Shown: piece after piece, positions 1-64,000 of the stretch
How positions within the stretch are numbered: the first letter of the stretch is position 1
Layout: the number at the start of each line of letters is the position of its first letter
From: Eledone cirrhosa
Lineage: Eukaryota
DNA length: 64,000 nucleotides
Direction: 5' to 3'
NCBI GenBank assembly: GCA_964016885.1
Contig: OZ024742.1
Span: forward strand, 223,510,001-223,574,000
The notes under the pieces: generated by a model
The model's database searches: none
Seen by the model: only the letters and a program-made list of their open reading frames with translations
Told to the model about the DNA's origin: nothing
Made by a program: the position numbers and the translations under genes

Positions 1-400
1 GTCAGGGTGGCGGTGGTAGACCCAACATTGGTGTTGAGGAGAAGAAGCCCATGCTTAGTGGTTATTGTAGGGCCTGGGGGTGGAAGATAGACTAAACATT
101 GGTGCTGAGGGGAGGATGGACTAAGCTTAGGGGTTGTTGTAGGGCCAGGGTGGCGGTGGTAGACCCAACATTGGTGTTGAGGAGAAGAAGCCCATGCTTA
201 GTGGTTATTGTAGGGCCTGGGGGTGGAAGATAGACTAAACATTGGTGCTGAGGGGAGGATGGACTAAGCTTAGGGGTTGTTGTAGGGCCAGGGTGGCGGT
301 GGTAGACCCAACATTGGTGTTGAGGAGAAGAAGCCCATGCTTAGTGGTTATTGTAGGGCCTGGAAGGTGGTAGACACAATATTGGTGCTGAAGGGTGGAG
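1..400. repeat. Minisatellite, 143-bp unit made of two diverged ~72-bp subunits
   Basis: GGGTGGCGGTGGTAGACCCAAC recurs at 5, 148 and 291. The period is not a multiple of 3. Confidence 0.9.
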
Positions 401-1244
401 GGATGTGCCACACAGCCACACAAAGACTTATACAAAAACATTTCCAGAACATTACTGTCCATGTCATGAGAAGTTAACTCCTGATGGAGTTGTAGGAGGG
501 TATCATCATGACATACTTGGGCATTTAAATGTGGTGAAGCCTATCCCTCTCAAGATCAGAACATAACTGATTTCTTTCAGAGAAAGAGAAAGGTGAAGAG
601 CGAGAGAGAGAGAGGTGGGGGTGATGTGAAAGAGATATAGTGGAAGAATCAGCTCCAGTATTTGACTGGTACCTTATTTATGGACCTAAAAGGGATGAAA
701 TAACACTACAAATCATATGTTCGAACAACTCTGTCACTTCGCTGTCTAACTAAAAAATTAATTGAATTCAAAACTGGTTAAGGGAGATCCTATCATGACT
801 GTGAAGATAGGGATATTATCAGATAGCTCAGTTTTACCTTAACGAAAACAAGGAATTACACCTATGTCACAAGTGAGTTGTTACACAGGTAAGTTGTCAC
901 ACTTTTCATGGGTATCCAACTGTGAAATGACTCCTTCAATAAATCATATTTAGCTGGTTTGTAAGGAAAACAAAGCAACAAAAAAATGACAGCATGGACA
1001 AATGGATTATGTGAGTGTATATGTGTATGTGTGTGTACGTATGTAGGCATGTACATGTGCATATATGTGTATCTGAATGTATAACACACACATACATACA
1101 TACATATATACATACATACATCATCATTGTTTAACGTCTATCTTTCATGCTAGCATGGAGAATGGCTGCCCCCTCGTTATCGAGTATGGCCATTGCACGG
1201 AAAAAAAACCATAATAATGACAATAATTATAACAACAATAATAA

Positions 1245-1412
1245 TAATTGTTTCTACTTTAGGCACAAGGCCAGCAATTACCCAGTGCATTACTGGTACT
1301 TTATTTTATCGACCCCGTAAGGATGAAAGGCAAAGTCAACCTCGGCGGGATTTGAACTCAGATCGTAAAGGGACGTAACTATGCTGGAAAGCATGGCGTC
1401 CGACCCTCTACT
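1245..1412 (-). mobile_element. tRNA-derived SINE with Nin/Deu-like central domain
   Basis: Reverse complement of the family at 4213: B-box GAGTTCAAATCCC and GCCTTTCATCCTTACGGGGTCGATAAAAT-AGTACCAG domain. Confidence 0.8.
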
Positions 1413-1479
1413 GATATATATATATATATACACACACACACATACACACGCACACACATACACACACACACGATAACAA

Positions 1480-3290
1480 TTAACAGTGTTGCGATCGAAT
1501 GTAGCTTTTTAGCCTAGCCAATGATCTAAAATGTCTTGCACAGAGTCGGCACCCAAAACATTCACTGGGAATAGCCGGCTGTGGTTGGAGTTCATGTACT
1601 TTTGCATGTCGTTTGAGCCCTCCTGCTGATTTACATTCTCTTCCACATGCTTGGCAGGCATGATGAGTAGCATCTCCAACAGCAGCCTGGTAGTCAACCA
1701 CTGATATCACTTTATGACTACGAAGATGACTTTTGAGGCAGAGTCTCGCAAGATGCTGCATGTCAGTGCCATAGGAAGACCTTCGCTGTCTGGAAATGCA
1801 ACAGTAATGCTCTTCCTCACATCCCTCTTTACTTTCTCGTATGCGATTTGAGATGCCTCAAAGGCAACTTTCCCCTCATATACAGTCTTTCTCCATTTAT
1901 TACGATCAGCAGCAACATTTTCCCATGTATCAGCAGAGATGTTAGTGTCTTTCAAAGAGGCTTTCAACGAATCCTTATACCTCTTTTTTGGTTTATGTGG
2001 ACTCTCCATAAAAGAGTCGCCTTTCTAGCTTTCCAGAAGCATCACTTGCTTTCCTAATACTGAGTGGAATTTCATTATCAAGGTTGCTGTATCGATTGAC
2101 AGTGCTTCCCAGGTAGACAAACTGATCAACCACTCCAAGTCGTTTACCATACACATAGATATTTGGCTCACTGTACTGCTTACCAGGGGCAGGTTGGTAC
2201 ATGACAACGGTTTTCTTGAGACTGACAGTCAATCCTAGGGCAGTGCAAGCATCAGAAAATGCATTCAAAATGTGCTGCATATCACTCTCTGTGGGTGCTA
2301 CAAAATCACAATCATCTGCATGCAAGAGGTCTCTTATGATTGATGTAAATACTTTTGTTTTTGCAGCAAAGCGCCTGATGTTAAATATGCTGCCTGAGGT
2401 TCAATATTGGATGTAAACACCATGCTCGCAATTCCTGAATGCAATATAGAAAACCATTGCAAAGTATGTGGCAAACAGGGTCGGTGTTGGAATATCCCCC
2501 TGTTTCACTCCATTTTTTTTACTGAGATAGGGTCCGACATGTTACCTCCGACATTAACCCAAGCCTTTATGTCGTCATGGAAATACCTAACCAAAGCAAG
2601 GAACTTATCAGGGCAACCAAGTTTCTGGAGAACCTTCCACAATGTATTTCTGTTAACAGTATCGAAAGCTTTTGTCAGATCGACAAAAACCTAATACAAA
2701 TCCAAACCTTGTTCCATACACTTCTCCTGGAGCTGTCTAGCTGAGAAGATCATATCAGTAGTGCCGCATCCAGCATGAAAACCAGATTGACTTTCAGGAA
2801 GAACACAATCTGCAATGTGTGTCAGCAGACGGTCCAGAAGCACCCTACATAAAACTTTCCCTACGACAGAAAGCAATGATATACCTCTGTAGTTTCCACA
2901 ATCATTCTTGTTACCCTTTCCCTTGTACAAGACCACCATTACTGCATCTCTCCCGTCCTCAGGTATGGATTCACTAGCCCATATCCTGCCAAACAAAGAG
3001 TGAAGATGTTGCAGAAGTCTCTCACCACCTTATTGTAAGAGCTCTGCATGTAAGCCATCCATACCTGGAGACCTTCCACTGTTCAGCTTCGAGATAGCTA
3101 CTGCAACCTCCAGAAGTGTCGGTGGTTCTGTGAGAGCTACTTTCACAGGTTTTTCAGGAATGAGATTGAGGAAATCTTCATTGACGACAGACGGCTGATT
3201 CAAAAGTTCATCAAAGTGCCCTCGCCACCTTTGTAGAATTCCTTGTGAGTCACAAAGAAGTTCCTTGCCACCCTGGCTGCGAAGCAGTGT
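1480..3290 (-). pseudogene. Degraded RTE (BovB-like) LINE ORF: RT plus two C-terminal C2H2 zinc fingers
   Basis: ORF fragments contain NYRGISLLSVVGK, LPESQSGF, HADD, FVYLGS, CQACGRECKSAGGLKRHAKVH and CRLCARHFRSLARLKSYIRSQH. Multiple stops and frameshifts. Confidence 0.9.
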
Positions 3291-3413
3291 CACATATATA
3301 TATATACATACATACATATGCACACGCATGCACACACACACACACACACACATATACATTTATATAGTATATGTATGGTAATATTGGGATTTCTCAATAG
3401 AGATCCTCTATTT

Positions 3414-3451
<38 letters not shown>

Positions 3452-3453
<2 letters not shown>

Positions 3454-3926
3454 TAGATTATGAGGTTAACTGAACAGAGATGTGTGAACCACATTATGGT
3501 CTATTGTTTGTGAAGCAGATAAAAAGAAGCAATCAACGACGTGTATAAATGGTGCCAGCTGGAGCATTATATATTATAAAAAGATCGGAGGCCATATTCA
3601 GTTGATTCAAGTTTATTTAAAACTCTGTTATACGTATTTCACTGAGGACTATCAGTTATAATAGCCTGAACTCTTCAGACAGCAAAAATTATAAAAACAA
3701 TGAAAGTTCCTTAAAAAACCTTTATGTTTATATTAAGAAAAGAAAATCTTTTTCAAGGAAGTTATTGGATTTTTCCAAACTTAAAAAGGTTTTTTTTAGG
3801 AACTTTTATTGTTTTTATAGGTTTTTTTGCCATCTGAGGAGCTCAGGCTATCATAACTGATAGTCCCCAGTGAAATATGTCTAACAGTGTTTTGAATAAA
3901 CCTGAACCAACTGAATCTTTTAATAA
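3452..3926 (-). mobile_element. TA-inserted foldback element with hammerhead ribozymes (Penelope-like, non-autonomous)
   Basis: Inverted arms at ~3597-3723 and ~3785-3916, each with a hammerhead core. Flanked by (TA)n and (CA)n. Confidence 0.75.
3625..3682 (-). ncRNA. Type I hammerhead ribozyme
   Basis: Minus strand reads CTGT-CTGAAGA-stem II-GAAA-TACGTA-TA-ACAG. Stem I is CTGT/ACAG and stem III is palindromic. A degenerate + copy lies at ~3829-3887. Confidence 0.7.
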
Positions 3927-3931
3927 TATAT

Positions 3932-3991
<60 letters not shown>

Positions 3992-3994
<3 letters not shown>

Positions 3995-4120
3995 TTTATC
4001 CTGGGTTCAATTGGGGGTAACCACAATAAGTAAGGTACTCAATACATAGCAGAGTATAAATATTTAATATAGAAATGGCTTCTACAGGACTAGAACTGTT
4101 TCATTTGAGAGAAATCATCA
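3992..4120 (-). mobile_element. Short TA-flanked element with a 5'-truncated hammerhead core and TTGAGTAC tail motif
   Basis: Minus strand TGATGA-TTT-CTCTC-AAAT-GAAAC abuts (TA)n. GTACTCAA at ~4036. Confidence 0.5.
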
Positions 4121-4212
4121 TATATATATATATATATATACATACATATTATACTCATCATTATCATTAACATATATATACATACATATTATACTCATCA
4201 TTATCATTAACA

Positions 4213-4405
4213 AGGGCGGTGGATTGGCAGTATCGGTGGAGGGTCGGACGCCATGCTTTCCAGCATAGTTACGTCCCTTTACGATCTGAGTTCAAATCCC
4301 GCCGAGGTTGACTTTGCCTTTCATCCTTACGGGGTCGATAAAATAAAGTACCAGTAATGCACTGGGTAATTGCTGGCCTTGTGCCTAAAGTAGAAACAAT
4401 TATCA
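4213..4405 (+). mobile_element. Nin/Deu-domain tRNA SINE with target-site duplication
   Basis: A-box/B-box-like head and Nin-like domain. TTATCATTAACA is duplicated on both sides. Confidence 0.85.
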
Positions 4406-4461
4406 TTAACATGGAAAGCATTGAGGGTGGGAAGCATAAACTTATGATAATGATACACACA

Positions 4462-4520
<59 letters not shown>

Positions 4521-5044
4521 GCACACACACGTACGCATGTATGTATGTGATGGATGCAAGCTGTTTGGGGTATTTTAGATGATAACATTAGGAAGTAAAG
4601 GTTATCATTGCCAAGGTGGAAATAGGACTGAAAATCTACTCTCTATTAAAATGTTCCAAATAGCTTGCATCTCATATAACCTCTGACAACTGAAGCTCTG
4701 CTCCTGGCCTTTCCATGAAACTCACAAGGAGGAGGGCCTAAGGCAAGTTACTAGCATCTTAAACCTAATTCTACCAAGTAGACAGAACTCATTAGCCTTG
4801 GGTGGCAGTTTGTCTAGAAGGGTCACTCTTATTTCAAAACTGTTATGACAACCTATTTGTGCAAAGGAACTCAGAAACCCCCCGGTTGGTGTCAGGATAC
4901 ACAGTATGTCCACTAGGAGTGAAGGACCCTAGGAGTGTAGCTGTTGTTATGGCATTCTTCTTAAGAGAAGGAAACTCTGAGGTAAAACCTGCAGTTTATG
5001 TGATTACTGATCATCTTGCTTGGGCTTGTCATCAAATAATAACC

Positions 5045-5330
5045 ACTGAGACTTTTATTTTGGTACCACAAAACATCCAGCCCACACTGTAAAGTGGTCA
5101 TGTAGGTGTCATGACAAAAAGCACCCAGTCCACACTGTAAAGTGGTCGTATAAAAGACACAGCAAAAAGCAGCCAGCACATACTGTAAATGTGGTTGGCA
5201 CTATGAAGGGCAGAAACAGTCCTATATGAGTGAGACATGGTCACTTGACCCAACTTGCCACTAAATGAGACAAATGCATCTAACCCAGCGCTAGCATGGA
5301 AGATAGATAACCATTTGTCACTATAATACA
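5045..5330 (+). mobile_element. RTE 3'-UTR fragment with ~44-bp internal repeats
   Basis: CCACACTGTAAAGTGGT repeats and the GCTAGCATGGAA end match the RTE 3' UTRs in this window. Confidence 0.7.
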
Positions 5331-6345
5331 TCATGTACTGATGTCCCTTTTGCAATCTTCTCATCTGTCATTCCATCTCCAACCCATGCAAGCTCGAGCT
5401 CTGAATTTTTGGCACCATATAGACATTGAGCCTATTAGGGCTGACATGTGAATATGTGCCAATGAAATACTACCATGTCCGCTGTTTCACCACCTTGGGA
5501 GATGTAGTATAAGTGGGGACCAGTCATGGTTCCCCAGTCACGTGTGATGATGTGTCCTATGTTTAAGTGTTTTCATTGCCTGGAGGTGGGGGTCATGCTG
5601 TTGCTTTTTGTTGTCAGATTGGAAAGTCACCACCTTGCACATGAGAGGTTGTAAACTTCTAGGAATGATTGAGGTGATGTTGAAAAGGCTGTCCTCTGAC
5701 AAGAAGAAGCGATCATCAGTATATATGTATGTTAATGACATGTCGCTCTTCAGTGCTACTGGTAACATGTAATCCAGTACAACATGTGCATGATCGGATC
5801 ATTAGCGATTAAACCAGCAACCACACCAAGCTTGTTTGATGAGGAGGGTAATTTTGGATACCCTGCAGGATGAAAAACGAAACCCATCAAAGGGTGGAGG
5901 AACTCATCTGAGTCAACGGCCATCTAATAAAATATTTTTTTTTTGTGGAACAAGAGACTCCTTGTCTTCATTAAGACATCTCTCTAGGAGAAGGTCACTC
6001 TGATATAAAACCTATGACTTCATTTGCATCCAATGATGTAGACCAGTTCTTTTTGGAGGATAAATGCATTCGATGTTCAGAGAGTGCAAAGCCTTTCCTC
6101 ACTTAAAAGAGCTTCAAACACAGGCATCGCTTGATACGTGACATTTGTTAGCGATGCATGGTATTACTGGCCATCTGTAAGTCCCTAGCAGGATTAGGAA
6201 GCCACGTCCGTGATGCTCATGCTTAAGTATCAAGCAATGGCATTACTCGAAATCAAGTTGCAGCTATCATCATGTATGTATGTATGTATGTATGTATGTA
6301 TGTATGTATGTATGTATGTATGTACGTGTATGTATGTATGTATGT

Positions 6346-6702
6346 ATCTGATATAACACCTGCAACCCTGATGGTATCCAATGATGTTGACTTGTTCTTC
6401 TTTTTGGTAAATATCATCTTGGTTAAGAGAGTGGGACTGGCTTTGTGCAGTGCCTTTGTTCACTATAAAAGCTTCACGGCACAGGCATTGCTTTATATCT
6501 GGAGATCTCTCTGCACTTGTCGTCACATGGTACCATGGGCCCAGCCCTATGTGTCAATAATTGTCACAAGTGTAGTGTTTGTACCAGAGTTTTCAAGTCG
6601 CTGGCTGGACTAAAAAGTCACACTCGTTCAGCGCATCGGTAGGAGTTCACCTACATGGATATAAAGTAGTGGCCGTACTCGAAAACGAGTTGGCAGCCAC
6701 CA
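6346..6702 (+). mobile_element. 5'-truncated copy of the non-autonomous RTE derivative at 36045-36640
   Basis: Near identical to 36283-36640. Encodes HKCSVCTRVFKSLAGLKSHTRSAHR*. Confidence 0.8.
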
Positions 6703-7414
6703 TGTATGTATGTATCCAAAAGTGTGTAAATATGTATATACACATGTACCGCACAGTTAAACCACTGCGAGTGAAGGACCCCTAGCCTTTGTCAGGGCAT
6801 TCTTCTAGGAGAAGGCAACTCAGGAAACTGGGATAACTCCGACATAAAACCTGCGGCTCAGTAGTTACCGATGATGTTGATCTTTTCTTCTTTTCGGGTT
6901 ATAGCTACTGTCGCTCAGAGAGTGGGATTGGCTCAGTGCACAGTCTTTCCTCACTTTAAAAAATATCTTCACGTACAGGCATTGCACGATAGGATTAATT
7001 AATAATTATTAATAATGGTATATCGTGCATTGGCCATACTCGATAACGAGGGGGCAGCCATCATGTATGTGTGTATGTATGCATGTATGCATGTATGTAT
7101 GTCATCATCATATTTATATCCATATTTCCATGTTGTTCTGTGTTGGATAAGTTGTCAGTTCTCATTCAGAGTAACTGTTCTCATATATAAATGTGGCACT
7201 CTTGTATATGTGTGTGTGTGTGTGCACATGTCAGTCTGTCTGTCTGCGTGTGTGTATGTGTATCTGCGTTGAGTGTATGCATGTGTGTTTGTGTGTGAGT
7301 TTGTATATATGGCTCTGAGTGCATGTATATAACAATGCCTGTGTGTGTATATGATTGTGAGTATGTGTATGTGACTATGAGTGGTTATATTTGGGACTTT
7401 CATATCATATTTAT

Positions 7415-8262
7415 CACCACCACCACCACCACAACTACAATCACCACCACTACCACCACAACAACAACAACCACCACCACCACCACTACCACCACCACCA
7501 CCACCACCACAACTACAATCACCACCACTACCACCACAACAACAACAACCACCACCACCACCACTACCACCACCACCACCACCACCACAACTACAATCAC
7601 CACCACTACCACCACAACAACCACCACCACCACCACCACCATCGCCACCACCACAACTACCACCACTACCACCACAACAACAACAACCACCACCACCACA
7701 ACTACCATCACCACAACAATCACTACCACCACTACTACCACCATCACCACCACTACCACCACAACAACAACCACCACCACCACAACTGCCATCACCACAA
7801 CAATCACTACCACCACTACTACCACCATCACCACCACAACAACCACCACCACCACCACAACCACCACCACCACTACCACCACCACAACAATCACTACCAC
7901 CATCACCACCACCACCACATCAACCACCACCACCACCACCACCACCACCACCACCACAACTACCACCACCACAACAATCACTACCACCACTACTACCACC
8001 ACCACCACCACAACCACCACCACCACCACCACCACCACCACAACCACCACCACCACCACCACCACCACCACCACCACCACTACCATCACCACAACAATCA
8101 CTACCACCACTACTACCACCATCACCACCACCACCACAACCACAACCACCACCACCACCACAACAACGACCACCACCACCACCACCACCACCACCACCAC
8201 CACTACCACCACCACCACCACCATCACCACCACCACAACCACCACCACCACCACCACCACCA
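7415..8262. repeat. ~850-bp compound (CAC/CAA/TAC)n trinucleotide array
   Basis: Read directly from the sequence. Produces spurious poly-T, poly-P, poly-H and poly-V ORFs. Confidence 0.95.
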
Positions 8263-8484
8263 GTCAACTGCATTTATGATGTTCAGCCCATTTGATATCA
8301 ACTTTCACCACTTCTTACCATGGTTTCTTCTACCTGTTTCTAAAATTCTTTTCACCTGTATGGATCACATTACACTCTTCTCCCACCTGTCATCCACCCA
8401 TACACATCACATGTCTATACCAGCTCAGTCCTCTCTCTTGCTTACACCTTCTCATTTCAATTATAATCAGTTCTGACATTTAGT

Positions 8485-8820
8485 GTTCCACTTGTTCAAT
8501 CAAGTGACTGAGTATTTCACAGACACATGTACCCTTAACATAATTCTCAGGGAGATTCAGTGTCATGCAGTATGTGAAAATGCTGGACTTTTGAATTACA
8601 GATACAATCTATCTTGTTTTATAGTTCAAGTGACTGAGCATTCCACAAATACATATACCCTTAATGTAATTCTCAGGGAGATTCAGCATAACTTGCTGAA
8701 TGACATGGTTGAACCTTTGAATTACAAATATGATTCATTTTGAATTATATTGTAAGTGGCTGAGCATTCCACTGACGTATGTACCCTTAATGTAACTTTC
8801 AGGGAGATTCAACATGGCAC
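8485..8820 (-). repeat. Three tandem degenerate SINE fragments (family of 18985-19300)
   Basis: CAAGTGRCTGAGYATT...TCAGGGAGATTCA is repeated three times. Confidence 0.7.
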
Positions 8821-8825
8821 AATGT

Positions 8826-9720
8826 ATAAATCGAAACTATTCAATGTGGGAGTCAGACTCCGCCAAGGGTGCATACTGTCACCTTTCCTGCTCATTATTT
8901 ACATGAATAGGATTGACATGCACCACCGGGCTGGAAGTGGTATCATGACTGGAGGGTGTAAAATCAATTGACTAGAATTTGCAGACGACATGGTGTTACT
9001 TAATTCGACAGAGGGTGATCTACAGCTTGCACTTGATAGGTTTGATGCCGAGTGCAGCATGGCTGGAATGAAAACCAGTGCTGCAAAAACTAAGATGCTT
9101 GTCTTCTCAAGGAAGTCTGTGCAGTGCACTCGACATGTGAATGGAGTTCCACTGAAGCATGTGGAGAAGTTCAAATATCTTGGGGTCATGTTCACAAGTG
9201 ATGGAAGGTAGGAGGCTGAATTAGGTGTAAGAATTGCAGAAGCTGGTGCAGTAATACACCAGCTTCAGCATTCAGAAGGGAGGTAGGTGTAAAAGCCAAA
9301 CTCACTATCTTCAATTCAGTATTTGTGCCAACCCTTACCTATCATCATGAATCTTGGGTAATGACTGAAGGAATACAATATAAATTGCTGAAAGGGAGTT
9401 TCTCTGAAGTGTTTTTGGAGTAACATTACTCGATAAAGTGCGTAGCTCAGAGATCAGAGAGTCACTCCAGGTAGAGCCACTACTTTTCTGAATTGAGATA
9501 TCATAGCTCTGATGTTATGGGCATGTGGTTTGAATGTCTCAGGAAAGAATCGCTGGAGAGATTTTACAAGTAAAACACCCCGAGCAAGAGGTGGAAAACA
9601 TCCATGAACTTGATTGGTTTTGCTTGGGGATCCAGTCAGATCACTTGGAGACAGTTGCTTCTGGTAGAACCCGCTGGAAGGAGTGTTTGAGGACTCATGT
9701 CAGCATGACCCCCTCAGGAA

Positions 9721-9767
<47 letters not shown>

Positions 9768-9843
9768 AGAAGAAGAAGAAGAAGAAGAAGAAGAAGAAGA
9801 AGAAGAAGAAGAAGAAGAAGAAGAAGAAGAAGAAGAAGAAGAA
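8826..9843 (+). mobile_element. 5'-truncated, degraded RTE-type LINE RT ending in a (GAA)n tail
   Basis: RLRQGCILSPFLL, FADD, KTKMLVFS and EKFKYLG motifs. (GAA)n at ~9718-9843. Confidence 0.8.
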
Positions 9844-11187
9844 TTTTAGCTATATCAACTCATCAATATTACACATCCAGCAAACCATGCTCACCACATA
9901 TATTCCTGCTTTCACACATTCTCCATTTTTCAAGGTCCTTGTCTTTTTACCATACATTATACTTCATACACATGTATCATACAATCTACTCTTCATTTAG
10001 GGGATATTATCTTTGATAGCATCCAGTTTTTACCTTAGAAACAATGCTCTTTCAGCTGTCCCCTCCTCAGTAAATATTAAAAAAATATCAATGACATCTA
10101 TGGTACCTTCTGAATATTTCATCCTTTTATTTCTGCTTTCCATGTTAGCATGTGTTGGATGGGTTTTTACAATCTGAGATGAGTAGAAGAGACCTGATCT
10201 TGCTCATATCTTGGCATGGTTTCTACAGCTCGGTGCTCTACCTAATTCTAACCCCTTTACAGAGTGTACTGTGGTGTATTTTATCATGGCACCAACACCA
10301 AAGAGGAATCTATTTCATGTGTGCTGTGCTCTTGTTGCTTTCTTTTCATGTGCATCCTCTGTATACAAAGTCTACCTTCTCTGCCAGCCTTCCTTTAATG
10401 CCTCTACATATATTGGGCATCCAAAAGTTGTGTCAAGGGCATGAAAACCTCTCTAGTATTGGTGATCTACATGATAAAACACCCCTAGTACACTCTGTAA
10501 GGTGGTTAGTGATAGGAAAAGCATCCAACCATAGAAAATTTGCCAAACAAAGAGTTGAGAGGACTCTTCAGTCGTGTCGAATGCACAACAACCTCCCTAG
10601 TGCTGATGCAATGATAAAATATACCCAGTACAAAATCTAACCAATACTAGCAGGGAAAATGGATGTTAATTGATGATGATGGTAATGATGATGATGATGA
10701 TGACAATGACAATGATAATGATGTTGATGACTGTTCCTTATTGAACAGACAGATGGTATCATGGGTAAGAGGGTAGAAACAATAATCAGATAGTTCAGTT
10801 TTACCTTAATGAAAACAAGGTATTAAACCTACATCACAGGTGAGTTGTTACACCTTTCAAGGGTATTCAACTGTGAAAACACTTCAATAACTCACATTTA
10901 ACTAATTTGTAAGGACCCCCCCCCCCCCCCAAAAAAAAAAAGAAACAAACAAATACAAATCCCCACTAAATGTAGACAAATGAATGTATTAGTATGTATA
11001 TAGGTATGTGTGTGTACATATGTATATATATGGTTTGGTCTCTTCCCATCCTCATTGCAGGATGTTAAGGACCATGAACAATTGCACGCCTGATCATCTA
11101 TATGATGAGCATTAGTGGGTTTTGAATCCTCGTCTGACAATTACTTGGAAGCTGGTTACCAAAGTGCAGCTCATCTGCTTTCATTTA

Positions 11188-11356
11188 GATTGGCAGTATC
11201 GGTAGAGGCTCGGACGCCATGCTTTCCAGCTTAGTTACGTCCCTTTACGATCTGAGTTCAAATCCCGCCGAGGTTGACTTTGCCTTTCATCCTTACGGGG
11301 TCGATAAAATAAAGTACCAGTAATGCTGGCCTTGTGCCTAAAGTAGAAACAATTAT
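11188..11356 (+). mobile_element. Nin/Deu-domain tRNA SINE
   Basis: Near identical to the copy at 4213. Confidence 0.85.
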
Positions 11357-11980
11357 AATAATGAAAATTATTGTGTACAGTGCTCAGGTGCACTACAACT
11401 CATCAAAGGTGCATGTATAGTACATAGAATAATGTACAAATGTCAGGAAAGTGAACAGTATATGAGTCATGATATACACACAGATACATGTGTGCATGTG
11501 TATGGAGTAGGAATATCAGGTGTGGTGTTGGCGAGTTTTGGGAAGCATCGAAGTTTTGAAGGATGCAGTGTCCTGACAGCTAACAACTGATGCAGGTAAT
11601 TTGTTCCATGCTTCAGTAACTCTGAGTGTGAAAATTGTTTCTGTGCTGTTTTCTGACTTTGTAAGCATGTCCACGGGTGTTAGCCACTTGGAATTCAAAA
11701 AAGTGCTCAGGGTTGTTGTTGGCAAGATGGTTAATAATTTTGTGGGTTTCCAGACATCAGAGCTTTAATGTATCCATGTCCAGGGAAGCAAGGTGTTCAG
11801 AGTATAGTAGATGTCTGATGGAGGGTATTCGCTTGGTTGCACGTCTCTGAAGTTTCCAGGAGGTGAACATTCCCAGCAAGATAGGGGTTCCAGACTGGCG
11901 ATGCAAATTGTAAGTTTCACCGCACCATAACTATATACAGCCACAAGGATGAAGTTGTTGGCCACTTGAAATGTCACTAA
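11357..11980 (-). mobile_element. CR1 LINE 3' fragment
   Basis: FTLRVTEAWNKLP motif. 3' UTR matches 55970-56250. Confidence 0.85.
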
Positions 11981-12438
11981 GATGACGAAGGGATCCCATC
12001 TACTCTATTTTTGATATCAGAGTGATCCTTCTTCTAAACAGATAGTTAAACAAGGCAAACAAGCTCTGTCAACCCTTTATTTTAATTTTATTATTTTGTT
12101 GGGGGGGGGGGGGGGCACACTATTGGATGGTCGTTGACTCTCCTGAGTTCCTTTGTCCATTGATGGGTTTCCTTTGTCATCTCACTTGCTGGGGTTTAGT
12201 TACTAATGACTTGACAATGTAACAGGCTGGACTGGGTTAGATGTTACCAGTAGTTCTCAAGAGTGACCTCACACACACACACACATATATATATCATTAT
12301 CAAAGACCAAGTCAGTTTTTAATCATGGTACACGCTAGGGACCACATCTTACTTACATACATTCCCACACACAGAGTGCACTACATACATTACATATATA
12401 TATATATATTGTTTTTAAATATATATGTGTGTGTATTG

Positions 12439-12720
12439 TGGAGGCATGTGGCCTAGTGGTAAGGGTGTTGGATTTACGATCAGAATGTTGTGGGTTCAAT
12501 TCCTGGGCTGCGTGTTGTGTTCTTGAGCAAAACACATCATTTCATGTTGCTCCAGTATACTCAGCTGAAAATGAGTACCAGCAATAGCTGGGGGTTTAAC
12601 CCTGCGATTGACTGGTGCCCTGTCCAGGGAGAGTCTTCTACCCTCAGTCACTTCATGCATGAAACCGGGATAAGCACCGGCTAAATAAACCTTCTGGCTT
12701 AAGACAGACTTTAGACTTAG
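12439..12720 (+). mobile_element. tRNA-derived SINE (Meta/CORE-like central domain)
   Basis: A-box TGGCCTAGTGG, B-box GGTTCAATTCC, then TGTGTTCTTGAGCAAAACAC. Confidence 0.75.
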
Positions 12721-12769
12721 ATGTGTGTATGTGTACGGTACAAAGAACTACTACTAAACGAGCTAATCA

Positions 12770-13078
12770 CCACTGTCAGGTAACACATTTCAGAGTTGCC
12801 ACTTTCAATGTGGGCACTATGAAAGGAAGATTAGGAGAAATTGTGGAGTTTCTTAGGAGGAGACGGGTGGATATATGATGTGTAAAAGAGGTGAGATGGA
12901 AGGGTGCTTCCATCAAAACTACTCACAGGCAAATAACATAGCTATAAGCTTTTCTGAGTAGGAAATAAGAATGGAGTAGATGGAGTAGGCATTCTACTAG
13001 TTGAGAAATGGATAGAGAAGGTTATAGAGGTAGTTAGAGTAAGTGACAGAGTTATCAAGCACAAAGTAGTCATAAGCA
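12770..13078 (+). pseudogene. RTE endonuclease (APE) N-terminal fragment
   Basis: Translates as FRVATFNVGTMKGRLGEIVEFLRRRRVDI*CVKEVRWKG, homologous to 14295-14410. Confidence 0.8.
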
Positions 13079-13225
13079 ATATGAACTCCTATAATGGAAA
13101 AAATGGGAATCATCATGCATGGGATGCCCATTTTGTTTTTATTATGGTGGTGTGGGTTTCATATGCCCTGTTCCTAGACTATTTTCTGTAGTCAAAATAT
13201 GGTGAAAGCTTATAATTCTATTTTC

Positions 13226-13425
13226 NNNNNNNNNNNNNNNNNNNNNNNNNNNNNNNNNNNNNNNNNNNNNNNNNNNNNNNNNNNNNNNNNNNNNNNNNNN
13301 NNNNNNNNNNNNNNNNNNNNNNNNNNNNNNNNNNNNNNNNNNNNNNNNNNNNNNNNNNNNNNNNNNNNNNNNNNNNNNNNNNNNNNNNNNNNNNNNNNNN
13401 NNNNNNNNNNNNNNNNNNNNNNNNN
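13226..13425. other. Assembly gap (200 N)
   Basis: Run of N. Confidence 1.
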
Positions 13426-13502
13426 CCACGAGGGGCTGCGGTCAGCCACAATCTCTCTCCCCCTTCCCCCCTCTTCTTTCTTCCCCCCTCTCTCTCTCTT
13501 AG

Positions 13503-13574
<72 letters not shown>

Positions 13575-13879
13575 TATAAGATAAGTTCTCCTTCATGTTT
13601 ATTCACTTTCGCCAATCCACCGCTGCTTCAATTATTCCTACTACGGTGTACTCATGTAAATCGTAAAGTACAAATTTTTCTCCATCTATTCCACGCTCAA
13701 TTTCGTACATAGTCCAAACATCCAATCTCGCAAAATCCGAATCTGTATTTTTTTGTTATCTATTTAAGGTTTAAATACGGTGTTTTTGTCGTATTGAACA
13801 GAACAAATCTTGCAGTTTTGCTTTTTGTTAAATCGCTTGTTAAACATTCATAACCTTCCAGCTAGCTACCCCCACCACC

Positions 13880-16800
13880 ATACTTAATACGTGGACCAAT
13901 CATAAGCCAGAGCCCCCCCCCCCCCCCCCCCCCACGCATCACCATTATTATTATAAGCCAGAGCCCCCCCCCCCCCACCCCACCCCACCCCCACGCATCA
14001 CCATTATTATTATTACGCGGACCAATCATAAGCCAGAGGCCTATACTATCGCTTGCCCGGTTGCCTTCGATATATGATGGATGGATGGATGGATGGATGG
14101 ACGGACTGCGGAATCCTGGAGAGTGGATGGGAGAGAAAAATCTGGACGCTCAGAGCGAAAATGCCAAAGTTAAAGTCAAATTCACCTCGTGGACGAGAAT
14201 GCGAGCACTCCTCTTTGTTTCGCCCGCGGATGGCTAACATAACCCCATCTCCCCCCGCCCCCCACCACCCCCACCCTCCAAACGCAATCCAAAACTTCAG
14301 AGTTGGTACCATAAATGTAGGCACCCTAAAGGGTCGCGCTAACGAGGTTGTAGAAATGCTTGAACGTAAGGAGGTCGATGTTTGTTGTATTCAAGAGACC
14401 AGGTGGAGGGGTGGGTCTGCTAGATTCATTGAGGGTAAAAAACGATGTTATAAGCTTTTCTGGGTGGGAAACGACGATGGGCTGGGTGGAGTAGGAATCA
14501 TGGTAGCAGAAAAGTGGGCAGATAAGATAATAGACGTAAATAGAGTGAACGACAGAATAATTAAAATAAGACTTGTCCTCAATAGAACTACGGTGACAGT
14601 AATATCTGCGTACGCACCCCAATCCGGACTGCCCGGCACTATAAAAGACAGATTCTATGAGACACTGTTGCTAACTACCTCCCAAATATCTGACAGTGAC
14701 TATATAATTATTGCAGGCGACCTAAATGGTCACGTTGGACAACATTGTGACGGCTACGACGAAATCCATGGAGGCTATGGGTTTTGGTACTAGAAATGAG
14801 GAAGGCTCCAGAATCCTGGAATTCTGTGATGCAAATAACCTAACTATCTGTAACACTAACTTCAAAAAACGTGACAATCACCTGATCACCTATAGATCAG
14901 GGGAACACACAAGCCAGGTAGATTATATCCTTACCAGAAGACGTGACAGAGTGTCTGTTGTAAACACTAAATCCCTCCCCCATGAAGAATGCACCTCCCA
15001 ACATAGACTGATAATTAGCGACCTCATAGTCAGGACGAGACGTACTCGACAGCAGAAGAGGACTATCCTCAGGAGGAAAATATGGAAACTAAAGGACCCC
15101 ACAGCCAGAAATAAATTTCAAAGCATATTACTTGATGCTTTCGACAGTAAGGAAGAGCATCTAGAATCGGACAATATAGAGGGACAGTGGGAATTTCTGA
15201 AAGCAAACCTGCTGTTGGCGACAGACGAAGTCTGTGGCTGGAGCAGGCCTGTAGGCAGGAGGAGAGTAACATGGTGGTGGAACAGTAGGGTGGAGGGGTC
15301 AATTAAGGCCAAAAAGCAGGCTTGGAAAGTATGGCGGGATGGGGGAAGTAGAGTAGACTATCAAGTGGCCAGGAGGGAAGCTAGGAGAGAAGTGTACTTA
15401 GCAAGAAGGGAAGCTGAGGAAAGAAAGTTCAAGCATGTTCTACAACGCGATGACCAAAAACGTGAGGTGTTCAGGATTGCCAGGCAATGCGTCAAGGAAA
15501 ACCGTGATATTGTCGGGGAGAAGTGTGTACTTAACGATGATGGCATACTTGCCATCACCGACACTGATAAGAAGGTAGCTTGGAAGTGTCACTATGAAAG
15601 GCTACTAAATGAGGAGAATAAATGGGAGAAAGACAGTCTCCCCCATATCGACCCGATAGAGGGACCAGCAGTGTTAGTCGAGGGGAGTATAATAAGTAAG
15701 GCAATCAAGGATATGAAGACGGGATAGGCGGCTGGGCCTTCGGAAATAGTTGCTGAGATGCTGAAGGCATCTGGCACGGTGGGACACACCATGGTCACCC
15801 GCATAGTTAACCAAGTCGTACAGAATGGGGTTGTTCCGAAGGACTGGCATAGCAGCATCATCGTTAACTGTTATAAGGGTAAAGGAGACGCCCTAGATAG
15901 GAGTAACTATAGAGGCATTAAATTAATCGACCAGGTCATGAAGGTCACGGAAAAAGTAATAGCGCAACTAATCAGAGAGAGAATTGACCTAGATGAAATG
16001 CAGTTCGGGTTTGTGTCGGGCAAAAGCACCACAGACGCTCTTTTCATAGTACGATAACTACAGGAGAAGTACCTAGCTAAAGGTAAACCCCTCTACTTAG
16101 CTTTTGTCGACCTGGAGAAAGCCTTCGACAGAGTCCCCCGCTCCATTATCTGGTGGGCTCTTAGAAAACTAGGCGTTGACGAATGGCTTGTGAGGGCTAT
16201 ACAAGCCATGTATAAAGAAACAGTCAGCAAGGTTAGAATTAACAACGAATATAGTGAAGAGTTTAGCGTAAAAGTTGGCGTCCATCAGGGCTCTGTTCTC
16301 AGCCCCCTACTATTTATTATTGCCCTCCAGGCTATAACAGAGGAGTTCAAGACAGGCTGCCCATGGGAACTCCTATACGCAGACGACCTGACACTCATAG
16401 CGGAATCAATGGCCGAGCTAGAGAAGAAATTCCAAACATGGAAGCACGGCCTAGAGTCAAAAGGACTTAAAATTAACCTGGCTAAGACCAAAGTTCTAGT
16501 TTGTAGGAAAGAAAACAAGGCGGCGGTCCCTTCTGGGAAATGGTCGTGCTCGGTGTGTAGGAAAGGCGTAGGTAGAAACTCTATTTTATGTCCTAAATGC
16601 AAAGTATGGGTGCATAAAAGATGTAGTGGGATCACAGGTAAGCTAACTAAGAACATAGATTTTACATGTGGCCGGTGTTCTGGTGCAATAAGTAGCAGCA
16701 AGTGCCCACAAAATACTAGCTCTTTCAATTGCGCAGAGGGTTCTATAGAAATAGTGGACAGCTTCCGTTACCTGGGCGATAAAATCAGCAGTGGGGGAGG

Positions 16801-17700
16801 GTGCTCTGAAAGTACTGTAGCTAGAGTCAGAACTGGTTGGAAAAAGTTCAGAGAGCTTATACCACTATTAGCTGCTAAAGGGTTCTCCCTAAAAATGAAA
16901 GGCAGGTTGTACGATGCCTGCATACGAACAGCAATGTTGCATGGTAGTGAGACCTGGGCATTGTGTGCAGAGGATATACGCAGACTAGAGAGGAACGAAG
17001 CTTGCATGCTCCGCTGGATGTGTAACAGTAATATACGTGAACGGCAAAGCATAAACGAACTAAGGAAAAAATTAGAGATAAGAGGGATCAGATGTTGTTT
17101 ACTCGAGAGAAGGCTGCGTTGGTATGGACACGTGATGCGCATGAAAGTCGATAGCTGTATAACAAAGTGCAGGGCAATAAAGATAGACGGTAGCCACGGA
17201 ATAGGCAGACCTAGAAAAACATGGGATGAGCTGATAAACTCCGACCTCACACACTTACACCTCTCCAAGACAATGTCACTGGACCGAGACCTTTGGCGGT
17301 ACTCAGTAACAGAGAAGACCCGCCTTGCCAGTAGGCATCTCTAACAAAATACACCCCCGTCCCGCCACCACCCCCACCCCATCCACACCACCCCGTTCTA
17401 TGTAAAGTTATGTTGGTGCCGCGCCATCCAGGCCGAAACAAATGAGATCGTGTAGGTGTCACGACAAAAAAACATACAGTCCACGCTGTAATGTGGCCGT
17501 GTAGGCAACACGGTAAAAACCTCCCAAACCCACACTGTAAATGTGGTTGGTGTTAGGAAGGGCATCCAACTGTAGAAAACCTGCCAGACAGTCCTATGCG
17601 AGCAAGACAATCACTCTTGCCTCAAGTGGGACTACCCCCGTCCAAACCCATGCAAGCGTGGAACACGGACGTTAAACGTTGATGATGATGATGATGATGA
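13880..17700 (+). mobile_element. Near full-length RTE-clade LINE with (GAT)n tail
   Basis: 5' UTR (start uncertain), APE-RT ORF, 3' UTR, and GATGATGAT tail at ~17680-17700. Confidence 0.93.
14161..17344 (+). pseudogene. RTE ORF (APE + RT with inserted PHD finger), disrupted
   Basis: Motifs NVGTL, IQETRW, YAPQ, GDLNGH, TSQHR, NYRGIKL, FVDLEKAFD, HQGSVLSP, YADD, RLRWYGHV. Frameshift at ~14785; stops at 15725 and 16055. Confidence 0.92.
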
Positions 17701-17732
17701 TACATATATTATGTATACATATTTATATACTA

Positions 17733-17910
17733 TCTATAAACAACTAAAACTCTGTGCTTGTGTGTTTGTCTGTAATCTAATACAGCCAAAATGGTGCATA
17801 ATCGGAAAAGACTTTGAAAGGAAGTTGCCCCTGAAATGGGAATACAAATGGAATAAAACAAGTTTCATGTAAATCAGAGCACGGGTTTCCGAGATACAGA
17901 GTATGGAGTA
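17733..17910 (+). mobile_element. Non-autonomous Helitron 5' end (inverted copy at ~35420-35589)
   Basis: A|TCTATA...AAAACTCTGTG..TGTTTGTC start. The ~170-bp block recurs reverse-complemented at 35420-35589. Confidence 0.55.
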
Positions 17911-17920
17911 GATTGAAAAA

Positions 17921-17978
<58 letters not shown>

Positions 17979-18117
17979 GAGAGAGAGAAAGAGAGAGAGA
18001 GAGAGAAGAAGACTTAGAAGGAAAATGGAAGAGGGAGAGAGAGAGAGAGCTGATGGTGTTGTTGACATGGTTATAAAATTGAGGCTTGTTTGCATAATTG
18101 CAAACGAATCGAATGTT

Positions 18118-18292
18118 CAGTATCGGTAGAGGGTCGGACGCCATGCTTTCCAGCATAGTTACGTCCCTTTACCATCTGAGTTCAAATCCCGCCGAGGTTG
18201 ACTTTGCCTTTCATCCTTACGGGGTCGATAAAATAAAGTACCAGTAATGCACTGGTAATTGCTGGCCTTGTGCCTAAAGTAGAAACAATTAT
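18118..18292 (+). mobile_element. Nin/Deu-domain tRNA SINE (5'-truncated)
   Basis: Matches the family. An empty-site copy of the flank is present at 18670-18757. Confidence 0.85.
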
Positions 18293-18984
18293 TAATATTC
18301 GAAAAACTCAGATTACGTTTATTGTATTCAGCCATGTAGAGCGAAATTTTCTTTTTTATTTGAATTTGGCAAAGCCGGCCATTTATCGCTCGTATACAGG
18401 AAACTGACTGGCCAGTCTGCTGATATGCAAATCTGGCTGATCAGTGGATCTGCTAATATGCAGATCTGACTGATCACCAGTCTGCTAATATGCAAATCAG
18501 GCCGATCAGTCACTGTGTATTTTTGAAAATAGCATATATTTTCACTAACTCTGACAGTTTGGCAGGGGAACAGTGTGCTGTACTGATGAAGGGTGATACC
18601 CAGAAACATTAGTGTCTGCAGTTCTGTTCGCATGCCAAACAAGAGCAAGAATGAAGGGTTCAGTCTACTGACATGACTATAAAATTGAGGCTTTTTTGCA
18701 TAATTGCAAACGAATCGAATGTTATTATTAATATTCGAAAAACTCAGATTACATTTATATATCTCTATATATATATATACACATACACACTCACATATAG
18801 CCCCCCCCCCCTCCCCCCAAATGTATACACAGTTCAACAGCATTCTAATCAGTGTGTATACATTTCTTTGGGACGCTCTGCATATATATATAGAGATACA
18901 GAGACACAGACATATATACAAACACACGCATACAAATATATTTAAACACACACATATATATATATATAAACATGCACACATATA

Positions 18985-19300
18985 AATGGAGTCACGCCGT
19001 CGGTTACGACGACAAGTGATCCAGTTTGATACTGTCAACGGAAAAGCCTTCCCATGAAATGTTCGTACAAGTAGCTGAGCATTCTAAAGACATGCATACA
19101 CTTCACGTAGTTCTCAGGGAGGTTCAGTGTGATACAGTATGTGACAAAACTGGTCCTTCGTATTACAGGTACAACTCATTTTTGCCAGCTGAGTGGACTG
19201 GAGCAACGTGAAATAAAATGTCTTTCTCAAGGACATAATGCGCTGCCGGGAATAGAACTCACGAACTTACGATTGTGAGATAAATGCCCTAACCACGCAC
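18985..19300 (-). mobile_element. tRNA-derived SINE (Meta/CORE-like)
   Basis: Reverse complement has a tRNA-like head and TCCTTGAGAAAGACA...CTCAGCTG. Fragments at 22445-22590, 28525-28685 and 54280-54495. Confidence 0.7.
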
Positions 19301-19326
19301 ATTCAACAACATAAGTACATATATAA

Positions 19327-19360
<34 letters not shown>

Positions 19361-19391
19361 TTATATATTTAAACACAAACACGCACACATA

Positions 19392-19867
19392 TCTATATAG
19401 GTGAAAAACTGCGTTTTTTCAGGTTTTTAGGTTTGTTTATTTTAGGCGTTACGTCAGACTGATTTCCTTGAAATTGTAACTATGTATTAGTCAGTCTCTT
19501 TTTCATACCTGAGCAAAGAAAATCCAACTTTTTTATGGCCTAGGGCCCGCATTAGGTGAAAAACTTCATTTTTTCACCTTTTTATGGCCTTTTTGAAGAG
19601 TTACGTCTAGCCGATTTTCCCGAAATTTCAAGGCATATTATGCACATAAAAAAATTAATTTTCTTGATCCCCTAGGGCTGGCATTAGGTGAAAACCTGCA
19701 TTTTTCCTTCTTCATCGAGTAAAATCTTAAAGATTATCCAGCCATCAGAGTATTTGGTTTATTTTCTTTACATATTGTCCAGGCATGCAGTTTTTCCACG
19801 ATTAGGTCTGTTGGCGGCCCGCGTTACAAAATACCTTATCCCGTGTAACGCCGGGTACCACTGCTAG
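19392..19867 (+). mobile_element. Non-autonomous Helitron
   Basis: A|TC start. Three internal TAGGTGAAAA modules. 3' hairpin CCCGTGTAACGCCGGG followed by CTAG|T. Confidence 0.75.
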
Positions 19868-20185
19868 TACTATATATTTTCAACAGTAATACTGTACTAT
19901 ATATTTTCAACAGTAATACTATACTATATATTTTCAACAGTAATACTGTACTATATATTTTCAACAGTAATACTATACTATATGTTTTCAACTGTAATAT
20001 TATACTATATATTTACAACAGCAATACTATACTGTACTATATATTTTCAACAGTAATACTGTACTGTACTATATATTTTCAACAGTAATACTATATATTT
20101 TCAACAGTAATACTATACTAAACTATATGTTTTCAACAGTAATACTATACTATACTATATATTTTCAACAGTAATACTATACTAC
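19868..20185. repeat. ~28-bp minisatellite TACTATATATTTTCAACAGTAATACTRT
   Basis: About 10-11 tandem units. Confidence 0.9.
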
Positions 20186-20287
20186 ACAGACGGCTTATCG
20201 TCTGTTTATCCACACGAAGCTAGGTACGTCAGCTATATATATATATATCTATTTGGATGCCGTAGAACACGCCAATGGTAGCTAGTA

Positions 20288-21468
20288 TCTGTACATATAT
20301 GTAAAACTGTAGTTGTGTGTGTGTGCGTGTGTGTGTCCTCATTTTTGCAAAGTCTATACAAATCCACATTTCTACTCCGATTGACTTCAAACTCGCATTT
20401 ATATATTCCTTGCGGTCTAAATATAGTAACTGCAGCTTTTATTTTTCAATTTTCTGTTGTTAAAGGGGTGTTAGGCGCCGGTTATCGATCTCCGTCGCGC
20501 CCTTATAATATCTGTCTGTTTGTCTGGCTGTCTGCATTACGACATTATGACAAACATTGATGACGTATTATGTTCACTATTTTCCGTTCATTGCCAGGGA
20601 ACGTCTTCACGAACCAAAGTATCGTCTTCCTGTTTTCCTTCGGTTGGAACGTTTTTCGAAATATTCACTTCTGAGTTCACAGATTTATTTTTTTAGTTTC
20701 AGAAGATCCCGCTAAGGGTGAAAGCAGCGATTCTTTGCTTAAACTTTAATCTGTTATTTTAATATATAATATAAGCGAGGCAAGCCAGCCCAGTTGCCAC
20801 TTCTTGCTAATAAACATTAACCCTTTGTGCGCCATTCATCTAACTGTAGACTAACAAATACCAACTAAACAGAGCATTGACAAGACCGATGGCGAATGAA
20901 TCTTCGAGGTAAGTAGTTTCCTCCCGAGCTGTTAGTTCACGCGTGATTCTCTGCTACACCTTTCCGTAATAATAACGAACAACGTACTGCTGGTCACTCC
21001 TTCCTCCAAAAGCCGTACAAAGCGGACATGTGCATCGGGCAGATGGATCGGGTGTAAATCTACACCAGGCCTACGCGAGAAATTCACAAGGGACTGCACC
21101 AAGAGGGATAGGGAGAAAGAGTAACTTAGTGACAAGAGTGCGAATGAACTTTTGAGGTAAGTAGCCTACGCCTTACTACTATGACACTGGAACCTTCTGC
21201 CAACTTAACCTGTGACTTTTTCTTTCATATTTACTCAAAAAGGCCAAAACAGAGGAGTATGAAAAGAAGGGGCTCAACAATATTTCTATGAACAATGCAC
21301 GTAGACAGCTAAACTGTAGTTTCAACTTCTTAATTTTCTCCAAATAAAACAAGTTTCCTGTCGGTTTTTAACAGTTTCGTGAGTTTTTAACAGGCACTCA
21401 CAAATAAATGTTTCTCATTGGAGGTGCTATTGCCAATGTTCTTACCCATGCAACGCCAGGATACACTG

Positions 21469-21472
<4 letters not shown>
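20288..21472 (+). mobile_element. Non-autonomous composite Helitron
   Basis: A|TCTGTACATATATGTAAAACTG..GTGTGT 5' end. Degenerate 3' end CCCATGCAACGCCAGG..CTGCTAA|T. Shares an internal block with 24733-24782. Confidence 0.65.
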
Positions 21473-21559
<87 letters not shown>

Positions 21560-22885
21560 GTTGGGTATGTGGATGAGTTGCTGTATGTTTGTATATGCGG
21601 GTGAGTGTATATGTATATATTTGCATATGTATACGCTGGTATTTCTTTTTTATACACACATATATGTATGTATGTATGTAAATGTGTATATATGGGTATG
21701 TATGAGTGCGTATGTGTTTTTGCACGTATGCATGGTGTGTATATGTGTACATAGGGTTTTTGGTATATGTACGTTTGGTGAACATATGTGTATTTACTTG
21801 TAGGTATGTGTGTGTGTGCGTTATATACGCATTTATGCGGGTATGTTTATATATGTATATATAATTATATGTATACACACACACACATACACGCATTTAT
21901 ATGTGTATTTGGTGTATACGTTCGTATGTGTGCGAGTATATGTGTCGCGCCGGTTTACGTACGTGTTTATGTGTACGTGCATATATATATTGATGCATGG
22001 CGTGTGTTTTCGCGTATGCACGTAGTCTAGGGCGAGAGGGGGAATTGTGAGAGAGTGAGGTATATAGTCAGACATAGAAAGGGGGAGAGGGTTTGGTGAT
22101 TTAGTGAAAGAGGTAGAATGTTGGTCTAGTGAGAGAGAGTAAGGCATGTAGTGGTATATAGAGAGGTTGAGAAGGTATAATATTTTAGTGGGAGTGACAA
22201 AATAATTGTAGAAGGGAAGAAAAATGTTTTAATATTGGGTTTCGCAGTAAAGTAACTGTGTGAGTGTGTGTGTGTATGTTTATATGTATATGTGTGCGTG
22301 TGTATATGAGTGCGTGTTTATATATATGTGTTTATATACACGTGTGCGTTTTTTTAATGTTTCTATATATATATATGTGTGTGTGTATACCGATTGTGTT
22401 GTTATTTCTGTTTACCTTTTACATACATATATATATGTGTACGTGTCACACACTGTCACACTGAATCTCCCTGAGAACTACGTAAAGCTTACGCGTGTCT
22501 GTGGAATGCTCAGCTACTTACACGTTAATTTCACGAGTAGGCTTAATTTCATGAGTATCAACTGGATCACTTGCTTCGTAAACGACGCCGTGACTTCATT
22601 TTACCCTTAACGGGATCTTCTGAAACTAAAAATCGATCTATGAACCCAGAAGTAAATATTTCGAAAAACGTTGCAACCGAAGCAAAACAGGAAGACGATA
22701 CTTTGGTTCACGAAGACGTTCCCTGGCAATGAACGGGAAAAAAGCGAAGAAAATACGTCATTATGTGGAACGGTGAGAACAATTACACGCAAAGACAAAG
22801 CCACGTTTATGGTATAAATGGAGTCATTAGACTAATATTCTATTTAGGAAACCGAATGATTCTCGGCTTCGGAGTTAAGAATAAT

Positions 22886-23065
22886 TGTTTCTACTTTTGG
22901 CACAAGGCCAGCAATTATCTCAGTACATTACTGGTACTTTATTTTATCGACCCCGTAAGGATGAAAGGTAAAGTTAACTTCGGCGGGATATGAACTCAGA
23001 CCATAAAGGGCCGTAACTTTTTGCTGCAAAGCATGGCGTCAGACCCTCTACCGATACTGCCAAAC
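22886..23065 (-). mobile_element. Nin/Deu-domain SINE with 19-bp TSD
   Basis: CTTCGGAGTTAAGAATAAT at 22867-22885 and 23066-23084. Confidence 0.9.
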
Positions 23066-23747
23066 CTTCGGAGTTAAGAATAATGTAAATAATTTAGTTG
23101 AACGAAAATGACAGAGGTTATTAAAATCATAAAAGTAATAATAATTAAATATATACATACACGCATCTATATACACGTGTACATACACGAAAGATTGGAA
23201 ATCTAAAGATGAACCACAAATATTATAAACACCATGCATATTTCTACAAGTACATAGTGCCTGTTGAGGTATTCATCCACTTTTATAATTTTTCTCCTTA
23301 TGTAGAGAACAAAACGTTGAATAATGCTGCTAATTTTAGTGGCAATATCAACATGTTTATAATAAACAGCTATTATCTGCGACCTGATTTTGCGTGTGTG
23401 TCATTTTAACGGCTTGACCGCATGCGTTGGGCAGGAAGCGAAATATTTACTTACTGTAGGGCGAGCAACCTTATAGTGTGGAAATAAGCTGTCTGAAGAT
23501 TCATTTCTTTCCATTGGAAATTCTTTGGATTGCCAATCTTTTGGAATGATGAAACCGTCGGTAACAGCAATAGAACAGGTGATTATTTAAATCGTTGATT
23601 TATTTAGAGAATCGTTTGATAACCGCTTGCTCCGCTATTTTTTATATTGTTCTGGTATCTCGAATTAGTACCATTGAACCACAAATATTATAAACACCTT
23701 GCATATTTCTACAAGTACATAGTACATCCACTTTTATATATATATAT

Positions 23748-24212
23748 AGTAAAAAATTGAACGGGAACAAAACAGAGAGGCAGTACGAACAAAGGTTTAT
23801 TAGTTTCACGCTCTTGAGAGTGGGGTGGTGGTGGGGAACGACGTTTCGTGCATAAGCCCTTCTTCAGGTGAAAAGTGTGTGGGAAGAGAGTTCCAAGGGT
23901 GTGTAAGGGAGTGGTGGAGAGACATATAGAAAAAAGGGGGTGAGAGGAAACGGTACAAATGAAATTAAATATAAAAGCATGATAAAAATAAAAATACACA
24001 TGAAGTAAAACAGGTGGTGGAAGGGTGTGGGGCGTGTAGGGATGGTGGCGGGTGGAGTGGGGAGAGGGAGGCTGGGTGTCCGAGCGGGGAGGGTGGAAGG
24101 TGGTGTGTGTGTGTAGGTGTACATGTGTGTGTGTGTGTATGTGAAAGTAAGAGTTGGGGAGAGAAACGGGGTTGCATGTTTCAGGAAGAGGTGTGTGAAG
24201 GGTGGGGTGTAG
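23748..24212 (-). mobile_element. Penelope-like pseudo-LTR fragment with a degenerate minimal hammerhead (~23838-23870)
   Basis: Minus strand CTGAAGA-AGGGCTTATGCAC-GAAACGTC with downstream AATAAA. Flanked by (TA)n. Confidence 0.6.
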
Positions 24213-24497
24213 ATATATATATATATTTAAAAGTTAAACAAGGTTCAATGAATAAATCAAAGAATGAGTTTAAACAATTCCCCCTCTCTATATTCCACTA
24301 CATACCTAATTCTCTCCCACTCTTTATATTCCACTACATACCTTACTCTCTTTCACACTCTTAACTCTCCTCTCTCACTAGGCTAAGAAATTCACATCCC
24401 TCTCTATATCCCACTACACACCTCACACTCGCTCTCAATTTCCCCTCTCTCACTAGACACGAACACACACACACATATGTATGTATATATATATATT

Positions 24498-25023
24498 TAG
24501 TATTGCCACAACCAGGGCTGGCAAAGAAGTAAGGGTCTGGTGGTACATAAGTAAGCAACACTGTGGCTTAAAACGTGAGGAAGAAGTTGTGTGCACTTAC
24601 CAACTGTTTGGGGAATGAGTGTGAGATTTGTCTCGAGTAAGGGTGAGAGAATAACTGGAGGAAGCAGACAGCCAGACATACAGACAGATATTATAAGGGC
24701 ACGTTCTGGACGCAGAGCGAATTGTAGGAAGTGACGTAATGCAGACAGCCAGACATACAGACAGATATTATAAGGGCGCGATGTTATATGTATGTATATA
24801 TCTAAAAAGAGAAAGACTAAGAATTATAGAGAGAGATCGCTAAATCGCCTAATGCGGTCTCTAGGGCATTGAAAATTTGAAATTCTTTTTTGCTCAGAAT
24901 ACTCCCTGAAACATAAGTATTACATGTGTAAAGTTTGAAAACAGTCGGTTGGGTGCTTCTCTTGTTTTAGGGATTCAAACTCACACACACACAGACAGAC
25001 ATCCTCAGTTTTATATATATAGA
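24498..25023 (-). mobile_element. Non-autonomous Helitron (third unit of a head-to-tail array)
   Basis: Minus-strand start TCTATATATATAAAAACTGAGGATGTCTGTCTG. 3' hairpin TTGCCA...TGGCAA followed by CTAA. Confidence 0.65.
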
Positions 25024-25800
25024 CTAGCAGAAAACCACCCGGTGGGCGGTTTTCTGCTAGCAAATCTAGTGTACATACTGATATTGTTGAGATTTGGATG
25101 AGAAATGTTTTCGGCACCACATGTTCAGCGTCTCTCGGTTTGTCTTTTATGCATGTATAAATATATATGTTATCTATACGGTGAAATCTTTGAAATAAAT
25201 ATATGTTAAAACGAAAAAGGAGAAAAAGAGATTAGTGACGGAAATATAAACGTTATGATACATAAACGTTATGATATAACGATGGAAATATATAAACGTT
25301 TACGATAAAACGATGGAAATAGAAACGTTTATATATAATGATAAGCCGAAACACTCGTAAGCCGAAACTCTCGTAAGTCGAAACACTCGTAAAACGAAAC
25401 GTATAAATAAAGATTAATGTAAGGAATTTGAAAAGCATGGAGATTTGAAACCATGTCTATTTGTTTCCTTGGCGTTTTTTACAGACGGACAGACAGACAA
25501 ACAAACAGAGAAATGCCCATTATATATTATAAGTAGACTTGGCATGGTGTCAAGTCAGAACCGCCTCGAACTGGTTACTTCTGGCTTGTGCAAGGTGTCT
25601 CTATAGCAATCAGCGATTCCCTCGGCCTCAGTGACCAAAGTCAGTGGAGAGGGGAAGGTAATGTTTCTATAGCGACAGTGTTTCTCTTGGTAGTACCAAA
25701 GTGGAGAAAGGAAGGGGAAGGTAATATTTCTGTAGCACCTACATTTGAGTTTTAGGGAAGGACAGACAGACAGACAAACAGAGAAATGCCCATATATTTC

Positions 25801-25863
<63 letters not shown>

Positions 25864-25889
25864 CACACACAGAAATGTATATATATTTC

Positions 25890-25926
<37 letters not shown>

Positions 25927-26743
25927 TACACACACAGAAATGTATATATATTTCTGTGTGTATATATATATATTTCTGTGTGTGTATATATATATATATT
26001 ACACACACAGAAATGTATATATATTTCTGTGTGTGTGTATATATATATTACACACAGAAATGTATATATATTTCTGTGTGTATATATATATATTTCTGTG
26101 TGTGTATATATATATATATTACACACACAGAAATGTATATATATTTCTTAGAACAAAATTATTATTAATGTTTTGCTGTTCATAACAATTGGAATTGAAA
26201 AATTACTTTTGAAATTATTAGTTATTTTACTAATGCTTAGATATGTAAAATGAAGCAATGTTTCTAATAATTGTTTCTACTTTTGGCACAAGGCCAGCAA
26301 TTATCCAGTACATTACTGGTACTTTATTTTATCGACCCCGTGAGGATGAAAGGCAAAGTTAACTTCGGCGGTATTTGAACTCAGACCGTAAAGGGACGTA
26401 ACTCCATGTTATGAAGCATGGTGTCCGACTCTCTACAGATTCTGCCAATCCACCGCCCTAATGTATGTACGTAATGAGGGAGTAAGAGGGGAGAGAAAGA
26501 AAGGCAGAGGTGAAGTGACGAAGTGACTCTCTCCTCCTCATCCTCCTCCATCTCCCCATTCATCACAGCGATAGAGGGGAGGAATGTTAGTGTGTTACAA
26601 AGAGAAAGAGTGAGAGTGAGAGAAACAGACAGACTAAAAGAGAGGGATAGATAGAGAGAGAGAGGGATAGCAACCACGCGCGCACGTGTTTCCACTGTCG
26701 GACAGACAGACAGAGAAATTGCTGGTTATATATTATAAGGAGA
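25024..26743 (-). mobile_element. Non-autonomous Helitron unit carrying a captured SINE and a hairpin minisatellite
   Basis: 5' TCTCCTTATAAT. 3' hairpin ending in CTAG. SINE at ~26265-26460. Confidence 0.8.
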
Positions 26744-27340
26744 CTAGCAGAAAACCACCCGGTGGGCGGTTTTCTGCTAGCAAATCTAGTGTATATACTG
26801 ATATTGTTGAGATTTGGATGAGAAATGTTTTCGGCACCACATGTTCACCGTCTCTCGGTGTGTCTTTTATGCATGTAAAAATATATATGTTATCTATACG
26901 GTGAAATCTTTGAAATAAATATGTTAAAACGAAAAAGGAGAAAAAGAGATTAGTGACGGAAATATAAACGTTATGATACATAAACGTTATGATATAACGA
27001 TGGAAATATATCTTCAAATGGTCCTTGGCATGGTGTCAAGTCAGAACTGGTTACTTCTGGCTTGTGCAAGGTGTCTCTACAGCAACCAGCGATTCCCTCG
27101 GCCTCAGTGAGCAAAGTCAGTGGAGAGGGGAAGGTAATGTTTCTATAGCAACAGTGTTTCTCTTGGTAGTACCAAAGTGGAGAAAGGAAGGGGAAGGTAA
27201 TATTTCTGTAGCACCTACATTTGAGTTTTAGGGAAGGACAGACAGACAGACAGACAGACAAACAGAGAAATGCCCATATATTTCTGTGTGTATATATATA
27301 TATATATATTACACACACAGAAATGTATATATATTTCTGC

Positions 27341-27382
<42 letters not shown>

Positions 27383-28071
27383 CACACACAGAAATGTATA
27401 TATATTTCTGTGTGTATATATATATATTTCTGTGTGTGTATATATATATATATTACACACACAGAAATGTATATATATTTCTTAGAACAAAATTATTATT
27501 AATATTTTGCTGTTCATAACAATTGGAATTGAAAAATTACTTTTGAAATTATTAGTTATTTTACTAATGCTTAGATATGTAAAAATGAAGCAATGTTTCT
27601 AATAATTGTTTCTACTTTTGGCATAAGGCCAGCAATTATCCAGTACATTACTGGTACTTTATTTTATCGACCCCGTGAGGATGAAAGGCAAAGTTAACCT
27701 CGGCGGTATTTGAACTCAGACCGTAAAGGGACATAACTCCATGCTATGAAGCATGGTGTCCGACTCTCTACAGATTCTGCCAATCCACCGCCCTAATGTC
27801 TGTACGTAATGAGGGAGTGAGAGGGGAGAGAAAGAAAGGCAGAGGGGAAGTGACGAAGTGACTCTCTCCTCATCCTCCTCCCCATTCGTCACAGCGATAG
27901 AGGGGAGGAATGTTAGTGTGTTACAAAGAGAAAGAGTGAGAGTGAGAGAAACAGACAGACTAAAAGAGAGGGATAGCTGGAGAGAGAGAGAGAGATAGCA
28001 ACCACGCGCGCACGTGTTTCCACTGTCGGACAGACAGACAGAGAAATTGCTGGTTATATATTATAAGGAGA
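26744..28071 (-). mobile_element. Non-autonomous Helitron unit (tandem duplicate of 25024-26743 with indels)
   Basis: A|TCTCCTTATAAT start and CTAG end joined directly to the TC of the next unit. SINE at ~27597-27795. Confidence 0.8.
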
Positions 28072-28074
28072 TAT

Positions 28075-28420
28075 CATCATCATTCATCATTTCATTTTAC
28101 GTCCGCTTTTCCCTGCTTGCAAGGGTTGGACGGGAACTGATTCTGGCTTGATTTCTACAGCTGGATGCCCTTCCTAACACCAACCTCATTTACAGTGAGT
28201 GCTGGGTGCTTTTTTACCGTGGCACCTCCACGATCACTTTGCAGTGGAATGATAAGGACCCCAGTCCCTATCATCTCATTTCTACAGCTGAGGAAACTGG
28301 AGCAATGTGAAATAAAGTGTCTTGCTCAAGGAAACAACACATCACCCGGTCTGAGAATTGAACTCACAAAATTTCGATTGCAAGGCCAATGCTCTAACAA
28401 CTAAGCCATGTGCCTCCATG
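28075..28420 (-). mobile_element. tRNA SINE with RTE-derived 3' tail
   Basis: tRNA-like head; tail nearly identical to the RTE 3' UTR at 45895-45975. Other copies at 30850-31123, 48996-49174, 50635-50972 and 61245-61450. Confidence 0.85.
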
Positions 28421-28809
28421 ATATATTATATCATGATATATTATATGTATATATATATAAACACACAGGCATGCACATATATATAAACACACACACACAT
28501 ATATATATAATCACACACACATATAAATGGAGTCACGCCGTCAGTTACGACGACGAGTGATCCAATTGATACTATCAATGGAAAAGCCTACTCGTAAAAT
28601 TAACGTACAAGTAGCTGAGCATTCCACAGACATGCGTACACATTACGTAGTTCTCAGGGAGATTCAGTGTGACACAGTGTGTGTCACATATATAAACACG
28701 CATACCTATATATATATAAACACAAACACGCACACATATTTTATATACATATATATTATATATATAAATATGTGTATGTGTGGTGTGTGTGTGTGTATGT
28801 GTGCGTGCG

Positions 28810-28854
<45 letters not shown>

Positions 28855-28856
<2 letters not shown>

Positions 28857-29873
28857 GAGAACAAGTTATCGTTATAGGTAATCCAGTCAGAGGTTGTGAG
28901 TACTCTGTATTGTAGATAGTTCTAACGTACGCCGTTGTTTGACTCAACAATAGGTTTCCATAGTTAGGTAGCGAGTTCGCGAGAATTCCTATGCAGGTTA
29001 TTATTGGAGTAATAATAGTGAAAGATTGAAGAATAACATGGTCGGCTGTACAAAAAGGGTCTTATTTCTAGTATTAACAATTGTTTCATTGATCAGGTGA
29101 GTCTAAAGGCCGCTAATCACTTGAAGTTGCGTCACTTGACCTTAAATACAGTGTTTACCTCTAATCAAATCATCGGAATACTGGAGGTTTTACATATGGC
29201 ATTGGTATTTATAGATACCACGGAGAATCAAAACAGTAACATCAATAATAAAAGATAAAAAAAAAGTTAGAATGAAGATGATAAAGATGTAAAAAATAAG
29301 TAAAACGATAAGTATAGAATACGATTGCTGATAATAGTGGTGGTGGTGATTAAAGTTACAGTGGTGAGTAAGTGTATGTGTAAAGACATGATGAGAGTAG
29401 AGATAATAATACTAACATGAAATGAAACATTAAATACATACATACGTAGTTGTCAAATCTCAGAGGGTTAGAGTAGAAAATAAAAAATAGTAACAAATAA
29501 CAGATAAAAGATAAAAGATAAAAAATAAAAAATAAATTAAAAATTTAGTGAGCGGGGAAGGGATACAGAACAGGAGACAGGGAGTGGGGGTGGCGATACG
29601 AGGATGAGACATAAGGGGTAGGGCCAAGGACGGGGAAGGAATAGATAGGTAGATAGAGAATAAAAATTGAGAGGGAGAGATACCAATGCCATATGTAAAA
29701 CCTCCAGTATTCCGATGATTTGATCAGAGGTAAACACTGTATTTAAGGTCAATTGACGCAACTTAGAGTGATTAGCAGCCTTTAAACTCACCTGATCAAT
29801 GAAACAATTGTAAATACTAGAAATAAAACCCTTTTTGTACAGCCGACCATGTTATTCTTCAATCTTTCACTAT
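28855..29873 (-). mobile_element. TA-inserted foldback element with two long-stem-II hammerheads
   Basis: Inverted arms at ~29015-29208 and ~29680-29873. GAGTACTC in the tail at ~28898. Confidence 0.8.
29705..29820 (+). ncRNA. Type I hammerhead variant (CCGAUGA core, ~80-nt stem II domain)
   Basis: AGTATT-CCGATGA-TTTGATCAG...CTGATCAAT-GAAA-CAATTG-TA-AATACT. Mirror copy at 29068-29183 on the minus strand. Confidence 0.65.
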
Positions 29874-29890
29874 ATATATATATATATATA

Positions 29891-29998
29891 ACGAAGGAAG
29901 AATGGTAAGGAACCAGGTGGACCATAATGCACCAGAGTACTCAACACTTTGGGTAGTAGAGTGGGGAATAGGAAAATGTTCAAAACCCTTTTTTCCTA
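29891..29998 (-). mobile_element. Minimal TA-flanked element: tail plus ~10-bp inverted end (second copy at 36678-36779)
   Basis: GAGTACTCAA motif and ATAGGAAAA...TTTTCCTAT. Confidence 0.65.
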
Positions 29999-30018
29999 TA
30001 TATATATATATATATATA

Positions 30019-30845
30019 TATTGTTATACTTGGGGAGGGTCATATTGTTGTAATAATATTGCCAGCAATGATAATGGAACACACTGTTTGGTTGGTTTTT
30101 GCTTCTGTATCTTTTATATCTCCATAGTTAATTCATTTGGCCATCAATGTTTATCATTTACTGACCAACGGTCAAAAATTTATATAAATATCTAAACATA
30201 GAAATGACCCAGCAAATCAGAGAAGCAAGCGAAATAGAGCTTAGAAAGCCAAAGCTAAACAGAAAAAATGAATGGAATAACAACAACACCCAAACAAACA
30301 ATACTGACTTAAGAGAAATATAAATAAATAAATAAATAAATAAATATATACACAAGCACAATAACAACAAACACATATAAACACACACTAATAAACTAAG
30401 ATAGGATACAATAACCAAAACACAGTCACCCAAACGTGAACACACGCACCAAACACTATACACACACGCAAACGCAGAGATGAAGACAAAAATAAATAAA
30501 TAAATAAATAAACAGATAAAATAAAAATGGCGTAGACATACAATACAACAGGAGGAAACATAATAGTACCACTGATGATGTTGCAGATGTGCAACGAAAG
30601 AACTTTGGTAGACTATATATATGTATCTATATCTGTATTTTTGACCGTTGGTCAGTCAATGATAAACATTGATGGCCAAATGAATTAACTATGGAGATAT
30701 AAAAGATACAGAAGCGAAAACCAACCAAACAGTGAGTGTGTTCCATTATTATTTCTGGCAATATTATTACAACAATATGACCCTCCCCAAGTATAACAAT
30801 ATTTGTTTCAACACACAATTTCATATAAAAAATCTTGCAAAACAA
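30019..30845 (+). mobile_element. TA-inserted foldback element with a hammerhead at 30567-30610
   Basis: Arms at ~30019-30178 and ~30637-30802. TACCA-CTGATGA-TGTTGCA GATG TGCAAC-GAAA-GAACTT-TGGTA. Confidence 0.8.
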
Positions 30846-31120
30846 ATATCATCATCATCATCATCATTTTCCGTCTGCTTTTCCCTGCTTGCAAGGGTGG
30901 GACGAGAACTGATTCTGGCTTGATTTCTACAGCTGGATGCCCTTCCTAACACCAACCTCATTTACAGTGAGTGCTGGGTGCTTTTTTGCCGTGGCACCTC
31001 CATGACCACTTTGCAATGGAATGATAGGGACCCCAGTCCTATCATCTCATTTCTACAGCTGAGTAAACTGGAGCGATGTGAAATAAAGTGTCTTGCTCAA
31101 GGAAACAACACATCACCCGG

Positions 31121-31187
<67 letters not shown>

Positions 31188-31250
31188 TATATATATATGA
31201 TATATATATATATGATATATATATATGATATATATATATATATATATATA

Positions 31251-31800
31251 ATATAAATGAAGTATTTCCATAGGAAAGGTAAAGGAAAAGAGAGTGCTCT
31301 ATGTAGGCTACAGAGCTTTTTAGTTATGTAATAAATAACATAAGATAATTATTTCATTTACCAGTGGTTTCTTGAAGACAGATACTTATGTCTGTCTTTA
31401 TTCACCAGAAGAAATATTTATTTATGAAATAGTAATATGGATTTGAAAACAGAGTTTAGGATAAATGAAAGTGAGGCTGAAATAAGATAACGGGCAAAAA
31501 TTGAGGGGAAAAAAATTAGTAAATAAATATCCAAATACATACTATTACGTATATGCATGAGTTTGAGTAGGTGTATGTTTATGTATTTGGATATTTATTT
31601 ATTAATTTTTTCCCTCTCAAATTTTGCCCGTTATTTTATTTCAGCCTCACTTTCATTTATCCTAAACTCTGTTTTCAAATCCATATTACTATTTCATAAA
31701 TAAATATTTCTTCTGATGAATGAAGACAGACATAACTATCTGTCTTCAAGAAACCACTGGTAAATGAAATAATTATCTTATGTTGTTTATTACATAACTA
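31251..31800 (-). mobile_element. TA-inserted foldback element; hammerhead at 31706-31770 (+), mutated mirror at 31351-31415
   Basis: Arms at ~31321-31543 and ~31575-31800. ATTTCTT-CTGATGA-ATGAAGACAGA..TCTGTCTTCAA-GAAA-CCACTGG-TA-AATGAAAT. GAGTGCTC in the tail. Confidence 0.82.
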
Positions 31801-31808
31801 TATATATA

Positions 31809-32186
31809 CAAAATGGATATTTAATTTGTTGGTATATCAACAAATATATATGTTTATAACTGATTCGAAGCACTCAACAAGTTTTCTGGAGTATAATATC
31901 AATGATATTAAATAAATGGAAACTATATTTATAAAACCATATTTATTCTATTATATATATTTCAAGGGTACCAAAACTTTGGTACGCTCTCATCAGATAA
32001 AATACAAAGTTTGTATCCAGGAAAATCTTGAACCGTTAAGATCTTCTTCCTGGATATGTTAATATTTATAAAACAAACTTTGTATTTTATCTGATGAGAG
32101 CGTACTAAAGTTTTGGTACCCTTGAAATATATATAATAGAATAAATATGGTTTTATAAATATAGTTTCCATTTATTTAATATCATA
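31809..32186 (-). mobile_element. TA-inserted foldback element with two hammerheads (31944-32004 minus, 32083-32143 plus)
   Basis: TATTTTAT-CTGATGA-GAGCGTAC..GTACCCTT-GAAA-TATATA-TA-ATAGAATA. GCACTCAA in the tail. Confidence 0.85.
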
Positions 32187-32211
32187 TATATACATATATA
32201 TATATATATAT

Positions 32212-32403
32212 AGAAGTGATTACACAACAGTTAGTTCACCATAACATGGTTATATGGAACCATGTCCATTATGAGCTGAGGAACCGCTAAGGTAAAACAA
32301 TTGTTCTCGGTATGGTGAACTAACTGTAACCACTTCTACCTAACTCGTCCCATGGACTGAGTGCTCTACCACTACGGATATTACCTTCCAGTGTTCTACC
32401 ACT
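32212..32403 (+). mobile_element. Small TA-inserted foldback with a mutated hammerhead (32273-32308)
   Basis: GAAGTG..CAGTTAGTTCACCATA pairs with TATGGTGAACTAACTG..CACTTC. GAG-CTGAGGA-ACC GCTAA GGT-aAAA-CAATTG-TT-CTC. GAGTGCTC tail. Confidence 0.7.
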
Positions 32404-32427
32404 ATATATATATATATATATATATAT

Positions 32428-32913
32428 AAATACAAAGTAAAAACCTACTACAGTCAGTAGGCATCTCTATCAACCCCCCCCCCGTCCCACCACCTCCACC
32501 CCATCCACACCGCCCCTTTCAATGTACAGTTATGTTGGTCCCACAACATCCAGGCCGAAACAAATGAGATCGTGTAGGTGTCACGACAAAAAAACACACA
32601 GTCCACGCTGTAAATGTGGCCGTGTAGGCAACACGGTAAAAACCTCCCAGCCCCACACTGTAAATGTGGTTGGTGTTAGGAAGGGCATCCAGCTGTAGAA
32701 AACCCGCCAGACAGTCCACGCTGTAATGTGGCCGTGTAGGCAACACGGTAAAAACCTCCCAGCCCCACACTGTAAATGTGGTTGGTGTTAGGAAGGGCAT
32801 CCAACTGTAGAAAACCCGCCAGACAGTCCTATGCGAGCAAGACAACCACTCTTGCCTCAAGTGGGAAAACCCCCGTCCAAACCCATGCAAGCGTGGAACA
32901 CGGACGCTAAACC

Positions 32914-32944
<31 letters not shown>

Positions 32945-32945
32945 A
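32428..32945 (+). mobile_element. RTE 3'-UTR-only insertion with internal duplication, TA-flanked
   Basis: Matches 45018-45403; (GAT)n tail. Confidence 0.85.
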
Positions 32946-32958
32946 TATATATATATAT

Positions 32959-33875
32959 AAGGATTAGAATACTGGAGCGTGTTGGAGTCAAACACCCTCT
33001 TCGTATTATAGAAATGACAGTAAAAGGTATAGCTCAATGCAGTTAAACAGAGCCAAAAAATTAAGAGAGTAAAACAAAGAATCCTTTAATACATCAAAAG
33101 TTTTTATTAGCCGACAATGTTTCGTCCTATTAAGGACTCATCAGGGCAATCAAAACAACAAGAGGTAATATCGGCAGATACAAGCCAGAAACTCTGAAGA
33201 ATATGGAGTGTACATACACTAATGTCTTACAAAAATATATGATAATAAAAATGAAAATAAAGATAAAAATAATAAAAATATATAATAAGAATAACTAAGG
33301 ATGTAGATAACATTAAGAACCATATTACAAATATAGTCCAAAGCAACTAACCTAAATCTCAACAAATTTGGTTATATAGAGCAGGAATTATATATAACAC
33401 AATATAATACATTATAATAATAATATACTTCTACCAACATTAAAATTCCAAATTAAAAATCAAAAGGTACAATATATACATGTATATATGTGCGCACACA
33501 CACACACACACACACACATATATAACAACACACACATCTATGTTCCACTACACAAAATTAAGCCCTATTAGAAGTTTGAATATTAAAAATAAGCATGATA
33601 AGAGTGAAAATAATACTAATACATCTACCCAATATACATGAGGCAATAATATGATATAATTACAAGAAACACATATAACAAATAATAAACAACAAAATTA
33701 TATAATTCAATATAATATAATAAAATAGATAATCCCCGGTTAATTTACAGAAACAATATAGATGTCACAATAAAATACAATGATAAAACGTTAACATTTA
33801 CCATAAACAATATATACAAATTGATTCATACTGGGTTACAGAATAAATGAGGAAAAATAAATTATATAATACTCA
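32959..33875 (-). mobile_element. Penelope-like pseudo-LTR fragment between TA tracts
   Basis: Contains a canonical minimal hammerhead followed by AATAAA on the minus strand. Confidence 0.65.
33110..33147 (-). ncRNA. Minimal type I hammerhead ribozyme
   Basis: GCC-CTGATGA-GTCCT TAAT AGGAC-GAAA-C ATT GTC-GGC. All core bases are canonical, with a GUC cleavage triplet. Confidence 0.88.
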
Positions 33876-33876
33876 A

Positions 33877-33924
<48 letters not shown>

Positions 33925-33926
<2 letters not shown>

Positions 33927-34543
33927 GAATTGTTATTACTTTATCTTTTAGTTTTTTCTTTCATTTTATTTTTTTATGGTTATATTTTGTATTCTTGTAT
34001 TTCTTTATTCCTTTATTCCCTTTGTACTTACTTCAAAGACTGTGACAGCAGACTTCCGGCAGACCAGGTGCTACGCAAGAATGAATTTGGTATAAGACCA
34101 GCGTAAAATGCCGCCTTGACCAACAAATGGCAGTAACAGCTGCTGAGTTCTAGGTCGTTACCCATTGAGATTTGACCGAATACAATTTAACAGGATGAAT
34201 ACGGTGATGACACATTCCTTTAACAGAGTGTGTGTGTAACAGCATAAAATAAGAAATCGGGATAAATATATAAATATCCAACCACTCTTAGACGCGAGTC
34301 TACATGGAAACACATATCTGAGGAGCTTCCGATTCCAGAGTCAGGATCGATCATTAAGCGATCGTTCCTCGAGCTGATCGACAGTGAAACATATGTAATA
34401 TGTAATTAAATATGTATATGATGCAACACTGATTCTTTGTTCCCTTATATATTAATACTATTGATATTCTGCTCCCTAAGAGCATTGAGTGCTCAACTAG
34501 GCATACCGCATACGGCCGCAATTAATTTGCTCCTTTAATACCT
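33925..34543 (+). mobile_element. TA-flanked element with a hammerhead at 34312-34403 and TTGAGTGCTCAA tail motif
   Basis: ACATAT-CTGAGGA-extended stem II-GAAA-CATATG-TA-ATATGT. Confidence 0.8.
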
Positions 34544-34756
34544 ATATATATATATATATATTCCTGGTCGTTCTTTTTCGGCTGCACGGGTGATTTTAGG
34601 CATGATCTCTGTGTGTTGGTATTTTAACGATAGTTATAGCTCTGGTTTATCCAAACTATTGAGCCCTCTGCCACACATGTCGGATATTGTTTATCGTGAT
34701 TTCGTGGGCCGATATTCCGATTCTCGATCATTCTAATATATATATATATATATATA

Positions 34757-34910
34757 AAATTAGAAAGACGTATATTAATATTGTCTAAGGTCCTGAAACC
34801 TTTGGTAATGGAGTAGTTATATATTGTGTTGTTCACTTTCTAATTAAATAGCTCTGTTCTATACATAGAGCACTCTTTTTCCTTTGCTTTTTCTTCGGAA
34901 TTACCTAAAA
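34757..34910 (+). mobile_element. Tail-only relative of the 31251 element with a short inverted end
   Basis: AGCTCTGT..TACATAGAGCACTCT..TTTCCTTT matches the reverse complement of 31280-31320. AATTAGAAAG/CTTTCTAATT inverted pair. Confidence 0.6.
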
Positions 34911-34949
34911 TACACACACACATACACACAGATACATATATATATATAT

Positions 34950-35215
34950 ATCTGTGGTCGTGGAGGTGCCACGGCAAAAAAGCACCCAGCCCACACTGTA
35001 ACGTGGACGTGTAGGCGCCACGAAAAAGCACCCAGCACTCACTGTAAATGAGGTTGGTGTTAGGAAGGGCATCCAGCTGTAGAAATCAAGCCAAATCAGT
35101 TCCTGTATGAGCAAGGCATGGTCAGCCGACCAGACACTGCTCACAACAGGACAACCCGTCTAACCCATGCTAGCGCGGAATAACGGACGTAAAACGGTGA
35201 TGATGATGATGATGA
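34950..35215 (+). mobile_element. RTE 3'-UTR fragment, TA-flanked
   Basis: Reverse complement of 45775-46045. Confidence 0.85.
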
Positions 35216-36044
35216 TATATATATATATATATATATATATACCCGTCTAACCCATGCTAGCGTGGAAAATGGACGTTAAACGAAGATGATGATGATGATG
35301 ATATACCCATATACATACACACTCTTAGAAACCTTTCCTATTTAGCAGTAAATATTCGCTACTTTCTCACTATCTCTCCCTCTCTATCTTTCTCCTTATT
35401 CATGAAAGTACTTGGATAAACCCCGTATCTCTGGAATTCGTACTCCGATTTATGCGAAACTTGTTTTATTCCATTTGTATTCCCATTTCAGGGTCGACTT
35501 CCTTTCAAAGTATTTTCTCATTATGCGCCGCTTTGGCTGTATTAAATTAAAGACAAACATACAATCACAGAGTTTTAGTAGTATATAGATAGATTCAAAA
35601 TAAACAAACACCACCACCAACACCACACTACCAGCACCACGGCGACGACGATGATGATGCTGGTACCTACATACATACATACATACATATGTCTTGCAAA
35701 GAACTCAATATTTATAAGTCAATATTTAAGCTGATGTTTACCACATAGCTATGATAGTTCAACATTGTTCGAAGTTGTGATACAAGGGAAACAAGTCAAT
35801 AAGACGTGATTTTAAAAAAAAAATTTTCATTTTGTTTTAGGAATAACTGTCTAGCTTTCTCACTAAAACCATCACTTATGCATACATAGACACGCACACG
35901 CACACACGTATGTGTGTGTTTATGATGTATGTATGTATGTATGTATGTATGTATGTATGTATGTATGTATGTATGTATGTATGTATGTATGTATGTATAT
36001 ATGTATGTGTATATGTTATGTATGTATATATATATGTATATATA

Positions 36045-36640
36045 TATGCTACTTGTAACATGTATCCCAGTACAACCTGTCTCATGGTCGGGTCGTTGGC
36101 GACTAAACTGGCAACCCCACCAAGGTTTCTTGGTGAGGAGGGTGACTTTGGACATCCTGCAGGACTAAAAACAAAACCTGTCAAAGGGCAAAGGAGCTCT
36201 TAAGAGTCAATGGCCATCCAAAATCACCGGGAGAGATGACTCCTTAGCCTTGGTCAAGGCAGAATTCTAGGAGAAGGAAAACTCTGATATAACACCTGCA
36301 ACCCTGATGGTATCCAATGATGTTGACTTGTTCTTCTTTTTGGTAAATATCATCTTGGTTAAGAGAGTGGGACTGGCTTTGTGCAGTGCCTTTGCTCACT
36401 ATAAAAGCTTCACGGCACAAGCATTGCTTTATATCTGGAGATCTCTCTGCACTTGTCGTCACATGGTACCATAGGCCCAGCACTATGTGTCAATAATTGT
36501 CACAAGTGTAGTGTTTGTACCAGAGTTTTCAAGTCGCTGGCTGGACTAAAAAGTCACATTCGTTCAGCGCATCGGTAGGGGTTCTCCTACATGGATATAA
36601 AGTAGTGGCCGTACTCGAAAACGAGTTGGCAGCCACCATA
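36045..36640 (+). mobile_element. Bipartite non-autonomous RTE derivative (putative 5'-UTR part plus C2H2 finger and 3' end)
   Basis: 36501-36578 encodes HKCSVCTRVFKSLAGLKSHIRSAHR*. 3' stem-loop CTCG-AAAA-CGAG. The 5' part is related to 5750-6015, 4690-5010 and 6770-6990. Confidence 0.7.
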
Positions 36641-36775
36641 TATATGTATATATATATATATGTATATATATATATAACGAAGGAAGTGTGGTAAGGAACC
36701 AGGTGGACCATAACGCACCAGAGTACTCAATACTTAGGGTAGTAGAGTGGGTAATAGGAAAAGAGTCACTCTTTT

Positions 36776-36812
<37 letters not shown>

Positions 36813-37744
36813 TCTTTTACTCTTTATCTATATAACATGCACATAAGAATGTGTTTACATCAGTGGGTAAGCTTTACGAAGAAAAAACTAGACAATTTCC
36901 TAAAATAAAATATCTTTTCTTATGAAGTCTTATTGAGTTTTCTCCCTTGTATCACAAACTGTTAGTTAAAATTATTTCATTTAGGAGAAAAGGGATGCGT
37001 TACTGAGAGAAGAGGGTGCGCGGAGTTGGGATAGCTTAGGGCATTAAATACCCAGGGACGGGCCCAGTGTGGAGGACAGCATAAGACCTGATTGAAAATG
37101 CAGACTTAGCAATTTTCTTAGTATGTGCAGAGCACGAAGTGTAAAAGAAACTAGATTTGTTAGCTTTCCAAACTCTAAGCTGAAATTATTTTATTTAGGA
37201 GAACTGAGGGGGGGGGGGGGGCATAACTGGGAGAATGGGGAGCATATTGTAAAACTAGACTAGGACACTAAATACTCAGGCGCCGGTTTTGCCCTTGCAG
37301 CATACACAGAAACCTTCTGCCACAAATAAATAACCCAGGCATGTTCAGCTTTCACACAACTCTACAGTTGTCTATGGCTCTGGTGTGACATTCATCAACA
37401 AAACAAGTTTCTTGCATATAAGATGCTGATACGCTCGTTACTCCTCCATACAGGGCCAGCACCTAGGTATTTACCAGTCTTGGCTAGCTCGGCAATTTGT
37501 GCTTTATTCTCTAAAAAAAAAAAAAATCTTAGTTGTTTGGTAATCTGACGAACTTAGTTTTTGAAAGTTCTTGCTCTGACCACACTAAGAAAATTACTAA
37601 GCCTGCTTTTTCCACTACACATTCCACATACACCCATGCTAAATCTTGTGACAGATCATGACTCTTTCCATCACTTTCGATATATCCACAACGCTGTTAC
37701 ACGGCTAAGATGTTTAGTGATTATTTATTGATCGAAGGTAATTA

Positions 37745-38170
37745 TTCATCATCATCACTGTTTTACGTACATTTTTCCATGCTAGCATGGGTTAGACAAG
37801 TTGTCCTGTTGTGGGCAATGCTAGGTCAGGTGACCATGTCTTGCTCTTACAGAACTGATTTTGGCTTGGGTTCTACAGCTGGATGCCCTTCCTAACGCCA
37901 ACCTCATTTATAGTGAGTACTGGATGCCTTTTGTCATGACACCTACACAACCACTTTACAGTGTGGACTGGGTGCTTTTTGTCACGACACCTATATGACC
38001 ACTTCACAGTGTGGACTGGGTACTTTTTGTCGTGACACCTATATGACCACTTCACAGTGTGGACTGGGTACTTTTTGTCATGACACCTACACAACCACTT
38101 TATAGTGTGGACTGGGTGCTTTTTGACGTGACACCTACACAACCACTTTACAGTTTGGTTGGGACGCTTT
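37745..38170 (-). mobile_element. RTE 3' UTR with 42-bp tandem repeats
   Basis: ACCTAYAYRACCACTTYAYAGTGTGGACTGGG repeated about 5 times; (CAT)n end. Confidence 0.8.
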
Positions 38171-38575
38171 TTACCTTAATTTAATTACATACATTTATAC
38201 AAAAAAAAAACTCTGACCCACGAGGTACCAGTAATACACCTCTCTGAGGTGTGCACCCTAAGTGGCTTTCTAGTTGGCCTCAATGGTAATGCTGATTCTG
38301 TCTCTATGGCTGTGAAAAGTGGTCCCTTTAGGGTTATAGAATTATGTCACAGAGGATATTTGATTGCTGGTGCTTGAGATGTAAGCTCTAAATTATATTG
38401 TTCGACTGAGTACCAATCATGCTACTTCATTCCCAGTGTAACATCAGCTCAAACTTATTGCTCATCATCTGAAAGTATCATTTCAGTTGGTTAAGTCATA
38501 TCTGTCATTGACTAGCCATTAATCCTCAACCACACCAGCAATTGTAGTGTTAATGGAGAGTATAGATCAAGATTT

Positions 38576-40665
38576 AATAATAATAATAATGAAATTATTG
38601 TGTAAAGTGCTCAGGTGCACTACAACTCGTCAAAGGTGCATGTATAGTACATAGAATAATATACAAATGTCAGGGAAGTGAACAGTGTATGAGTCATGAT
38701 ATACATGTGTGTATGTGAATGGAGGGGGAATATTAGGTGTAGTGTTGGCGAATCTCGGGAAGCATGGAGGTTTTAAAGGATGCAGTGTCTCGACAGCTAA
38801 CAACTGATGCAGGTATTTTGTTCCATGCTTCAGCAACTCTGAGCGTGAAAAAATGTTTCCGAAAGTCATGGGAACTGTGCTGTTTTCTGACTTTGTGGAC
38901 ATGTCCACGTGTGTTAGACACATGGAAATCAAAAAGGTACTCAAGGTTGTTGTTGGCAAGATCGTTAACAATTTTTGGGGCATTTACCAAGTCAGTTGCC
39001 AGGCGTCAGAGCTTCAGTGTATCCATGCCCAGGGAAGCAAGGCGTTCAGAGTATGGTAGATGCCTGATGGAGGGTATTCGCTTGGTTGCACATCTCTGAA
39101 CAGTTGCCAGGCGGTAAATATTCTGAGCAAGATAGGGGTTCCAGATTGGTGATGCAAATTCTAAGTGTGGCCGCACCATAGTCATGTACAGCCTTAAATA
39201 GATAGCTGGAGAGCGGCTGACAAACGTCTTGCTGAGTGATGCTAAGACACCCTCAGCCCTCTTGAACATTTTAGAGACGTGCTTCGCCCAATGCAAATCG
39301 CTGCTGACCGCAATGCCCAGGTCACGTTCACAAGAAGACTTCTTGATATTAGTATGTGGACGCTGGGTTTTTACTCCTAAAATGCATGGTCGTGCTCTTG
39401 TCCACAGCTAGCTTGAGTTGCCAGTCTGAGATCCATTGTTGCATTGTGTCCAGGTCAGACTGCAAGCAAGATCTATAGTGTTCAGGATCTGTCCTTTTTA
39501 TCTCAAGGTACAGCTTGATGTCATCTGCATACTTTAGTACTGTGGCATTCTTTAAGTTGGCATCTATGTCATTAATATATGCCACAAACAAAAGGGGGCC
39601 AAGAACAGATCCCTGTGGTACACCAGATGACATCTCATATGGTGAGGAATGCTATCCCAGAACCATGACTACCTCTCTTTGACTGAGAGTGAAGGACTTC
39701 AACCAGTTAAAAAGATCATCCTTCACACTCATTGCAGAGAGTTTTGCCATAAGCCTTTTGTGTGGCACAGAATTGAAAGCTTTCGCAAAGTCAAGGTAAA
39801 CAACATCCACCTATGAGCCGCCATCAGTGATCCGGGTGATGTCCTCAAGAAACTCGATAAGTTGATCACAGCAGCTGGAGTTGGGGATAAATCCAAATTG
39901 CGAGGGCCGGATAAGACTGTGAGAGCTCCAGAAGTTCCAAAGTGTTTCTCTGACACAGGATTCCATCAGTTTGGCGATGCAACTAGTAAGACTGACTGGA
40001 CGATAGTTCACAGGTGATGTGCGGTCACCCTTTTTGAACAGAGGAATGACACTGGCAGTTTTCCATTGTTCTGGAGTAGCACCGTTGTTCAGACAGAATT
40101 GGAAGAAGCGTGATAGCTGGTGCAGAACGAAGTACCCACCACGTTTAAGAAGCAGGTACATAACACCATCAAGACCAGGAGAGGCATGGTTGCGTTTATT
40201 TTTTAGGTGACGTCACAGCATTGCAGGTGTAAATTCCATGGTTGTAATAGAGTCCGGTGTCATAGGTGGTGGAGACGGTACACTCTGGTCTTCAATAGTG
40301 AAAATGCCTGCATAGCATTCAGCAATGAGCTCTGCACATTCCTTGGGGTCGTCAGTAACCTGGCTTGTGTGGGGATTGTGAAGAGGACCAACTGGAGAGT
40401 GAGGCCTCTGCTTTGAGTGAACATACTTCCAGAACACCTTACTGTCAGGGCTGGTTGCTATGTGCTGCTCAAATTGAAGCACTGCCTTTTTTGTCACCTG
40501 TTTGAGTTGGTTGGACGATTTATTTTGCCTCTTCCTATTGATGTCTGATTTGTGCAGTTTGTACTCACGTTCAGCATTGCGACGTTCTTTTCTGGCAAGA
40601 CGGACTGCTGCAGTCTCCCAAATTGCACTTTTGGGATGTTTTTCCGCTTACGTGGCACCGATGCT
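38576..40665 (-). mobile_element. 5'-truncated CR1 LINE (RT region, disrupted)
   Basis: NYRPVSLTS, GVPQGSVLGPLLF, KYADD, VRPHLEFA, TRGH and FFTLRVAEAWNK motifs; (ATT)n tail. Confidence 0.92.
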
Positions 40666-41469
40666 GGATAACATCTAACTGGATAACATTTGACTGGATA
40701 ACATCAGACCCAATCCAGCAGCTTTAACTGGCCATAATATATATGGCCTTCAGGGATGGAACATACAATAGCTTCTTTAAAACTAACAAGAAACAATAGT
40801 GGTTTTCCAGGATGCAGCTTCAAAGGAGGTACGTTAAACCTACAGGGTGTAAGCTGAAAGATTTCTACACTTTTTTTTTTCATCTAATGCCCTTTTAGAG
40901 AATATATTTCAGTAATGACTCTCATTATGTTCCAAGTTTGATCCTGGCATCTTGGACAAGTATCATTTATCATGGCCTCAGGTTGACTCACTCACATCTT
41001 GTAAGTGAAATTGCTGGACAAATTTTATGGGCAAAACCAATCAGCAGGAGACCCAGGGGTAAACCTTGAGTAATGACGATGATGACAAAGACGAGCAAGA
41101 TGGTTGGATAACATCTATGAGCTTGGCTGGTCTTGCTTGGGGATCCATCAGGATCAGTTGGAGACGGTTGCTTCTGGCAGGACCCACTGAAGGGAGAGTT
41201 TGAGGACTCTTCCTCCACGACCCTCTCAGGAATAAGTGGGCAAAGAAGAAGACTTAACATATTATTCTTACATAAAATTATGTTGGAAGATTTTAACTTA
41301 AATAGGAACCTCTTGAAATGGGTGCTTTTATTTCATAGAACCAGAGCTGGTTTTGGCTAGGTTGGTATTTGAATGATTAAAGAGTGTGGAGATCAAACCT
41401 CCCAAATTGAACAGATACACAGCTAAAATAGAAAAAAAAAAAGAAAAAGAAAAGATAAAATAGAAAAAT

Positions 41470-42625
41470 ATATAAGTATATACACGTGCATACATATATG
41501 TATACAGACGTACAGTAGTATGTATATATATATACATACATGCACACATATATATATGTACGTATGGATTCACCGAACATTTATTATAATGCTCGGTGTG
41601 TTTGTAAACAAACATCCCGTATTAAGCCGTAGTGTCTAGCAACCATCGTTGCTCATTTGTTCAACACTGACAAAGGAACACTGTACTAGTTTCAAGCTTA
41701 TTAGCTATCGTCAGCAACGTATACCTTCTTGCCAGATTGTTGAACGTATATACTTACCTTATGCATATTAACGGCTGAGTAGCCCAATTTGCATATCGAG
41801 TGGGTTAATCGGCTGGGTGCACCGAAAACGATAAACGGAAAAAATGAAACGAAATTTCATTTCCCACTCTTAGTACAGCTGTTACTTAAATATAAGTATG
41901 TACACGTACATACATATATGTATACAGACGTACAGTAGTATGTATATATATATATACATACATGCCGATGGTTGCTAGACACTACGGCTTAATATGGGAT
42001 GTTTGTTTACAAACACACCGAGCATTATAATAAATGTTCGGTGAATCCATAAGTACACATATATATGTGTGCATGTATGTATATATATATACATACTACT
42101 GTACATCTGTATACATATATGTATGTACGTGTACATACTTATATTTAAGTAACAGCCGTACTAAGAGTGAGAAATGAAATTTCGTTTCATTTTTTCCGTT
42201 TATCGTTTTCGGTGCACCCGGCCGATTAACCCACTCGATATGCAAATTGGGCTACTCAGCCGTTAATATGCATAAGGTAAGTATATACGTTCAACAATCT
42301 GGCAGGAAGGTATACGTTGCTGACGATAGCTAATAAGCTTGAAACTAGTACAGCGTTCCTTTGTCAGTGTTGAACAAACGAGCAACGATGGTTGCTAGAC
42401 ACTACAGCTTAATACGGGATGTTTGTTTACAAACACACCGAGCATTATAATAAATGTTTGGTGAATCCATACGTACATATATATATGTGTGCATGTATGC
42501 ATATATATATATACATACTACTGTACATCTGTATACATATATGTATGTACGTGTACATACTTATATTTAAGTAACAGCCGTACTAAGAGTGGGAAATGAA
42601 ATTTCGTTTAATTTTTTCCGTTTAG
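41470..42625 (+). mobile_element. Inverted plus tandem array of a 420-bp hammerhead-containing unit (retrozyme/pLTR-like)
   Basis: GATGGTTGCTAGAC at 41967 and 42387. 41470-41964 is the reverse complement of the unit. Confidence 0.82.
42314..42356 (+). ncRNA. Type I hammerhead ribozyme (mirror copy at 41678-41720 on minus)
   Basis: ACGTTG-CTGACGA-TAGCT AATA AGCTT-GAAA-CTAG-TA-CAGCGT, with a possible distal stem I extension. Confidence 0.82.
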
Positions 42626-42862
42626 AAAAATATAGTTTTGAGAAAATAAACTTGCTCGACCTGTTTGAAAACAAAGCTTCATGTATTATCAAGAAAAGGT
42701 GGATTAATGAGAACATTTTTATTTTCTGTATGTGGAAATAGAAAATATGCATGGCTGTGTGATTAAGGGATTCTGGGTTCAGTCTTGTTGTGAAAGTTGA
42801 GCAAGTGACTTCTGCTAAACATACATTCACTCACACACACACATATGTACACACATATATAT

Positions 42863-42911
<49 letters not shown>

Positions 42912-42915
<4 letters not shown>

Positions 42916-45403
42916 AGTCTGTGGCTGGAGCAGGCCTGTAGGCAGGAGGAGAGTAACATGGTGGTGGAACAGTAAGGTGGAGGGGTCAATTAAGGCCAAA
43001 AAGCAGGCTTGGAAAGTATGGCGGGATGGGGGAAGTAGAGAAGACTATCAAGTGGCCAGGAGGGAAGCTAGGAGACAAGTGTACTTCGCAAGAATGGAAG
43101 CAGAGGAAAGAAAGTTCAAGCATGTTCTACAACGTGAGGACCAAAAACGTGAGGTGTTCAGGATTGCTAGGCAATGTGTCAAGGAAAACAGTGATATTGT
43201 CGGGGAGAAGTGTGTACTTAACGATGACGGCGTACTTGCCATCACCGACGCCGATAAGAAGGTAGCTTGGAAGTGTCACTATGAAAGGCTACTAAATGAG
43301 GAGAATAAATGGGAGAAAGACAGTCTCCCCCACATCGACCCAATAGAGGGACCAGCAGTGTTAGTCGAGGGTAGTATAATAAGTAAGGCAATCAAAGATA
43401 TGAAGACAGGCAAGGCGGCTGGGCCTTCGGAAATAGTTGCCGAGATGCTGAAGGCATCTGGTACGGTGGGACACACCATGGTCACCCGGATAGTCAACCA
43501 AGTCATACAGAATGGGGTTGTTCCGAAGGACTTGCGTAGCAGCATTATCGTTAACTGTTATAAGGGTAAAGGAGATGCCCTAGATAGGAGTAACTATAGA
43601 GGCATTAAATTAATCGACCAGGTCATGAAGGTCACGGAAAAAGTAATAGCGCAACTAATCAGAGAGCGAATTGATCTAGATGAAATGCAGTTCGGGTTTG
43701 TGTCAGGAAAAAGTACCACAGACGCTCTTTTCATTGTACGACAACTACAGGAGAAGTACCTAGCTAAAAGTAAACCCCTATACTTAGCTTTCGTCGACTT
43801 AGAGAAGGCCTTCGACAGAGTCCCCCGTTCCATTATCTGGTGGGCTCTTAGAAAACTAGGTGTTGATGAATGGCTTGTGAGAGCCATAGAAGCCATGTAT
43901 AAAGAAACAGTCAGCAAGGTTAGAATTAACAACGAATATAGTGAAGAGTTTAGTGTAAAAGTTGGTGTTCATCAGGGCTCTGTTCTTAGCCCCCTACTAT
44001 TTATTATTGCCCTCCAGGCTATAACAGTGGAGTTCAAGACCGGCTGCCCATGGGAACTCCTATACGCAGATGATCTAACGCTCATAGCTGAATCAATGGC
44101 CGAGCTAGAGAAGAAATTCCAAACATGGAAGCACGGAACTAGAATCAAAAGGCCTTAAAATTAACCTGGCTAAGACTAAAGTTCTAGTTTGTAAGAAAGA
44201 AAATAAGGCGGCGGTCCCCTCCGGGAAGTGGCCATGCGCAGTGTGTAGGAAAGGCGTAGGTAGAAATTCCATTTTGTGTCCCAAATGCAAAGTTTGGGTG
44301 CATAAAAGATGTAGTGGGATCACAGGTAAGCTAACTAAGAACATAGATTTTACATGTGGCCGGTGTTCTGGGGCAATAAGTAGCAGCAAGTGCCTACAAA
44401 ATACTAGCTCTTTCAACTGCGCAGAGGGTTCTATAGAAATAGTGGACAGCTTCCGTTACCTGGGTGACAAAATCAGCAGTGGGGGAGGGTGCTCTGAAAG
44501 TACAGTAGCTAGAGTCAGAACTGGGTGGAAAAAGTTCAGAGAGCTTATACCACTATTAGCCGCTAAAGGGTTCTCCCTAAAAATGAAAGGCAGGCTGTAC
44601 GATGCCTGCATACGAACAGCAATGTTGCATGGCAGTGAGACCTGGGCATTGTATGCAGAGGATATACGCAGACTAGAGAGAAACGAAGCTTGCATGCTCC
44701 GCTGGATGTGTAATAGTAATATACGTGAACGACAAAGCATAAACGAACTAAGGAAAAAATTAGAAATAAGAGGGATCAGATGTTGTTTACTAGAGAGAAG
44801 GCTACGTTGGTATGGTCACGTGATGCGCATGAAGGACGATAGCTGTATAACAAAGTGCAGGGCAATAAAGATAGACGGTAGCCACGGAATAGGCAGACCC
44901 AGAAAAACCTGGGACGAGCTGATAAACTCCGACCTCACACACTTACACCTCACCAAGACAATGTCACTGGACCGAGATCTTTGGCGGTACTCAGTAATAG
45001 AGAAGACCCGCCTTACCTAAATACAAAGTAAAACCTACTACAGTCAGTAGGCATCTCTAACAAAATACACCACCCCCACCCCATCCACACCGCCCCCTTC
45101 AATGTAAAGTTATGTCGGTGCCACACCATCCAGGCCGAAACAAATGAGATCGTGTAGGTGTCACGACAAAAAAACACACAGTTCACGCTGTAATGTGGCC
45201 GTGTAGGCAACACGGTAAAAACCTCCCAGACCCACACTGTAAATGTGGTTGGTGTTAGGAAGGGCATCGAACTGTAGAAAACCTGCCAGACAGTCCTATG
45301 CGAGCAAGACAATCACTCTTGCCTCAAGTGGGAAAACCCCCGTCCAAACCCATGCAAGCGTGGAACACGGACGTTAAACGTTGATGATGATGATGATGAT
45401 GAT
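42912..45403 (+). mobile_element. 5'-truncated RTE LINE (RT+PHD) with a frameshift at ~44140, TA-flanked
   Basis: Very similar to 15226-17700. ORFs 42845-44158 and 44241-45020. Confidence 0.93.
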
Positions 45404-45737
45404 ATATAAGAAATTAAAAGATGGTTAAAAAAGTTCCATATATTTTATTATGCGCATTTCCTGGGACGATAATTGCGTTCTCATCAGATAAAATAAGGTA
45501 ACATGATATGATGCCTAAAAACACTTGTGAACAAGAAAGTGTCCAGTCAACATATGTTGAACGCAATTATCGTCCCAGGATGATATTTGTTTTTGAAATA
45601 CGCATAATAAAATATATGGAACTTTTTTAACCAACTTTTAATTTCTTCTATATATATACTCCAATTCTATCAACTGTTGAGTGCTACTTATCTGATATAT
45701 GCATAGTTTTATTGTTCTACAATATAACTCACCTCCT

Positions 45738-45740
<3 letters not shown>
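45404..45740 (+). mobile_element. TA-inserted foldback element; hammerhead at 45441-45495 (minus)
   Basis: Arms at ~45408-45480 and ~45559-45647. Minus strand TATTTTAT-CTGATGA-...-GAAA-TGCGCA-TA-ATAAAATA with imperfect stem II. TTGAGTGCT at 45677. Confidence 0.72.
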
Positions 45741-45774
<34 letters not shown>

Positions 45775-45779
<5 letters not shown>

Positions 45780-48680
45780 TCATCATCATCATCATCATCA
45801 CCGTTTTACGTCCGTTCTTCCACGCTAGCATGGGTTAGACGGGTTGTCCTGTTGTGGGCAGTGTCTGGTCGGCTGACCATGCCTTGCTCATACAGGAACT
45901 GATCTGGCTTGATTTCTACAGCTGGATGCCCTTCCTAACACCAACCTCATTTACAGTGAGTGCTGGGTGCTTTTTCGTGGCGCCTACACGTCCACTTTAC
46001 AGTGTGGGCTGGGTGCTTTTTTGCCGTGGCACCTCCACGACCACCTTGCGGTGGGGGGGGGGGGGCATATTGTTTATATGCTTCAGCATGTACCCATGGG
46101 AGGTCGGGTACCCTGTATTACTGCGTGACGCCAGAAGTCACGGTCGTGTGTCATTGACTTTGAGAGGTGTAGTTGGGTAAGGTCGGCTTTTATCACCTCA
46201 TCCCAAGTCATCTTGGGTCTCCCCACTCCGCGGTTTCCATCAACTTCTAGTGCTCTGCACCTTTTTATGCAGCTGTCATCCTTCATACGCATCACATGTC
46301 CATACCAGCGTAACCGCCTCTCCTGCACGCAGCATTTGATTCCTCTTATGCTCAGTCTCTCTCTCAATTCATTTATGCTTTGTCGTTCACGTATATTACT
46401 GTTACACATCCATCGGAGCATGCAGGCTTCGTTTCTCTCTAATCTACGTAAGTCTTCCACCTTCAGCGCCCAGGTCTCACTACCATGCAACATCGCTGTT
46501 CGGATACACGCATCATACAGTCTGCCTTTCATTCTGAGGGAGAAGCCTTTTGCAGCTAGCAGTGGTAGTAGTTCCCTAAACTTCTTCCATCCCGTTCTTA
46601 CCCTAGTTATTGTACTTTCTGAGCACCCACCTCCGTTGCTAATTCGGTCACCTAGGTAGCAGAAGCTGTCTACTGTTTCTACAGGGCCCTCCCAGAGATT
46701 GGTGGTACTTGTTTCCTGTGGCTGTTTGCTTGCTGTTTCAGCACAGCTGCTGCATGTGAATCCTACATTCTTAATTAAGCTTCCTGAGATCCCGCTACAT
46801 CTCTTGTGTACCCATTGTTTGCATTTGGGGCAAAGAATGGAGTTCCTACCTACACCTTTCCTACATACTGAGCAAGGCCATTTCCCTGAGGGGATCTGGG
46901 TTCTGTTTTCTCGTCTACTTATAAGGACCTTAGTCTTTGTCATGTTGACTTTGAGGCCCTTTCTCTCTAGTCCCTGCTTCCAGGTTTGGAATTTATTCTC
47001 TAGTTCTACCATAGATTCAGCTATGAGTGCGAGGTCATCAGCATACAGGAGTTCCCATGGGCATCCGGTCTTAAACTCCTCCGTTATTGCCTGCAGGACT
47101 ATGATGAACAGGAGAGGGCTAAGAACAGAGCCCTGGTGGACCCCAACCTGTACGCTAAATTCCTCGCTATACTCATTGCCAATCCTAACTTTGCTGACTG
47201 CTCCCCTATACATGGCTTGTACCGCTTTCACAAGCCATTCATCTACTCCTAGTTTTCTAAGAGCCCACCAGATTACTGCACGTGGAACTCTGTCAAAGGC
47301 TTTCTCAAGGTCGACAAATGCCAAGTAGAGTGGCTTACTTTTAGCTAGGTACTTTTCCTGTAATTGCCTCACAAGGAAGAGCGCATCAGTGGTGCCTTTC
47401 CCTGGTACAAACCCAAATTGCATCTCGTCTATATTCACCCGGTCCCTAATCAGCTGTGCTATAACTCTTTCTGTTACTTTCATGACCTGGTCCATCAACT
47501 TTATACCTCTATAGTTTCCTCTATCTAGTGCATCGCCTTTACCTTTGTAGCAGTTGACAATGATGCTACTGCACCAATCTTTTGGTATGGCCCCCTCTAG
47601 TATTACCTGGTTAACGATACGTGTGGTTATAGTGTGACCTACAGACCCAGATGCCTTCAGCATCTCGGCAGCTATACCCGATGGACCGGTTGCCTTCCCT
47701 ATCTTCATATCTCTGATTGCCTTACTTACTACGCTGCCGCTGACTTGTACTGCTGGTCCCTCTATAGGGTCTACGTGGGGTAGGGTCTCTTCTTCCCATG
47801 CATTCTCCTCATTTAGTAATCTATCATAATGACTCTTCCATGCATCTTTCTTCTCAGCACTTGTGAGGGCAAGCTCACCTTTATCATTCCGGATACACTT
47901 CTCTCCAATGACATCACAACTATCTCTGACACACTGCCTCGCAATCTTGAATACCTCCTGTTTCTGGTCCTCACGTTGTAAAACATGCTTGAATTTTCTA
48001 TCCTCTGCTTCCCTCCTAGCTAAGTATACTTGTCGCCTAGCTTCCCTCTTGGTCTCTATGTAATGTACCCTGCTCCCCCCGTTCTTCCATTCTTTCCATG
48101 CCTGTCTCTTGGCCTTGACTGCTTCATCTACCTTATTGTTCCACCACCAAGTCACTCTCCTCCTGCTTGAGGTCTTACTCCAGCCACAAACCTCATCCGT
48201 CGCCTCTAGTAAGTTATTTTTTAGGAACTCCCAGTTCTCTTCTACGTTAAATGTCTCTATCTGTTCTTCTTTACTGTCGTAGGCGTTGAGTAAAATATCT
48301 TTAAATCTGTTACTGGTTGAGGGGACTTTCAGCTTCCAGATCTTTCTTCTCCAGGTTGGCCTCTGTTTCAGGGCTCGTCTAGTTCTGACCGTGAGGTCGC
48401 TGACAACTACGCTATGTTGGGATGTACATTCCTCACTAGGGAAGGCTTTTGTGTTTACGACCGTCCATCTGTCACGTCCTCTGATGAGGATAAAATCTAA
48501 CTGACTAGAGTGCTCCCCTGATTTATAGGTGATCAGGTGGTTGTCGGGTTTTTTAAAGTTTGTGTTACATATCGACATGTCATTGGCGTCGCAGAATTCT
48601 AGAAGTCTGAATCCTTCCTCATTCCTTGTGCCAACTCCATGGCCTCCATGTACTCTATTGAAGCCGTCGCAGTGTTTACC
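45775..48680 (-). mobile_element. 5'-truncated RTE LINE, second subfamily, TA-flanked
   Basis: Uninterrupted reading frame, 3' UTR and (GAT)n tail. Confidence 0.93.
46083..48680 (-). CDS. RTE APE C-terminal half plus RT with PHD finger (open frame, lacks N-terminus)
   Basis: 831-aa ORF extendable to 48680 (GKHCDGFNRVHGG...). Motifs FVDLEKAFD, HQGSVLSP, YADD and C4HC3 finger. Confidence 0.9.
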   Translation of the reverse strand, partial: GKHCDGFNRVHGGHGVGTRNEEGFRLLEFCDANDMSICNTNFKKPDNHLITYKSGEHSSQLDFILIRGRDRWTVVNTKAFPSEECTSQHSVVVSDLTVRTRRALKQRPTWRRKIWKLKVPSTSNRFKDILLNAYDSKEEQIETFNVEENWEFLKNNLLEATDEVCGWSKTSSRRRVTWWWNNKVDEAVKAKRQAWKEWKNGGSRVHYIETKREARRQVYLARREAEDRKFKHVLQREDQKQEVFKIARQCVRDSCDVIGEKCIRNDKGELALTSAEKKDAWKSHYDRLLNEENAWEEETLPHVDPIEGPAVQVSGSVVSKAIRDMKIGKATGPSGIAAEMLKASGSVGHTITTRIVNQVILEGAIPKDWCSSIIVNCYKGKGDALDRGNYRGIKLMDQVMKVTERVIAQLIRDRVNIDEMQFGFVPGKGTTDALFLVRQLQEKYLAKSKPLYLAFVDLEKAFDRVPRAVIWWALRKLGVDEWLVKAVQAMYRGAVSKVRIGNEYSEEFSVQVGVHQGSVLSPLLFIIVLQAITEEFKTGCPWELLYADDLALIAESMVELENKFQTWKQGLERKGLKVNMTKTKVLISRRENRTQIPSGKWPCSVCRKGVGRNSILCPKCKQWVHKRCSGISGSLIKNVGFTCSSCAETASKQPQETSTTNLWEGPVETVDSFCYLGDRISNGGGCSESTITRVRTGWKKFRELLPLLAAKGFSLRMKGRLYDACIRTAMLHGSETWALKVEDLRRLERNEACMLRWMCNSNIRERQSINELRERLSIRGIKCCVQERRLRWYGHVMRMKDDSCIKRCRALEVDGNRGVGRPKMTWDEVIKADLTQLHLSKSMTHDRDFWRHAVIQGTRPPMGTC

Positions 48681-48689
48681 TATATATAT

Positions 48690-49318
48690 GTGGAAGTTCT
48701 ATTTAAATTGTTGGGATACAACAAGCAAATATTTTTATAACTGATATAAAGCACTCAACAAATAATTGGAGTAAAAATACGATATTAACAAATGGAAACT
48801 ATATTTATAAAACCATATTTATTTCATTATACATATTTCAAGGACACCAAGTTAAATTATGGTGTTCTTTCATCAGATAAAATATAATGTAGAGCAGTTT
48901 TATAAATAAATATTGACATACCCTTAAAGAATGCGATCATTACTGTTGGAAGCTATCCAGGAGCTTCCAACAGTAATGGTCGTAGTCTTTAAGGGCATCA
49001 TCATCATCATCATCATTTTACGTCCACTTTTCCCTCATCTCATTTCTTCAGCTGAGGAAACTGGAGCAATGTGAAATAAAGTGTCTTGCTCAAGGACACA
49101 ACACATCACCCGGTCTGAGAATTGAACTCACAACCTTTCAGTTGCAAGGTCAATGCTCTAACCACTAAGCCATGTATGTCAATATTTATTTATAAAACTG
49201 CTCTATATTATATTTTATCTGATGAAAGCACACCATAATTTAACTTGGTGTCCTTGAAATATGTATAATGAAATAAATATGGTTTTATAAATATAGTTTC
49301 CATTTGTTAATATCGTAT
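48690..49318 (-). mobile_element. Near-complete palindromic hammerhead element (family of 31809), interrupted by a SINE fragment
   Basis: Hammerheads at 48820-48884 (-) and 49211-49275 (+). Central hairpin at 48921-48995. GCACTCAAC tail. Confidence 0.83.
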
Positions 49319-49328
49319 ATATATATAT

Positions 49329-49739
49329 AGTTTTGCGAGGTTTTTGATATGAAATCGTGTGTCGAAACAAATATTGTTATACTTGGGGAGGGTCATATTT
49401 GTGTAATAATATTGCCAGAATTAATAACAGAACACACTCACTGTTTGGTTGGTTTTCGCTTATGGCGTAGGCATACAATACAACGGGAGGAAACATAATA
49501 ACACCACTGACGATGTTGCAGATGTGCAACGAAAGAACTTTGTTAGACTATATATATGTGTTTGTGTCTATATTGTATCTGTATTTTTGACCGTTGGTCA
49601 GTCAATGGTAACATTGAGGACCGAATAAATTAAATTAACCGATATAAAAGACACAGAAGCAAAATCCAACCAAACAGTGAGTGTGTTTTGTTATTAATTC
49701 TGGCAATATTATTACACAAATATGACCCTCCCCAAGTAT

Positions 49740-49745
<6 letters not shown>
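49329..49745 (-). mobile_element. Foldback element of the 30019 family; hammerhead core at 49502-49545 (+)
   Basis: High similarity to 30530-30845. CTGACGA-TGTTGCAGATGTGCAAC-GAAA. Confidence 0.8.
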
Positions 49746-49789
<44 letters not shown>

Positions 49790-52720
49790 TCATCATCATC
49801 ATCATCATCAACATCATTTAACGTCTATTTTCCACACTAGCATAGGTTAGACAGATTTTCCTATTTGAGGCAAGTCAGGTCAGGTGACCATCTCTTGCTC
49901 ATACAAAACTGTTCCTGGCTTGGTTTTTACAGCTGAATGCTCTTCCTAACCCCAACCACTTTTACAGTGTTGGCTGAGTGCTTTTTGTCATGGCACCTAC
50001 ACAACCACTTTACAGTGTTGGCTGAGTGCTTTTTGTCATGACACCTACACAACTACTTTACAGTGTTGGCTGAGTGCTTTTTGTCATGACACCTACACAA
50101 CCACTTTACAGTGTTGGCTGAGTGCTTTTTGTCATGACACCTACACAACCACTTTACAATGTGGGCTGGGTGCTTTTTGTCGTGACACCTACACAACCAC
50201 TTTACAATGTGGGCTGGGTGCTTTTTGTCGTGCTACCAACATGACCACTTTCCAGTGTGGGCTGGGTGAAATTTTTTGTCATGGCATCAAAATGACTACT
50301 TTATAGAGTGGACTGGACACTTTCGTGGGGGAGGTGTGTGGGGATTGGGGAGTTAGGTATAGGGACATGTGTGAGGAGCGGAGAGTTAGGACATGGGTGA
50401 GGGTGTCAGGATGTGGGAGGTGTATGGAAGGGAGATGGAGGCGAAGGTGGTGCATATTAGATGTATGCTTCAGCCTGTGCTCATGAAAAGGTGGGTCTTC
50501 TGTATTACTGCATAATGCTAGAGATCTGTCCTGTGTCATCGATTTTGAGATGTGCAATTATGCAAGGTCAGCTTTTTATCATCTCATCCCAAGTCTTCCT
50601 ACTCCATAGCTTCCAGCAACTTTGAGTGGTCTACATCATCATTTCATTTTACGTCCGCTTTTCCCTGCTTGCAAGGGTGGGACGGGAACTGATGCTGGCT
50701 TGATTTCTACAGCTGGATGCCCTTCCTAACACCAACCTCATTTACAGTGAGTGCTGGGTGCTTTTTTGCCATGGCACCTCCACGACCACTTTGCAGTGGA
50801 ATGATATGGACCCCAGTCCCTATCATCTCATTTCTACAGCTGAGTAAACTGGAGCAATGTGAAATAAAGTGTCTTGCTCAAGGAAACAACACATCACCCG
50901 GTCTGAGAATTGAACTCACAACCTTTCGATTGCAAGGCCAATGCTCTAACCACTAAGCCATGTGCCTCCATCTTTTTATATATTCGTCATCCTTCATAGG
51001 CATCACATGTCCATACCAATGCAATCTCCTCTCCTGCACACTACATCTGACCCCTCTTATGTCTAGTTTCTCTCTTAGTTCATTTATGATTTGCCATTCA
51101 TGTATATTACTATTACACATCCATCAGAGCAAGTAGGCTTCATTTCTTTCCAATCTTTGCAGGCTCTCTGTACACAGCGCCCATTTTGTCCATACACATG
51201 CATCATACAATTTATCCTTCATTTTGAGTGTAAAACCTTTTGTAGTTAGCAGCAGTAGTAGCTTCCAGAACTTTCTCCATTCTGTTCTTACTCTGGCTAC
51301 TGTACTTTTTGAATACCTTCCTCCACTGCTAATTTGGTCACTTAGGTAACAGAATCTGTTGACTATTTCTACAAGTCATCTGAAGGAGCTAGTATCCTAT
51401 GGGCTCTAGCTACTTACTGCACCTGTACATTGGCTGCACATAAAACTTTCGTTCTTTGATAGTCTGCCTGTGATCCCATTACATCTTTTGTGTATTTGGG
51501 ACATAGGATGGAATTTTTACCTTCTCCTTTCCTGCACACAATTTAACTTTAAGACCCTTTTGATTCTAGGCCATGCTTCCAGGTTTGGAATTTCTTAAAC
51601 TATTTTGTTATAGCCAGCAGGACAATAATAAACAGGAGAGAGCTAAGAACAGAGTCTTGTGGACACCTACCTGCACGCTAAATTCATTGTTAATTATAAC
51701 CTTGCTGACTCTTCCTCTATACATATGGCGTGTACAGCCTTCACAAGCCACTTATCTACTCCTAGTTTTTTAAGAGCCCATCAGATAATGGAATGAGTGA
51801 CTCTGTCAAAGGCTTTCTCCTGGTCAACAAAAGCTAAGTAGAGGGGTTTACTTTTAGCTAGGTACTTCTCATGCAGTTGTCTCATGAGTAACAGAGCATC
51901 TTGGCATAAACCCAAACTGTATTTCATCTAGATTAATTTGGTGCCTAATCAGCAGTACGATAACTCTTTATGTGACCTTCATGAACTGGTCAACCAACTT
52001 AATGCTTCTATAGTTTTCTCTGTCTAAAGCATCTCCTTTAGTCTTGTAGCAGTCGACAATGATGCTGCTACACCAATCATTGAGTATTTAGGAGATTAGT
52101 ATCGGTATACATATATGTATTATCAGAAATGACAATAAATGCCAGTGTGTTGTGACAAGGTTTTACTTCACAGAAGTCAAATGAATTAATATAAATAAAT
52201 GGTTACCCGTTGGTCACAACTCCTAGGCTGAAGTGTGTGGAGAAGAACAGAGATCTTCTCTTGGAGGTGTTAACATTTTCTTAAGCTGCCGGTGTCATTC
52301 TTCTTGAGTGGCAAAGGAAATGAGGCAGGAATTCTTCTTCTTGATGGCAAAGGAAATGAGACAGGAGTCATCTCATGACAAGGTCGCAGGTGTTGTTAAC
52401 ACTTTGGAATTCAGGAGGCGAGAGAGTGAGATCGCCCTGACCCATCCCTTTTATAGGGTCCCAGGGCGGAAGTGACAAAAAGGGTTCTGCCACCCCAACG
52501 GGAAGTAACTCCAGCTACTTCCTGTCTAGAGAGCGGTGATGTGATTGTCATAACAAGGGAGGCAACTCTTGCTACAAGTATGACACTGTTTTGTATTACT
52601 TGGTTTACAATATGGGTGGCCATGACATGACTCACCATCCCAGATGTTTTCAGCATCTTGGCAACAACTATCCCCAAAGGTCCAGCTGCTTTGCCTGTCT
52701 TCATATCTTTGATTGCCACT
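49790..52720 (-). mobile_element. Older degraded RTE LINE with a nested SINE (50635-50972) and a solo LTR
   Basis: Homologous to 45775-47710 with many indels. 42-bp repeats in the 3' UTR. Confidence 0.85.
52088..52576 (-). mobile_element. Solo LTR (~490 bp) with 5-bp TSD AGTAT
   Basis: Interrupts a colinear RTE sequence. Ends T(G)TAG...CTACA. TATAAAA on the minus strand at ~52450. Confidence 0.7.
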
Positions 52721-53089
52721 CAAAAAATATAAAGTAAAAAATAACCACATTCATCAGAACCATCCCCAAAATACACTCTCAAACATAACATTAACTAAAC
52801 CTACTCTAATTAAAAGTTACAGAGGCAACACACATCATCAGGCTGCAGTCATCTTATTATGTGGTTTATGTTTATATAGATATAGATAGATACTATTTTC
52901 TTTCTCTTTTATTGGATTCAGTCATTAGACTATGACAAGGTGGAGCACTACATTGATTTAGTCAATCATATCAATCCCAGTATCTATTTCTTTGAAGTCT
53001 GGTACTTATCTTATTGATCACTTTATTTTTTTACCTTCTAAGTCACGGAACACACACACACATAGACACAGAACAGAAAATATCTAAAA

Positions 53090-53400
53090 ATGTGTTTGTT
53101 AATTCAAATCTTTATAGCATCTTTACTAGTGGACAGATTGTTGTGAAAATGTGCAGTATTAGACTAAGGACATTAATTTTTAATGTGATGCATTCATTGT
53201 GCTGCTTTATACTTTTCTAGAATGTCTTATCAATACAATTTTATGTAGTTTGTTAATTCAAATGTTTACAGTATCTTTACTAGTGGACAGATTCTTGTGA
53301 AAATTTGCAGTATTATAGTTAAGACTTTAACTTTTAATGTGATGCAGTCATAGTGCTGTTTTATAGTTTTCTAGAATGTCTTGTTAGTACAATTTCATGT
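53090..53400. repeat. Tandem duplication, ~155-bp unit
   Basis: GTTTGTTAATTCAAAT...CTTTACTAGTGGACAGATT occurs twice. Confidence 0.85.
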
Positions 53401-53594
53401 GGTACAGGATGTTTAGAGCTAAATAATTAAACAGTTTCCTAGTACTCCAGCATGGTCACAACCTACTGACTAAAACCAGAAGAAGAGAATAAAAGAGAGC
53501 AGAAATGTAAAAGGATAACAGACAATAGACTTTTAACATAAAAAAATAGACAGGAGAAGTATTCCCTCTGTAGTTAGATTGGAATAAAATGATA

Positions 53595-53958
53595 TAATTG
53601 TTTCTCCTTTTGGCACAAGGCCAGCAATTACCTAGTGCATTACTGGTACTTTATTTTATCGACCCCGTAAGGATGAAAGGCAAAGTTAACCTCAGCGGGA
53701 TTTGAACTCAGATCATAAAGGGCCGTAACTCTTTGCTGCAAAGCATGGCGTCCGACCCTCTACCGATACTGCCAATATAATTGTTTGTACTTTTGGCACA
53801 AGGCCAGTAATTACCCAGTACATTACTGGTACTTTATTTTATCGACCCCGTAAGGATCAAAGGCAAAGTTAACCTTGGCAGGATTTGAACTCAGAATGGC
53901 AAGGGCTGTAACTCTATACGTCAAAGCATGGCGTCCGACCCTCTACCGATACTGCCAA
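53595..53958 (-). mobile_element. Two tandem Nin/Deu-domain SINEs
   Basis: Two family copies separated and flanked by ATATAAT. Confidence 0.85.
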
Positions 53959-55959
53959 TATAATCATAGATAGCATCTTGGAGCCAGTCAAAAAAATGAA
54001 TGATAGAATGAATGATGAATGAACAATTTCATACAATTGTTTACATACTTTGTTTGGGTGTAGAATCTAGAATCCTAGTAATACATATATTTCCACGATA
54101 TGTGGCTTAGTAATCATATCTCATTGTATACATACTGCAGACAAATTACATTGTAACTATTAAAGGAAATAAACTTTGTTTAGGGACACAACACTTATAG
54201 TAAAGGACGTGCGTCTACATGTGAGAACACAGATACCTAAATATGGAATGTTACGACATGCAGCAGAACATGTGTTAGTCGCAGTGGTTGGGGTGTTTAG
54301 CACCTGATTGTCAAGCCATCAATTTGATTCCTGTGTCCTTGAGCTAGACACTTTATTTTACATTGCTCCTGTTCACTCAGCTGAAAAAAGAAAAGGAGTT
54401 GTATCTGTAATTCATATGGCCAGCCTTGTTACATATTGTGTCATGCTAAATCTCCCTAAGAGCTACATCAAGGGTGTATATGTCTGTGGAATGTGGTCCA
54501 ACAAGTGTGTGCGTGTGTGCGTGTGTGCGTGATGTATTTGTTGTTGTGCATGGTGCTTTTATTGTTGTGGTGTATAGATGAGAGTCAATTTATCTTGAGA
54601 TTGTTGGGAAAAGCATGTTTTTGGCCCACCCTGATCTTTCTTTCTGCCGTCAACTTTTGGCAATATATTCCAATTCTCTGAGATATCAATTTTCATTTTT
54701 AGTCTGAAAAACTGGTGACATTTAATATTTTCGCTACCATATTTCTCATGAAAGACACTGCTTATGATTTCCAAATAATTTTTAAAATAATAAAAAATTT
54801 ACAACGATTTAGTAAAATAACTTTTTCATTATTAAACTGATATTTAGAACATAACTCAACACAAAGTTCTAAGATAACATTATGATGGAAGGGTTGTAGA
54901 TAAATAGAAAAATATAAACATTTTAAGATAAATATAAGTATTATTAGAAATATATAAACACTTTCAAAAAAACTTAAAGACTTTAAGACAAATATAAGCA
55001 CTTTAAAATAAATATAAACACTTTTAGATTAGTATAAACACTTTAATTTGTTGTCTGATTTAGCATCATCATCTGTCCCATAGAGTTCTTTAGGTTGAAA
55101 CACTTCCAACTCACTCATCTATCCTTTTCTCATCACTCATGATGTGCCCAGCCCCACCTTGGACCACACTAACCACTATGCCTAGTGATTCCTACCCTGA
55201 AGGACAACCCTCTGTAACTGCCAACCTCATCATGTCTTTTCTAAAGGAGTAAACTTGCTACAATCTCAACAGAATATCAACAGCATGATTCTCACAGGGC
55301 CTGTGAAGGACATGGCCATGGCTCCTCCCTCCAGACTTACCAACTAAAATAATATATATATAATTTGTAGATTCAGACTAATTTTCTTATGCATAACCTG
55401 CCTCCCATTGGCCTTCAATCTTTGAAATTTTATTTGTTATTTTTTCTCCCTTTTTTTTCTCTTTTTTTTCTCTTTTTTTTTTTACTTTGGTTTTTATTTT
55501 TTTAATTTTTTTATTTTTTCATTACTTGTCTCTCTAGCTCTTTTTGATTACCAACTGTAAGGAGTACTCGATACTTCTCCTCGTCTGTCATGGCTTACTA
55601 GCTCTATACGGACGTTTAAACTGAATAAATAAATAAATAAATAAATACTCTAGGTTGAGGATAACTCAGTTGAGTTAGGTTGCTTCCCATATCTGCAGCT
55701 ACAACCTATATCTGCATCTACAGGTAGGACATCCCCACATCCCACCTGTTGTGAAGGTTCTGTAAAGCTGATGAGCAGAGTTAGTCTCTCAATAGTGCCC
55801 TCAGCTAGCCCTACAATGTGTTCTCTTTCTCCCAGTTATGTGCCTCATACAGTTTAGTAAGCTGTCAAACCTAGGTTTTGCCACTTCTAGCACTGACCGT
55901 ATTATGAACATTACCAAGCCTCCATTTTCTACTATATAGTCCACACTCACCCATAATAA

Positions 55960-56095
55960 ATTATAATAATAATAATAATGAAATTATTGTGTACAGTGCT
56001 CAGGTGCACTACAACTCATCAAAGGTGCATGTATAGTACATAGAATAATGTACAAATGTCAGGAAAATGAACAGTGTATGAGTCATGATATAATA
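55960..56095 (-). mobile_element. Extra CR1 3' tip adjoining the tail of the full-length CR1
   Basis: Duplicate of 56105-56220 with its own (ATT)n tail. Confidence 0.75.
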
Positions 56096-56254
56096 ATAAT
56101 AACAATAATGAAATATTGTGTACAGTGCCCAGGTGCACCACAACTCATCAAAAAAGTGCATGTACAGTACATAGGGCAATGCACAAACATCAGTAAAATG
56201 AACAGTGCACGAGTCATGATACACACATGTGTGCATGTGTATGGAAGGGGTACA

Positions 56255-59076
56255 TCAGGTGTAGTTTTGGCGTATTTCGGGAAGCATGAGTGTCTTAAAG
56301 GATGCAGTGTCTCGGCAGCTAACAATTGACGCAGGCAGTTTGTTCCATGCTTCAGCAACTCTGAGCGTGAAAAAATGTCTACGAAAGTCATGGGAGCTGT
56401 GCTGTTTTCTGATCTTGTAGGCATGTCCACGTGTGTTAGACACATGGAGATCAAAGAGGTGCTCAGGGTTGCAATTGGCGAGATGGTTAAAAACTTTGTG
56501 GGTATTCACCAAGTCCATTGCCAGACGTCGGAGCTTCAATGAATTCATGCCCAGGGAAGCAAGGCGTTCAGAGTATGGTAGGTGTCTGATGGAGGGTATG
56601 CGCTTGGTTGCACGTCTCTGAACAGTTTCCAGGAGGTCAATGTTCTGAGCAAGATAGGGGTTCCAGACTGATGATGCGAATTCCAAGTGTGGTCGTACCA
56701 TAGCTGTATACAGTTTTAAATAGATGGCTGGAGAGCGGCTAACAAAGGTCTTGCTGGGTGATGCCAAGACACCCTCGGCCTTCTTGACAATCTTAGAGAC
56801 ATGCTTTGTCCAACGCAAATCGTTGCTGACAGTAATGCCCAGGTCACGTTCACAAGAGGACTTTTTGATATCAGTGTTGTGGAGGGAGTATGTGGACGCT
56901 GGATTTTTACTTCCAAAATGCATGGTGGTACACTTGTCCACAGCCAGCTTCAGTTGCCAGTCTGTGATCCATTGCTGCATTGTGTCCAGGTCTGATTGTA
57001 GGAAAGAGTTGTAAATTTCAGGATCAGTCCTTTTGATTTCAAGGTACAGCTTGATGTCATCTGCATATTTTAGTACTGTGGCATTCTATAAGTTGGCATC
57101 TATGTCATTAATATATGCCACAAACAAAAGAGGACCAAGAACAGATCCCTGTGGTACACCAGATGACATCTCATATGGTGAAGAATGCTGTCCTAGAACC
57201 GTGACTACTTCTTTTCGGCTGAGAATGAAGGATTTCAACCAGTCGAAAAGATCATCCTTCACACCCATTGCAGAGAGTTTTGCCATAAGTCTTTTGTGTG
57301 GTACAGAATTAAAAGCCTTAGCAAAGTCAAGGTAAACAACATCCACCCATGAGCCTCTGTCAGTGATCCGGGTGATGTCCTCAAGGAACTCGATAAGCTG
57401 ATCACAGCAGCTGGAGTTAGGGATAAATCCAAACTGTGAGGGCCGGATGAGGCTGTGAGAGCTCCAGAAGTTCCAAAGTGTTTCTCTGACACAGGATTCC
57501 ATCAGTTTGGCCATACAGCTAGTAAGACTGACTGGACGATAGTTGACAGGTGACATGCGGTTGCCCTTTTTGAACAGGGGAATGACACTGGCAGTTTTCC
57601 ACTGCTCCGGAGTAGCACCATTGTTGAGATAGTATTGAAAGAAGAAAGAAAGCTGGCGCAAAAGGAAATACCCGCCACGTTTGAGAAGCAGGTATGTCAC
57701 ACCATCAAGACCAGGGGAGGCATAGTTGTGCTTATTCTTAAGGTGACGTCGCAACATTGCAGGTGTAAATTCCATAGTTGTTATGGAATTTGATGTTAGA
57801 GATGGTGGAGATGGTACATTCTGGTTTTCAACAGTAAAAATACTTGCATAGCACTCAGCAATGAGTTCTGCGCATTCTTTTGGATCGTCAGTGATCTGGC
57901 TTGTGTGGGGATTGCGAAGAGGACCAACTGGAGAGTGAGGTCTCTGCTTTGAATGAACATATTTCCAGAACACCTTACTGTCAGGATTGGTTGCGATGCA
58001 CTGTTCAAATTCAAGCACTGCCTTCTTTGTCACTTGCTTGAGATGGTTAGAAGATTTATTCCGCTTTTTTCTGTTGGCATCTGATTTATGCAGTTTATAT
58101 TCCCGTTCAGAGTTCCGACGTTCTTTCCTGGCAAGTCGGACCGCTGAAGTTTCCCAGATTGCACTTTTGGGGTGGTCATTTTTCCGCTTCCGTGGCACTG
58201 ATGCTGCACACGCTATCCATATTGAGTCCAGGATGCTCTGGAGTATAGAGTTCACATCTCCAGAGTTATACATCTCATGCCAGTTTGGGCGCTGTAGCTC
58301 AGTGCAGTACAAGTTCCAATCCGCCCTCTTCCAATCAAAGCAAGCAGATTGGAGATGGCTCTGGTTTTTGTTGCTGCCCTCAAGTGCCAGATTGGCAATG
58401 ATCATAGCATGATCAGAGTTGCCTAGAGGTTCCTCAGTAGTACAACTGATAACCACTTCAGGAGTAGTGGTGAAGATCAGGTCCAACGTGTTGTCACCTC
58501 TTGTTGGAGAGGTGACTACTTGTGACCAGTTTGAGTCCAGCACTAGTTCAAGGAAATCGTTTGCACCTTGTGGCTAACGAAAGGTTTCCCAATCGATCTC
58601 AGGATGATTGAAGTCACCTGCAATAAACACATAAGTGGCTGTTTTCTTGGCAGCAACTCTGAGGATATCGCAAAGCTGTGTGTCCTGATGGTAGTTTGGG
58701 GGGCGATAAACAACACCAAGCAGAAGTGTTGACATGGTCATACGTATGTCACAGAAAAAAACTTCTTCCTGTGATTCATTCAAATCAACGCAAGGAATTA
58801 CCGAAAAGTTTGAACGAACGTAGACCATCACACCACCACCACGGCGGTTAATGCGGTCCCTGCGGAAAAGGTTGTACCCAGTAATGGTGAAAACCCCATC
58901 ACAGAGTAAGGAATGTGCCCATGTTTCCGTGACTGTGATGAAGTCAGGGTCGATGGTTCTGACGTAGGATTCGAACAGATGTATCTTGTTGCATAAACTG
59001 CGAGCATTTAAGGACAACAATTTGTACCCTGCTCGCAGTTTATGATGGTGTGTAGAGGGTGGCAGGTCGTTCTGGT
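56255..59076 (-). pseudogene. CR1 ORF2 (APE + RT) with frameshifts near 58570 and 57088
   Basis: LNARSL, VTETW, GGGV, YRPP, GDFNHPEIDW, YLDFAKAF, PQGSVLGP, YADD and TRGH motifs. Confidence 0.92.
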
Positions 59077-60387
59077 TTAGTTTCCCAGAGTTGTAGCAGT
59101 TTTTACATTGCCAGTTATTGTGGGTAGATCACACTCAGACCAGCTGGTATCTCTCTTCCACGTTTCACCAGCCTTGACAAACCTCCAGATCTGCCCATCA
59201 TCACGCAGACTAAAACTTTCATCTTGTGCTGAGTTCCAATTCAAGGAAGCTGCAGCACGTAGCTTTGGACGTACATGGGGTGGTAGGCCTGGGCGTGTTC
59301 GGAAGGTAATCCGATTTTCACGCCCAGCTTTAGCAGAGGCCAGATGATATGAGGTTGCCTCTGCGGGGTCCGAAAAAGACAGCCTGATGAGTCTGGGTTT
59401 TGGACCAGGTCGACCAAGGCGGAGAGCACCCTTTGGGGGAACACAGCCTAGGTCTTTGGCTGAGCTGGCAGCAAATGCCTGAAGATCAGCCTTGTCCTCT
59501 GGTACCCCAATGGCAATCACTTCATGGGTAGCAGATTCCGCAGTCTTTTCAGTCTTTTCAGCAAGAGGTACAGGGAGATTCTTTAGCAAGGCATTCCGAT
59601 AAGACCCCTCATTGTGGGGTCCTACCCGAATGCTTGCCTTTATTCCTGTAACTTCCCTTCTCAGAGCAGAAATCATTAGTTGCAGTTCCGCAAAATCTGT
59701 ACTGGTCGGTTGTTGTTGTTGTTGTTGTTGTTGCTGCTGCTGCTGTTGTTGTTGTTGGTGATGATGATGTTCCTCCACAGGAATGGCAGGGGAGGACACA
59801 GTCGCAGGTTGTTGTTGTTGTTGTTGGTGGTGATGATGATGTTCCTCCACGGGAATGGTAGGGGAAGACACAGTCACCAGTTGTTGGTGTCGAGATGTAC
59901 TGGGAGTGGAAGACATGGGTTGTTGTTGTTTCTGATGTTCTCCCACAGGAACAGCAGTAGAAGCCAGTGTCATAGGTTTTTGCCGTTGTTCAGTAACAAT
60001 GGTAGAGGAAGACACAGTCATTGGTTTTTGTTGTTGTTGTTGTTGTTGTTGTTGTTTTTCAATAACATTAGTGGAGGCAGGCACACAGGCCAGACACTGA
60101 AAGGACCAGGATTTTAGCTGGACCATCTCCCATATTCCATCCATCATAGCATTATGATGTCTCTTTTTGGGGCCTGGGATCCTCCGGAAGCCTGTGGCGC
60201 ATTGAAGGCAGACAGAGATGCGACAGGTTCCACATTCGACCCAGCGATTACGGAACGAGTTTTTGGGTTCCGCACAGATATGGCAGATGTGATTTTCTGG
60301 GCAATGTTCTATTTTGGGACATCGACCGGTTTTGTCGCATATTTCATCGATGGATATCACCATGGCAATTTTGTTATTTCTACCCAT
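59077..60387 (-). CDS. CR1 ORF1 protein: N-terminal PHD-like Cys finger, poly-Q/H repeat region, RRM-like C-terminus
   Basis: Open frame from ATG at 60387 (MGRNNK). CHIC..WVECGTCRISVCLQC..FQCLAC; LRLGRPGPKPRLIRLSF. Confidence 0.85.
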   Translation of the reverse strand: MGRNNKIAMVISIDEICDKTGRCPKIEHCPENHICHICAEPKNSFRNRWVECGTCRISVCLQCATGFRRIPGPKKRHHNAMMDGIWEMVQLKSWSFQCLACVPASTNVIEKQQQQQQQQQKPMTVSSSTIVTEQRQKPMTLASTAVPVGEHQKQQQPMSSTPSTSRHQQLVTVSSPTIPVEEHHHHHQQQQQQPATVSSPAIPVEEHHHHQQQQQQQQQQQQQQQQPTSTDFAELQLMISALRREVTGIKASIRVGPHNEGSYRNALLKNLPVPLAEKTEKTAESATHEVIAIGVPEDKADLQAFAASSAKDLGCVPPKGALRLGRPGPKPRLIRLSFSDPAEATSYHLASAKAGRENRITFRTRPGLPPHVRPKLRAAASLNWNSAQDESFSLRDDGQIWRFVKAGETWKRDTSWSECDLPTITGNVKTATTLGN

Positions 60388-61866
60388 CCGTAGAAAAACA
60401 CAGAATGTAAACAATATAGGTTTAGCGCACTTGGTTACGATAGAAATAAAATGTCTGTTTTTTTGTGTATTTTGTTTCCATTTTCCTAAATGTTGTGTGT
60501 GTGTAGAAGAGTCTGTGCATGTAAACAAATAAATATGCTGCGTAAGTTAAATGAAACGTACTGTAGAGGGCAGTTGTTTATTAACAGCGAAATAACGTTT
60601 TTTTTTTTTGTTTCTTTTTCCCCTGATACTGCTTCTTTATAATAAACTTTCAATAATATTTTTTTTTTTTCAAATTATTAACTTTCAGCTGCTAGTATAT
60701 ATATATAGTTAAAAGGTGTATGTGGGTTAGAAGCGAAGTCAATGTTAAGAAATATTTTACCAATGTAAATTGGTAAAATTGGCCGGTATAGTGTCTCACA
60801 CGAAATAGTGTGGTTTCTTTTCACGTGTGTGTATATGCATATGGTATGTATCTGTATATAAATCTGTGTGTATATTGTTGTTTATATGTTTTGTGGAGTA
60901 CTTACTGCGATCCTTAAGGAATGTAGTGATTTGTTTTGTTTTTTTCCTTTTTTCCCGTCCATGTCCACACGTGGTTTGTTGGCGAAAATCAAGTCAAATT
61001 ATATATACTTCGTTAAGATAATTCTATAGATAATTCTTATGTGGGGAGTCATAACACCATACGACTCTTACCACCACTTTGGATATTTCCACAACATTGC
61101 TATGCAGTAAAGATGTTTAGTGATTTAGTTACTGATTTTAGGAAATCATTATATATTTCAGTTTATATTACTAACTTTATTCAATGAAGTCCTGAAGGAT
61201 CAAAAGCAAAGATAGCCTTGGCAGGATTTGAACTCAGAATCATTTCATCATCATTTCATTTTACGTCCACTTTTCCCTGCTTGCAAGGGTGGGACGGGAA
61301 CTGATTGTGGCTTGATTTCTACAGCTGGATGCCCTTCCTAACACCAACCTCATTTACAGTGAGTGCTGGGTGCTTTTTTGCCGTGGCACCTCCACGACCA
61401 CTTTGCAGTGGAATGATAGGGACCCCAGTCCCTATCATCTCATTTCTACAGAATGTAAAAAAAAAAATAGAAAAAATACAAAAGGACATTTTGTCAGTTG
61501 ATTGAATTGTCCCTAGTATATAACTGTTGAAAACTGATCCTTTAGTAAAGTTCCTCTCTGAGGTACACCCTAGGTAGCTGCCTAGATGGCTTTAATAACA
61601 TCTAAGATATTTATCAATTTATTTTTTGACCATGGGTAATTATTGGTCTAGCATACAACATTTCTAGTGTTAATGTCATGCTAGAATGCATCCAGTCCAC
61701 TCTGTAAAATGTTAGTGCCGGTGTCCTGAAACATGCAGAATACACATTAAGGTAGTTAGCATCAGGAAAGGCATCCAGCCATAGAAACCATGCCAAATAT
61801 ATAACATAATGAGAAAGATTGGCCATACCAACCCATCTGCTGTTTGACTGTGACAACCCATTCAAT

Positions 61867-62653
61867 CAGAGGTGTAACAAAGGAAAATAGTACCTATGGC
61901 AAACATTGAAATTGCACCCCTGTCCATGCAGCAAGCTATGTAGTAGTTATTAGACAATGAGATTGAAAGCGCAGTTTAAATAAATGATGGTTTAGGGTAT
62001 TAACCCTTTAGCATTTACATTACTCTATATTTATATTTACTCTATATTACTCTATATATTATATTTTCACAGTAAAGGCTTTATCTTACATAGTTATCTC
62101 ACATAATATCAAATCTATGAGATTTTGATATTATTTAATTTGAGAACAATACCTCAACATAAGTATAAGCAGCCAGTTATGGCCGGTTTGAACAGAAAAA
62201 GGTGAGAGAATTCTGGCCTGATATGGGCGGTTTAAATGTTAAAGGGTTAAACTGCATTTTCATTTATTCTACAGGTATCTTTTAGGCTTAAGTCGACGTA
62301 AAGTATTGGAAAAAATGTTAGTGTATTTAAAGGGAGCAATCAGTGTAATACTGATCTTTGACAAATATTAAAATATTTGACAAGTCATACTATGAGGTAT
62401 GCCTCTGTGATCATGTAGTTCCAAGCCTATGGGCCTAATGATTTATATTAATGGTTTAATGATCCAGCAATTATAGTGTTTCTCACCCAAGATAATCAAA
62501 GACAGATCATACATCTGAAAAAGTTTCTTTTTTCACTCTCTTACGACAGCTTATCTGACTTTAATAGAAAGTGCTCCTAGTCCAGGTAGTACCCCCTTTT
62601 CACGTGGCGCCCATGGCATGGGCCATGGGCGCCATGCCCTAGATACGCCTCTG
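61867..62653. mobile_element. Non-autonomous hAT-like DNA transposon
   Basis: TIRs CAGAGGTGTAAC / GATACGCCTCTG. 8-bp TSD CATTCAAT/CATCCAAT. Splits an RTE 3' tail. Confidence 0.75.
62004..62246. mobile_element. piggyBac-type MITE nested in the hAT element
   Basis: TTAA|CCCTTTAGCATTTA...TAAATGTTAAAGGG|TTAA. Confidence 0.8.
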
Positions 62654-62712
62654 CATCCAATCCATGCCAGCATGGAAAGCAGATGTAAAAATGTTGCTGG
62701 TGATGATTATGA

Positions 62713-62900
62713 TTTGGCAATATCGGTAGAGGGTCGGACGCCATGCTTTCTAGCATAGTTACGTCCCTTTACATTCTGAGTTCAAATCCCGCCGAGGTTA
62801 ACTTTGCCTTTCATCCTTACGGGGTCGATAAAATAAAGTACCAGTAATGCACTGGGTAATTGCTGGCCTTGTGCCTAAAGTAGAAACAATTATTATTATT
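62713..62900 (+). mobile_element. Nin/Deu-domain tRNA SINE
   Basis: Family match with an (ATT)n tail. Confidence 0.85.
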
Positions 62901-63402
62901 TTTTTAATTTAATTCAATTATACAAATTTGTATAAAACTGTGCTCATTTCAGGTTCAGTAATGTATCTGTCTATGATCTGTGCCCTAGATGGCTGCCTAG
63001 TTGGCCTTAATGGTAGTGTCGGCCCCGTCTAGAGGTTTTGGGAAACTCATGAGCGCCAAGTTTCCTCTTCTGGGTGAGATACAGAAATAGAAAATAAATA
63101 AAATAAAACGTTTGTTGTTAATGGTATAGAAAAGTCATAACATCACAACATCCAGTTTTTTTCCATTCCCATCATCTTAAACATAAAGTTATAAAGCTGA
63201 TTATGGGTCTTACCGCCTGACTATAATAAATACATTTACCTGATTCTGATTCATGATAAAACTTACAAAAGGTGTCATTATTCTAAGGTATGTTATTGTT
63301 GCCTGAGAATTCTGTCGAATAATTGAACACTTCAATAAGGCTTATTCTTTTCTTGTCTCTCCCCCTGTACCTCCCCTCTCTCTCTCTCTTTCTCTTGCTA
63401 TA

Positions 63403-63439
<37 letters not shown>

Positions 63440-63527
63440 TCATTGTCGTTTAACGTCTATTTTCCACTCCACGTTAGCATGGGTTAGATGGGTTGTCCCA
63501 TTAGAGGCAAATTGGGTCAGGTGACCG

Positions 63528-64000
63528 GATCATCATCATCATCATCATCATCATCATTTTATGTCCGCTTTTCCCTGCTTGCAAGGGTGGGATGGGTCTT
63601 ATTAAGCACAGCATCTCTCCACTCGTCACAGTCCTTCGTCATCTCAACCGTGAGCTTCAACGATCTGAGGTCTGTTCTCACCACCTCCGCCCATGTTTTT
63701 CGTGGTCTACCTCTACCACGTCTTCCTTCAACTGGCATTTCCTGGCACTTCTTCACCCATTGGTCATCCTCCATGCGCATCACATGTCCATACCACCTCA
63801 GTCTCCTCTCCCGTACACTACATTCTATCCCTCTCAGACACAGTTTCTCTCTCAACGCATTCATGCTGGGCCGTTCACATACATTTACACTGCACATCCA
63901 AAGGAACATGCTTGCCTCATTTCTCTCCAGCCGTCGCAAGACCTCTGCAATTGCTGCCCATGTCTAACTACCATGCAGCATCGCGCTCCTCACACAGGCA
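63528..64000 (-). mobile_element. RTE LINE 3' end (third subfamily, ORF ends almost at the tail)
   Basis: RRLERNEASM..RLRWYGHVMR..GRGRPRKTW; (GAT)n tail. Confidence 0.88.

What the first reader, a model, noticed from the sequence alone, without database searches (positions are those of the whole stretch)
3452..49745. About 14 non-coding, mostly (TA)n-inserted elements carrying about 20 type I hammerhead ribozyme cores
Seen in sequence: CUGANGA-stem II-GAAA-stem III-NUH cores, most with a pairing stem I, at ~3625(-), 3829(+), 4095(-, truncated), 23838(-), 29068(-), 29705(+), 30567(+), 31351(-), 31706(+), 31944(-), 32083(+), 32273(+), 33110(-), 34312(+), 41678(-), 42314(+), 45441(-), 48820(-), 49211(+) and 49502(+). 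The host elements fall into at least 10 families that are dissimilar outside the core, lack ORFs, and nearly all sit between TA tracts. Established: Penelope-like element pseudo-LTRs and metazoan retrozymes carry type I hammerheads. Inference: this is a diverse, probably uncatalogued radiation of non-autonomous ribozyme retroelements mobilised in trans by a TA-targeting Penelope-like RT/GIY-YIG enzyme.
Basis: partly seen in the sequence, partly recalled or inferred. Interest (0 to 1): 0.88.

Follow-up and report, generated by a model that had tools for sequence, protein, structure and literature searches.

The report
Truncated Penelope elements plus true retrozymes
The ribozyme motifs are real, but most sit in broken-off tail ends of protein-coding Penelope-like jumping genes that insert into TA repeats, and only a few belong to non-coding tandem repeats that likely borrow those genes' enzymes; both are known kinds of element.

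Summary
Hammerhead cores lie at the stated places and far exceed shuffles (14 versus 0.39). About six are decayed or truncated, and two were missed (18583+, 23493+).

The reading 'non-autonomous radiation' is mostly wrong. For 15 of 20 cores (9 families), other genomic copies run upstream through long AT-rich 3' UTRs into RT/GIY-YIG coding sequence on the same strand. One parent is intact: hammerhead, 915-codon ORF, hammerhead. Eight parent families show Hydra-clade motifs; two look Neptune-like.

Only the 41.5-42.6 kb element (2 cores) and the unlisted 23.5 kb element are tandem, ORF-free non-LTR retrozymes. The 18.5 kb element probably is too. The 3.5 kb element is unresolved; the 4.1 kb element has a one-locus link to a coding parent.

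Opposite-strand hammerhead pairs, TA targeting and a tail at one end are all published (PMC4209133, PMC8557442). This scan reached the same verdict in other genomes. A useful quantitative addition: 107 of 119 inverted pairs have one short and one long end. Cleavage is untested. New members of known kinds.

The parts
3452..3925 (.). E3.5k: inverted pair of hammerhead-bearing 3' ends (cores 3678-, cleavage nt 3629; 3834+, decayed). Old family; parent not found.
   Evidence: No family-typical ORF in 59 loci with the core (1 isolated ORF piece); no tandem arrays seen.
3993..4120 (-). E4.1k: 5'-truncated end, first core box lost. One locus (L209) joins a Hydra-type ORF piece to this family's 3' UTR.
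18288..18765 (+).
   Evidence: Tandem copies in L099; not searched genome-wide.
23210..23734 (+). E23.5k (not listed): 465-bp ORF-free tandem unit with a core at 23493; non-LTR retrozyme.
   Evidence: Head-to-tail arrays; two fixed 3' ends followed by (TA)n.
23749..24213 (-). E23.8k: 3' end of a Neptune-like (CCHH) coding element, minimal core at 23867; ORF ends about 1.4 kb upstream in long copies.
   Evidence: 13 of 30 loci
28854..29870 (.). E29k: main arm on minus (core 29176) plus short inverted arm (core 29712); CCGAUGA core; Hydra-type ORF ends about 700 bp upstream.
   Evidence: 20 of 29 loci
30021..30800 (+). E30.5k: main arm (core 30572) plus inverted arm without core (30021-30190); Neptune-like RT/GIY-YIG ORF ends about 240 bp upstream.
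   Evidence: 21 of 30 loci
31257..31798 (.). E31.5k: inverted pair (core 31408- decayed; 31713+ intact); Hydra-type ORF ends about 840 bp upstream.
   Evidence: ORF piece in 2 of 56 loci plus a DNA link in L295.
31809..32184 (.). E32.0k: inverted pair (cores 31996-, 32091+); sister subfamilies run into Hydra-type ORFs about 1.4 kb upstream.
   Evidence: (L405, 94% identical to the window arm)
32213..32402 (+). E32.3k: short end with a decayed core (32276); Hydra-type ORF ends about 180 bp upstream in L054, L057 and L078.
32960..33885 (-). E33.1k: 926-bp 3' UTR plus hammerhead (core 33144) of a 4.84-kb Hydra-clade element with an intact 915-codon RT/GIY-YIG ORF (L184, L186).
   Evidence: (12 of 30 loci)
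33924..34542 (+). E34.3k: old 3' end (core 34318); Hydra-type ORF end about 0.7-0.9 kb upstream in L470, with the same ORF joined to inverted arms in L454/L455 and L461.
   Evidence: same-strand ORF in 1 of 55 loci
41470..42624 (.). E42k: 422-bp ORF-free tandem unit, here in an inverted and partial-tandem arrangement (cores 41714-, 42320+); young non-LTR retrozyme.
   Evidence: Arrays of 5 or more units; best copies 98-99% identical.
45405..45745 (.). E45.4k: inverted pair (core 45487-, stem II partly deleted; plus arm lacks the first box); a sister subfamily runs into a Hydra-type ORF about 0.95 kb upstream.
   Evidence: L233 + L556; 73% identical to the window arm
48688..49315 (.). E49k: inverted pair (cores 48876-, 49219+) joined at an internal hairpin and interrupted by a SINE-like repeat; Hydra-type ORF ends about 1.6 kb upstream.
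   Evidence: 7 of 29 loci
49330..49744 (+). E49.5k: second copy of the E30.5k family (core 49507, stem I mismatch).

Best explanation
The window is a TA-microsatellite-rich pile-up of 5'-truncated, often inverted 3' ends of at least nine protein-coding Penelope-like retrotransposon families, each ending in a predicted minimal hammerhead, plus two or three ORF-free tandem retrozymes that are likely copied by the same enzymes. Shown here: the ORF linkage, the tandem units, the TA flanks, two fixed 3' ends per family, and inverted arms that share private variants. Inferred mechanism: the RT/GIY-YIG protein nicks (TA)n and reverse-transcribes from one of two fixed sites downstream of the hammerhead, usually stopping before the ORF. 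A second synthesis from the other site on the opposite strand, copied from the same template, gives the inverted arm, and the two halves join at microhomologies or an internal hairpin. The hammerheads would cleave tandem or read-through RNA to unit length, probably as dimers through their palindromic stem III; this is untested.
For: ORF on the hammerhead strand at a family-typical distance: E23.8k 13 of 30 loci, E29k 20 of 29, E30.5k 21 of 30, E33.1k 12 of 30, E49k 7 of 29, E31.5k 2 of 56, E34.3k 1 of 55; E32.3k 3 loci; E32.0k L405 and L407; E45.4k L233 + L556. L184 is hammerhead / 915-codon ORF / 1.87-kb UTR / hammerhead, with both cores 100% identical to the window's over 71 nt. Its model is most like telomerase RT; it aligns with a Pfam-verified RT/GIY-YIG element (hhalign probability 86%); atlas neighbours carry HTH_animal, GIY-YIG and RVT_1. 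The genome gave 10,596 first-look GIY-YIG candidates, 150 scored. E42k and E23.5k form head-to-tail arrays and end at two fixed positions before (TA)n. 107 of 119 divergent pairs are one-short-one-long. 35 doubleton variants are shared by the two arms of one locus against 18 across loci, among 55 arms. Stem II covaries in 7 of 9 pairs.
Against: No cleavage or transposition was tested. E3.5k could not be linked to an ORF or to tandem arrays, and E4.1k is linked through one internally deleted locus only. The links for E31.5k, E34.3k and E45.4k rest on 1-4 loci, partly from diverged sister subfamilies (73-75% identity for E34.3k and E45.4k). The 915-codon ORF hits neither Pfam RVT_1 nor GIY-YIG directly (GIY-YIG in 2 of 41 homologues), and no solved structure matches it by sequence. 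Folding z-scores of 8 cores are mostly weak (-0.2 to -3.3). Short truncated copies could themselves be re-mobilised in trans, which locus counts cannot exclude.
Confidence: 0.88

Rival explanations
1. All or most elements are self-standing non-autonomous ribozyme retroelements mobilised in trans.
For: True for E42k and E23.5k, probably for E18.5k and possibly for E3.5k. In E49k, 28 of 30 loci retrieved with a junction-spanning query are palindromes of nearly fixed size.
Against: Nine families run into coding sequence with variable 5' ends. The E49k palindromes are remade at each insertion, because the two arms of a locus share private variants, and copies retrieved with an upstream query reach the ORF.
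Confidence: 0.08
2. The inverted arm is made by fold-back of the first cDNA (or homogenised later by gene conversion), with the second end set by endonuclease resolution, not by a second priming on RNA.
For: Junctions fall at internal hairpins (E49k, E33.1k) and the arms share private variants. PMC8557442 attributes the tail to endonuclease-mediated resolution.
Against: Either the longer or the shorter arm can carry the long end: by hand, E33.1k has 5 pairs with a short-ended main arm and 2 with a long-ended one. PMC11167929 shows two internal RT start sites that bound the tail in a Poseidon element.
Confidence: 0.35
3. The cores are chance matches or dead relics with no ribozyme role.
For: About six window cores are damaged; folding z-scores are weak. 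Hammerhead mutants did not block insertion in vitro for a lizard element (PMC11167929, part 2), and 8 of 9 Xenopus retrozyme dimers did not cleave (10.64898/2026.07.22.740005, part 3).
Against: 36-fold to 95-fold excess over shuffles. The first core box is conserved family-wide while N7 varies. Stem II shows compensatory changes.
Confidence: 0.07

Closest known systems
Hydra-clade EN+ Penelope-like elements, including Hydra-1_Obim of Octopus bimaculoides (Craig et al. 2021, PMC8557442, section 11 and File S1)
   Same: Single RT plus C-terminal GIY-YIG ORF with RW[K/R], DKT, CxCx5C linker, no CCHH, and CxxC/CxH around E and N; canonical-type hammerhead; (TA)n insertion; truncation, inverted 5' arm, tail at one end. 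By eye the L184 N-terminus resembles the Hydra-1_Obim protein shown.
   Different: Eight families seen from one 64-kb window. The L184 unit is 4.84 kb with a 1.87-kb 3' UTR and a long low-confidence insert, whereas the paper calls Hydra elements generally under 3 kb. The optional tail here is about 70-170 bp, not 30-40 bp. No phylogeny against the published families was run.
[quoted passage not shown]
   Same: Short or palindromic helix III, long helix II, extra nucleotide before stem II, many dissimilar families per genome, pairs 100-700 bp apart on opposite strands, most copies from truncated PLEs, U3-A8 variants.
   Different: One family here carries U4C (CCGAUGA) as its majority core; PMC3088659 mentions U4C only as a low-activity variant that still permits viroid infectivity. 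Some stem II extensions reach about 90 nt.
Metazoan non-LTR retrozymes (Cervera and De la Pena 2020, PMC7229834; Li, Clavereau and Pollet 2026, 10.64898/2026.07.22.740005)
   Same: E42k and E23.5k: ORF-free head-to-tail units of 422 and 465 bp, GC 35-37%, one type I hammerhead per unit, coexisting with PLEs.
   Different: These show PLE-type insertion marks directly (two fixed 3' ends, TA target, inverted arms). No autonomous relative was found among the held loci; circular RNA was not tested.
Neptune/Nematis-type EN+ PLEs (clade features per PMC8557442)
   Same: The E23.8k and E30.5k parents have two cysteines between GIY and YIG and a CX2-5CxxC linker.
   Different: Assigned by motif only.

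Membership tests
Type I minimal hammerhead of PLEs | Core boxes with stems I-III in type I order, above chance | tested here: met
   (10 vs 0.105; 14 vs 0.385). About six window cores are damaged.
Type I minimal hammerhead of PLEs | Short or palindromic helix III | tested here: met
   7 of the 14 descriptor hits are perfect palindromes; 34318+ is also palindromic by eye.
Type I minimal hammerhead of PLEs | Stem covariation among genomic copies | tested here: met
   on 19 diverse rows picked from 82 intact-core sequences of the E32.0k/E49k group: 91.9% of cells paired vs 87.1% shuffled (0/500); pairs with two-sided change 8 vs 5.5 (32/500); slid controls 35-55%. The structure was drawn from these same sequences; other families were not tested.
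Type I minimal hammerhead of PLEs | Self-cleavage at NUH | not testable with these tools
   needs in vitro assay
EN+ PLE, Hydra clade (parents of E29k, E31.5k, E32.0k/E49k, E32.3k, E33.1k, E34.3k, E45.4k) | Single ORF with telomerase-like RT and C-terminal GIY-YIG | tested here: met
   Full ORF only for E33.1k (Pfam misses it directly); C-terminal fragments for the others.
EN+ PLE, Hydra clade | RWK and DKT motifs, CxCx5C linker, no CCHH, CxxC and CxH at the end | tested here: met
   All read in the L184 translation, with RWR in place of RWK; linker and/or end motifs in the other parents; definition.
EN+ PLE, Hydra clade | Insertion into (TA)n; hammerhead in terminal repeat; partial tandem and inverted structure | tested here: met
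EN+ PLE, Hydra clade | Phylogenetic placement with published Hydra families | not tested
Non-LTR retrozyme (E42k, E23.5k) | ORF-free head-to-tail units of a few hundred bp, GC below 45%, hammerhead in each unit | tested here: met
   422 and 465 bp; longest ATG ORF 51 and 37 aa; GC 0.37 and 0.35; arrays
Non-LTR retrozyme (E42k, E23.5k) | No attached RT/EN ORF | tested here: met
   E42k: 1 of 30 loci has an unrelated single-copy ORF relic upstream. E23.5k: 3 of 20 loci have pieces at different distances behind TA tracts. Only top-scoring copies were sampled.
Non-LTR retrozyme (E42k, E23.5k) | Expressed as linear and circular monomer RNA | not testable with these tools
   no RNA data available
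Non-autonomous element (claim for all 14 elements) | Family has no coding members | tested here: not met
   9 of 12 families (15 of 20 cores) connect to coding sequence

The most novel reading that the evidence does not exclude
Inverted Penelope insertions follow a strict rule: both arms are copied from one template, and one starts at a short and the other at a long fixed site, one per DNA strand. The rule is shared by coding Hydra-clade families and by ORF-free retrozymes in this genome. With an intact natural Hydra RT/endonuclease and a young 422-bp retrozyme side by side, trans-mobilisation of a retrozyme and the origin of PLE inversions would become directly testable.
Probability: 0.4. Interest if true: 0.5.

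Novelty: new member of a known kind. Interest (0 to 1): 0.25.

Why it matters
As biology this is a known pattern, seen at unusual density: 16 hammerhead-bearing elements cover about 9 kb, or 14%, of the window. It is a practical warning that long AT-rich 3' UTRs make truncated coding elements look non-autonomous unless each family is walked upstream. The families are probably uncatalogued, though Dfam and Repbase were not checkable. The genome offers good material for two open questions: whether PLE enzymes really mobilise retrozymes (still a hypothesis in PMC7229834 and the 2026 preprint), and how PLE inversions and one-sided tails arise.

Tried and rejected
- Rfam is nearly blind to these cores: one sub-threshold match among the rows shown. 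The genome-wide RF00163 search gave 18 matches; the 10 fetched were all the E33.1k family.
- The fixed-palindrome idea (a viroid-like unit with hammerheads on both strands) for E49k was rejected. Arms share private variants within a locus and upstream copies reach an ORF.
- Starting from the top GIY-YIG loci mostly found other families and neighbours, not the window's parents.
- The query was not E45.4k upstream sequence; it hit a different young repeat.
- Three rounds on E3.5k (with 69 and 73) extended shared sequence to about 430 bp without reaching an ORF.
- A first long/short count by distance to TA gave 86 of 109, distorted by an internal TA run in E45.4k. It was redone by sequence. There the 6 E30.5k pairs all score long/long because my probe cannot separate that family's two ends; they are kept in the 119.
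- The PDB sequence search of alignment A1 found nothing.
- Sequencing runs: no RNA holder listed.
- Earlier-finding look-ups by place, by sequence and by Hydra words were empty.
- The organism was not determined. My guess of an octopod comes from recalled repeat types and genome size, not from a call.


Full report
SETTING. The window is G000:C3:223510001-223574000 of a 3.0-Gb, 1,796-contig genome. It is rich in long RT-like ORFs, short interspersed repeats and TA/CA microsatellites. I suspect an octopod from recalled repeat types; no call establishes the organism.

OBSERVATION. Each of the 20 claimed sites shows a hammerhead or its remnant. A strict descriptor finds 10 cores (8 claimed, 2 new) against 0.105 in 200 shuffles. 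A relaxed one finds 14 (12 claimed, 2 new) against 0.385. About six window cores are damaged: 3834, 4095, 23867, 31408, 32276 and 49507. The new cores are at 18583+ and 23493+. In genomic copies the first core box is conserved while N7 varies, for example 50 of 53 intact in E33.1k and 61 of 68 in E42k. E29k carries CCGAUGA in 20 of 35 copies. In 19 diverse rows chosen from 82 intact-core sequences of the E32.0k/E49k group, 7 of 9 stem II pairs change on both sides, and 91.9% of cells pair against 35-55% for slid structures. The structure was drawn from these sequences and the copies are related, so this is support, not proof. Folding z-scores of 8 cores are mostly weak. 20 of 22 cores have a TA tract within 300 bp downstream, against 30% of random positions.

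WHAT THE ELEMENTS ARE. The decisive test was to fetch 20-60 genomic copies per family and walk upstream. These samples are the top hits of my queries, so the fractions are not genome proportions. ORF pieces lie on the hammerhead strand at a family-typical distance in 13 of 30 loci (E23.8k), 20 of 29 (E29k), 21 of 30 (E30.5k/E49.5k), 12 of 30 (E33.1k), 7 of 29 (E49k), 2 of 56 (E31.5k) and 1 of 55 (E34.3k). E31.5k has a further DNA link in L295, and the E34.3k ORF is also joined to inverted arms in L454/L455 and L461. E32.3k is linked in three loci, E32.0k through L405 and L407, and E45.4k through one insertion read across L233 and L556. That accounts for 15 of 20 cores in 9 families.

THE CODING PARENTS. 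L184 holds a complete E33.1k element: hammerhead, 915-codon ORF, 1.87-kb UTR, hammerhead, and an inverted arm. Its cores are identical to the window's over 71 nt and the flanking DNA is 95-96% identical; L186 holds a second intact ORF. Pfam misses this ORF. Its model (pLDDT 80) is closest to telomerase RT, it aligns end to end with a Pfam-verified RT/GIY-YIG element of this genome, and its homologues carry HTH_animal and GIY-YIG. Its motifs match the Hydra clade as defined in PMC8557442 section 11. So do the ORF ends of the E29k, E31.5k, E32.0k, E49k, E32.3k, E34.3k and E45.4k parents, while the E23.8k and E30.5k parents have the CCHH type.

TRUE RETROZYMES. E42k is a 422-bp unit found in head-to-tail arrays of five or more copies, with best matches 98-99% identical. 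E23.5k is a 465-bp unit with similar arrays. Neither has an ORF over 51 aa or a linked parent. Both stop at two preferred positions followed by (TA)n, like the coding families, which points to the same enzymes (inference). E18.5k looks alike but was not searched genome-wide. E3.5k stayed unresolved after 60 loci and five small extensions. E4.1k has one locus joining a Hydra-type ORF piece to its UTR.

HOW IT LIKELY WORKS. Five of the six families measured have two fixed 3' ends about 70-170 bp apart; E23.8k showed one. In divergent pairs one arm has the short end and the other the long end in 107 of 119 cases; six of the exceptions come from a family my probe cannot score. In E49k the two arms of a locus share private variants, with 35 same-locus against 18 cross-locus doubletons among 55 arms, and they join at an internal hairpin. 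The inversion is therefore made anew at each insertion from one template. I favour two primings, one at each start site and on opposite strands, because either arm can be the longer one and because two internal RT start sites bounding the tail were mapped for a lizard element (PMC11167929). Fold-back synthesis with endonuclease resolution remains a live rival. The hammerheads would process tandem RNA, probably as dimers; this is untested, and cleavage was dispensable for insertion in that in vitro system.

COMPARISON. PMC4209133 already describes minimal hammerheads in many families per genome, pairs 100-700 bp apart on opposite strands, and their origin in truncated PLEs. PMC8557442 describes inverted 5'-truncated arms, a tail often at only one end, TA targeting, the Hydra clade and a Hydra family in Octopus bimaculoides. 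PMC7229834 and the 2026 preprint describe tandem retrozymes and propose PLE mobilisation. A repeat annotation of Octopus vulgaris (PMC13282606) lists 31 Penelope-like families in one table and contains neither 'ribozyme' nor 'hammerhead'. Searches for retrozyme + cephalopod, Penelope-like + twin priming and hammerhead + Penelope + octopus showed no paper on these families or on a quantified long/short rule in the held library; most subscription journals are not covered. Earlier agents of this scan reached the same 'truncated Penelope ends' verdict in other genomes; these are unchecked notes, not evidence.

WHAT I READ. PMC4209133: parts 1-2 of 4. PMC8557442: passages, section 11, and supplement look-ups. 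PMC11167929: part 2 of 4. 10.64898/2026.07.22.740005: parts 1-3 of 5; its supplements are closed and may list related invertebrate families. PMC7229834, PMC13282606 and PMC3088659: passages only.

VERDICT. These are new members of known kinds; interest 0.25.

Noticed in passing
window 29176(-) and 29712(+); loci L091-L120: The E29k family has CCGAUGA (U4C) as its majority core (20 of 35 copies) and a stem II extended to about 90 nt; the few CUGAUGA copies may be CpG decay.
   Followed up: partly
L012, L041, L056, L059 (GIY-YIG families): Other coding PLE families of this genome end in U3-A8 core variants that a CUGANGA search misses.
   Followed up: no
L184:2644-5388: The intact Hydra-type ORF has a low-confidence insert of about 140 aa between RT and the endonuclease linker, absent from the homologue consensus.
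   Followed up: no
window 29891-29996, 34561-34736, 34757-34936: Further TA-bounded pieces without a core; 34757-34936 is an inverted long tail of the E31.5k family, and 29891-29996 matches 85 held loci.
   Followed up: partly
G000:C1:81651602-81695087: A very young repeat (98-100% identical) with a cluster of at least eight copies; not identified.
   Followed up: no
window 41790-41800, 42240-42250 and 18420-18500: The tandem units E42k and E18.5k carry octamer-like boxes (motif recalled; counted), possible internal promoter elements.
   Followed up: no
window 14032-17344, 42809-45020, 46083-48698, 38630-40647, 56255-60546: Long RT-like ORFs of other LINE types, some nearly intact such as the 871-codon frame at 46083-48698; type judged by eye.
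   Followed up: no
L441:400-1760: A tandem unit of about 510 bp ends in a partial E45.4k hammerhead arm, possibly a template switch between families.
   Followed up: no
   Followed up: no

What the first reader, a model, noticed from the sequence alone, without database searches (positions are those of the whole stretch)
28855..32403. Shared architecture: unique tail, arm, spacer, then an inverted arm that stops before the tail
Seen: elements at 3452, 28855, 29891/36678, 30019/49329, 31251, 31809/48690, 32212, 34757 and 45404 are partial foldbacks. One arm continues into a 40-160 bp unique tail; the mirror arm ends at (TA)n. Arm length ranges from ~10 bp (29891) to ~220 bp (31251). The two 30019-family copies share the same outer endpoints but differ in inner breakpoints. 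Inference: two priming events from fixed RNA positions on opposite target strands (twin-priming-like), joined at variable points. These would be retro-insertions that mimic MITEs and would also yield dsRNA.
Basis: partly seen in the sequence, partly recalled or inferred. Interest (0 to 1): 0.75.

Follow-up and report, generated by a model that had tools for sequence, protein, structure and literature searches.

The report
Two-ended Penelope retroelement insertion stubs
These lopsided DNA hairpins lodged in TA repeats are real and are most likely the short, ribozyme-bearing end pieces of Penelope-like jumping genes in their known mirror-image-plus-tail layout, and their fixed outer ends and variable inner joins suggest that the enzyme starts copying twice, once from each cut DNA strand, which can be tested.

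Summary
The layout is real: 8 of the 12 listed elements are clear foldbacks, two are short but credible, and two have arms at chance level. All clear ones carry a 45-163 nt tail on one side only. Nine of 12 hold a hammerhead or hammerhead-like motif, and 10 of 12 a small bulged stem just inside the tail; published Hydra-clade consensus sequences show both. This is the known insertion form of Penelope-like elements (inverted 5'-truncated copy, one-sided tail, (TA)n target), not MITEs or an assembly artefact. No coding region was found, so membership rests on non-coding marks. In 6 of 8 joints the two pieces do not overlap, which favours two priming events over the published self-priming idea, though later deletions could mimic this. 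dsRNA is untested. The scan noted the same system, stem included, elsewhere in this genome and in other animals. Architecture known; mechanistic detail moderately interesting.

The parts
28855..29017 (-). Tail (163 nt) of the 28855 element; RNA-sense 3' end, abuts (TA)n
   Evidence: covered by thousands of records from other copies
28942..29010 (-). Bulged stem ACUC/GAGU with a 2-nt 3' bulge, 7 nt past the tailless end
   Evidence: the pair 29003/28951 is U-A here and G-C in about 99% of other copies
29018..29208 (-). Arm of the tailed piece, with a hammerhead-like motif (core 29176, U4C, 82-nt stem II, predicted cut after 29076)
29209..29679 (-).
   Evidence: multi-copy depth continues to the end of the stretch laid (29470); no Pfam match in the one frame scanned
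29680..29870 (+). Inverted tailless piece, ends in (TA)n with 3 nt shared with the target
   Evidence: fixed end in other copies
29891..29996 (-). Minimal stub: very short mirror arm, bulged stem 29962-29939, 80-nt tail
   Evidence: 93% identical over 86 nt to 36677-36777
30022..30843 (+). 30019-family copy: inverted piece 30022-30179, hammerhead core 30572 (cut after 30605), arm 30637-30798, 45-nt tail; no bulged stem
30848..31125 (-). SINE-type repeat with an (ATC)n end, next to the tail; not part of the foldback
   Evidence: multi-copy in window; class label recalled
31251..31798 (-). Foldback with 219-nt arms, hammerhead-like motif in each arm (intact core at 31713, +), bulged stem 31316-31296, 72-nt tail
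31809..32183 (-). Foldback with a hammerhead in each arm (cores 31996 -, 32091 +), near-symmetric joint, stem 31892-31872, 95-nt tail
32213..32402 (+). Short foldback: about 30-nt mirror arm, hammerhead-like motif with GAAA changed to AAAA near 32277, stem 32343-32362 (1-nt bulge), 66-nt tail
3454..3921 (-). Foldback, hammerhead core 3678, degenerate stem 3565-3531, 142-nt tail
34757..34912 (+). Stub related to the 31251 family (74% over 112 nt), 10-bp mirror arm, stem 34851-34871
36677..36777 (-). Second copy of the 29891 family, hairpin with a 3-nt loop, stem 36748-36725
45408..45737 (+). Foldback whose tailless piece is the longer and alone keeps the hammerhead core (45487, -); stem 45658-45682; 90-nt tail
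48690..49315 (-). Young foldback (arms 98.6% alike), hammerheads in both arms, 7-nt loop at the joint, SINE inserted at about 48996-49175, 90-nt tail
49330..49743 (-). Second 30019-family copy: 282-nt tailless piece, 135-nt tailed piece, same outer ends
32960..33884 (-).
33925..34542 (+).
34562..34735 (+).
41461..42634 (.).

Best explanation
These elements are likely heavily 5'-truncated insertions of Penelope-like retroelements, most of them probably of the (TA)n-targeting Hydra type, each likely made of two cDNA pieces that end at two fixed points of the element and are joined head to head at a variable inner point. Shown: one-sided tails, a fixed tailless end, variable inner joints, hammerhead-shaped motifs, a steep fall in copy depth away from the 3' end. 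Inferred: the element's GIY-YIG endonuclease nicks both strands of a (TA)n tract; one 3' end primes reverse transcription at the outer start site (tailed piece), the other anneals by 2-5 nt to a UA/AU just before the bulged stem and primes at the inner site (tailless piece); both cDNAs stop early and are joined, often through up to 4 nt of microhomology. Overlapping pieces give a foldback, non-overlapping ones an inversion with no hairpin. Each insertion leaves (TA)n on both sides, so new targets arise and stubs pile up.
For: Layout equals the published PLE form: inverted 5'-truncated copy plus a tail at one end. The tail is the distance between two RT start sites, and both target strands are cut and extended in vitro. 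Strict hammerhead descriptor: 11 hits in the window against a mean of 0.06 (max 1) in 100 shuffles; 6 lie in listed elements. Reads on the 28855 family: 3,983 contigs laid in X1; depth falls from about 1e5 near the tail to about 500 at 29400; loose ends at 29015 read as (TA)n in 45 contigs and 360 and 400 reads of two other samples. Eight opposite-strand joints all lie at different places; 3 of 8 have 4 nt of microhomology (background 0.02 each, P about 4e-4); in 6 of 8 one piece ends inside the tail. In 49329 and 45404 the tailless piece reaches further upstream than the tailed one. Both arms of 28855 share four minority alleles, so they come from one parent lineage. Published Hydra consensus ends show the same long-stem-III hammerhead and bulged stem (by eye).
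Against: No RT or GIY-YIG coding sequence is linked to any stub: 4 reading frames overlapping the listed elements gave no Pfam match, no genome is held and two metagenome scans found nothing. Tails are 45-163 nt, longer than the 30-40 nt in print. Three copies (31809, 48690, 36678) have near-symmetric joints, which the literature reads as self-priming. Seven of the 8 joints rest on one contig each, 5 further joints were not shown, and the tool warns that joints at low likeness can come from other repeats. Later deletions at hairpin centres could also give asymmetric, microhomology-bearing joints. In vitro no strand difference in start site was seen. The 30019 family lacks the bulged stem. Reads tested one family only, and the tail-side end was not tested with its flank.
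Confidence: 0.72

Rival explanations
1. Same elements, but one priming event: the cDNA (or an antisense RNA) snaps back and primes on itself, synthesis stops at the tail boundary where the endonuclease resolves the intermediate, and later deletions at the hairpin centre create the asymmetry.
For: Palindromic or near-symmetric joints at 31809, 48690, 36678 and a 14-bp palindrome at the 45404 joint. Self-priming is the reading in PMC3846280; endonuclease resolution of the tail is the reading in PMC8557442. It explains strict one-sidedness without further rules.
Against: Needs secondary deletions for 49329, 45404 and 6 of 8 read joints. It does not predict the 2-5 nt shared between tailless ends and (TA)n (chance about 0.12 per family). 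Two RT start sites are shown in vitro.
Confidence: 0.18
2. Some families are non-coding parasites (retrozyme-like RNAs) written in by PLE enzymes, not truncated copies of coding elements; the insertion chemistry would be the same.
For: No ORF in stubs up to 1 kb long; the 41461-42634 insertion is a 420-nt tandem hammerhead unit with the same two-ended layout. A 2026 preprint derives animal retrozymes from PLE ends (abstract and two passages).
Against: None of the 12 listed elements shows tandem monomers; 5' truncation alone explains the missing ORF.
Confidence: 0.3
3. True MITEs or foldback DNA transposons that target TA microsatellites.
For: Small size, inverted arms, TA flanks, high copy number.
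Against: One terminus is never part of the inverted repeat; inner structure varies between copies; depth falls steeply from one end; strand-specific hammerhead and stem motifs are kept.
Confidence: 0.02
4. Assembly artefacts (chimeric inverted reads).
For: No read spanning a window copy's own inner joint was examined.
Against: Arms differ by about 1-12% or more; a SINE sits in one arm only; a strand-switch joint is seen in raw reads of two other samples (85 reads each) and the tailless end in hundreds of reads.
Confidence: 0.01

Closest known systems
Inverted-pLTR-plus-tail insertions of endonuclease-bearing Penelope-like elements (Arkhipova et al. 2013, PMC3846280: passages and Discussion read; Craig et al. 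2021, PMC8557442: passages, sections 11 and 15, supplement parts 2, 52-54)
   Same: Inverted 5'-truncated copy head to head, tail on one end only, hammerhead in the terminal repeat, palindromic joints in some copies, TSD hidden in microsatellite (12-bp direct repeat visible at 41461/42623).
   Different: Stubs of 100-1000 nt with no ORF; tails 45-163 nt; many copies have non-overlapping pieces and no hairpin.
Hydra clade of PLEs (PMC8557442), e.g. Hydra-2_Amil, Hydra-1_Ajap, Hydra-2_Ajap, Hydra-1_Obim
   Same: (TA)n target; hammerhead with a 3-4-bp stem III; by eye the same GCUC/GAGC bulged stem in the 3' ends of Hydra-2_Amil and Hydra-2_Ajap and twice near the 5' start of Hydra-1_Ajap.
   Different: The clade is defined by protein motifs that could not be tested. 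Two family-specific motifs of these stubs were absent from the supplement. The paper does not mention the stem ('hairpin' and 'bulge' 0 times in the main text). The 30019 family lacks it.
Poseidon PAc of Anolis, in vitro (Frangieh et al. 2024, PMC11167929: parts 1-2 of 4 read)
   Same: Two internal RT start sites bounding the tail; both target strands cut and extended; AT-rich target; hammerhead upstream of the start sites.
   Different: PAc starts at RNA sites not homologous to the target, whereas tailless ends here share 2-5 nt with (TA)n; PAc's tail lies in the ORF, these tails look non-coding; the parts read do not explain inverted copies.
L1 twin priming and dual priming (as described in Meyer et al. 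2010, PMC2837659: passages)
   Same: Two cDNAs primed from opposite target strands and joined head to head; inversion with internal deletion in non-overlapping copies.
   Different: No poly(A) priming; the second start is fixed; pieces can overlap and form hairpins, which needs strand displacement or a second RNA.

Membership tests
EN+ Penelope-like elements | 3'-anchored copies with variable 5' truncation | tested here: met
   Depth gradient in X1, X9, X10 for the 28855 family; different inner ends in 30019/49329
EN+ Penelope-like elements | Inverted 5'-truncated copy joined head to head | tested here: met
   8 of 12 clear, 2 short, 2 at chance level
EN+ Penelope-like elements | Tail on one end only | tested here: met
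   45-163 nt in 11 of 11 tabulated; longer than the published 30-40 nt
EN+ Penelope-like elements | Hammerhead motif in the terminal repeat | tested here: met
   9 of 12: strict descriptor in 4, relaxed in 1, by eye in 4; absent from the 3 shortest; cleavage untested
EN+ Penelope-like elements | ORF with telomerase-like RT and GIY-YIG endonuclease | tested here: inconclusive
   None in the stubs; no genome or longer copies available
EN+ Penelope-like elements | Variable-length target-site duplication | tested here: inconclusive
   Hidden in (TA)n for the listed elements; 12-bp direct repeat at the unlisted 41461-42634 insertion
Hydra clade | Insertion into (TA)n | tested here: met
   Window flanks; loose ends at 29015
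Hydra clade | Canonical hammerhead | tested here: met
   Stem III of 3-4 bp like supplement file S2, compared by eye; 28855 has a U4C core
Hydra clade | RWK and DKT motifs, CxCX5C linker, endonuclease without CCHH | not testable with these tools
   No coding sequence linked to the stubs
MITE / foldback DNA transposon | Both termini formed by the inverted repeat | tested here: not met
   One terminus is always a unique tail
MITE / foldback DNA transposon | Copies uniform in size and inner structure | tested here: not met
L1-type twin priming | First strand primed on a poly(A) tail, second at a variable internal site | tested here: not met
   No poly(A); second end fixed at 29015
L1-type twin priming | Two inverted pieces joined at a variable point with microhomology | tested here: met
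   8 different joints, 3 of 8 with 4 nt
Non-LTR retrozyme | Tandem monomers, one hammerhead each | tested here: not met
   Not in the 12 listed elements; met only by the unlisted 41461-42634 insertion

The most novel reading that the evidence does not exclude
Hydra-type Penelope reverse transcriptase recognises a small bulged RNA stem (RCUC...NN-GAGY) present twice in its RNA and starts copying 5-11 nt before each copy, once from each nicked strand of a (TA)n target. One rule then yields the tail, the inverted pLTR and the hairpin-free inversions, and replaces self-priming as the origin of inverted PLE ends.
Probability: 0.4. Interest if true: 0.7.

Novelty: new member of a known kind. Interest (0 to 1): 0.42.

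Why it matters
How Penelope-like elements, the closest relatives of telomerase RT, make their inverted ends and tails is still open. These stubs are a natural record that separates two-primer from self-priming models and points to a candidate RT-start signal that can be mutated in vitro. In practice, such stubs would be misfiled as MITEs in repeat libraries, and if transcribed the hairpins would be dsRNA substrates (inference, untested).

Tried and rejected
No whole genome is held, so copies could not be aligned genome-wide. Read evidence covers one family and 616 bases only; the other families are untested with reads. No RNA holder listed; expression and small RNAs untested. Rfam gave mostly microsatellite-driven miRNA matches below their cut-offs and one hammerhead just below its cut-off; 150 of 222 rows were shown. 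Two exact-pattern scans of metagenome contigs for longer copies found nothing. Pfam on 9 reading frames found only RT, PHD and a weak APE-type endonuclease match in two unrelated LINEs. A first relaxed hammerhead script printed nothing through a coding error and was redone. Read ends at 28984 and 29079/29082 were rejected as element ends: they fall on AATT sites in RAD libraries (restriction-site reading inferred). Folding energy gives little support for the bulged stem: z from +0.72 to -2.66, only 2 of 12 below -2. Its descriptor was written after seeing the motif, so the shuffle control (9 near (TA)n against a mean of 0.74, max 3) is biased upward. A sequence look-up of earlier findings found nothing. 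Coding tails were rejected: no frame is conserved between related tails. Paper searches for a two-primer account of inverted PLE ends or for the stem found none; subscription papers and the supplements of the bioRxiv preprint could not be seen and may bear on this.
Full report
Setting. The window is eukaryotic, repeat-rich DNA with LINE reading frames, SINE-like repeats and many microsatellites. It looks cephalopod; that label is recalled and echoed in earlier scan notes, not tested. No whole genome is held. From 28855 to about 36800 it is a string of short elements parted by (TA)n runs.

Observation. Eight of the 12 listed elements have long inverted arms with BLAST E-values of 3e-26 or lower. 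32212 and 36678 have short but credible arms; 29891 and 34757 have 6-10-bp arms at chance level. In all 11 tabulated elements one arm continues into a tail of 45-163 nt and the other stops before it. The 30019 and 49329 copies share both outer ends and differ inside, and the longer piece is the tailed one in the first and the tailless one in the second. The spacer is not a separate part: in 28855 it is family sequence, and in 31809, 48690 and 36678 the arms meet at a loop of 3-7 nt.

What the elements are. A strict type-I hammerhead descriptor found 11 motifs in the window against a mean of 0.06 (max 1) in 100 local shuffles; 6 are in listed elements, 3 in unlisted ones of the same kind, 2 elsewhere. 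A relaxed descriptor added both arms of 28855 (U4C core) and 33925, and inspection by eye added 31251, 45404, 32212 and 49329. So 9 of 12 carry a hammerhead or a damaged one, reading outward toward the element ends; the three shortest have none. Cleavage is untested. PLEs carry hammerheads in their terminal repeats (PMC4209133, parts 1-2 of 4). The layout of an inverted 5'-truncated copy plus a tail at one end is described for PLEs, Naiad and Hydra clades insert into (TA)n, and both occur in Octopus. No RT or GIY-YIG sequence could be tied to these stubs, so membership rests on non-coding marks.

Other copies. Reads and contigs of four runs were laid on 28855-29470 at 80% likeness. X1 gave 3,983 contigs, X5 (another organism) 37, and the raw runs X9 and X10 about 3,000 reads each. 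Depth in X1 falls from about 1e5 over tail and arm to about 3,000 at 29200 and 500 at 29400, the shape expected from 5' truncation (the tool warns that this is no copy number). Loose ends before 29015 read as (TA)n in 45 contigs and in 360 and 400 reads, so the tailless end is fixed. In X9 and X10, 616 and 683 reads run past an end of the stretch while depth at the far end is 1-3, so most copies reach at least 28855; the flank was not included, so that they stop there is inferred. Eight of the 15 joints shown switch strand (5 more were not shown), all at different places. Three of 8 have 4 nt fitting either side; random joints do so at 0.02, giving P of about 4e-4. In 6 of 8 one piece ends inside the tail, so those copies have no hairpin. 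Seven of the 8 rest on one contig; one is seen in 85 raw reads in each of two samples. Its geometry, and that of the 28926/29051 joint whose short side is exactly 29015-29051, fits the head-to-head order.

Further details. Tailless ends share 2-5 nt with the (TA)n flank in 28855, 30019/49329, 31251, 31809, 48690, 32212, 45404 and 29891/36678, but not clearly in 3452 or 34757; chance is about 0.12 per family. The two arms of 28855 share four alleles that are minorities in the family, so they derive from one parent lineage, and at 3 of their 8 differences the mirror arm has the majority allele.

Bulged stem. I noted a shared tail motif before consulting earlier notes. It forms RCUC/GAGY with a short 3' bulge and an inner helix, and is found in 10 of the 12 listed elements (degenerate in 3452, absent from the 30019 family) and 4 unlisted ones. 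It begins 6-11 nt past the tailless end in 8 of 9 measured, 30 nt in 3452. A-U and G-C versions of the outer pair both occur, and one inner pair of 28855 is U-A here and G-C in about 99% of other copies. Folding energies are weak and the descriptor control is circular. Earlier scan notes linked the stem to the Hydra clade and reported two copies per element. I checked this in part: by eye the stem is in the 3' ends of Hydra-2_Amil and Hydra-2_Ajap and twice near the 5' start of Hydra-1_Ajap. That tails end just before a second stem cannot be seen in stubs.

Mechanism. In vitro a PLE protein cuts and extends both target strands and starts at two RNA sites that bound the tail. The simplest reading here is one start per strand, early termination of both cDNAs, and joining at short homology. 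Self-priming, the published reading of palindromic joints, requires the tailless piece to lie within the tailed one; 49329, 45404 and 6 of 8 joints break that rule unless later deletions are invoked, which I cannot exclude. Overlapping arms need strand displacement or a second RNA. Strict one-tail-per-copy needs an ordering rule that is not shown.

Novelty. The architecture is known, and the families appear uncatalogued in the one supplement searched. An explicit two-primer account of inverted PLE ends, and the stem, were not found in my searches. The scan found the same system on other DNA of this genome and in other animals; those are unchecked notes, not support. MITE and artefact readings fail. 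The dsRNA claim is untested.

Noticed in passing
window 41461-42634: Head-to-head insertion of a 420-nt hammerhead-bearing unit (about 1.2 and 1.6 units), one-sided extension of about 56 nt, 12-bp direct repeat at both ends; retrozyme-like with Penelope-type ends.
   Followed up: partly
window 32960-33884, 33925-34542, 34562-34735, 3993-4110: Four more (TA)n-flanked stubs with the bulged stem, two with hammerheads, and no inverted arm.
   Followed up: partly
window 18583-18616 (+), 23493-23563 (+), 23867-23844 (-): Further hammerhead motifs near (TA)n runs; 23493 and 23867 point toward the run between them.
   Followed up: no
window 29176-29076 (-) and 29712-29812 (+): Hammerhead-like motif with a U4C core and an 82-nt stem II in both arms; one contig of another copy shows the same core letters.
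   Followed up: partly
window 14032-17344, 42913-45020, 46083-48698: LINE copies with RT; a PHD finger follows RT in 46083-48698, which is one open frame of 871 codons. RTE label recalled.
   Followed up: no
window 56255-60546 and 39006-40647 (-): A second LINE family with RT and APE-type endonuclease and a glutamine-rich upstream frame.
   Followed up: no
window 48996-49175: SINE inserted into one arm of a young foldback whose arms are 98.6% alike, so the SINE insertion is recent.
   Followed up: partly
window 37899-38158 and 49953-50268: SINE-like repeats with internal 48-nt tandem arrays of 5-7 copies.
   Followed up: no
window 25774-26546 and 27238-27881: Local duplication about 1,335 nt apart holding palindromic microsatellite-rich units.
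   Followed up: no
window 7415-8262: An 850-nt (CAC)n-type trinucleotide array; a run of 200 N lies near 13225-13425.
   Followed up: no

What the first reader, a model, noticed from the sequence alone, without database searches (positions are those of the whole stretch)
28895..48760. Quasi-palindromic GAGYRCTC motif conserved near the tail end of otherwise unrelated hammerhead elements
Seen: GTACTCAA (~4036), GAGTACTC (~28898), GAGTACTCAA (~29935, ~36721), GAGTGCTC (~31292, ~32359), GCACTCAA (~31870, ~48751), TTGAGTGCTCAA (34485-34496), GAGCACTC (~34868) and TTGAGTGCT (45677). It lies roughly 35-70 nt from the TA junction and 3' of the tail-directed ribozyme. It is absent from the 30019-family tail. 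Inference: a cis-acting recognition signal for the mobilising RT/endonuclease, shared across families. I do not know of a description of it.
Basis: partly seen in the sequence, partly recalled or inferred. Interest (0 to 1): 0.78.

Follow-up and report, generated by a model that had tools for sequence, protein, structure and literature searches.

The report
Twin hairpins mark Penelope copy ends
The motif is one side of a small predicted RNA hairpin that jumping genes of the Hydra group of Penelope-like elements carry twice, each a few bases past one of the two points where their copies end, so the hairpins likely tell the copying enzyme where to start.

Summary
All 11 cited sites exist. The motif is positioned and strand-polar at (TA)n junctions (29 seen, 3.4 expected; opposite strand 6). 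It is not a conserved palindrome: GAGY is the 3' arm of a bulged hairpin, RCUC-stem-loop-stem-UN-GAGY, with compensatory changes. The 'unrelated' elements are mostly 5'-truncated or inverted ends of divergent Hydra-clade Penelope-like elements (PLEs); eight window families have their own RT-endonuclease ORF. Each family has two hairpins ahead of the ORF. The short (tail-less) copy end lies about 6-10 nt before hairpin 1. The long end lies 6-9 nt before hairpin 2, found by searches that did not ask for a hairpin (7 ORF-linked families canonical, 2 degenerate, 1 without a read-through copy). Protein-selected metagenome contigs repeat this (25 of 36 strict). The 30019 family lacks it and is related to a non-Hydra PLE. 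Likely role: docking sites that set two priming points and so create the PLE 'tail' (inferred, no binding data). Not found in print in five searches; two earlier scan notes on this genome report such hairpins.

The parts
4037..4055 (-). Hairpin 1, family C (element 3993-4119, long end at 3993, 5'-truncated inside the hammerhead core)
   Evidence: ORF-linked read-through copies L222, L229
28856..29870 (-). Family E element: tailed arm (long end 28856) plus inverted tail-less arm (short end 29870); degenerate hammerhead cores at 29076-29135 (-) and 29753-29812 (+)
   Evidence: Hydra-type ORF follows in L039
28942..29010 (-). Hairpin 1, family E, with a 48-nt loop insertion; starts 4-7 nt after the short end
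28898..28922 (-).
29939..29962 (-). Hairpin 1, family A (fragment 29891-29996, no hammerhead left)
   Evidence: autonomous 719-aa partner in 3.54-kb tandem, L289
30022..30828 (+). 30019 family: inverted arms with hammerhead (30572) and a short tail; related to a non-Hydra PLE; no hairpin (negative control)
31296..31316 (-). Hairpin 1, family D (element 31251-31798, inverted arms 31321-31541 and 31580-31800, hammerhead 31713-31762 on the + arm)
   Evidence: ORF with RWK and DKT motifs
31872..31892 (-). Hairpin 1, family B (element about 31809-32190; hammerheads 31954-31996 (-) and 32091-32133 (+))
32343..32362 (+). Hairpin 1, family I, 1-nt U bulge (element 32213-32402; mutated hammerhead from 32276)
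   Evidence: Hydra-clade ORF directly upstream in L003 and L150-L179
33032..33053 (-).
   Evidence: ORF follows in L138, L141, L142
34466..34490 (+). Hairpin 1, family K (element about 33925-34542; hammerhead 34318-34397); no read-through copy or ORF found
34639..34664 (+).
34851..34871 (+). Hairpin 1, family D relative (fragment 34757-34907)
36725..36748 (-). Hairpin 1, family A (fragment 36677-36777)
45658..45682 (+). Hairpin 1, family G, one mismatch in this copy against other copies (element about 45407-45738; hammerhead 45449-45487 on the inverted arm)
   Evidence: ORF link
48753..48772 (-). Hairpin 1, family B (element about 48690-49315; hammerheads 48830-48876 (-) and 49219-49265 (+))

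Best explanation
The motif is the 3' arm of a predicted U-bulged RNA hairpin that Hydra-clade Penelope-like elements carry twice between the hammerhead and the start codon, and each hairpin likely docks the element's RT-endonuclease so that copying would start 6-10 nt on its 5' side. Shown: the pairing pattern (covariation), the two copies, their clade restriction among the ends tested, and the fixed spacing of both genomic ends to a hairpin. Inferred: the protein binds the hairpin in a read-through tandem transcript, the nicked (TA)n target primes at a TA-like stretch just upstream, priming before hairpin 1 gives the tail-less end, priming before hairpin 2 gives the tailed end whose tail contains hairpin 1, and both events at one target give the inverted tailed plus tail-less insertions seen in the window.
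For: Structure: of 118 sites chosen only by GAGYRC and a distance of 35-90 nt, 59 form the strict hairpin, against 4 of 122 at 120-400 nt; 9 of 11 against 1 of 13 multi-copy clusters; swapping 3' arms between families keeps it in 18 of 72. Across 17 representatives the outer pair is GC in 9 and AU in 8, 0 of 500 shuffles reach the covariation score (most rows were picked with a hairpin descriptor). Independent set: 77 metagenome contigs picked by protein alone; 25 of the 36 with over 100 nt upstream hold the strict hairpin, 4.4 per kb against 0.12 in the ORFs, and all 34 bulges start with T although this was not required. Anchoring only on RCTC..GAGY, the pair closing a 2-nt bulge forms in 45 of 51 (CG 31, TA 12; shuffled 34; P 1e-4), pairs 2 and 3 in 36 and 35 of 51. 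Short ends: modal offset 6-10 nt before hairpin 1 in 11 of 14 families, e.g. A 18 of 20 at 8, I 34 of 39 at 6 or 8. Long ends: patterns that excluded TA runs but did not ask for a hairpin returned read-through copies with hairpin 2 about 6-8 nt on: A 11 of 15, B 8 of 9, D 5 of 8, G 9 of 13; M 7, F20 6, E 9 nt. In 11 of 34 metagenome contigs where an end could be read, it lies 2-11 nt before a hairpin (by eye). Family I has two discrete ends 67 nt apart, 14 short and 15 long of 30 loci. Short tandem units without the ORF keep hammerhead and both hairpins. By eye, 3 of 6 published Hydra consensus sequences (coral, two sea cucumber) hold clear hairpins. In the one PLE studied in vitro, copying starts inside the RNA at two sites that bound the tail and needs RNA 3' of them.
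Against: No binding, priming or RNA data; no RNA run was listed. The hairpin is weak: the bulged form is the minimum-energy fold in 6 of 13 window tails, z from -2.1 to +0.3. Family C has no canonical hairpin 2 (0 of 2 read-through copies), family I only a degenerate one (long loop, A bulge), family K gave no read-through copy. Family E's second site fits no end. Offsets are uncertain by a few bases because of TA microhomology; H and F8 gave no short end and F one at -1. After greedy de-duplication of all GAG sites the excess shrinks to 7 of 309 against 5 of 1022. The working strand is not proven (GU 8, AC 4), and an antisense template has been proposed for PLEs. [quoted passage not shown]
Confidence: 0.65

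Rival explanations
1. The hairpins direct cutting or 3'-end formation of the transcript 6-10 nt upstream, and ordinary target-primed copying then starts at those RNA ends.
For: Explains the same spacing without needing internal initiation.
Against: The tested PLE initiates internally on uncut RNA; both start regions carry TA-like bases matching the target, as expected for priming sites. No RNA-end data here.
Confidence: 0.15
2. The hairpins are translation-control or RNP-assembly signals in the 5' UTR, and the ends fall next to them only because the bound protein or structure is a passive barrier.
For: Both hairpins lie in the 5' UTR, hairpin 2 about 25-70 nt before the ATG.
Against: Spacing to the ATG varies widely while spacing to the ends is tight; units without the ORF keep both hairpins.
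Confidence: 0.1
3. A double-stranded DNA palindrome (or an RNA self-duplex) GAGYRCTC read by a dimeric endonuclease.
For: The full palindrome is present in several families; tail DNA was reported as needed for recognition by the Drosophila Penelope endonuclease (as cited); RCT after GAGY is conserved.
Against: The last palindrome base is C in 26 of 51 while the next base is T in 42 of 51; M-group families have no palindrome; covariation is with the upstream arm; the common GAGCAC form would put two C-A mismatches in an RNA duplex.
Confidence: 0.07
4. Chance, or neutral leftover of common descent with no function.
For: The families share ancestry, and genome counts are inflated by family copies.
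Against: Flanks, loop and upper-stem sequence are not conserved while pairing and bulge are, in elements whose proteins are about 40 percent identical.
Confidence: 0.03

Closest known systems
Hydra clade of C-terminal-EN Penelope-like elements (Craig et al. 2021, PMC8557442)
   Same: Host elements: RWK-type and DKT motifs, CxCx5C linker, CxxC and CxH, hammerhead near the 3' end, (TA)n targets, partial tandems, inverted truncated copies, tail at one end.
   Different: In the passages, the Hydra section and supplement parts read, no hairpin is described, and the tail is ascribed to endonuclease resolution; tails here are about 60-160 nt, not 30-40.
Poseidon element PAc of Anolis (Frangieh et al. 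2024, PMC11167929)
   Same: Two internal copying start sites bound the tail; RNA 3' of the starts is required; protein predicted to be a dimer.
   Different: [quoted passage not shown] Here the candidate motif is defined, duplicated and in the 5' UTR.
Arginine sandwich motif of 7SK SL1 and TAR (Pham et al. 2018, PMC6189040)
   Same: Same local secondary structure: a pair, then a bulge starting with U, then G-C and A-U pairs placed for a U-AU triple.
   Different: The loop closes the other end of the helix; triple formation and arginine binding are untested; no homology is claimed.
3' stem-loop recognition signals of LINE/SINE pairs and R2 (recalled, no call)
   Same: RNA structure that lets a retrotransposon protein pick its template.
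   Different: Those lie inside the copied region; here the hairpin that is matched to an end lies 3' of it and is left out of that copy.
Non-LTR retrozymes (Li et al. 2026, bioRxiv 10.64898/2026.07.22.740005)
   Same: Short tandem hammerhead units related to PLE ends (L026, L055).
   Different: The window copies are single truncated or inverted ends, most with an ORF-bearing parent; no hairpin is mentioned in the parts read.

Membership tests
Hydra-clade PLE | RWK motif in the N-terminal region | tested here: met
   RWR, RWK or RWI in families A, B, D, G, I, M, F20; R37 1.00 and W38 0.98 conserved in 114 sequences. Families C and E: only N-terminal or RT similarity seen.
Hydra-clade PLE | DKG changed to DKT | tested here: met
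   SDKT or ADKT in A, B, D, G, M; D117 K118 T119 conserved
Hydra-clade PLE | CxCx5C linker, CxxC and CxH in a C-terminal EN, no CCHH | tested here: met
   L289 protein: C572, C574, C580; C670, C673; C698, H700 conserved, no conserved cysteine pair inside the Y..G core. Pfam gave no hit.
Hydra-clade PLE | Insertion in (TA)n and a hammerhead near the 3' end | tested here: met
   several cores are degenerate, cleavage not tested
Hydra-clade PLE | Generally under 3 kb | tested here: inconclusive
   Family A unit is 3.54 kb; other families not measured
Hydra-clade PLE | Placement in the Hydra clade on an RT tree | not tested
   No tree built
Arginine sandwich motif | Bulge pyrimidine preceded by a base pair, with an A-U pair placed for a triple | tested here: met
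   First bulge base T in 47 of 51, preceding pair formed in 45 of 51; invariant U-A and C-G pairs; definition
Arginine sandwich motif | Base triple forms and an arginine intercalates | not testable with these tools
   Needs NMR, probing or a structure
Conserved DNA palindrome | Both halves conserved symmetrically | tested here: not met
Non-LTR retrozyme | At least two consecutive hammerhead units, no ORF | tested here: not met
   Window copies are single or inverted; met only by L026 and L055 elsewhere
Rfam family | Match to a curated model | tested here: not met
   No match near threshold on two junction regions; in the window scan 150 of 222 weak matches were shown, none to a hairpin site as such

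The most novel reading that the evidence does not exclude
A Hydra-clade RT-endonuclease dimer grips two TAR/7SK-type arginine-sandwich hairpins on one read-through RNA, through the clade's invariant RxRW helix, and primes two cDNAs from the two strands of a nicked (TA)n target, one 6-10 nt before each hairpin; this one step would explain the Penelope tail and the inverted tailed plus tail-less insertions.
Probability: 0.3. Interest if true: 0.87.

Novelty: new variant of a known kind. Interest (0 to 1): 0.7.

Why it matters
How Penelope-like elements, the closest retrotransposon relatives of telomerase, choose their template and why copies carry a tail at only one end has been open; the only in vitro study located two internal start sites but no binding motif. 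A 20-nt, clade-wide, duplicated hairpin at a fixed distance from each end gives a direct test (move or break it and map cDNA starts), a rule for annotating Hydra-element ends and their non-coding parasites, and a candidate portable signal for RNA-templated insertion into TA repeats.

Tried and rejected
GIY-YIG Pfam search of the genome found Neptune/Nematis-type elements whose ends lack the motif; the Hydra partner was found by chance in locus L003. First metagenome scan with one protein found nothing; the alignment-based scan worked. Energy folding alone gives weak support. My hammerhead descriptor missed known cores, so presence was judged by eye. Long-end offsets were confounded where the query held a TA run and were not used. 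Family K: no shared read-through among 7 matches at 2 loci. Neptune L095-type control gave 0 testable copies; it was inspected by eye only. Sequencing runs: no RNA holder listed; no reads laid. Sequence search of solved structures with the alignment found nothing. A confident model was made (mean pLDDT 93, RxRW on helix 18-46) but no fold comparison was obtained, so any link of that helix to RNA binding or to telomerase motifs is untested. Splice-site, promoter and RNA self-duplex readings were considered and dropped (no GT/AG fit; C-A mismatches); promoter activity was not tested. Literature searches for a prior description found none; the library lacks most subscription papers and Repbase reports, the PAc supplementary figures were not visible as text, and the retrozyme preprint's supplements were not seen.
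Full report
Observation. All 11 sites are present. The window is part of a 3.0-Gb animal genome, probably an octopus (from a recalled SINE resemblance, untested). GAGYRCTC occurs 10 times against 1.7 expected. In 790 kb of evenly placed stretches, TTGAGYRC pointing at a TA run peaks at 50-59 nt (29 against 3.4 expected at 40-79 nt; opposite strand 6; no comparable peak at CA, CAT or GA repeats). Clustering the flanks showed it in about ten distinct multi-copy families.

It is half of a hairpin. Lining the families up on the motif showed ACTC upstream of GAGT and GCTC upstream of GAGC, with a short variable stem-loop and a 2-nt bulge starting with T between them. A descriptor for that shape peaks at the same distance and finds families with no palindrome, two of them in the window. 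To avoid circularity, sites were chosen by motif and distance only: 59 of 118 form the strict hairpin against 4 of 122 further away, and swapping arms between families keeps it in 18 of 72. In 17 representatives, most picked by descriptor, the outer pair is GC 9 and AU 8 and the pair above the bulge changes on both sides in 7. Against this, the fold is weak (6 of 13 minimum-energy folds) and a greedy de-duplication of all GAG sites leaves 7 of 309 against 5 of 1022.

The elements are Hydra-clade PLE ends. Family I (32213-32402) is the end of an ORF with the features Craig et al. give for Hydra. Families M, E, A, B, D, G and C continue into their own Hydra-type ORFs in read-through copies; family A has an intact 719-aa ORF in 3.54-kb tandems. 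K has no partner found and H was not tested. The tail of the 30019 family matches that of an element with a different N-terminus and a cysteine-containing GIY-YIG core, and that group has no hairpin in 28 copies; a Neptune-type family has none in 8.

Two ends, two hairpins. Family I copies stop at two places 67 nt apart (14 short, 15 long, 1 unreadable of 30). Short ends lie mostly 6-10 nt before hairpin 1 in 11 of 14 families tested. Family M showed a second hairpin 7 nt after its long end, which predicted the same elsewhere. Genome patterns asking only for a non-TA continuation returned it: A 11 of 15 read-through loci, B 8 of 9, D 5 of 8, G 9 of 13, and single loci for F20 (6 nt) and E (9 nt). 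Exceptions: C 0 of 2 (only a plain 4-bp hairpin), I degenerate, K no read-through copy. Short tandem units without the ORF keep hammerhead and both hairpins.

Other animals. An alignment of 114 related proteins fetched 77 metagenome contigs. Of the 36 with an intact ORF start and over 100 nt upstream, 25 hold the strict hairpin, often twice; 34 hairpins in 7.8 kb against 9 in 76.5 kb of ORF; all 34 bulges begin with T. Of the 11 misses, by eye four have hairpins with one upper pair and two have a TCTC/GAGA variant. With anchors only, three upper pairs covary (P 1e-4 to 2e-4), and the bases after GAGY are A 39, C 46, T 44, C 26, T 42 of 51, so the palindrome is not kept. In 11 of 34 contigs where an end could be read, it lies 2-11 nt before a hairpin. 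Reading the six published Hydra consensus sequences by eye: clear hairpins in Hydra-2_Amil, Hydra-2_Ajap and twice at the start of Hydra-1_Ajap, doubtful ones in Hydra-1_Amil and Hydra-1_Crog, none in Hydra-1_Obim.

Mechanism. Shown: structure by covariation, duplication, spacing to both ends. Inferred: the protein docks on a hairpin and primes just 5' of it at a TA-like stretch, giving tail-less and tailed ends. This fits the PAc work, where copying starts internally at two sites bounding the tail and needs RNA 3' of them. The bulge has the secondary structure of the arginine sandwich motif, and the clade's invariant R35, R37, W38 lie on one long helix in a confident model; that link is speculation. 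Rivals are RNA cutting at these sites, a 5' UTR control signal, and a DNA palindrome.

What was read. PMC11167929: parts 1-2 of 4 of the text, supplement text search without hits. PMC8557442: passages, the Hydra section, supplement parts 1, 2, 52, 53. PMC4209133: parts 1-2 of 4. bioRxiv 2026.07.22.740005: parts 1-3 of 5. PMC3846280, PMC6189040, PMC7864049: passages. Pyatkov 2004: only as cited. Five searches for a prior description found none. Two earlier scan notes on other pieces of this genome report such hairpins, one of them also the pairing and the position behind the copy ends; they were seen after this analysis and are not independent support.

Verdict. Real, undescribed in the papers reachable here, and better read as a duplicated RNA hairpin of Hydra-clade PLEs than as a palindrome shared by unrelated elements. 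Interest 0.7.

Noticed in passing
window 28856-29870, 31251-31798, 31809-32190, 32213-32402, 48690-49315: Inverted-arm insertions pair one long (tailed) end with one short end; seen by eye in five window elements, not counted genome-wide.
   Followed up: partly
L026 826-2400, L055 2100-3100, L162 2500-2800, L097 1-560, L029: Short units without the ORF (592-nt tandems; about 480-nt F8 family) keep a hammerhead with the U3-A8 core variant and both hairpins: retrozyme-like parasites of Hydra elements.
   Followed up: partly
L289 (G000:C1:91476000-91484000): Family A tandem array, 3.54-kb period, with uninterrupted 717- and 719-aa ORFs; similar arrays at other places; probably recently active.
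   Followed up: partly
L095, L098, L106, L114, L132: Neptune-type family whose 3' end is followed by a TA run and then a shared segment of about 32 nt before a second TA run, so its tail seems to contain an expandable TA stretch.
   Followed up: no
L367-L380: The autonomous relative of the 30019 family has a long asparagine-rich low-complexity insert in its N-terminal ORF; both of its ends are followed by the same AATATCG stretch.
   Followed up: partly
window 3455-3920: Another inverted-arm hammerhead element (cores at 3631-3678 minus and 3834-3881 plus) with no tail or hairpin seen; family not identified.
   Followed up: no
window 41523-42511: Inverted 432-nt arms with hammerhead cores at 41714 (minus) and 42320 (plus); tail and clade not examined.
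   Followed up: no
window 46097-48634, 14784-17330, 42914-45017: Several copies of an RTE-like LINE ORF (label recalled from the RT motifs, not tested); the GAGTGCTC at 48508 lies inside one and is unrelated.
   Followed up: no
window 29890-29996, 36677-36777; L007, L202, L207: Family A is often reduced to a 105-nt tail-only fragment between two TA runs, or folded back at its hammerhead helix III palindrome.
   Followed up: no

Follow-up and report, generated by a model that had tools for sequence, protein, structure and literature searches.

A head-to-head insertion of a 420-bp non-coding unit with a type I hammerhead-like motif, probably a decayed Penelope-derived element

We identified a non-coding 420-bp unit arranged head to head at positions 41470–42624 of the window (the whole 64-kb stretch of DNA analysed here, to which all coordinates refer). 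The reading we favour, with moderate confidence, is that this insert is what decay has left of a non-autonomous hammerhead element derived from a pLTR (a non-LTR retrozyme or mini-PLE, PLE standing for Penelope-like element); a PLE enzyme would have copied it from RNA that was multimeric or circular and came from another locus. The 420-nt unit is probably a PLE pLTR that turned into a unit of its own. Animal genomes commonly contain both hammerhead repeats and inverted insertions of PLEs, and the locus is unsurprising in itself.

The insert consisted of 1.57 copies of the unit on the plus strand (41966–42624) and 1.18 copies on the minus strand (41965–41470), approximately 97% alike. The copy at 41966–42385 served as the reference for numbering the phases of the unit. 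The parts of the insert and its edges were as follows.

41470–41965, minus strand: inverted arm, 496 bp, phases 106–420 followed by phases 1–179 (1.18 units), RNA 3' end toward the left flank
41966–42624, plus strand: direct arm, 659 bp, one whole unit (41966–42385) followed by phases 1–237 (1.57 units), RNA 3' end toward the right flank
41965–41966, no strand: head-to-head inversion junction, where the 5' ends of both arms meet; blunt, no microhomology or palindrome seen
42050–42145, plus strand: TA-rich, microsatellite-like stretch within the unit, present at least partly in all four partial copies
41461–41472, plus strand: target-site duplication, left copy, 12 bp (TAGAAAAATATA), the longest flank match; its last 3 nt overlap the minus-arm end
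42623–42634, plus strand: target-site duplication, right copy, 12 bp; its first 2 nt overlap the plus-arm end

Self-alignment of the plus arm matched 41966–42202 to 42386–42624 with 96.2% identity over 239 nt at a spacing of 420, which agreed with the plus-strand period (41967 to 42387) given in a preliminary description of this DNA, the exact ends being 1–2 nt off. The wrap-around of the same unit on the minus strand (41470–41964) was also recovered: phases 106–420 (41965–41649, 97.2%) were followed by phases 1–179 (41648–41470, 96.6%), the arm ending at 41470 and 41965. The term "tandem" used earlier holds for the repeat period, which is real, but the repetition is only partial, with fewer than two units per arm and no row for the 420 period in the Tandem Repeats Finder output (104 rows for the window). 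This silence is consistent with the presence of fewer than two units in either arm. The four partial copies differed by 2–7 substitutions per pair over 74–315 shared nt, and every phase of the unit was covered at least twice by both arms together. The arm ends differed by approximately 58 nt (phases 237 and 179) at this single locus. The GC content of the unit was 37%. No other copy was detected in the 64-kb window, where the remaining BLAST matches fell on the TA-rich stretch only. The 316-nt non-microsatellite part of the unit had no match in 50,697 phage records and the 31-nt hammerhead core had none in prokaryotic genome contigs, both of which are uninformative for an animal repeat.

The 12-bp direct repeat flanking the insert was missed in the preliminary description. 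When the edge windows were shuffled, 7 of 5000 shuffles gave an exact flank match of at least 12 bp, as did 6 of 1664 window pairs with the same spacing. Since this duplication frames both edges, the whole two-arm structure is, judged from the sequence, one insertion that would have arisen in a single event. No paralogous empty site for the flanks occurred within the window, and the duplication was called from the sequence match. The insertion target was A/T-rich DNA. Singletons accounted for 10 of the 11 variant sites covered by at least three copies. CpG bases held 9 of the 15 variant sites though they make up 44 of the 420 unit positions (binomial p = 4e-6), and 8 of the 15 were CpG transitions. 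The variants look like decay since insertion, mainly by CpG transitions. One site, phase 140, split 2:2 between the plus and minus copies; a two-template reading of it was set aside because it is a CpG and the probability of a parallel change at some CpG base was estimated as 0.43.

The longest stop-free stretch in the six frames of the unit was 61 codons, and Pfam returned nothing in the five reading frames overlapping the insert; on these grounds, a coding unit was rejected. In the 144 of 355 window ORFs scanned (among them all those of at least 55 aa that passed a complexity filter and started within 28759–56258; the 211 left out were mostly distant), Pfam gave no GIY-YIG match, and no autonomous EN+ PLE, that is, an ORF with RT and GIY-YIG, was found, with the caveat that divergent PLE endonucleases may escape Pfam. 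One simple pattern for Pol III promoters matched neither an A-box nor a B-box. The RT matches in the flanks belonged to separate long frames outside the insert. Related RT-encoding LINE frames, which we take to be RTE-like, were located at 14032–17344 (plus), 42809–45020 (plus), and 46083–48698 (minus); the copies at 43–45 and 46–48 kb face each other, and a PHD-like finger downstream of RT was detected by Pfam in the two that were scanned. Another LINE, presumably CR1-like, occupied 56255–60546 (minus); stops interrupt its AP-endonuclease and RT frames, and a 489-aa frame with Octopus vulgaris homologues precedes it. Its second, partial copy lay at 38630–40650 (minus; 39–40.6 kb). Three of the four homologues of the LINE-adjacent ORF at 59080–60546 were Octopus vulgaris proteins with 45–50% identity, which makes an octopod the probable host. 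A 57-aa frame at 36405–36575 (plus) gave one C2H2 zinc-finger match (Pfam E = 1.4e-5).

Both arms contained a type I hammerhead-like motif, as listed below.

42314–42356, plus strand: type I hammerhead-like motif of the plus arm, recognised by motif and helix anatomy; predicted cut after 42350
41678–41720, minus strand: minus-arm counterpart of this type I hammerhead-like motif, its core starting at 41714, recognised by motif and predicted fold; predicted cut after 41684
42289–42375, plus strand: extended helix I with internal loops, 42289–42310 paired to 42358–42375 in predicted folds

The type I core (CUGANGA, GAAA, and UH) and helices I–III were intact in both arms. In the plus arm, a 6-bp helix I (42314–42319/42351–42356) is followed by CUGACGA at 42320–42326, a 4-bp helix II (42328–42331/42336–42339) over a U.U at its base (42327/42340), and GAAA at 42341–42344. 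The base of helix II thus has U.U in place of the usual purine-pyrimidine (usually G-C) pair. Helix III comprises 1–2 bp inside a 6-nt palindrome, and the cleavage triplet GUA ends at 42350, where the preliminary description had placed it. At up to three mismatches, the 31-nt core matched twice in the window (42320–42350, plus; 41714–41684, minus) and never in 100 shuffles. One hammerhead per unit had been proposed; one per arm was indeed found, but there are only two in all, one per strand.

Folding gave a graded picture. The distal extension of stem I suggested earlier was recovered as a predicted pairing across 42289–42375, longer than first described, with z = −2.6 for the plus copy (reached by 2 of 200 shuffles) and −3.9 for the minus copy (by 1 of 200). 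The internal loops of this predicted extension, which could serve loop 1–loop 2 tertiary contacts, may resemble those of the Schistosoma type. Shuffles folded as well as the bare 53-nt core did (z = −0.1 and −0.2), and a monomer constrained to the active fold was worse than the free fold by 6.8 (plus copy) and 13.1 kcal/mol (minus copy). A dimeric hammerhead did not emerge from the unconstrained co-fold of two cores; the duplex of the 6-bp palindrome was computed at −6.8 kcal/mol. No Rfam hammerhead appeared at the locus among the 150 of 175 window matches listed, and local Rfam scans with E up to 10 gave no match in 42200–42450 and a weak miRNA match only in 41600–41850. The miRNA matches (mir-297 and others) were rejected, being mostly on the TA-rich stretch and far below gathering scores. 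Because no Rfam match was obtained, the hammerhead was called from its motif and helix anatomy. The motif is a plausible candidate ribozyme with a predicted cleavage site; the missing Rfam match, the missing G-C at the base of helix II, the costly monomer fold, and the failure of the co-fold to give the dimer speak against activity.

Canonical metazoan type I hammerheads cleave well only with a neighbouring copy, according to the available text of PMC4209133, and their helix sizes match those found here (helix I, 6 bp; helix II, 4 bp; helix III, 1–2 bp and palindromic). The axolotl hammerhead HHR_Amex2 likewise combines a short helix III with a basal U.U in helix II, but its helix III is 2 bp long and capped by a tetraloop, and its cleavage was shown and is better as a dimer, whereas the motif described here is a predicted one (PMC7229834, as far as available). 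Among frog retrozymes, one of nine predicted dimers cleaved in vitro (bioRxiv 10.64898/2026.07.22.740005, available part).

The circularised unit was predicted to be 70% paired (z = −7.2; 0 of 100 shuffles). Without the microsatellite, z was −4.75, and values of −4 or below occurred in 2 of 48 background windows, both of them located on other elements of the inverted hammerhead type. For the antisense strand, z was −3.4, and the self-pairing is not strand-specific. RNA reading through the whole insert was predicted to be 93% paired (−879.7 kcal/mol), as a hairpin of approximately 500 bp with the ribozyme inside the inter-arm duplex. The cleavage site has 385 nt before it and 274 nt after it in the plus arm and 282 and 214 nt in the minus arm. 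A monomer needs two cuts on the same strand 420 nt apart, and only one site is present per strand; the locus therefore cannot itself release a 420-nt monomer or circle, and it is best regarded as a product of the cycle, not its source. The earlier proposal of a circular RNA source at this locus is thus not supported, there being no two sites in cis in either arm. Reverse transcription of a circular or multimeric template, also proposed earlier, fits the copies longer than one unit; the inversion, in contrast, provides no evidence for a circle and is a usual PLE structure. This single locus fits a circle, a linear multimer, or template jumping alike.

A candidate spliceosomal intron enclosed the hammerhead in both arms.

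42277–42367, plus strand: candidate 91-nt intron enclosing the hammerhead; donor GT at 42277, branch-like CTAAT at 42330–42334, pyrimidine tract, and CAG ending at 42367
41667–41757, minus strand: the candidate 91-nt intron as it occurs in the minus arm, with identical splice-like signals

The consensus donor lies 43 nt upstream of the hammerhead core, and the branch-like CTAAT is in helix/loop II. Among 20000 shuffles of the unit, the consensus donor arose 98 times and donor, branch, and acceptor together twice, by criteria chosen post hoc; the window held four other such donors in 127,600 strand-bases. The acceptor and branch also form part of the ribozyme helices, which leaves the donor as the one independent sign of an intron. 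None of the 13 other hammerhead-type cores checked had an upstream donor. The next ATG after the candidate intron (42388) opened only 20 codons and was stopped in all three copies. The extended helix I would, in the predicted fold, pair the candidate 3' splice site. If real, the candidate intron indicates that the unit descends from a pLTR and that its template was unspliced. The 5' UTR in the pLTR of Penelope retains a 75-bp intron (PMC2377424, available text). In the Penelope of D. virilis, however, the intron stops where helix I begins (PMC4209133), while the candidate described here spans the whole core. Intron retention in PLEs and the role of their hammerheads are stated as open questions in the available text of PMC8557442, and a real intron here could link the two. 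As a separate observation, an inverted repeat at 29015–29873 with 194-bp arms (96%) ended at a TA run and carried inward consensus donors at 29094 (plus) and 29794 (minus); no hammerhead core was found in it.

A more specific reading of the candidate intron appears unlikely to us: a cephalopod retrozyme family in which the hammerhead sits in a 91-nt intron derived from a PLE pLTR, and whose transcript would either be spliced or, with the ribozyme folded, stay unspliced, be cut and circularised, and serve as a template around which a PLE enzyme rolls. The corresponding spliced fate, in which the ribozyme would be lost and 329-nt units remain, seems equally doubtful. We would likewise be surprised if the extended helix I covered the 3' splice site while helix II carried the branch point as parts of such a choice. 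If true, ribozyme folding would be linked to intron retention in PLEs, and the inverted, duplication-flanked insertions of the family would be direct structural evidence of PLEs mobilising retrozymes. No report of an intron-enclosed retrozyme hammerhead was found in the literature as far as available, with supplements, subscription papers, and repeat libraries outside the search.

The window contained further inverted repeats with hammerhead-type cores.

3596–3916: hammerhead-type head-to-head inverted repeat, outward-facing core in each arm
31321–31800: hammerhead-type head-to-head inverted repeat, outward-facing cores, one of them degenerate
31896–32191: hammerhead-type head-to-head inverted repeat, outward-facing core in each arm, approximately 80% related to the element at 48777–49318
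48777–49318: hammerhead-type head-to-head inverted repeat, outward-facing core in each arm
30018–30802, 49371–49747, and 45402–45653: inverted repeats, each with a single hammerhead-type core that lies within an arm or between the two; the first two approximately 82% related

Outward-facing hammerhead-type cores in both arms were thus present in four of the ten other inverted repeats examined, so inversion is ordinary in this window; it is the 420-nt period in both arms that distinguishes the locus. The four elements (3596–3916, 31321–31800, 31896–32191, and 48777–49318) are of different families, with a long helix II, ends mostly at TA runs, and no period longer than a unit; they are probably truncated PLE ends. 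The hammerhead scan of the window returned 21 rows, 12 of which were dropped as simple-repeat matches (a variant core in an A/T-rich tandem repeat near 20 kb); nine hammerhead-type cores were kept, compared with none in 19 of 20 shuffles and two in the other. Isolated cores with no clear inverted partner were seen at 18583 (plus), 23867 (minus), and 37545 (plus). A solitary, canonical-looking type I hammerhead at 33106–33150 (minus) matched RF00163 with 31.7 bits and E = 6e-4, a score under the gathering threshold; among the 150 of 175 matches listed, no other was to an Rfam ribozyme. This hammerhead had no second copy in the window. Other repeats included a direct duplication of approximately 1.3–1.7 kb (87–94%) at 24987–28071 with palindromic TA-rich units and short 16-bp repeats, and a dispersed 48-bp tandem repeat family (5070–5195, 37899–38158, and 49953–50268).

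PLEs are typically arranged as a partial tandem next to which lies an inverted, 5'-truncated copy (PMC8557442, available text). Rotifer PLEs lie head to head with duplications of 8–10 bp, even where pLTRs act in trans (PMC3846280), and in Schistosoma, hammerhead pairs occur on opposite strands 100–700 bp apart (PMC4209133). The present insert shows the same pattern of a partial tandem, an inverted 5'-truncated copy, a head-to-head junction, and a short duplication. At A/T-rich DNA, the PLE protein of the anole nicks each of the two strands and extends them, beginning at an internal point of the RNA (PMC11167929, available text); such two-strand nicking with internal starts would yield the geometry seen here.

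On the favoured reading, a donor array elsewhere would have been transcribed into unspliced multimeric RNA. By analogy with known families, hammerheads, probably as dimers via the palindromic helix III, may have cut this RNA to monomers, which were then presumably circularised. The RT/GIY-YIG enzyme of an autonomous PLE may have made a staggered cut in the A/T-rich target; the duplication is seen at the locus, and the enzyme is supposed. Both target ends would then have acquired cDNA from phases 237 and 179, running past one unit, where the geometry is visible and the priming presumed. The two cDNAs would have been joined head to head, repair leaving the 12-bp duplication that is seen, after which the copy would have decayed mainly by the CpG transitions found in it.

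Other histories can be proposed for the same insert. The main one, to which we give a small but appreciable chance, is that it represents the rearranged 3' end of a longer, possibly coding PLE, formed once; no retrozyme family would then exist, and the 420-nt length would merely reflect where truncation happened to fall. PLEs do frequently form partial tandems in which the upstream copies are truncated to varying extents (PMC2377424 and PMC8557442, available text), and a candidate intron followed by an ATG resembles a pLTR 5' UTR, but this ATG opens only 20 codons, stopped in three of three copies, and no reading frame exists upstream or downstream of the ribozyme. The steps of such a history, to which we give the same modest weight, would be a start of reverse transcription at a fixed site (phase 237), 420 nt of synthesis, a jump to that site on a second RNA, a further 237 nt, and a switch to its own cDNA that produced the inverted arm. 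The minus arm is nested wholly in the span of the plus arm, as this fold-back requires (39% by chance), and the left end overlaps the target by 3 nt, or by 7 nt in a register shifted by 2. Against it, the junction lacks the microhomology expected for fold-back, the variants pair neither the first plus with the first minus copy nor the second with the second, and the arms end 214–274 nt past the cleavage site rather than the approximately 33–56 nt of three other hammerhead inversions in the window. Mobilisation of the same non-coding unit in trans by an AP-endonuclease LINE, with twin priming as in L1 and no PLE, is decidedly improbable. Twin priming yields head-to-head inversions, target duplications, and end microhomologies (PMC2912911, available text), the target is A-rich, and RT-encoding LINE frames flank the locus; however, both arms lack a terminal poly(A) or simple repeat, the junction microhomology presumed for L1 twin priming (PMC2912911) was not seen, inversions in the window recur specifically with hammerhead-type elements, and complex tandem or inverted pLTRs are not seen in non-LTR target-primed insertion according to the available text of PMC8557442.

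Duplication and inversion of a solo element at the DNA level, or an assembly artefact, would be a very improbable origin. Such structures do trouble assemblies (PMC8557442, available text) and the unit has slippage-prone TA runs, but the 2–7 substitutions per pair among the four partial copies, with their enrichment in CpG transitions, and the 12-bp duplication framing both ends argue otherwise. That the locus itself is the source of a 420-nt circular RNA has almost no probability in our judgement: all phases of the unit are present and both hammerhead cores are unchanged, but there is one cleavage site per strand, the predicted pairing of 93% (−879.7 kcal/mol) places the ribozyme within a duplex, and the second donor required for back-splicing would fall at unrolled position 732, past the arm end at 657. 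Several observations count against the favoured reading of a PLE-copied, pLTR-derived unit as well. There is no third copy or array in the window, and no autonomous PLE in the 144 of 355 ORFs scanned; the motif has no Rfam match, no G-C at the foot of helix II, a costly monomer fold, and no co-folded dimer; and the minus-arm nesting, the offset of approximately 58 nt, the lack of a junction palindrome, the antisense folding, and the size of 420 nt do not favour it.

Compared with metazoan non-LTR retrozymes, the unit is alike in being non-coding and a few hundred bp long, with a GC content below 50% and one type I hammerhead per unit (PMC7229834; bioRxiv 10.64898/2026.07.22.740005; available text of both); strong predicted self-pairing, a duplication of more than 4 bp (here 12 bp), and copies longer than one unit are also shared. 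A working definition of an active retrozyme is two consecutive units with complete hammerheads (bioRxiv 10.64898/2026.07.22.740005). The locus differs from active retrozymes in that neither arm reaches two units and each strand has a single hammerhead, and because of this, membership of the unit in a retrozyme family is provisional. The available text of PMC7229834 and of bioRxiv 10.64898/2026.07.22.740005 does not mention a head-to-head inversion or such an intron for retrozymes. A mollusc retrozyme is known from the mussel, with 350–390 bp (same two sources), and 420 nt is slightly over the approximately 170–400 nt quoted for invertebrate circles (PMC7229834). No report of an octopus hammerhead repeat was found in a search that left most subscription papers, Repbase, and Dfam outside; 31 recently active Penelope-like families are described in Octopus vulgaris (PMC13282606, available text). 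MRC1 of Chlamydomonas is likewise a non-coding PLE derivative, with pLTR-like and head-to-tail multicopy insertions, but derivatives of this type come mostly from a clade without canonical hammerheads (PMC8557442).

The preliminary description had treated a retrozyme and a Penelope pLTR as alternatives, an opposition that dissolves if animal retrozymes are pLTR-derived, as has been argued (bioRxiv 10.64898/2026.07.22.740005, available part). EN+ PLEs differ from the insert in that no RT or GIY-YIG frame was found here and the period is 420 nt rather than approximately 3 kb; the arm-end offset of approximately 58 nt compares with a PLE tail of 30–40 bp (PMC8557442), and the junction palindrome of rotifer PLEs (PMC3846280) is absent. 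Their pLTR insertions share with it the arrangement, the short duplication, the A/T-rich target, and a type I hammerhead with a palindromic helix III (PMC8557442, PMC3846280, PMC4209133, PMC2377424, and PMC11167929, as far as available), as well as unequal arm ends; the candidate intron near the ribozyme, if real, would be a further likeness, as a retained intron of the 5'-UTR type. For non-LTR retrozymes, reverse transcription of multimeric or circular RNA has been proposed (PMC7229834 and PMC7761336, available text), and co-occurrence and similarity to pLTRs are the grounds on which PLEs have been argued to mobilise animal retrozymes (PMC7229834; bioRxiv 10.64898/2026.07.22.740005). A retrozyme-like unit bearing the full insertion footprint of a PLE is a separate line of evidence for such mobilisation.
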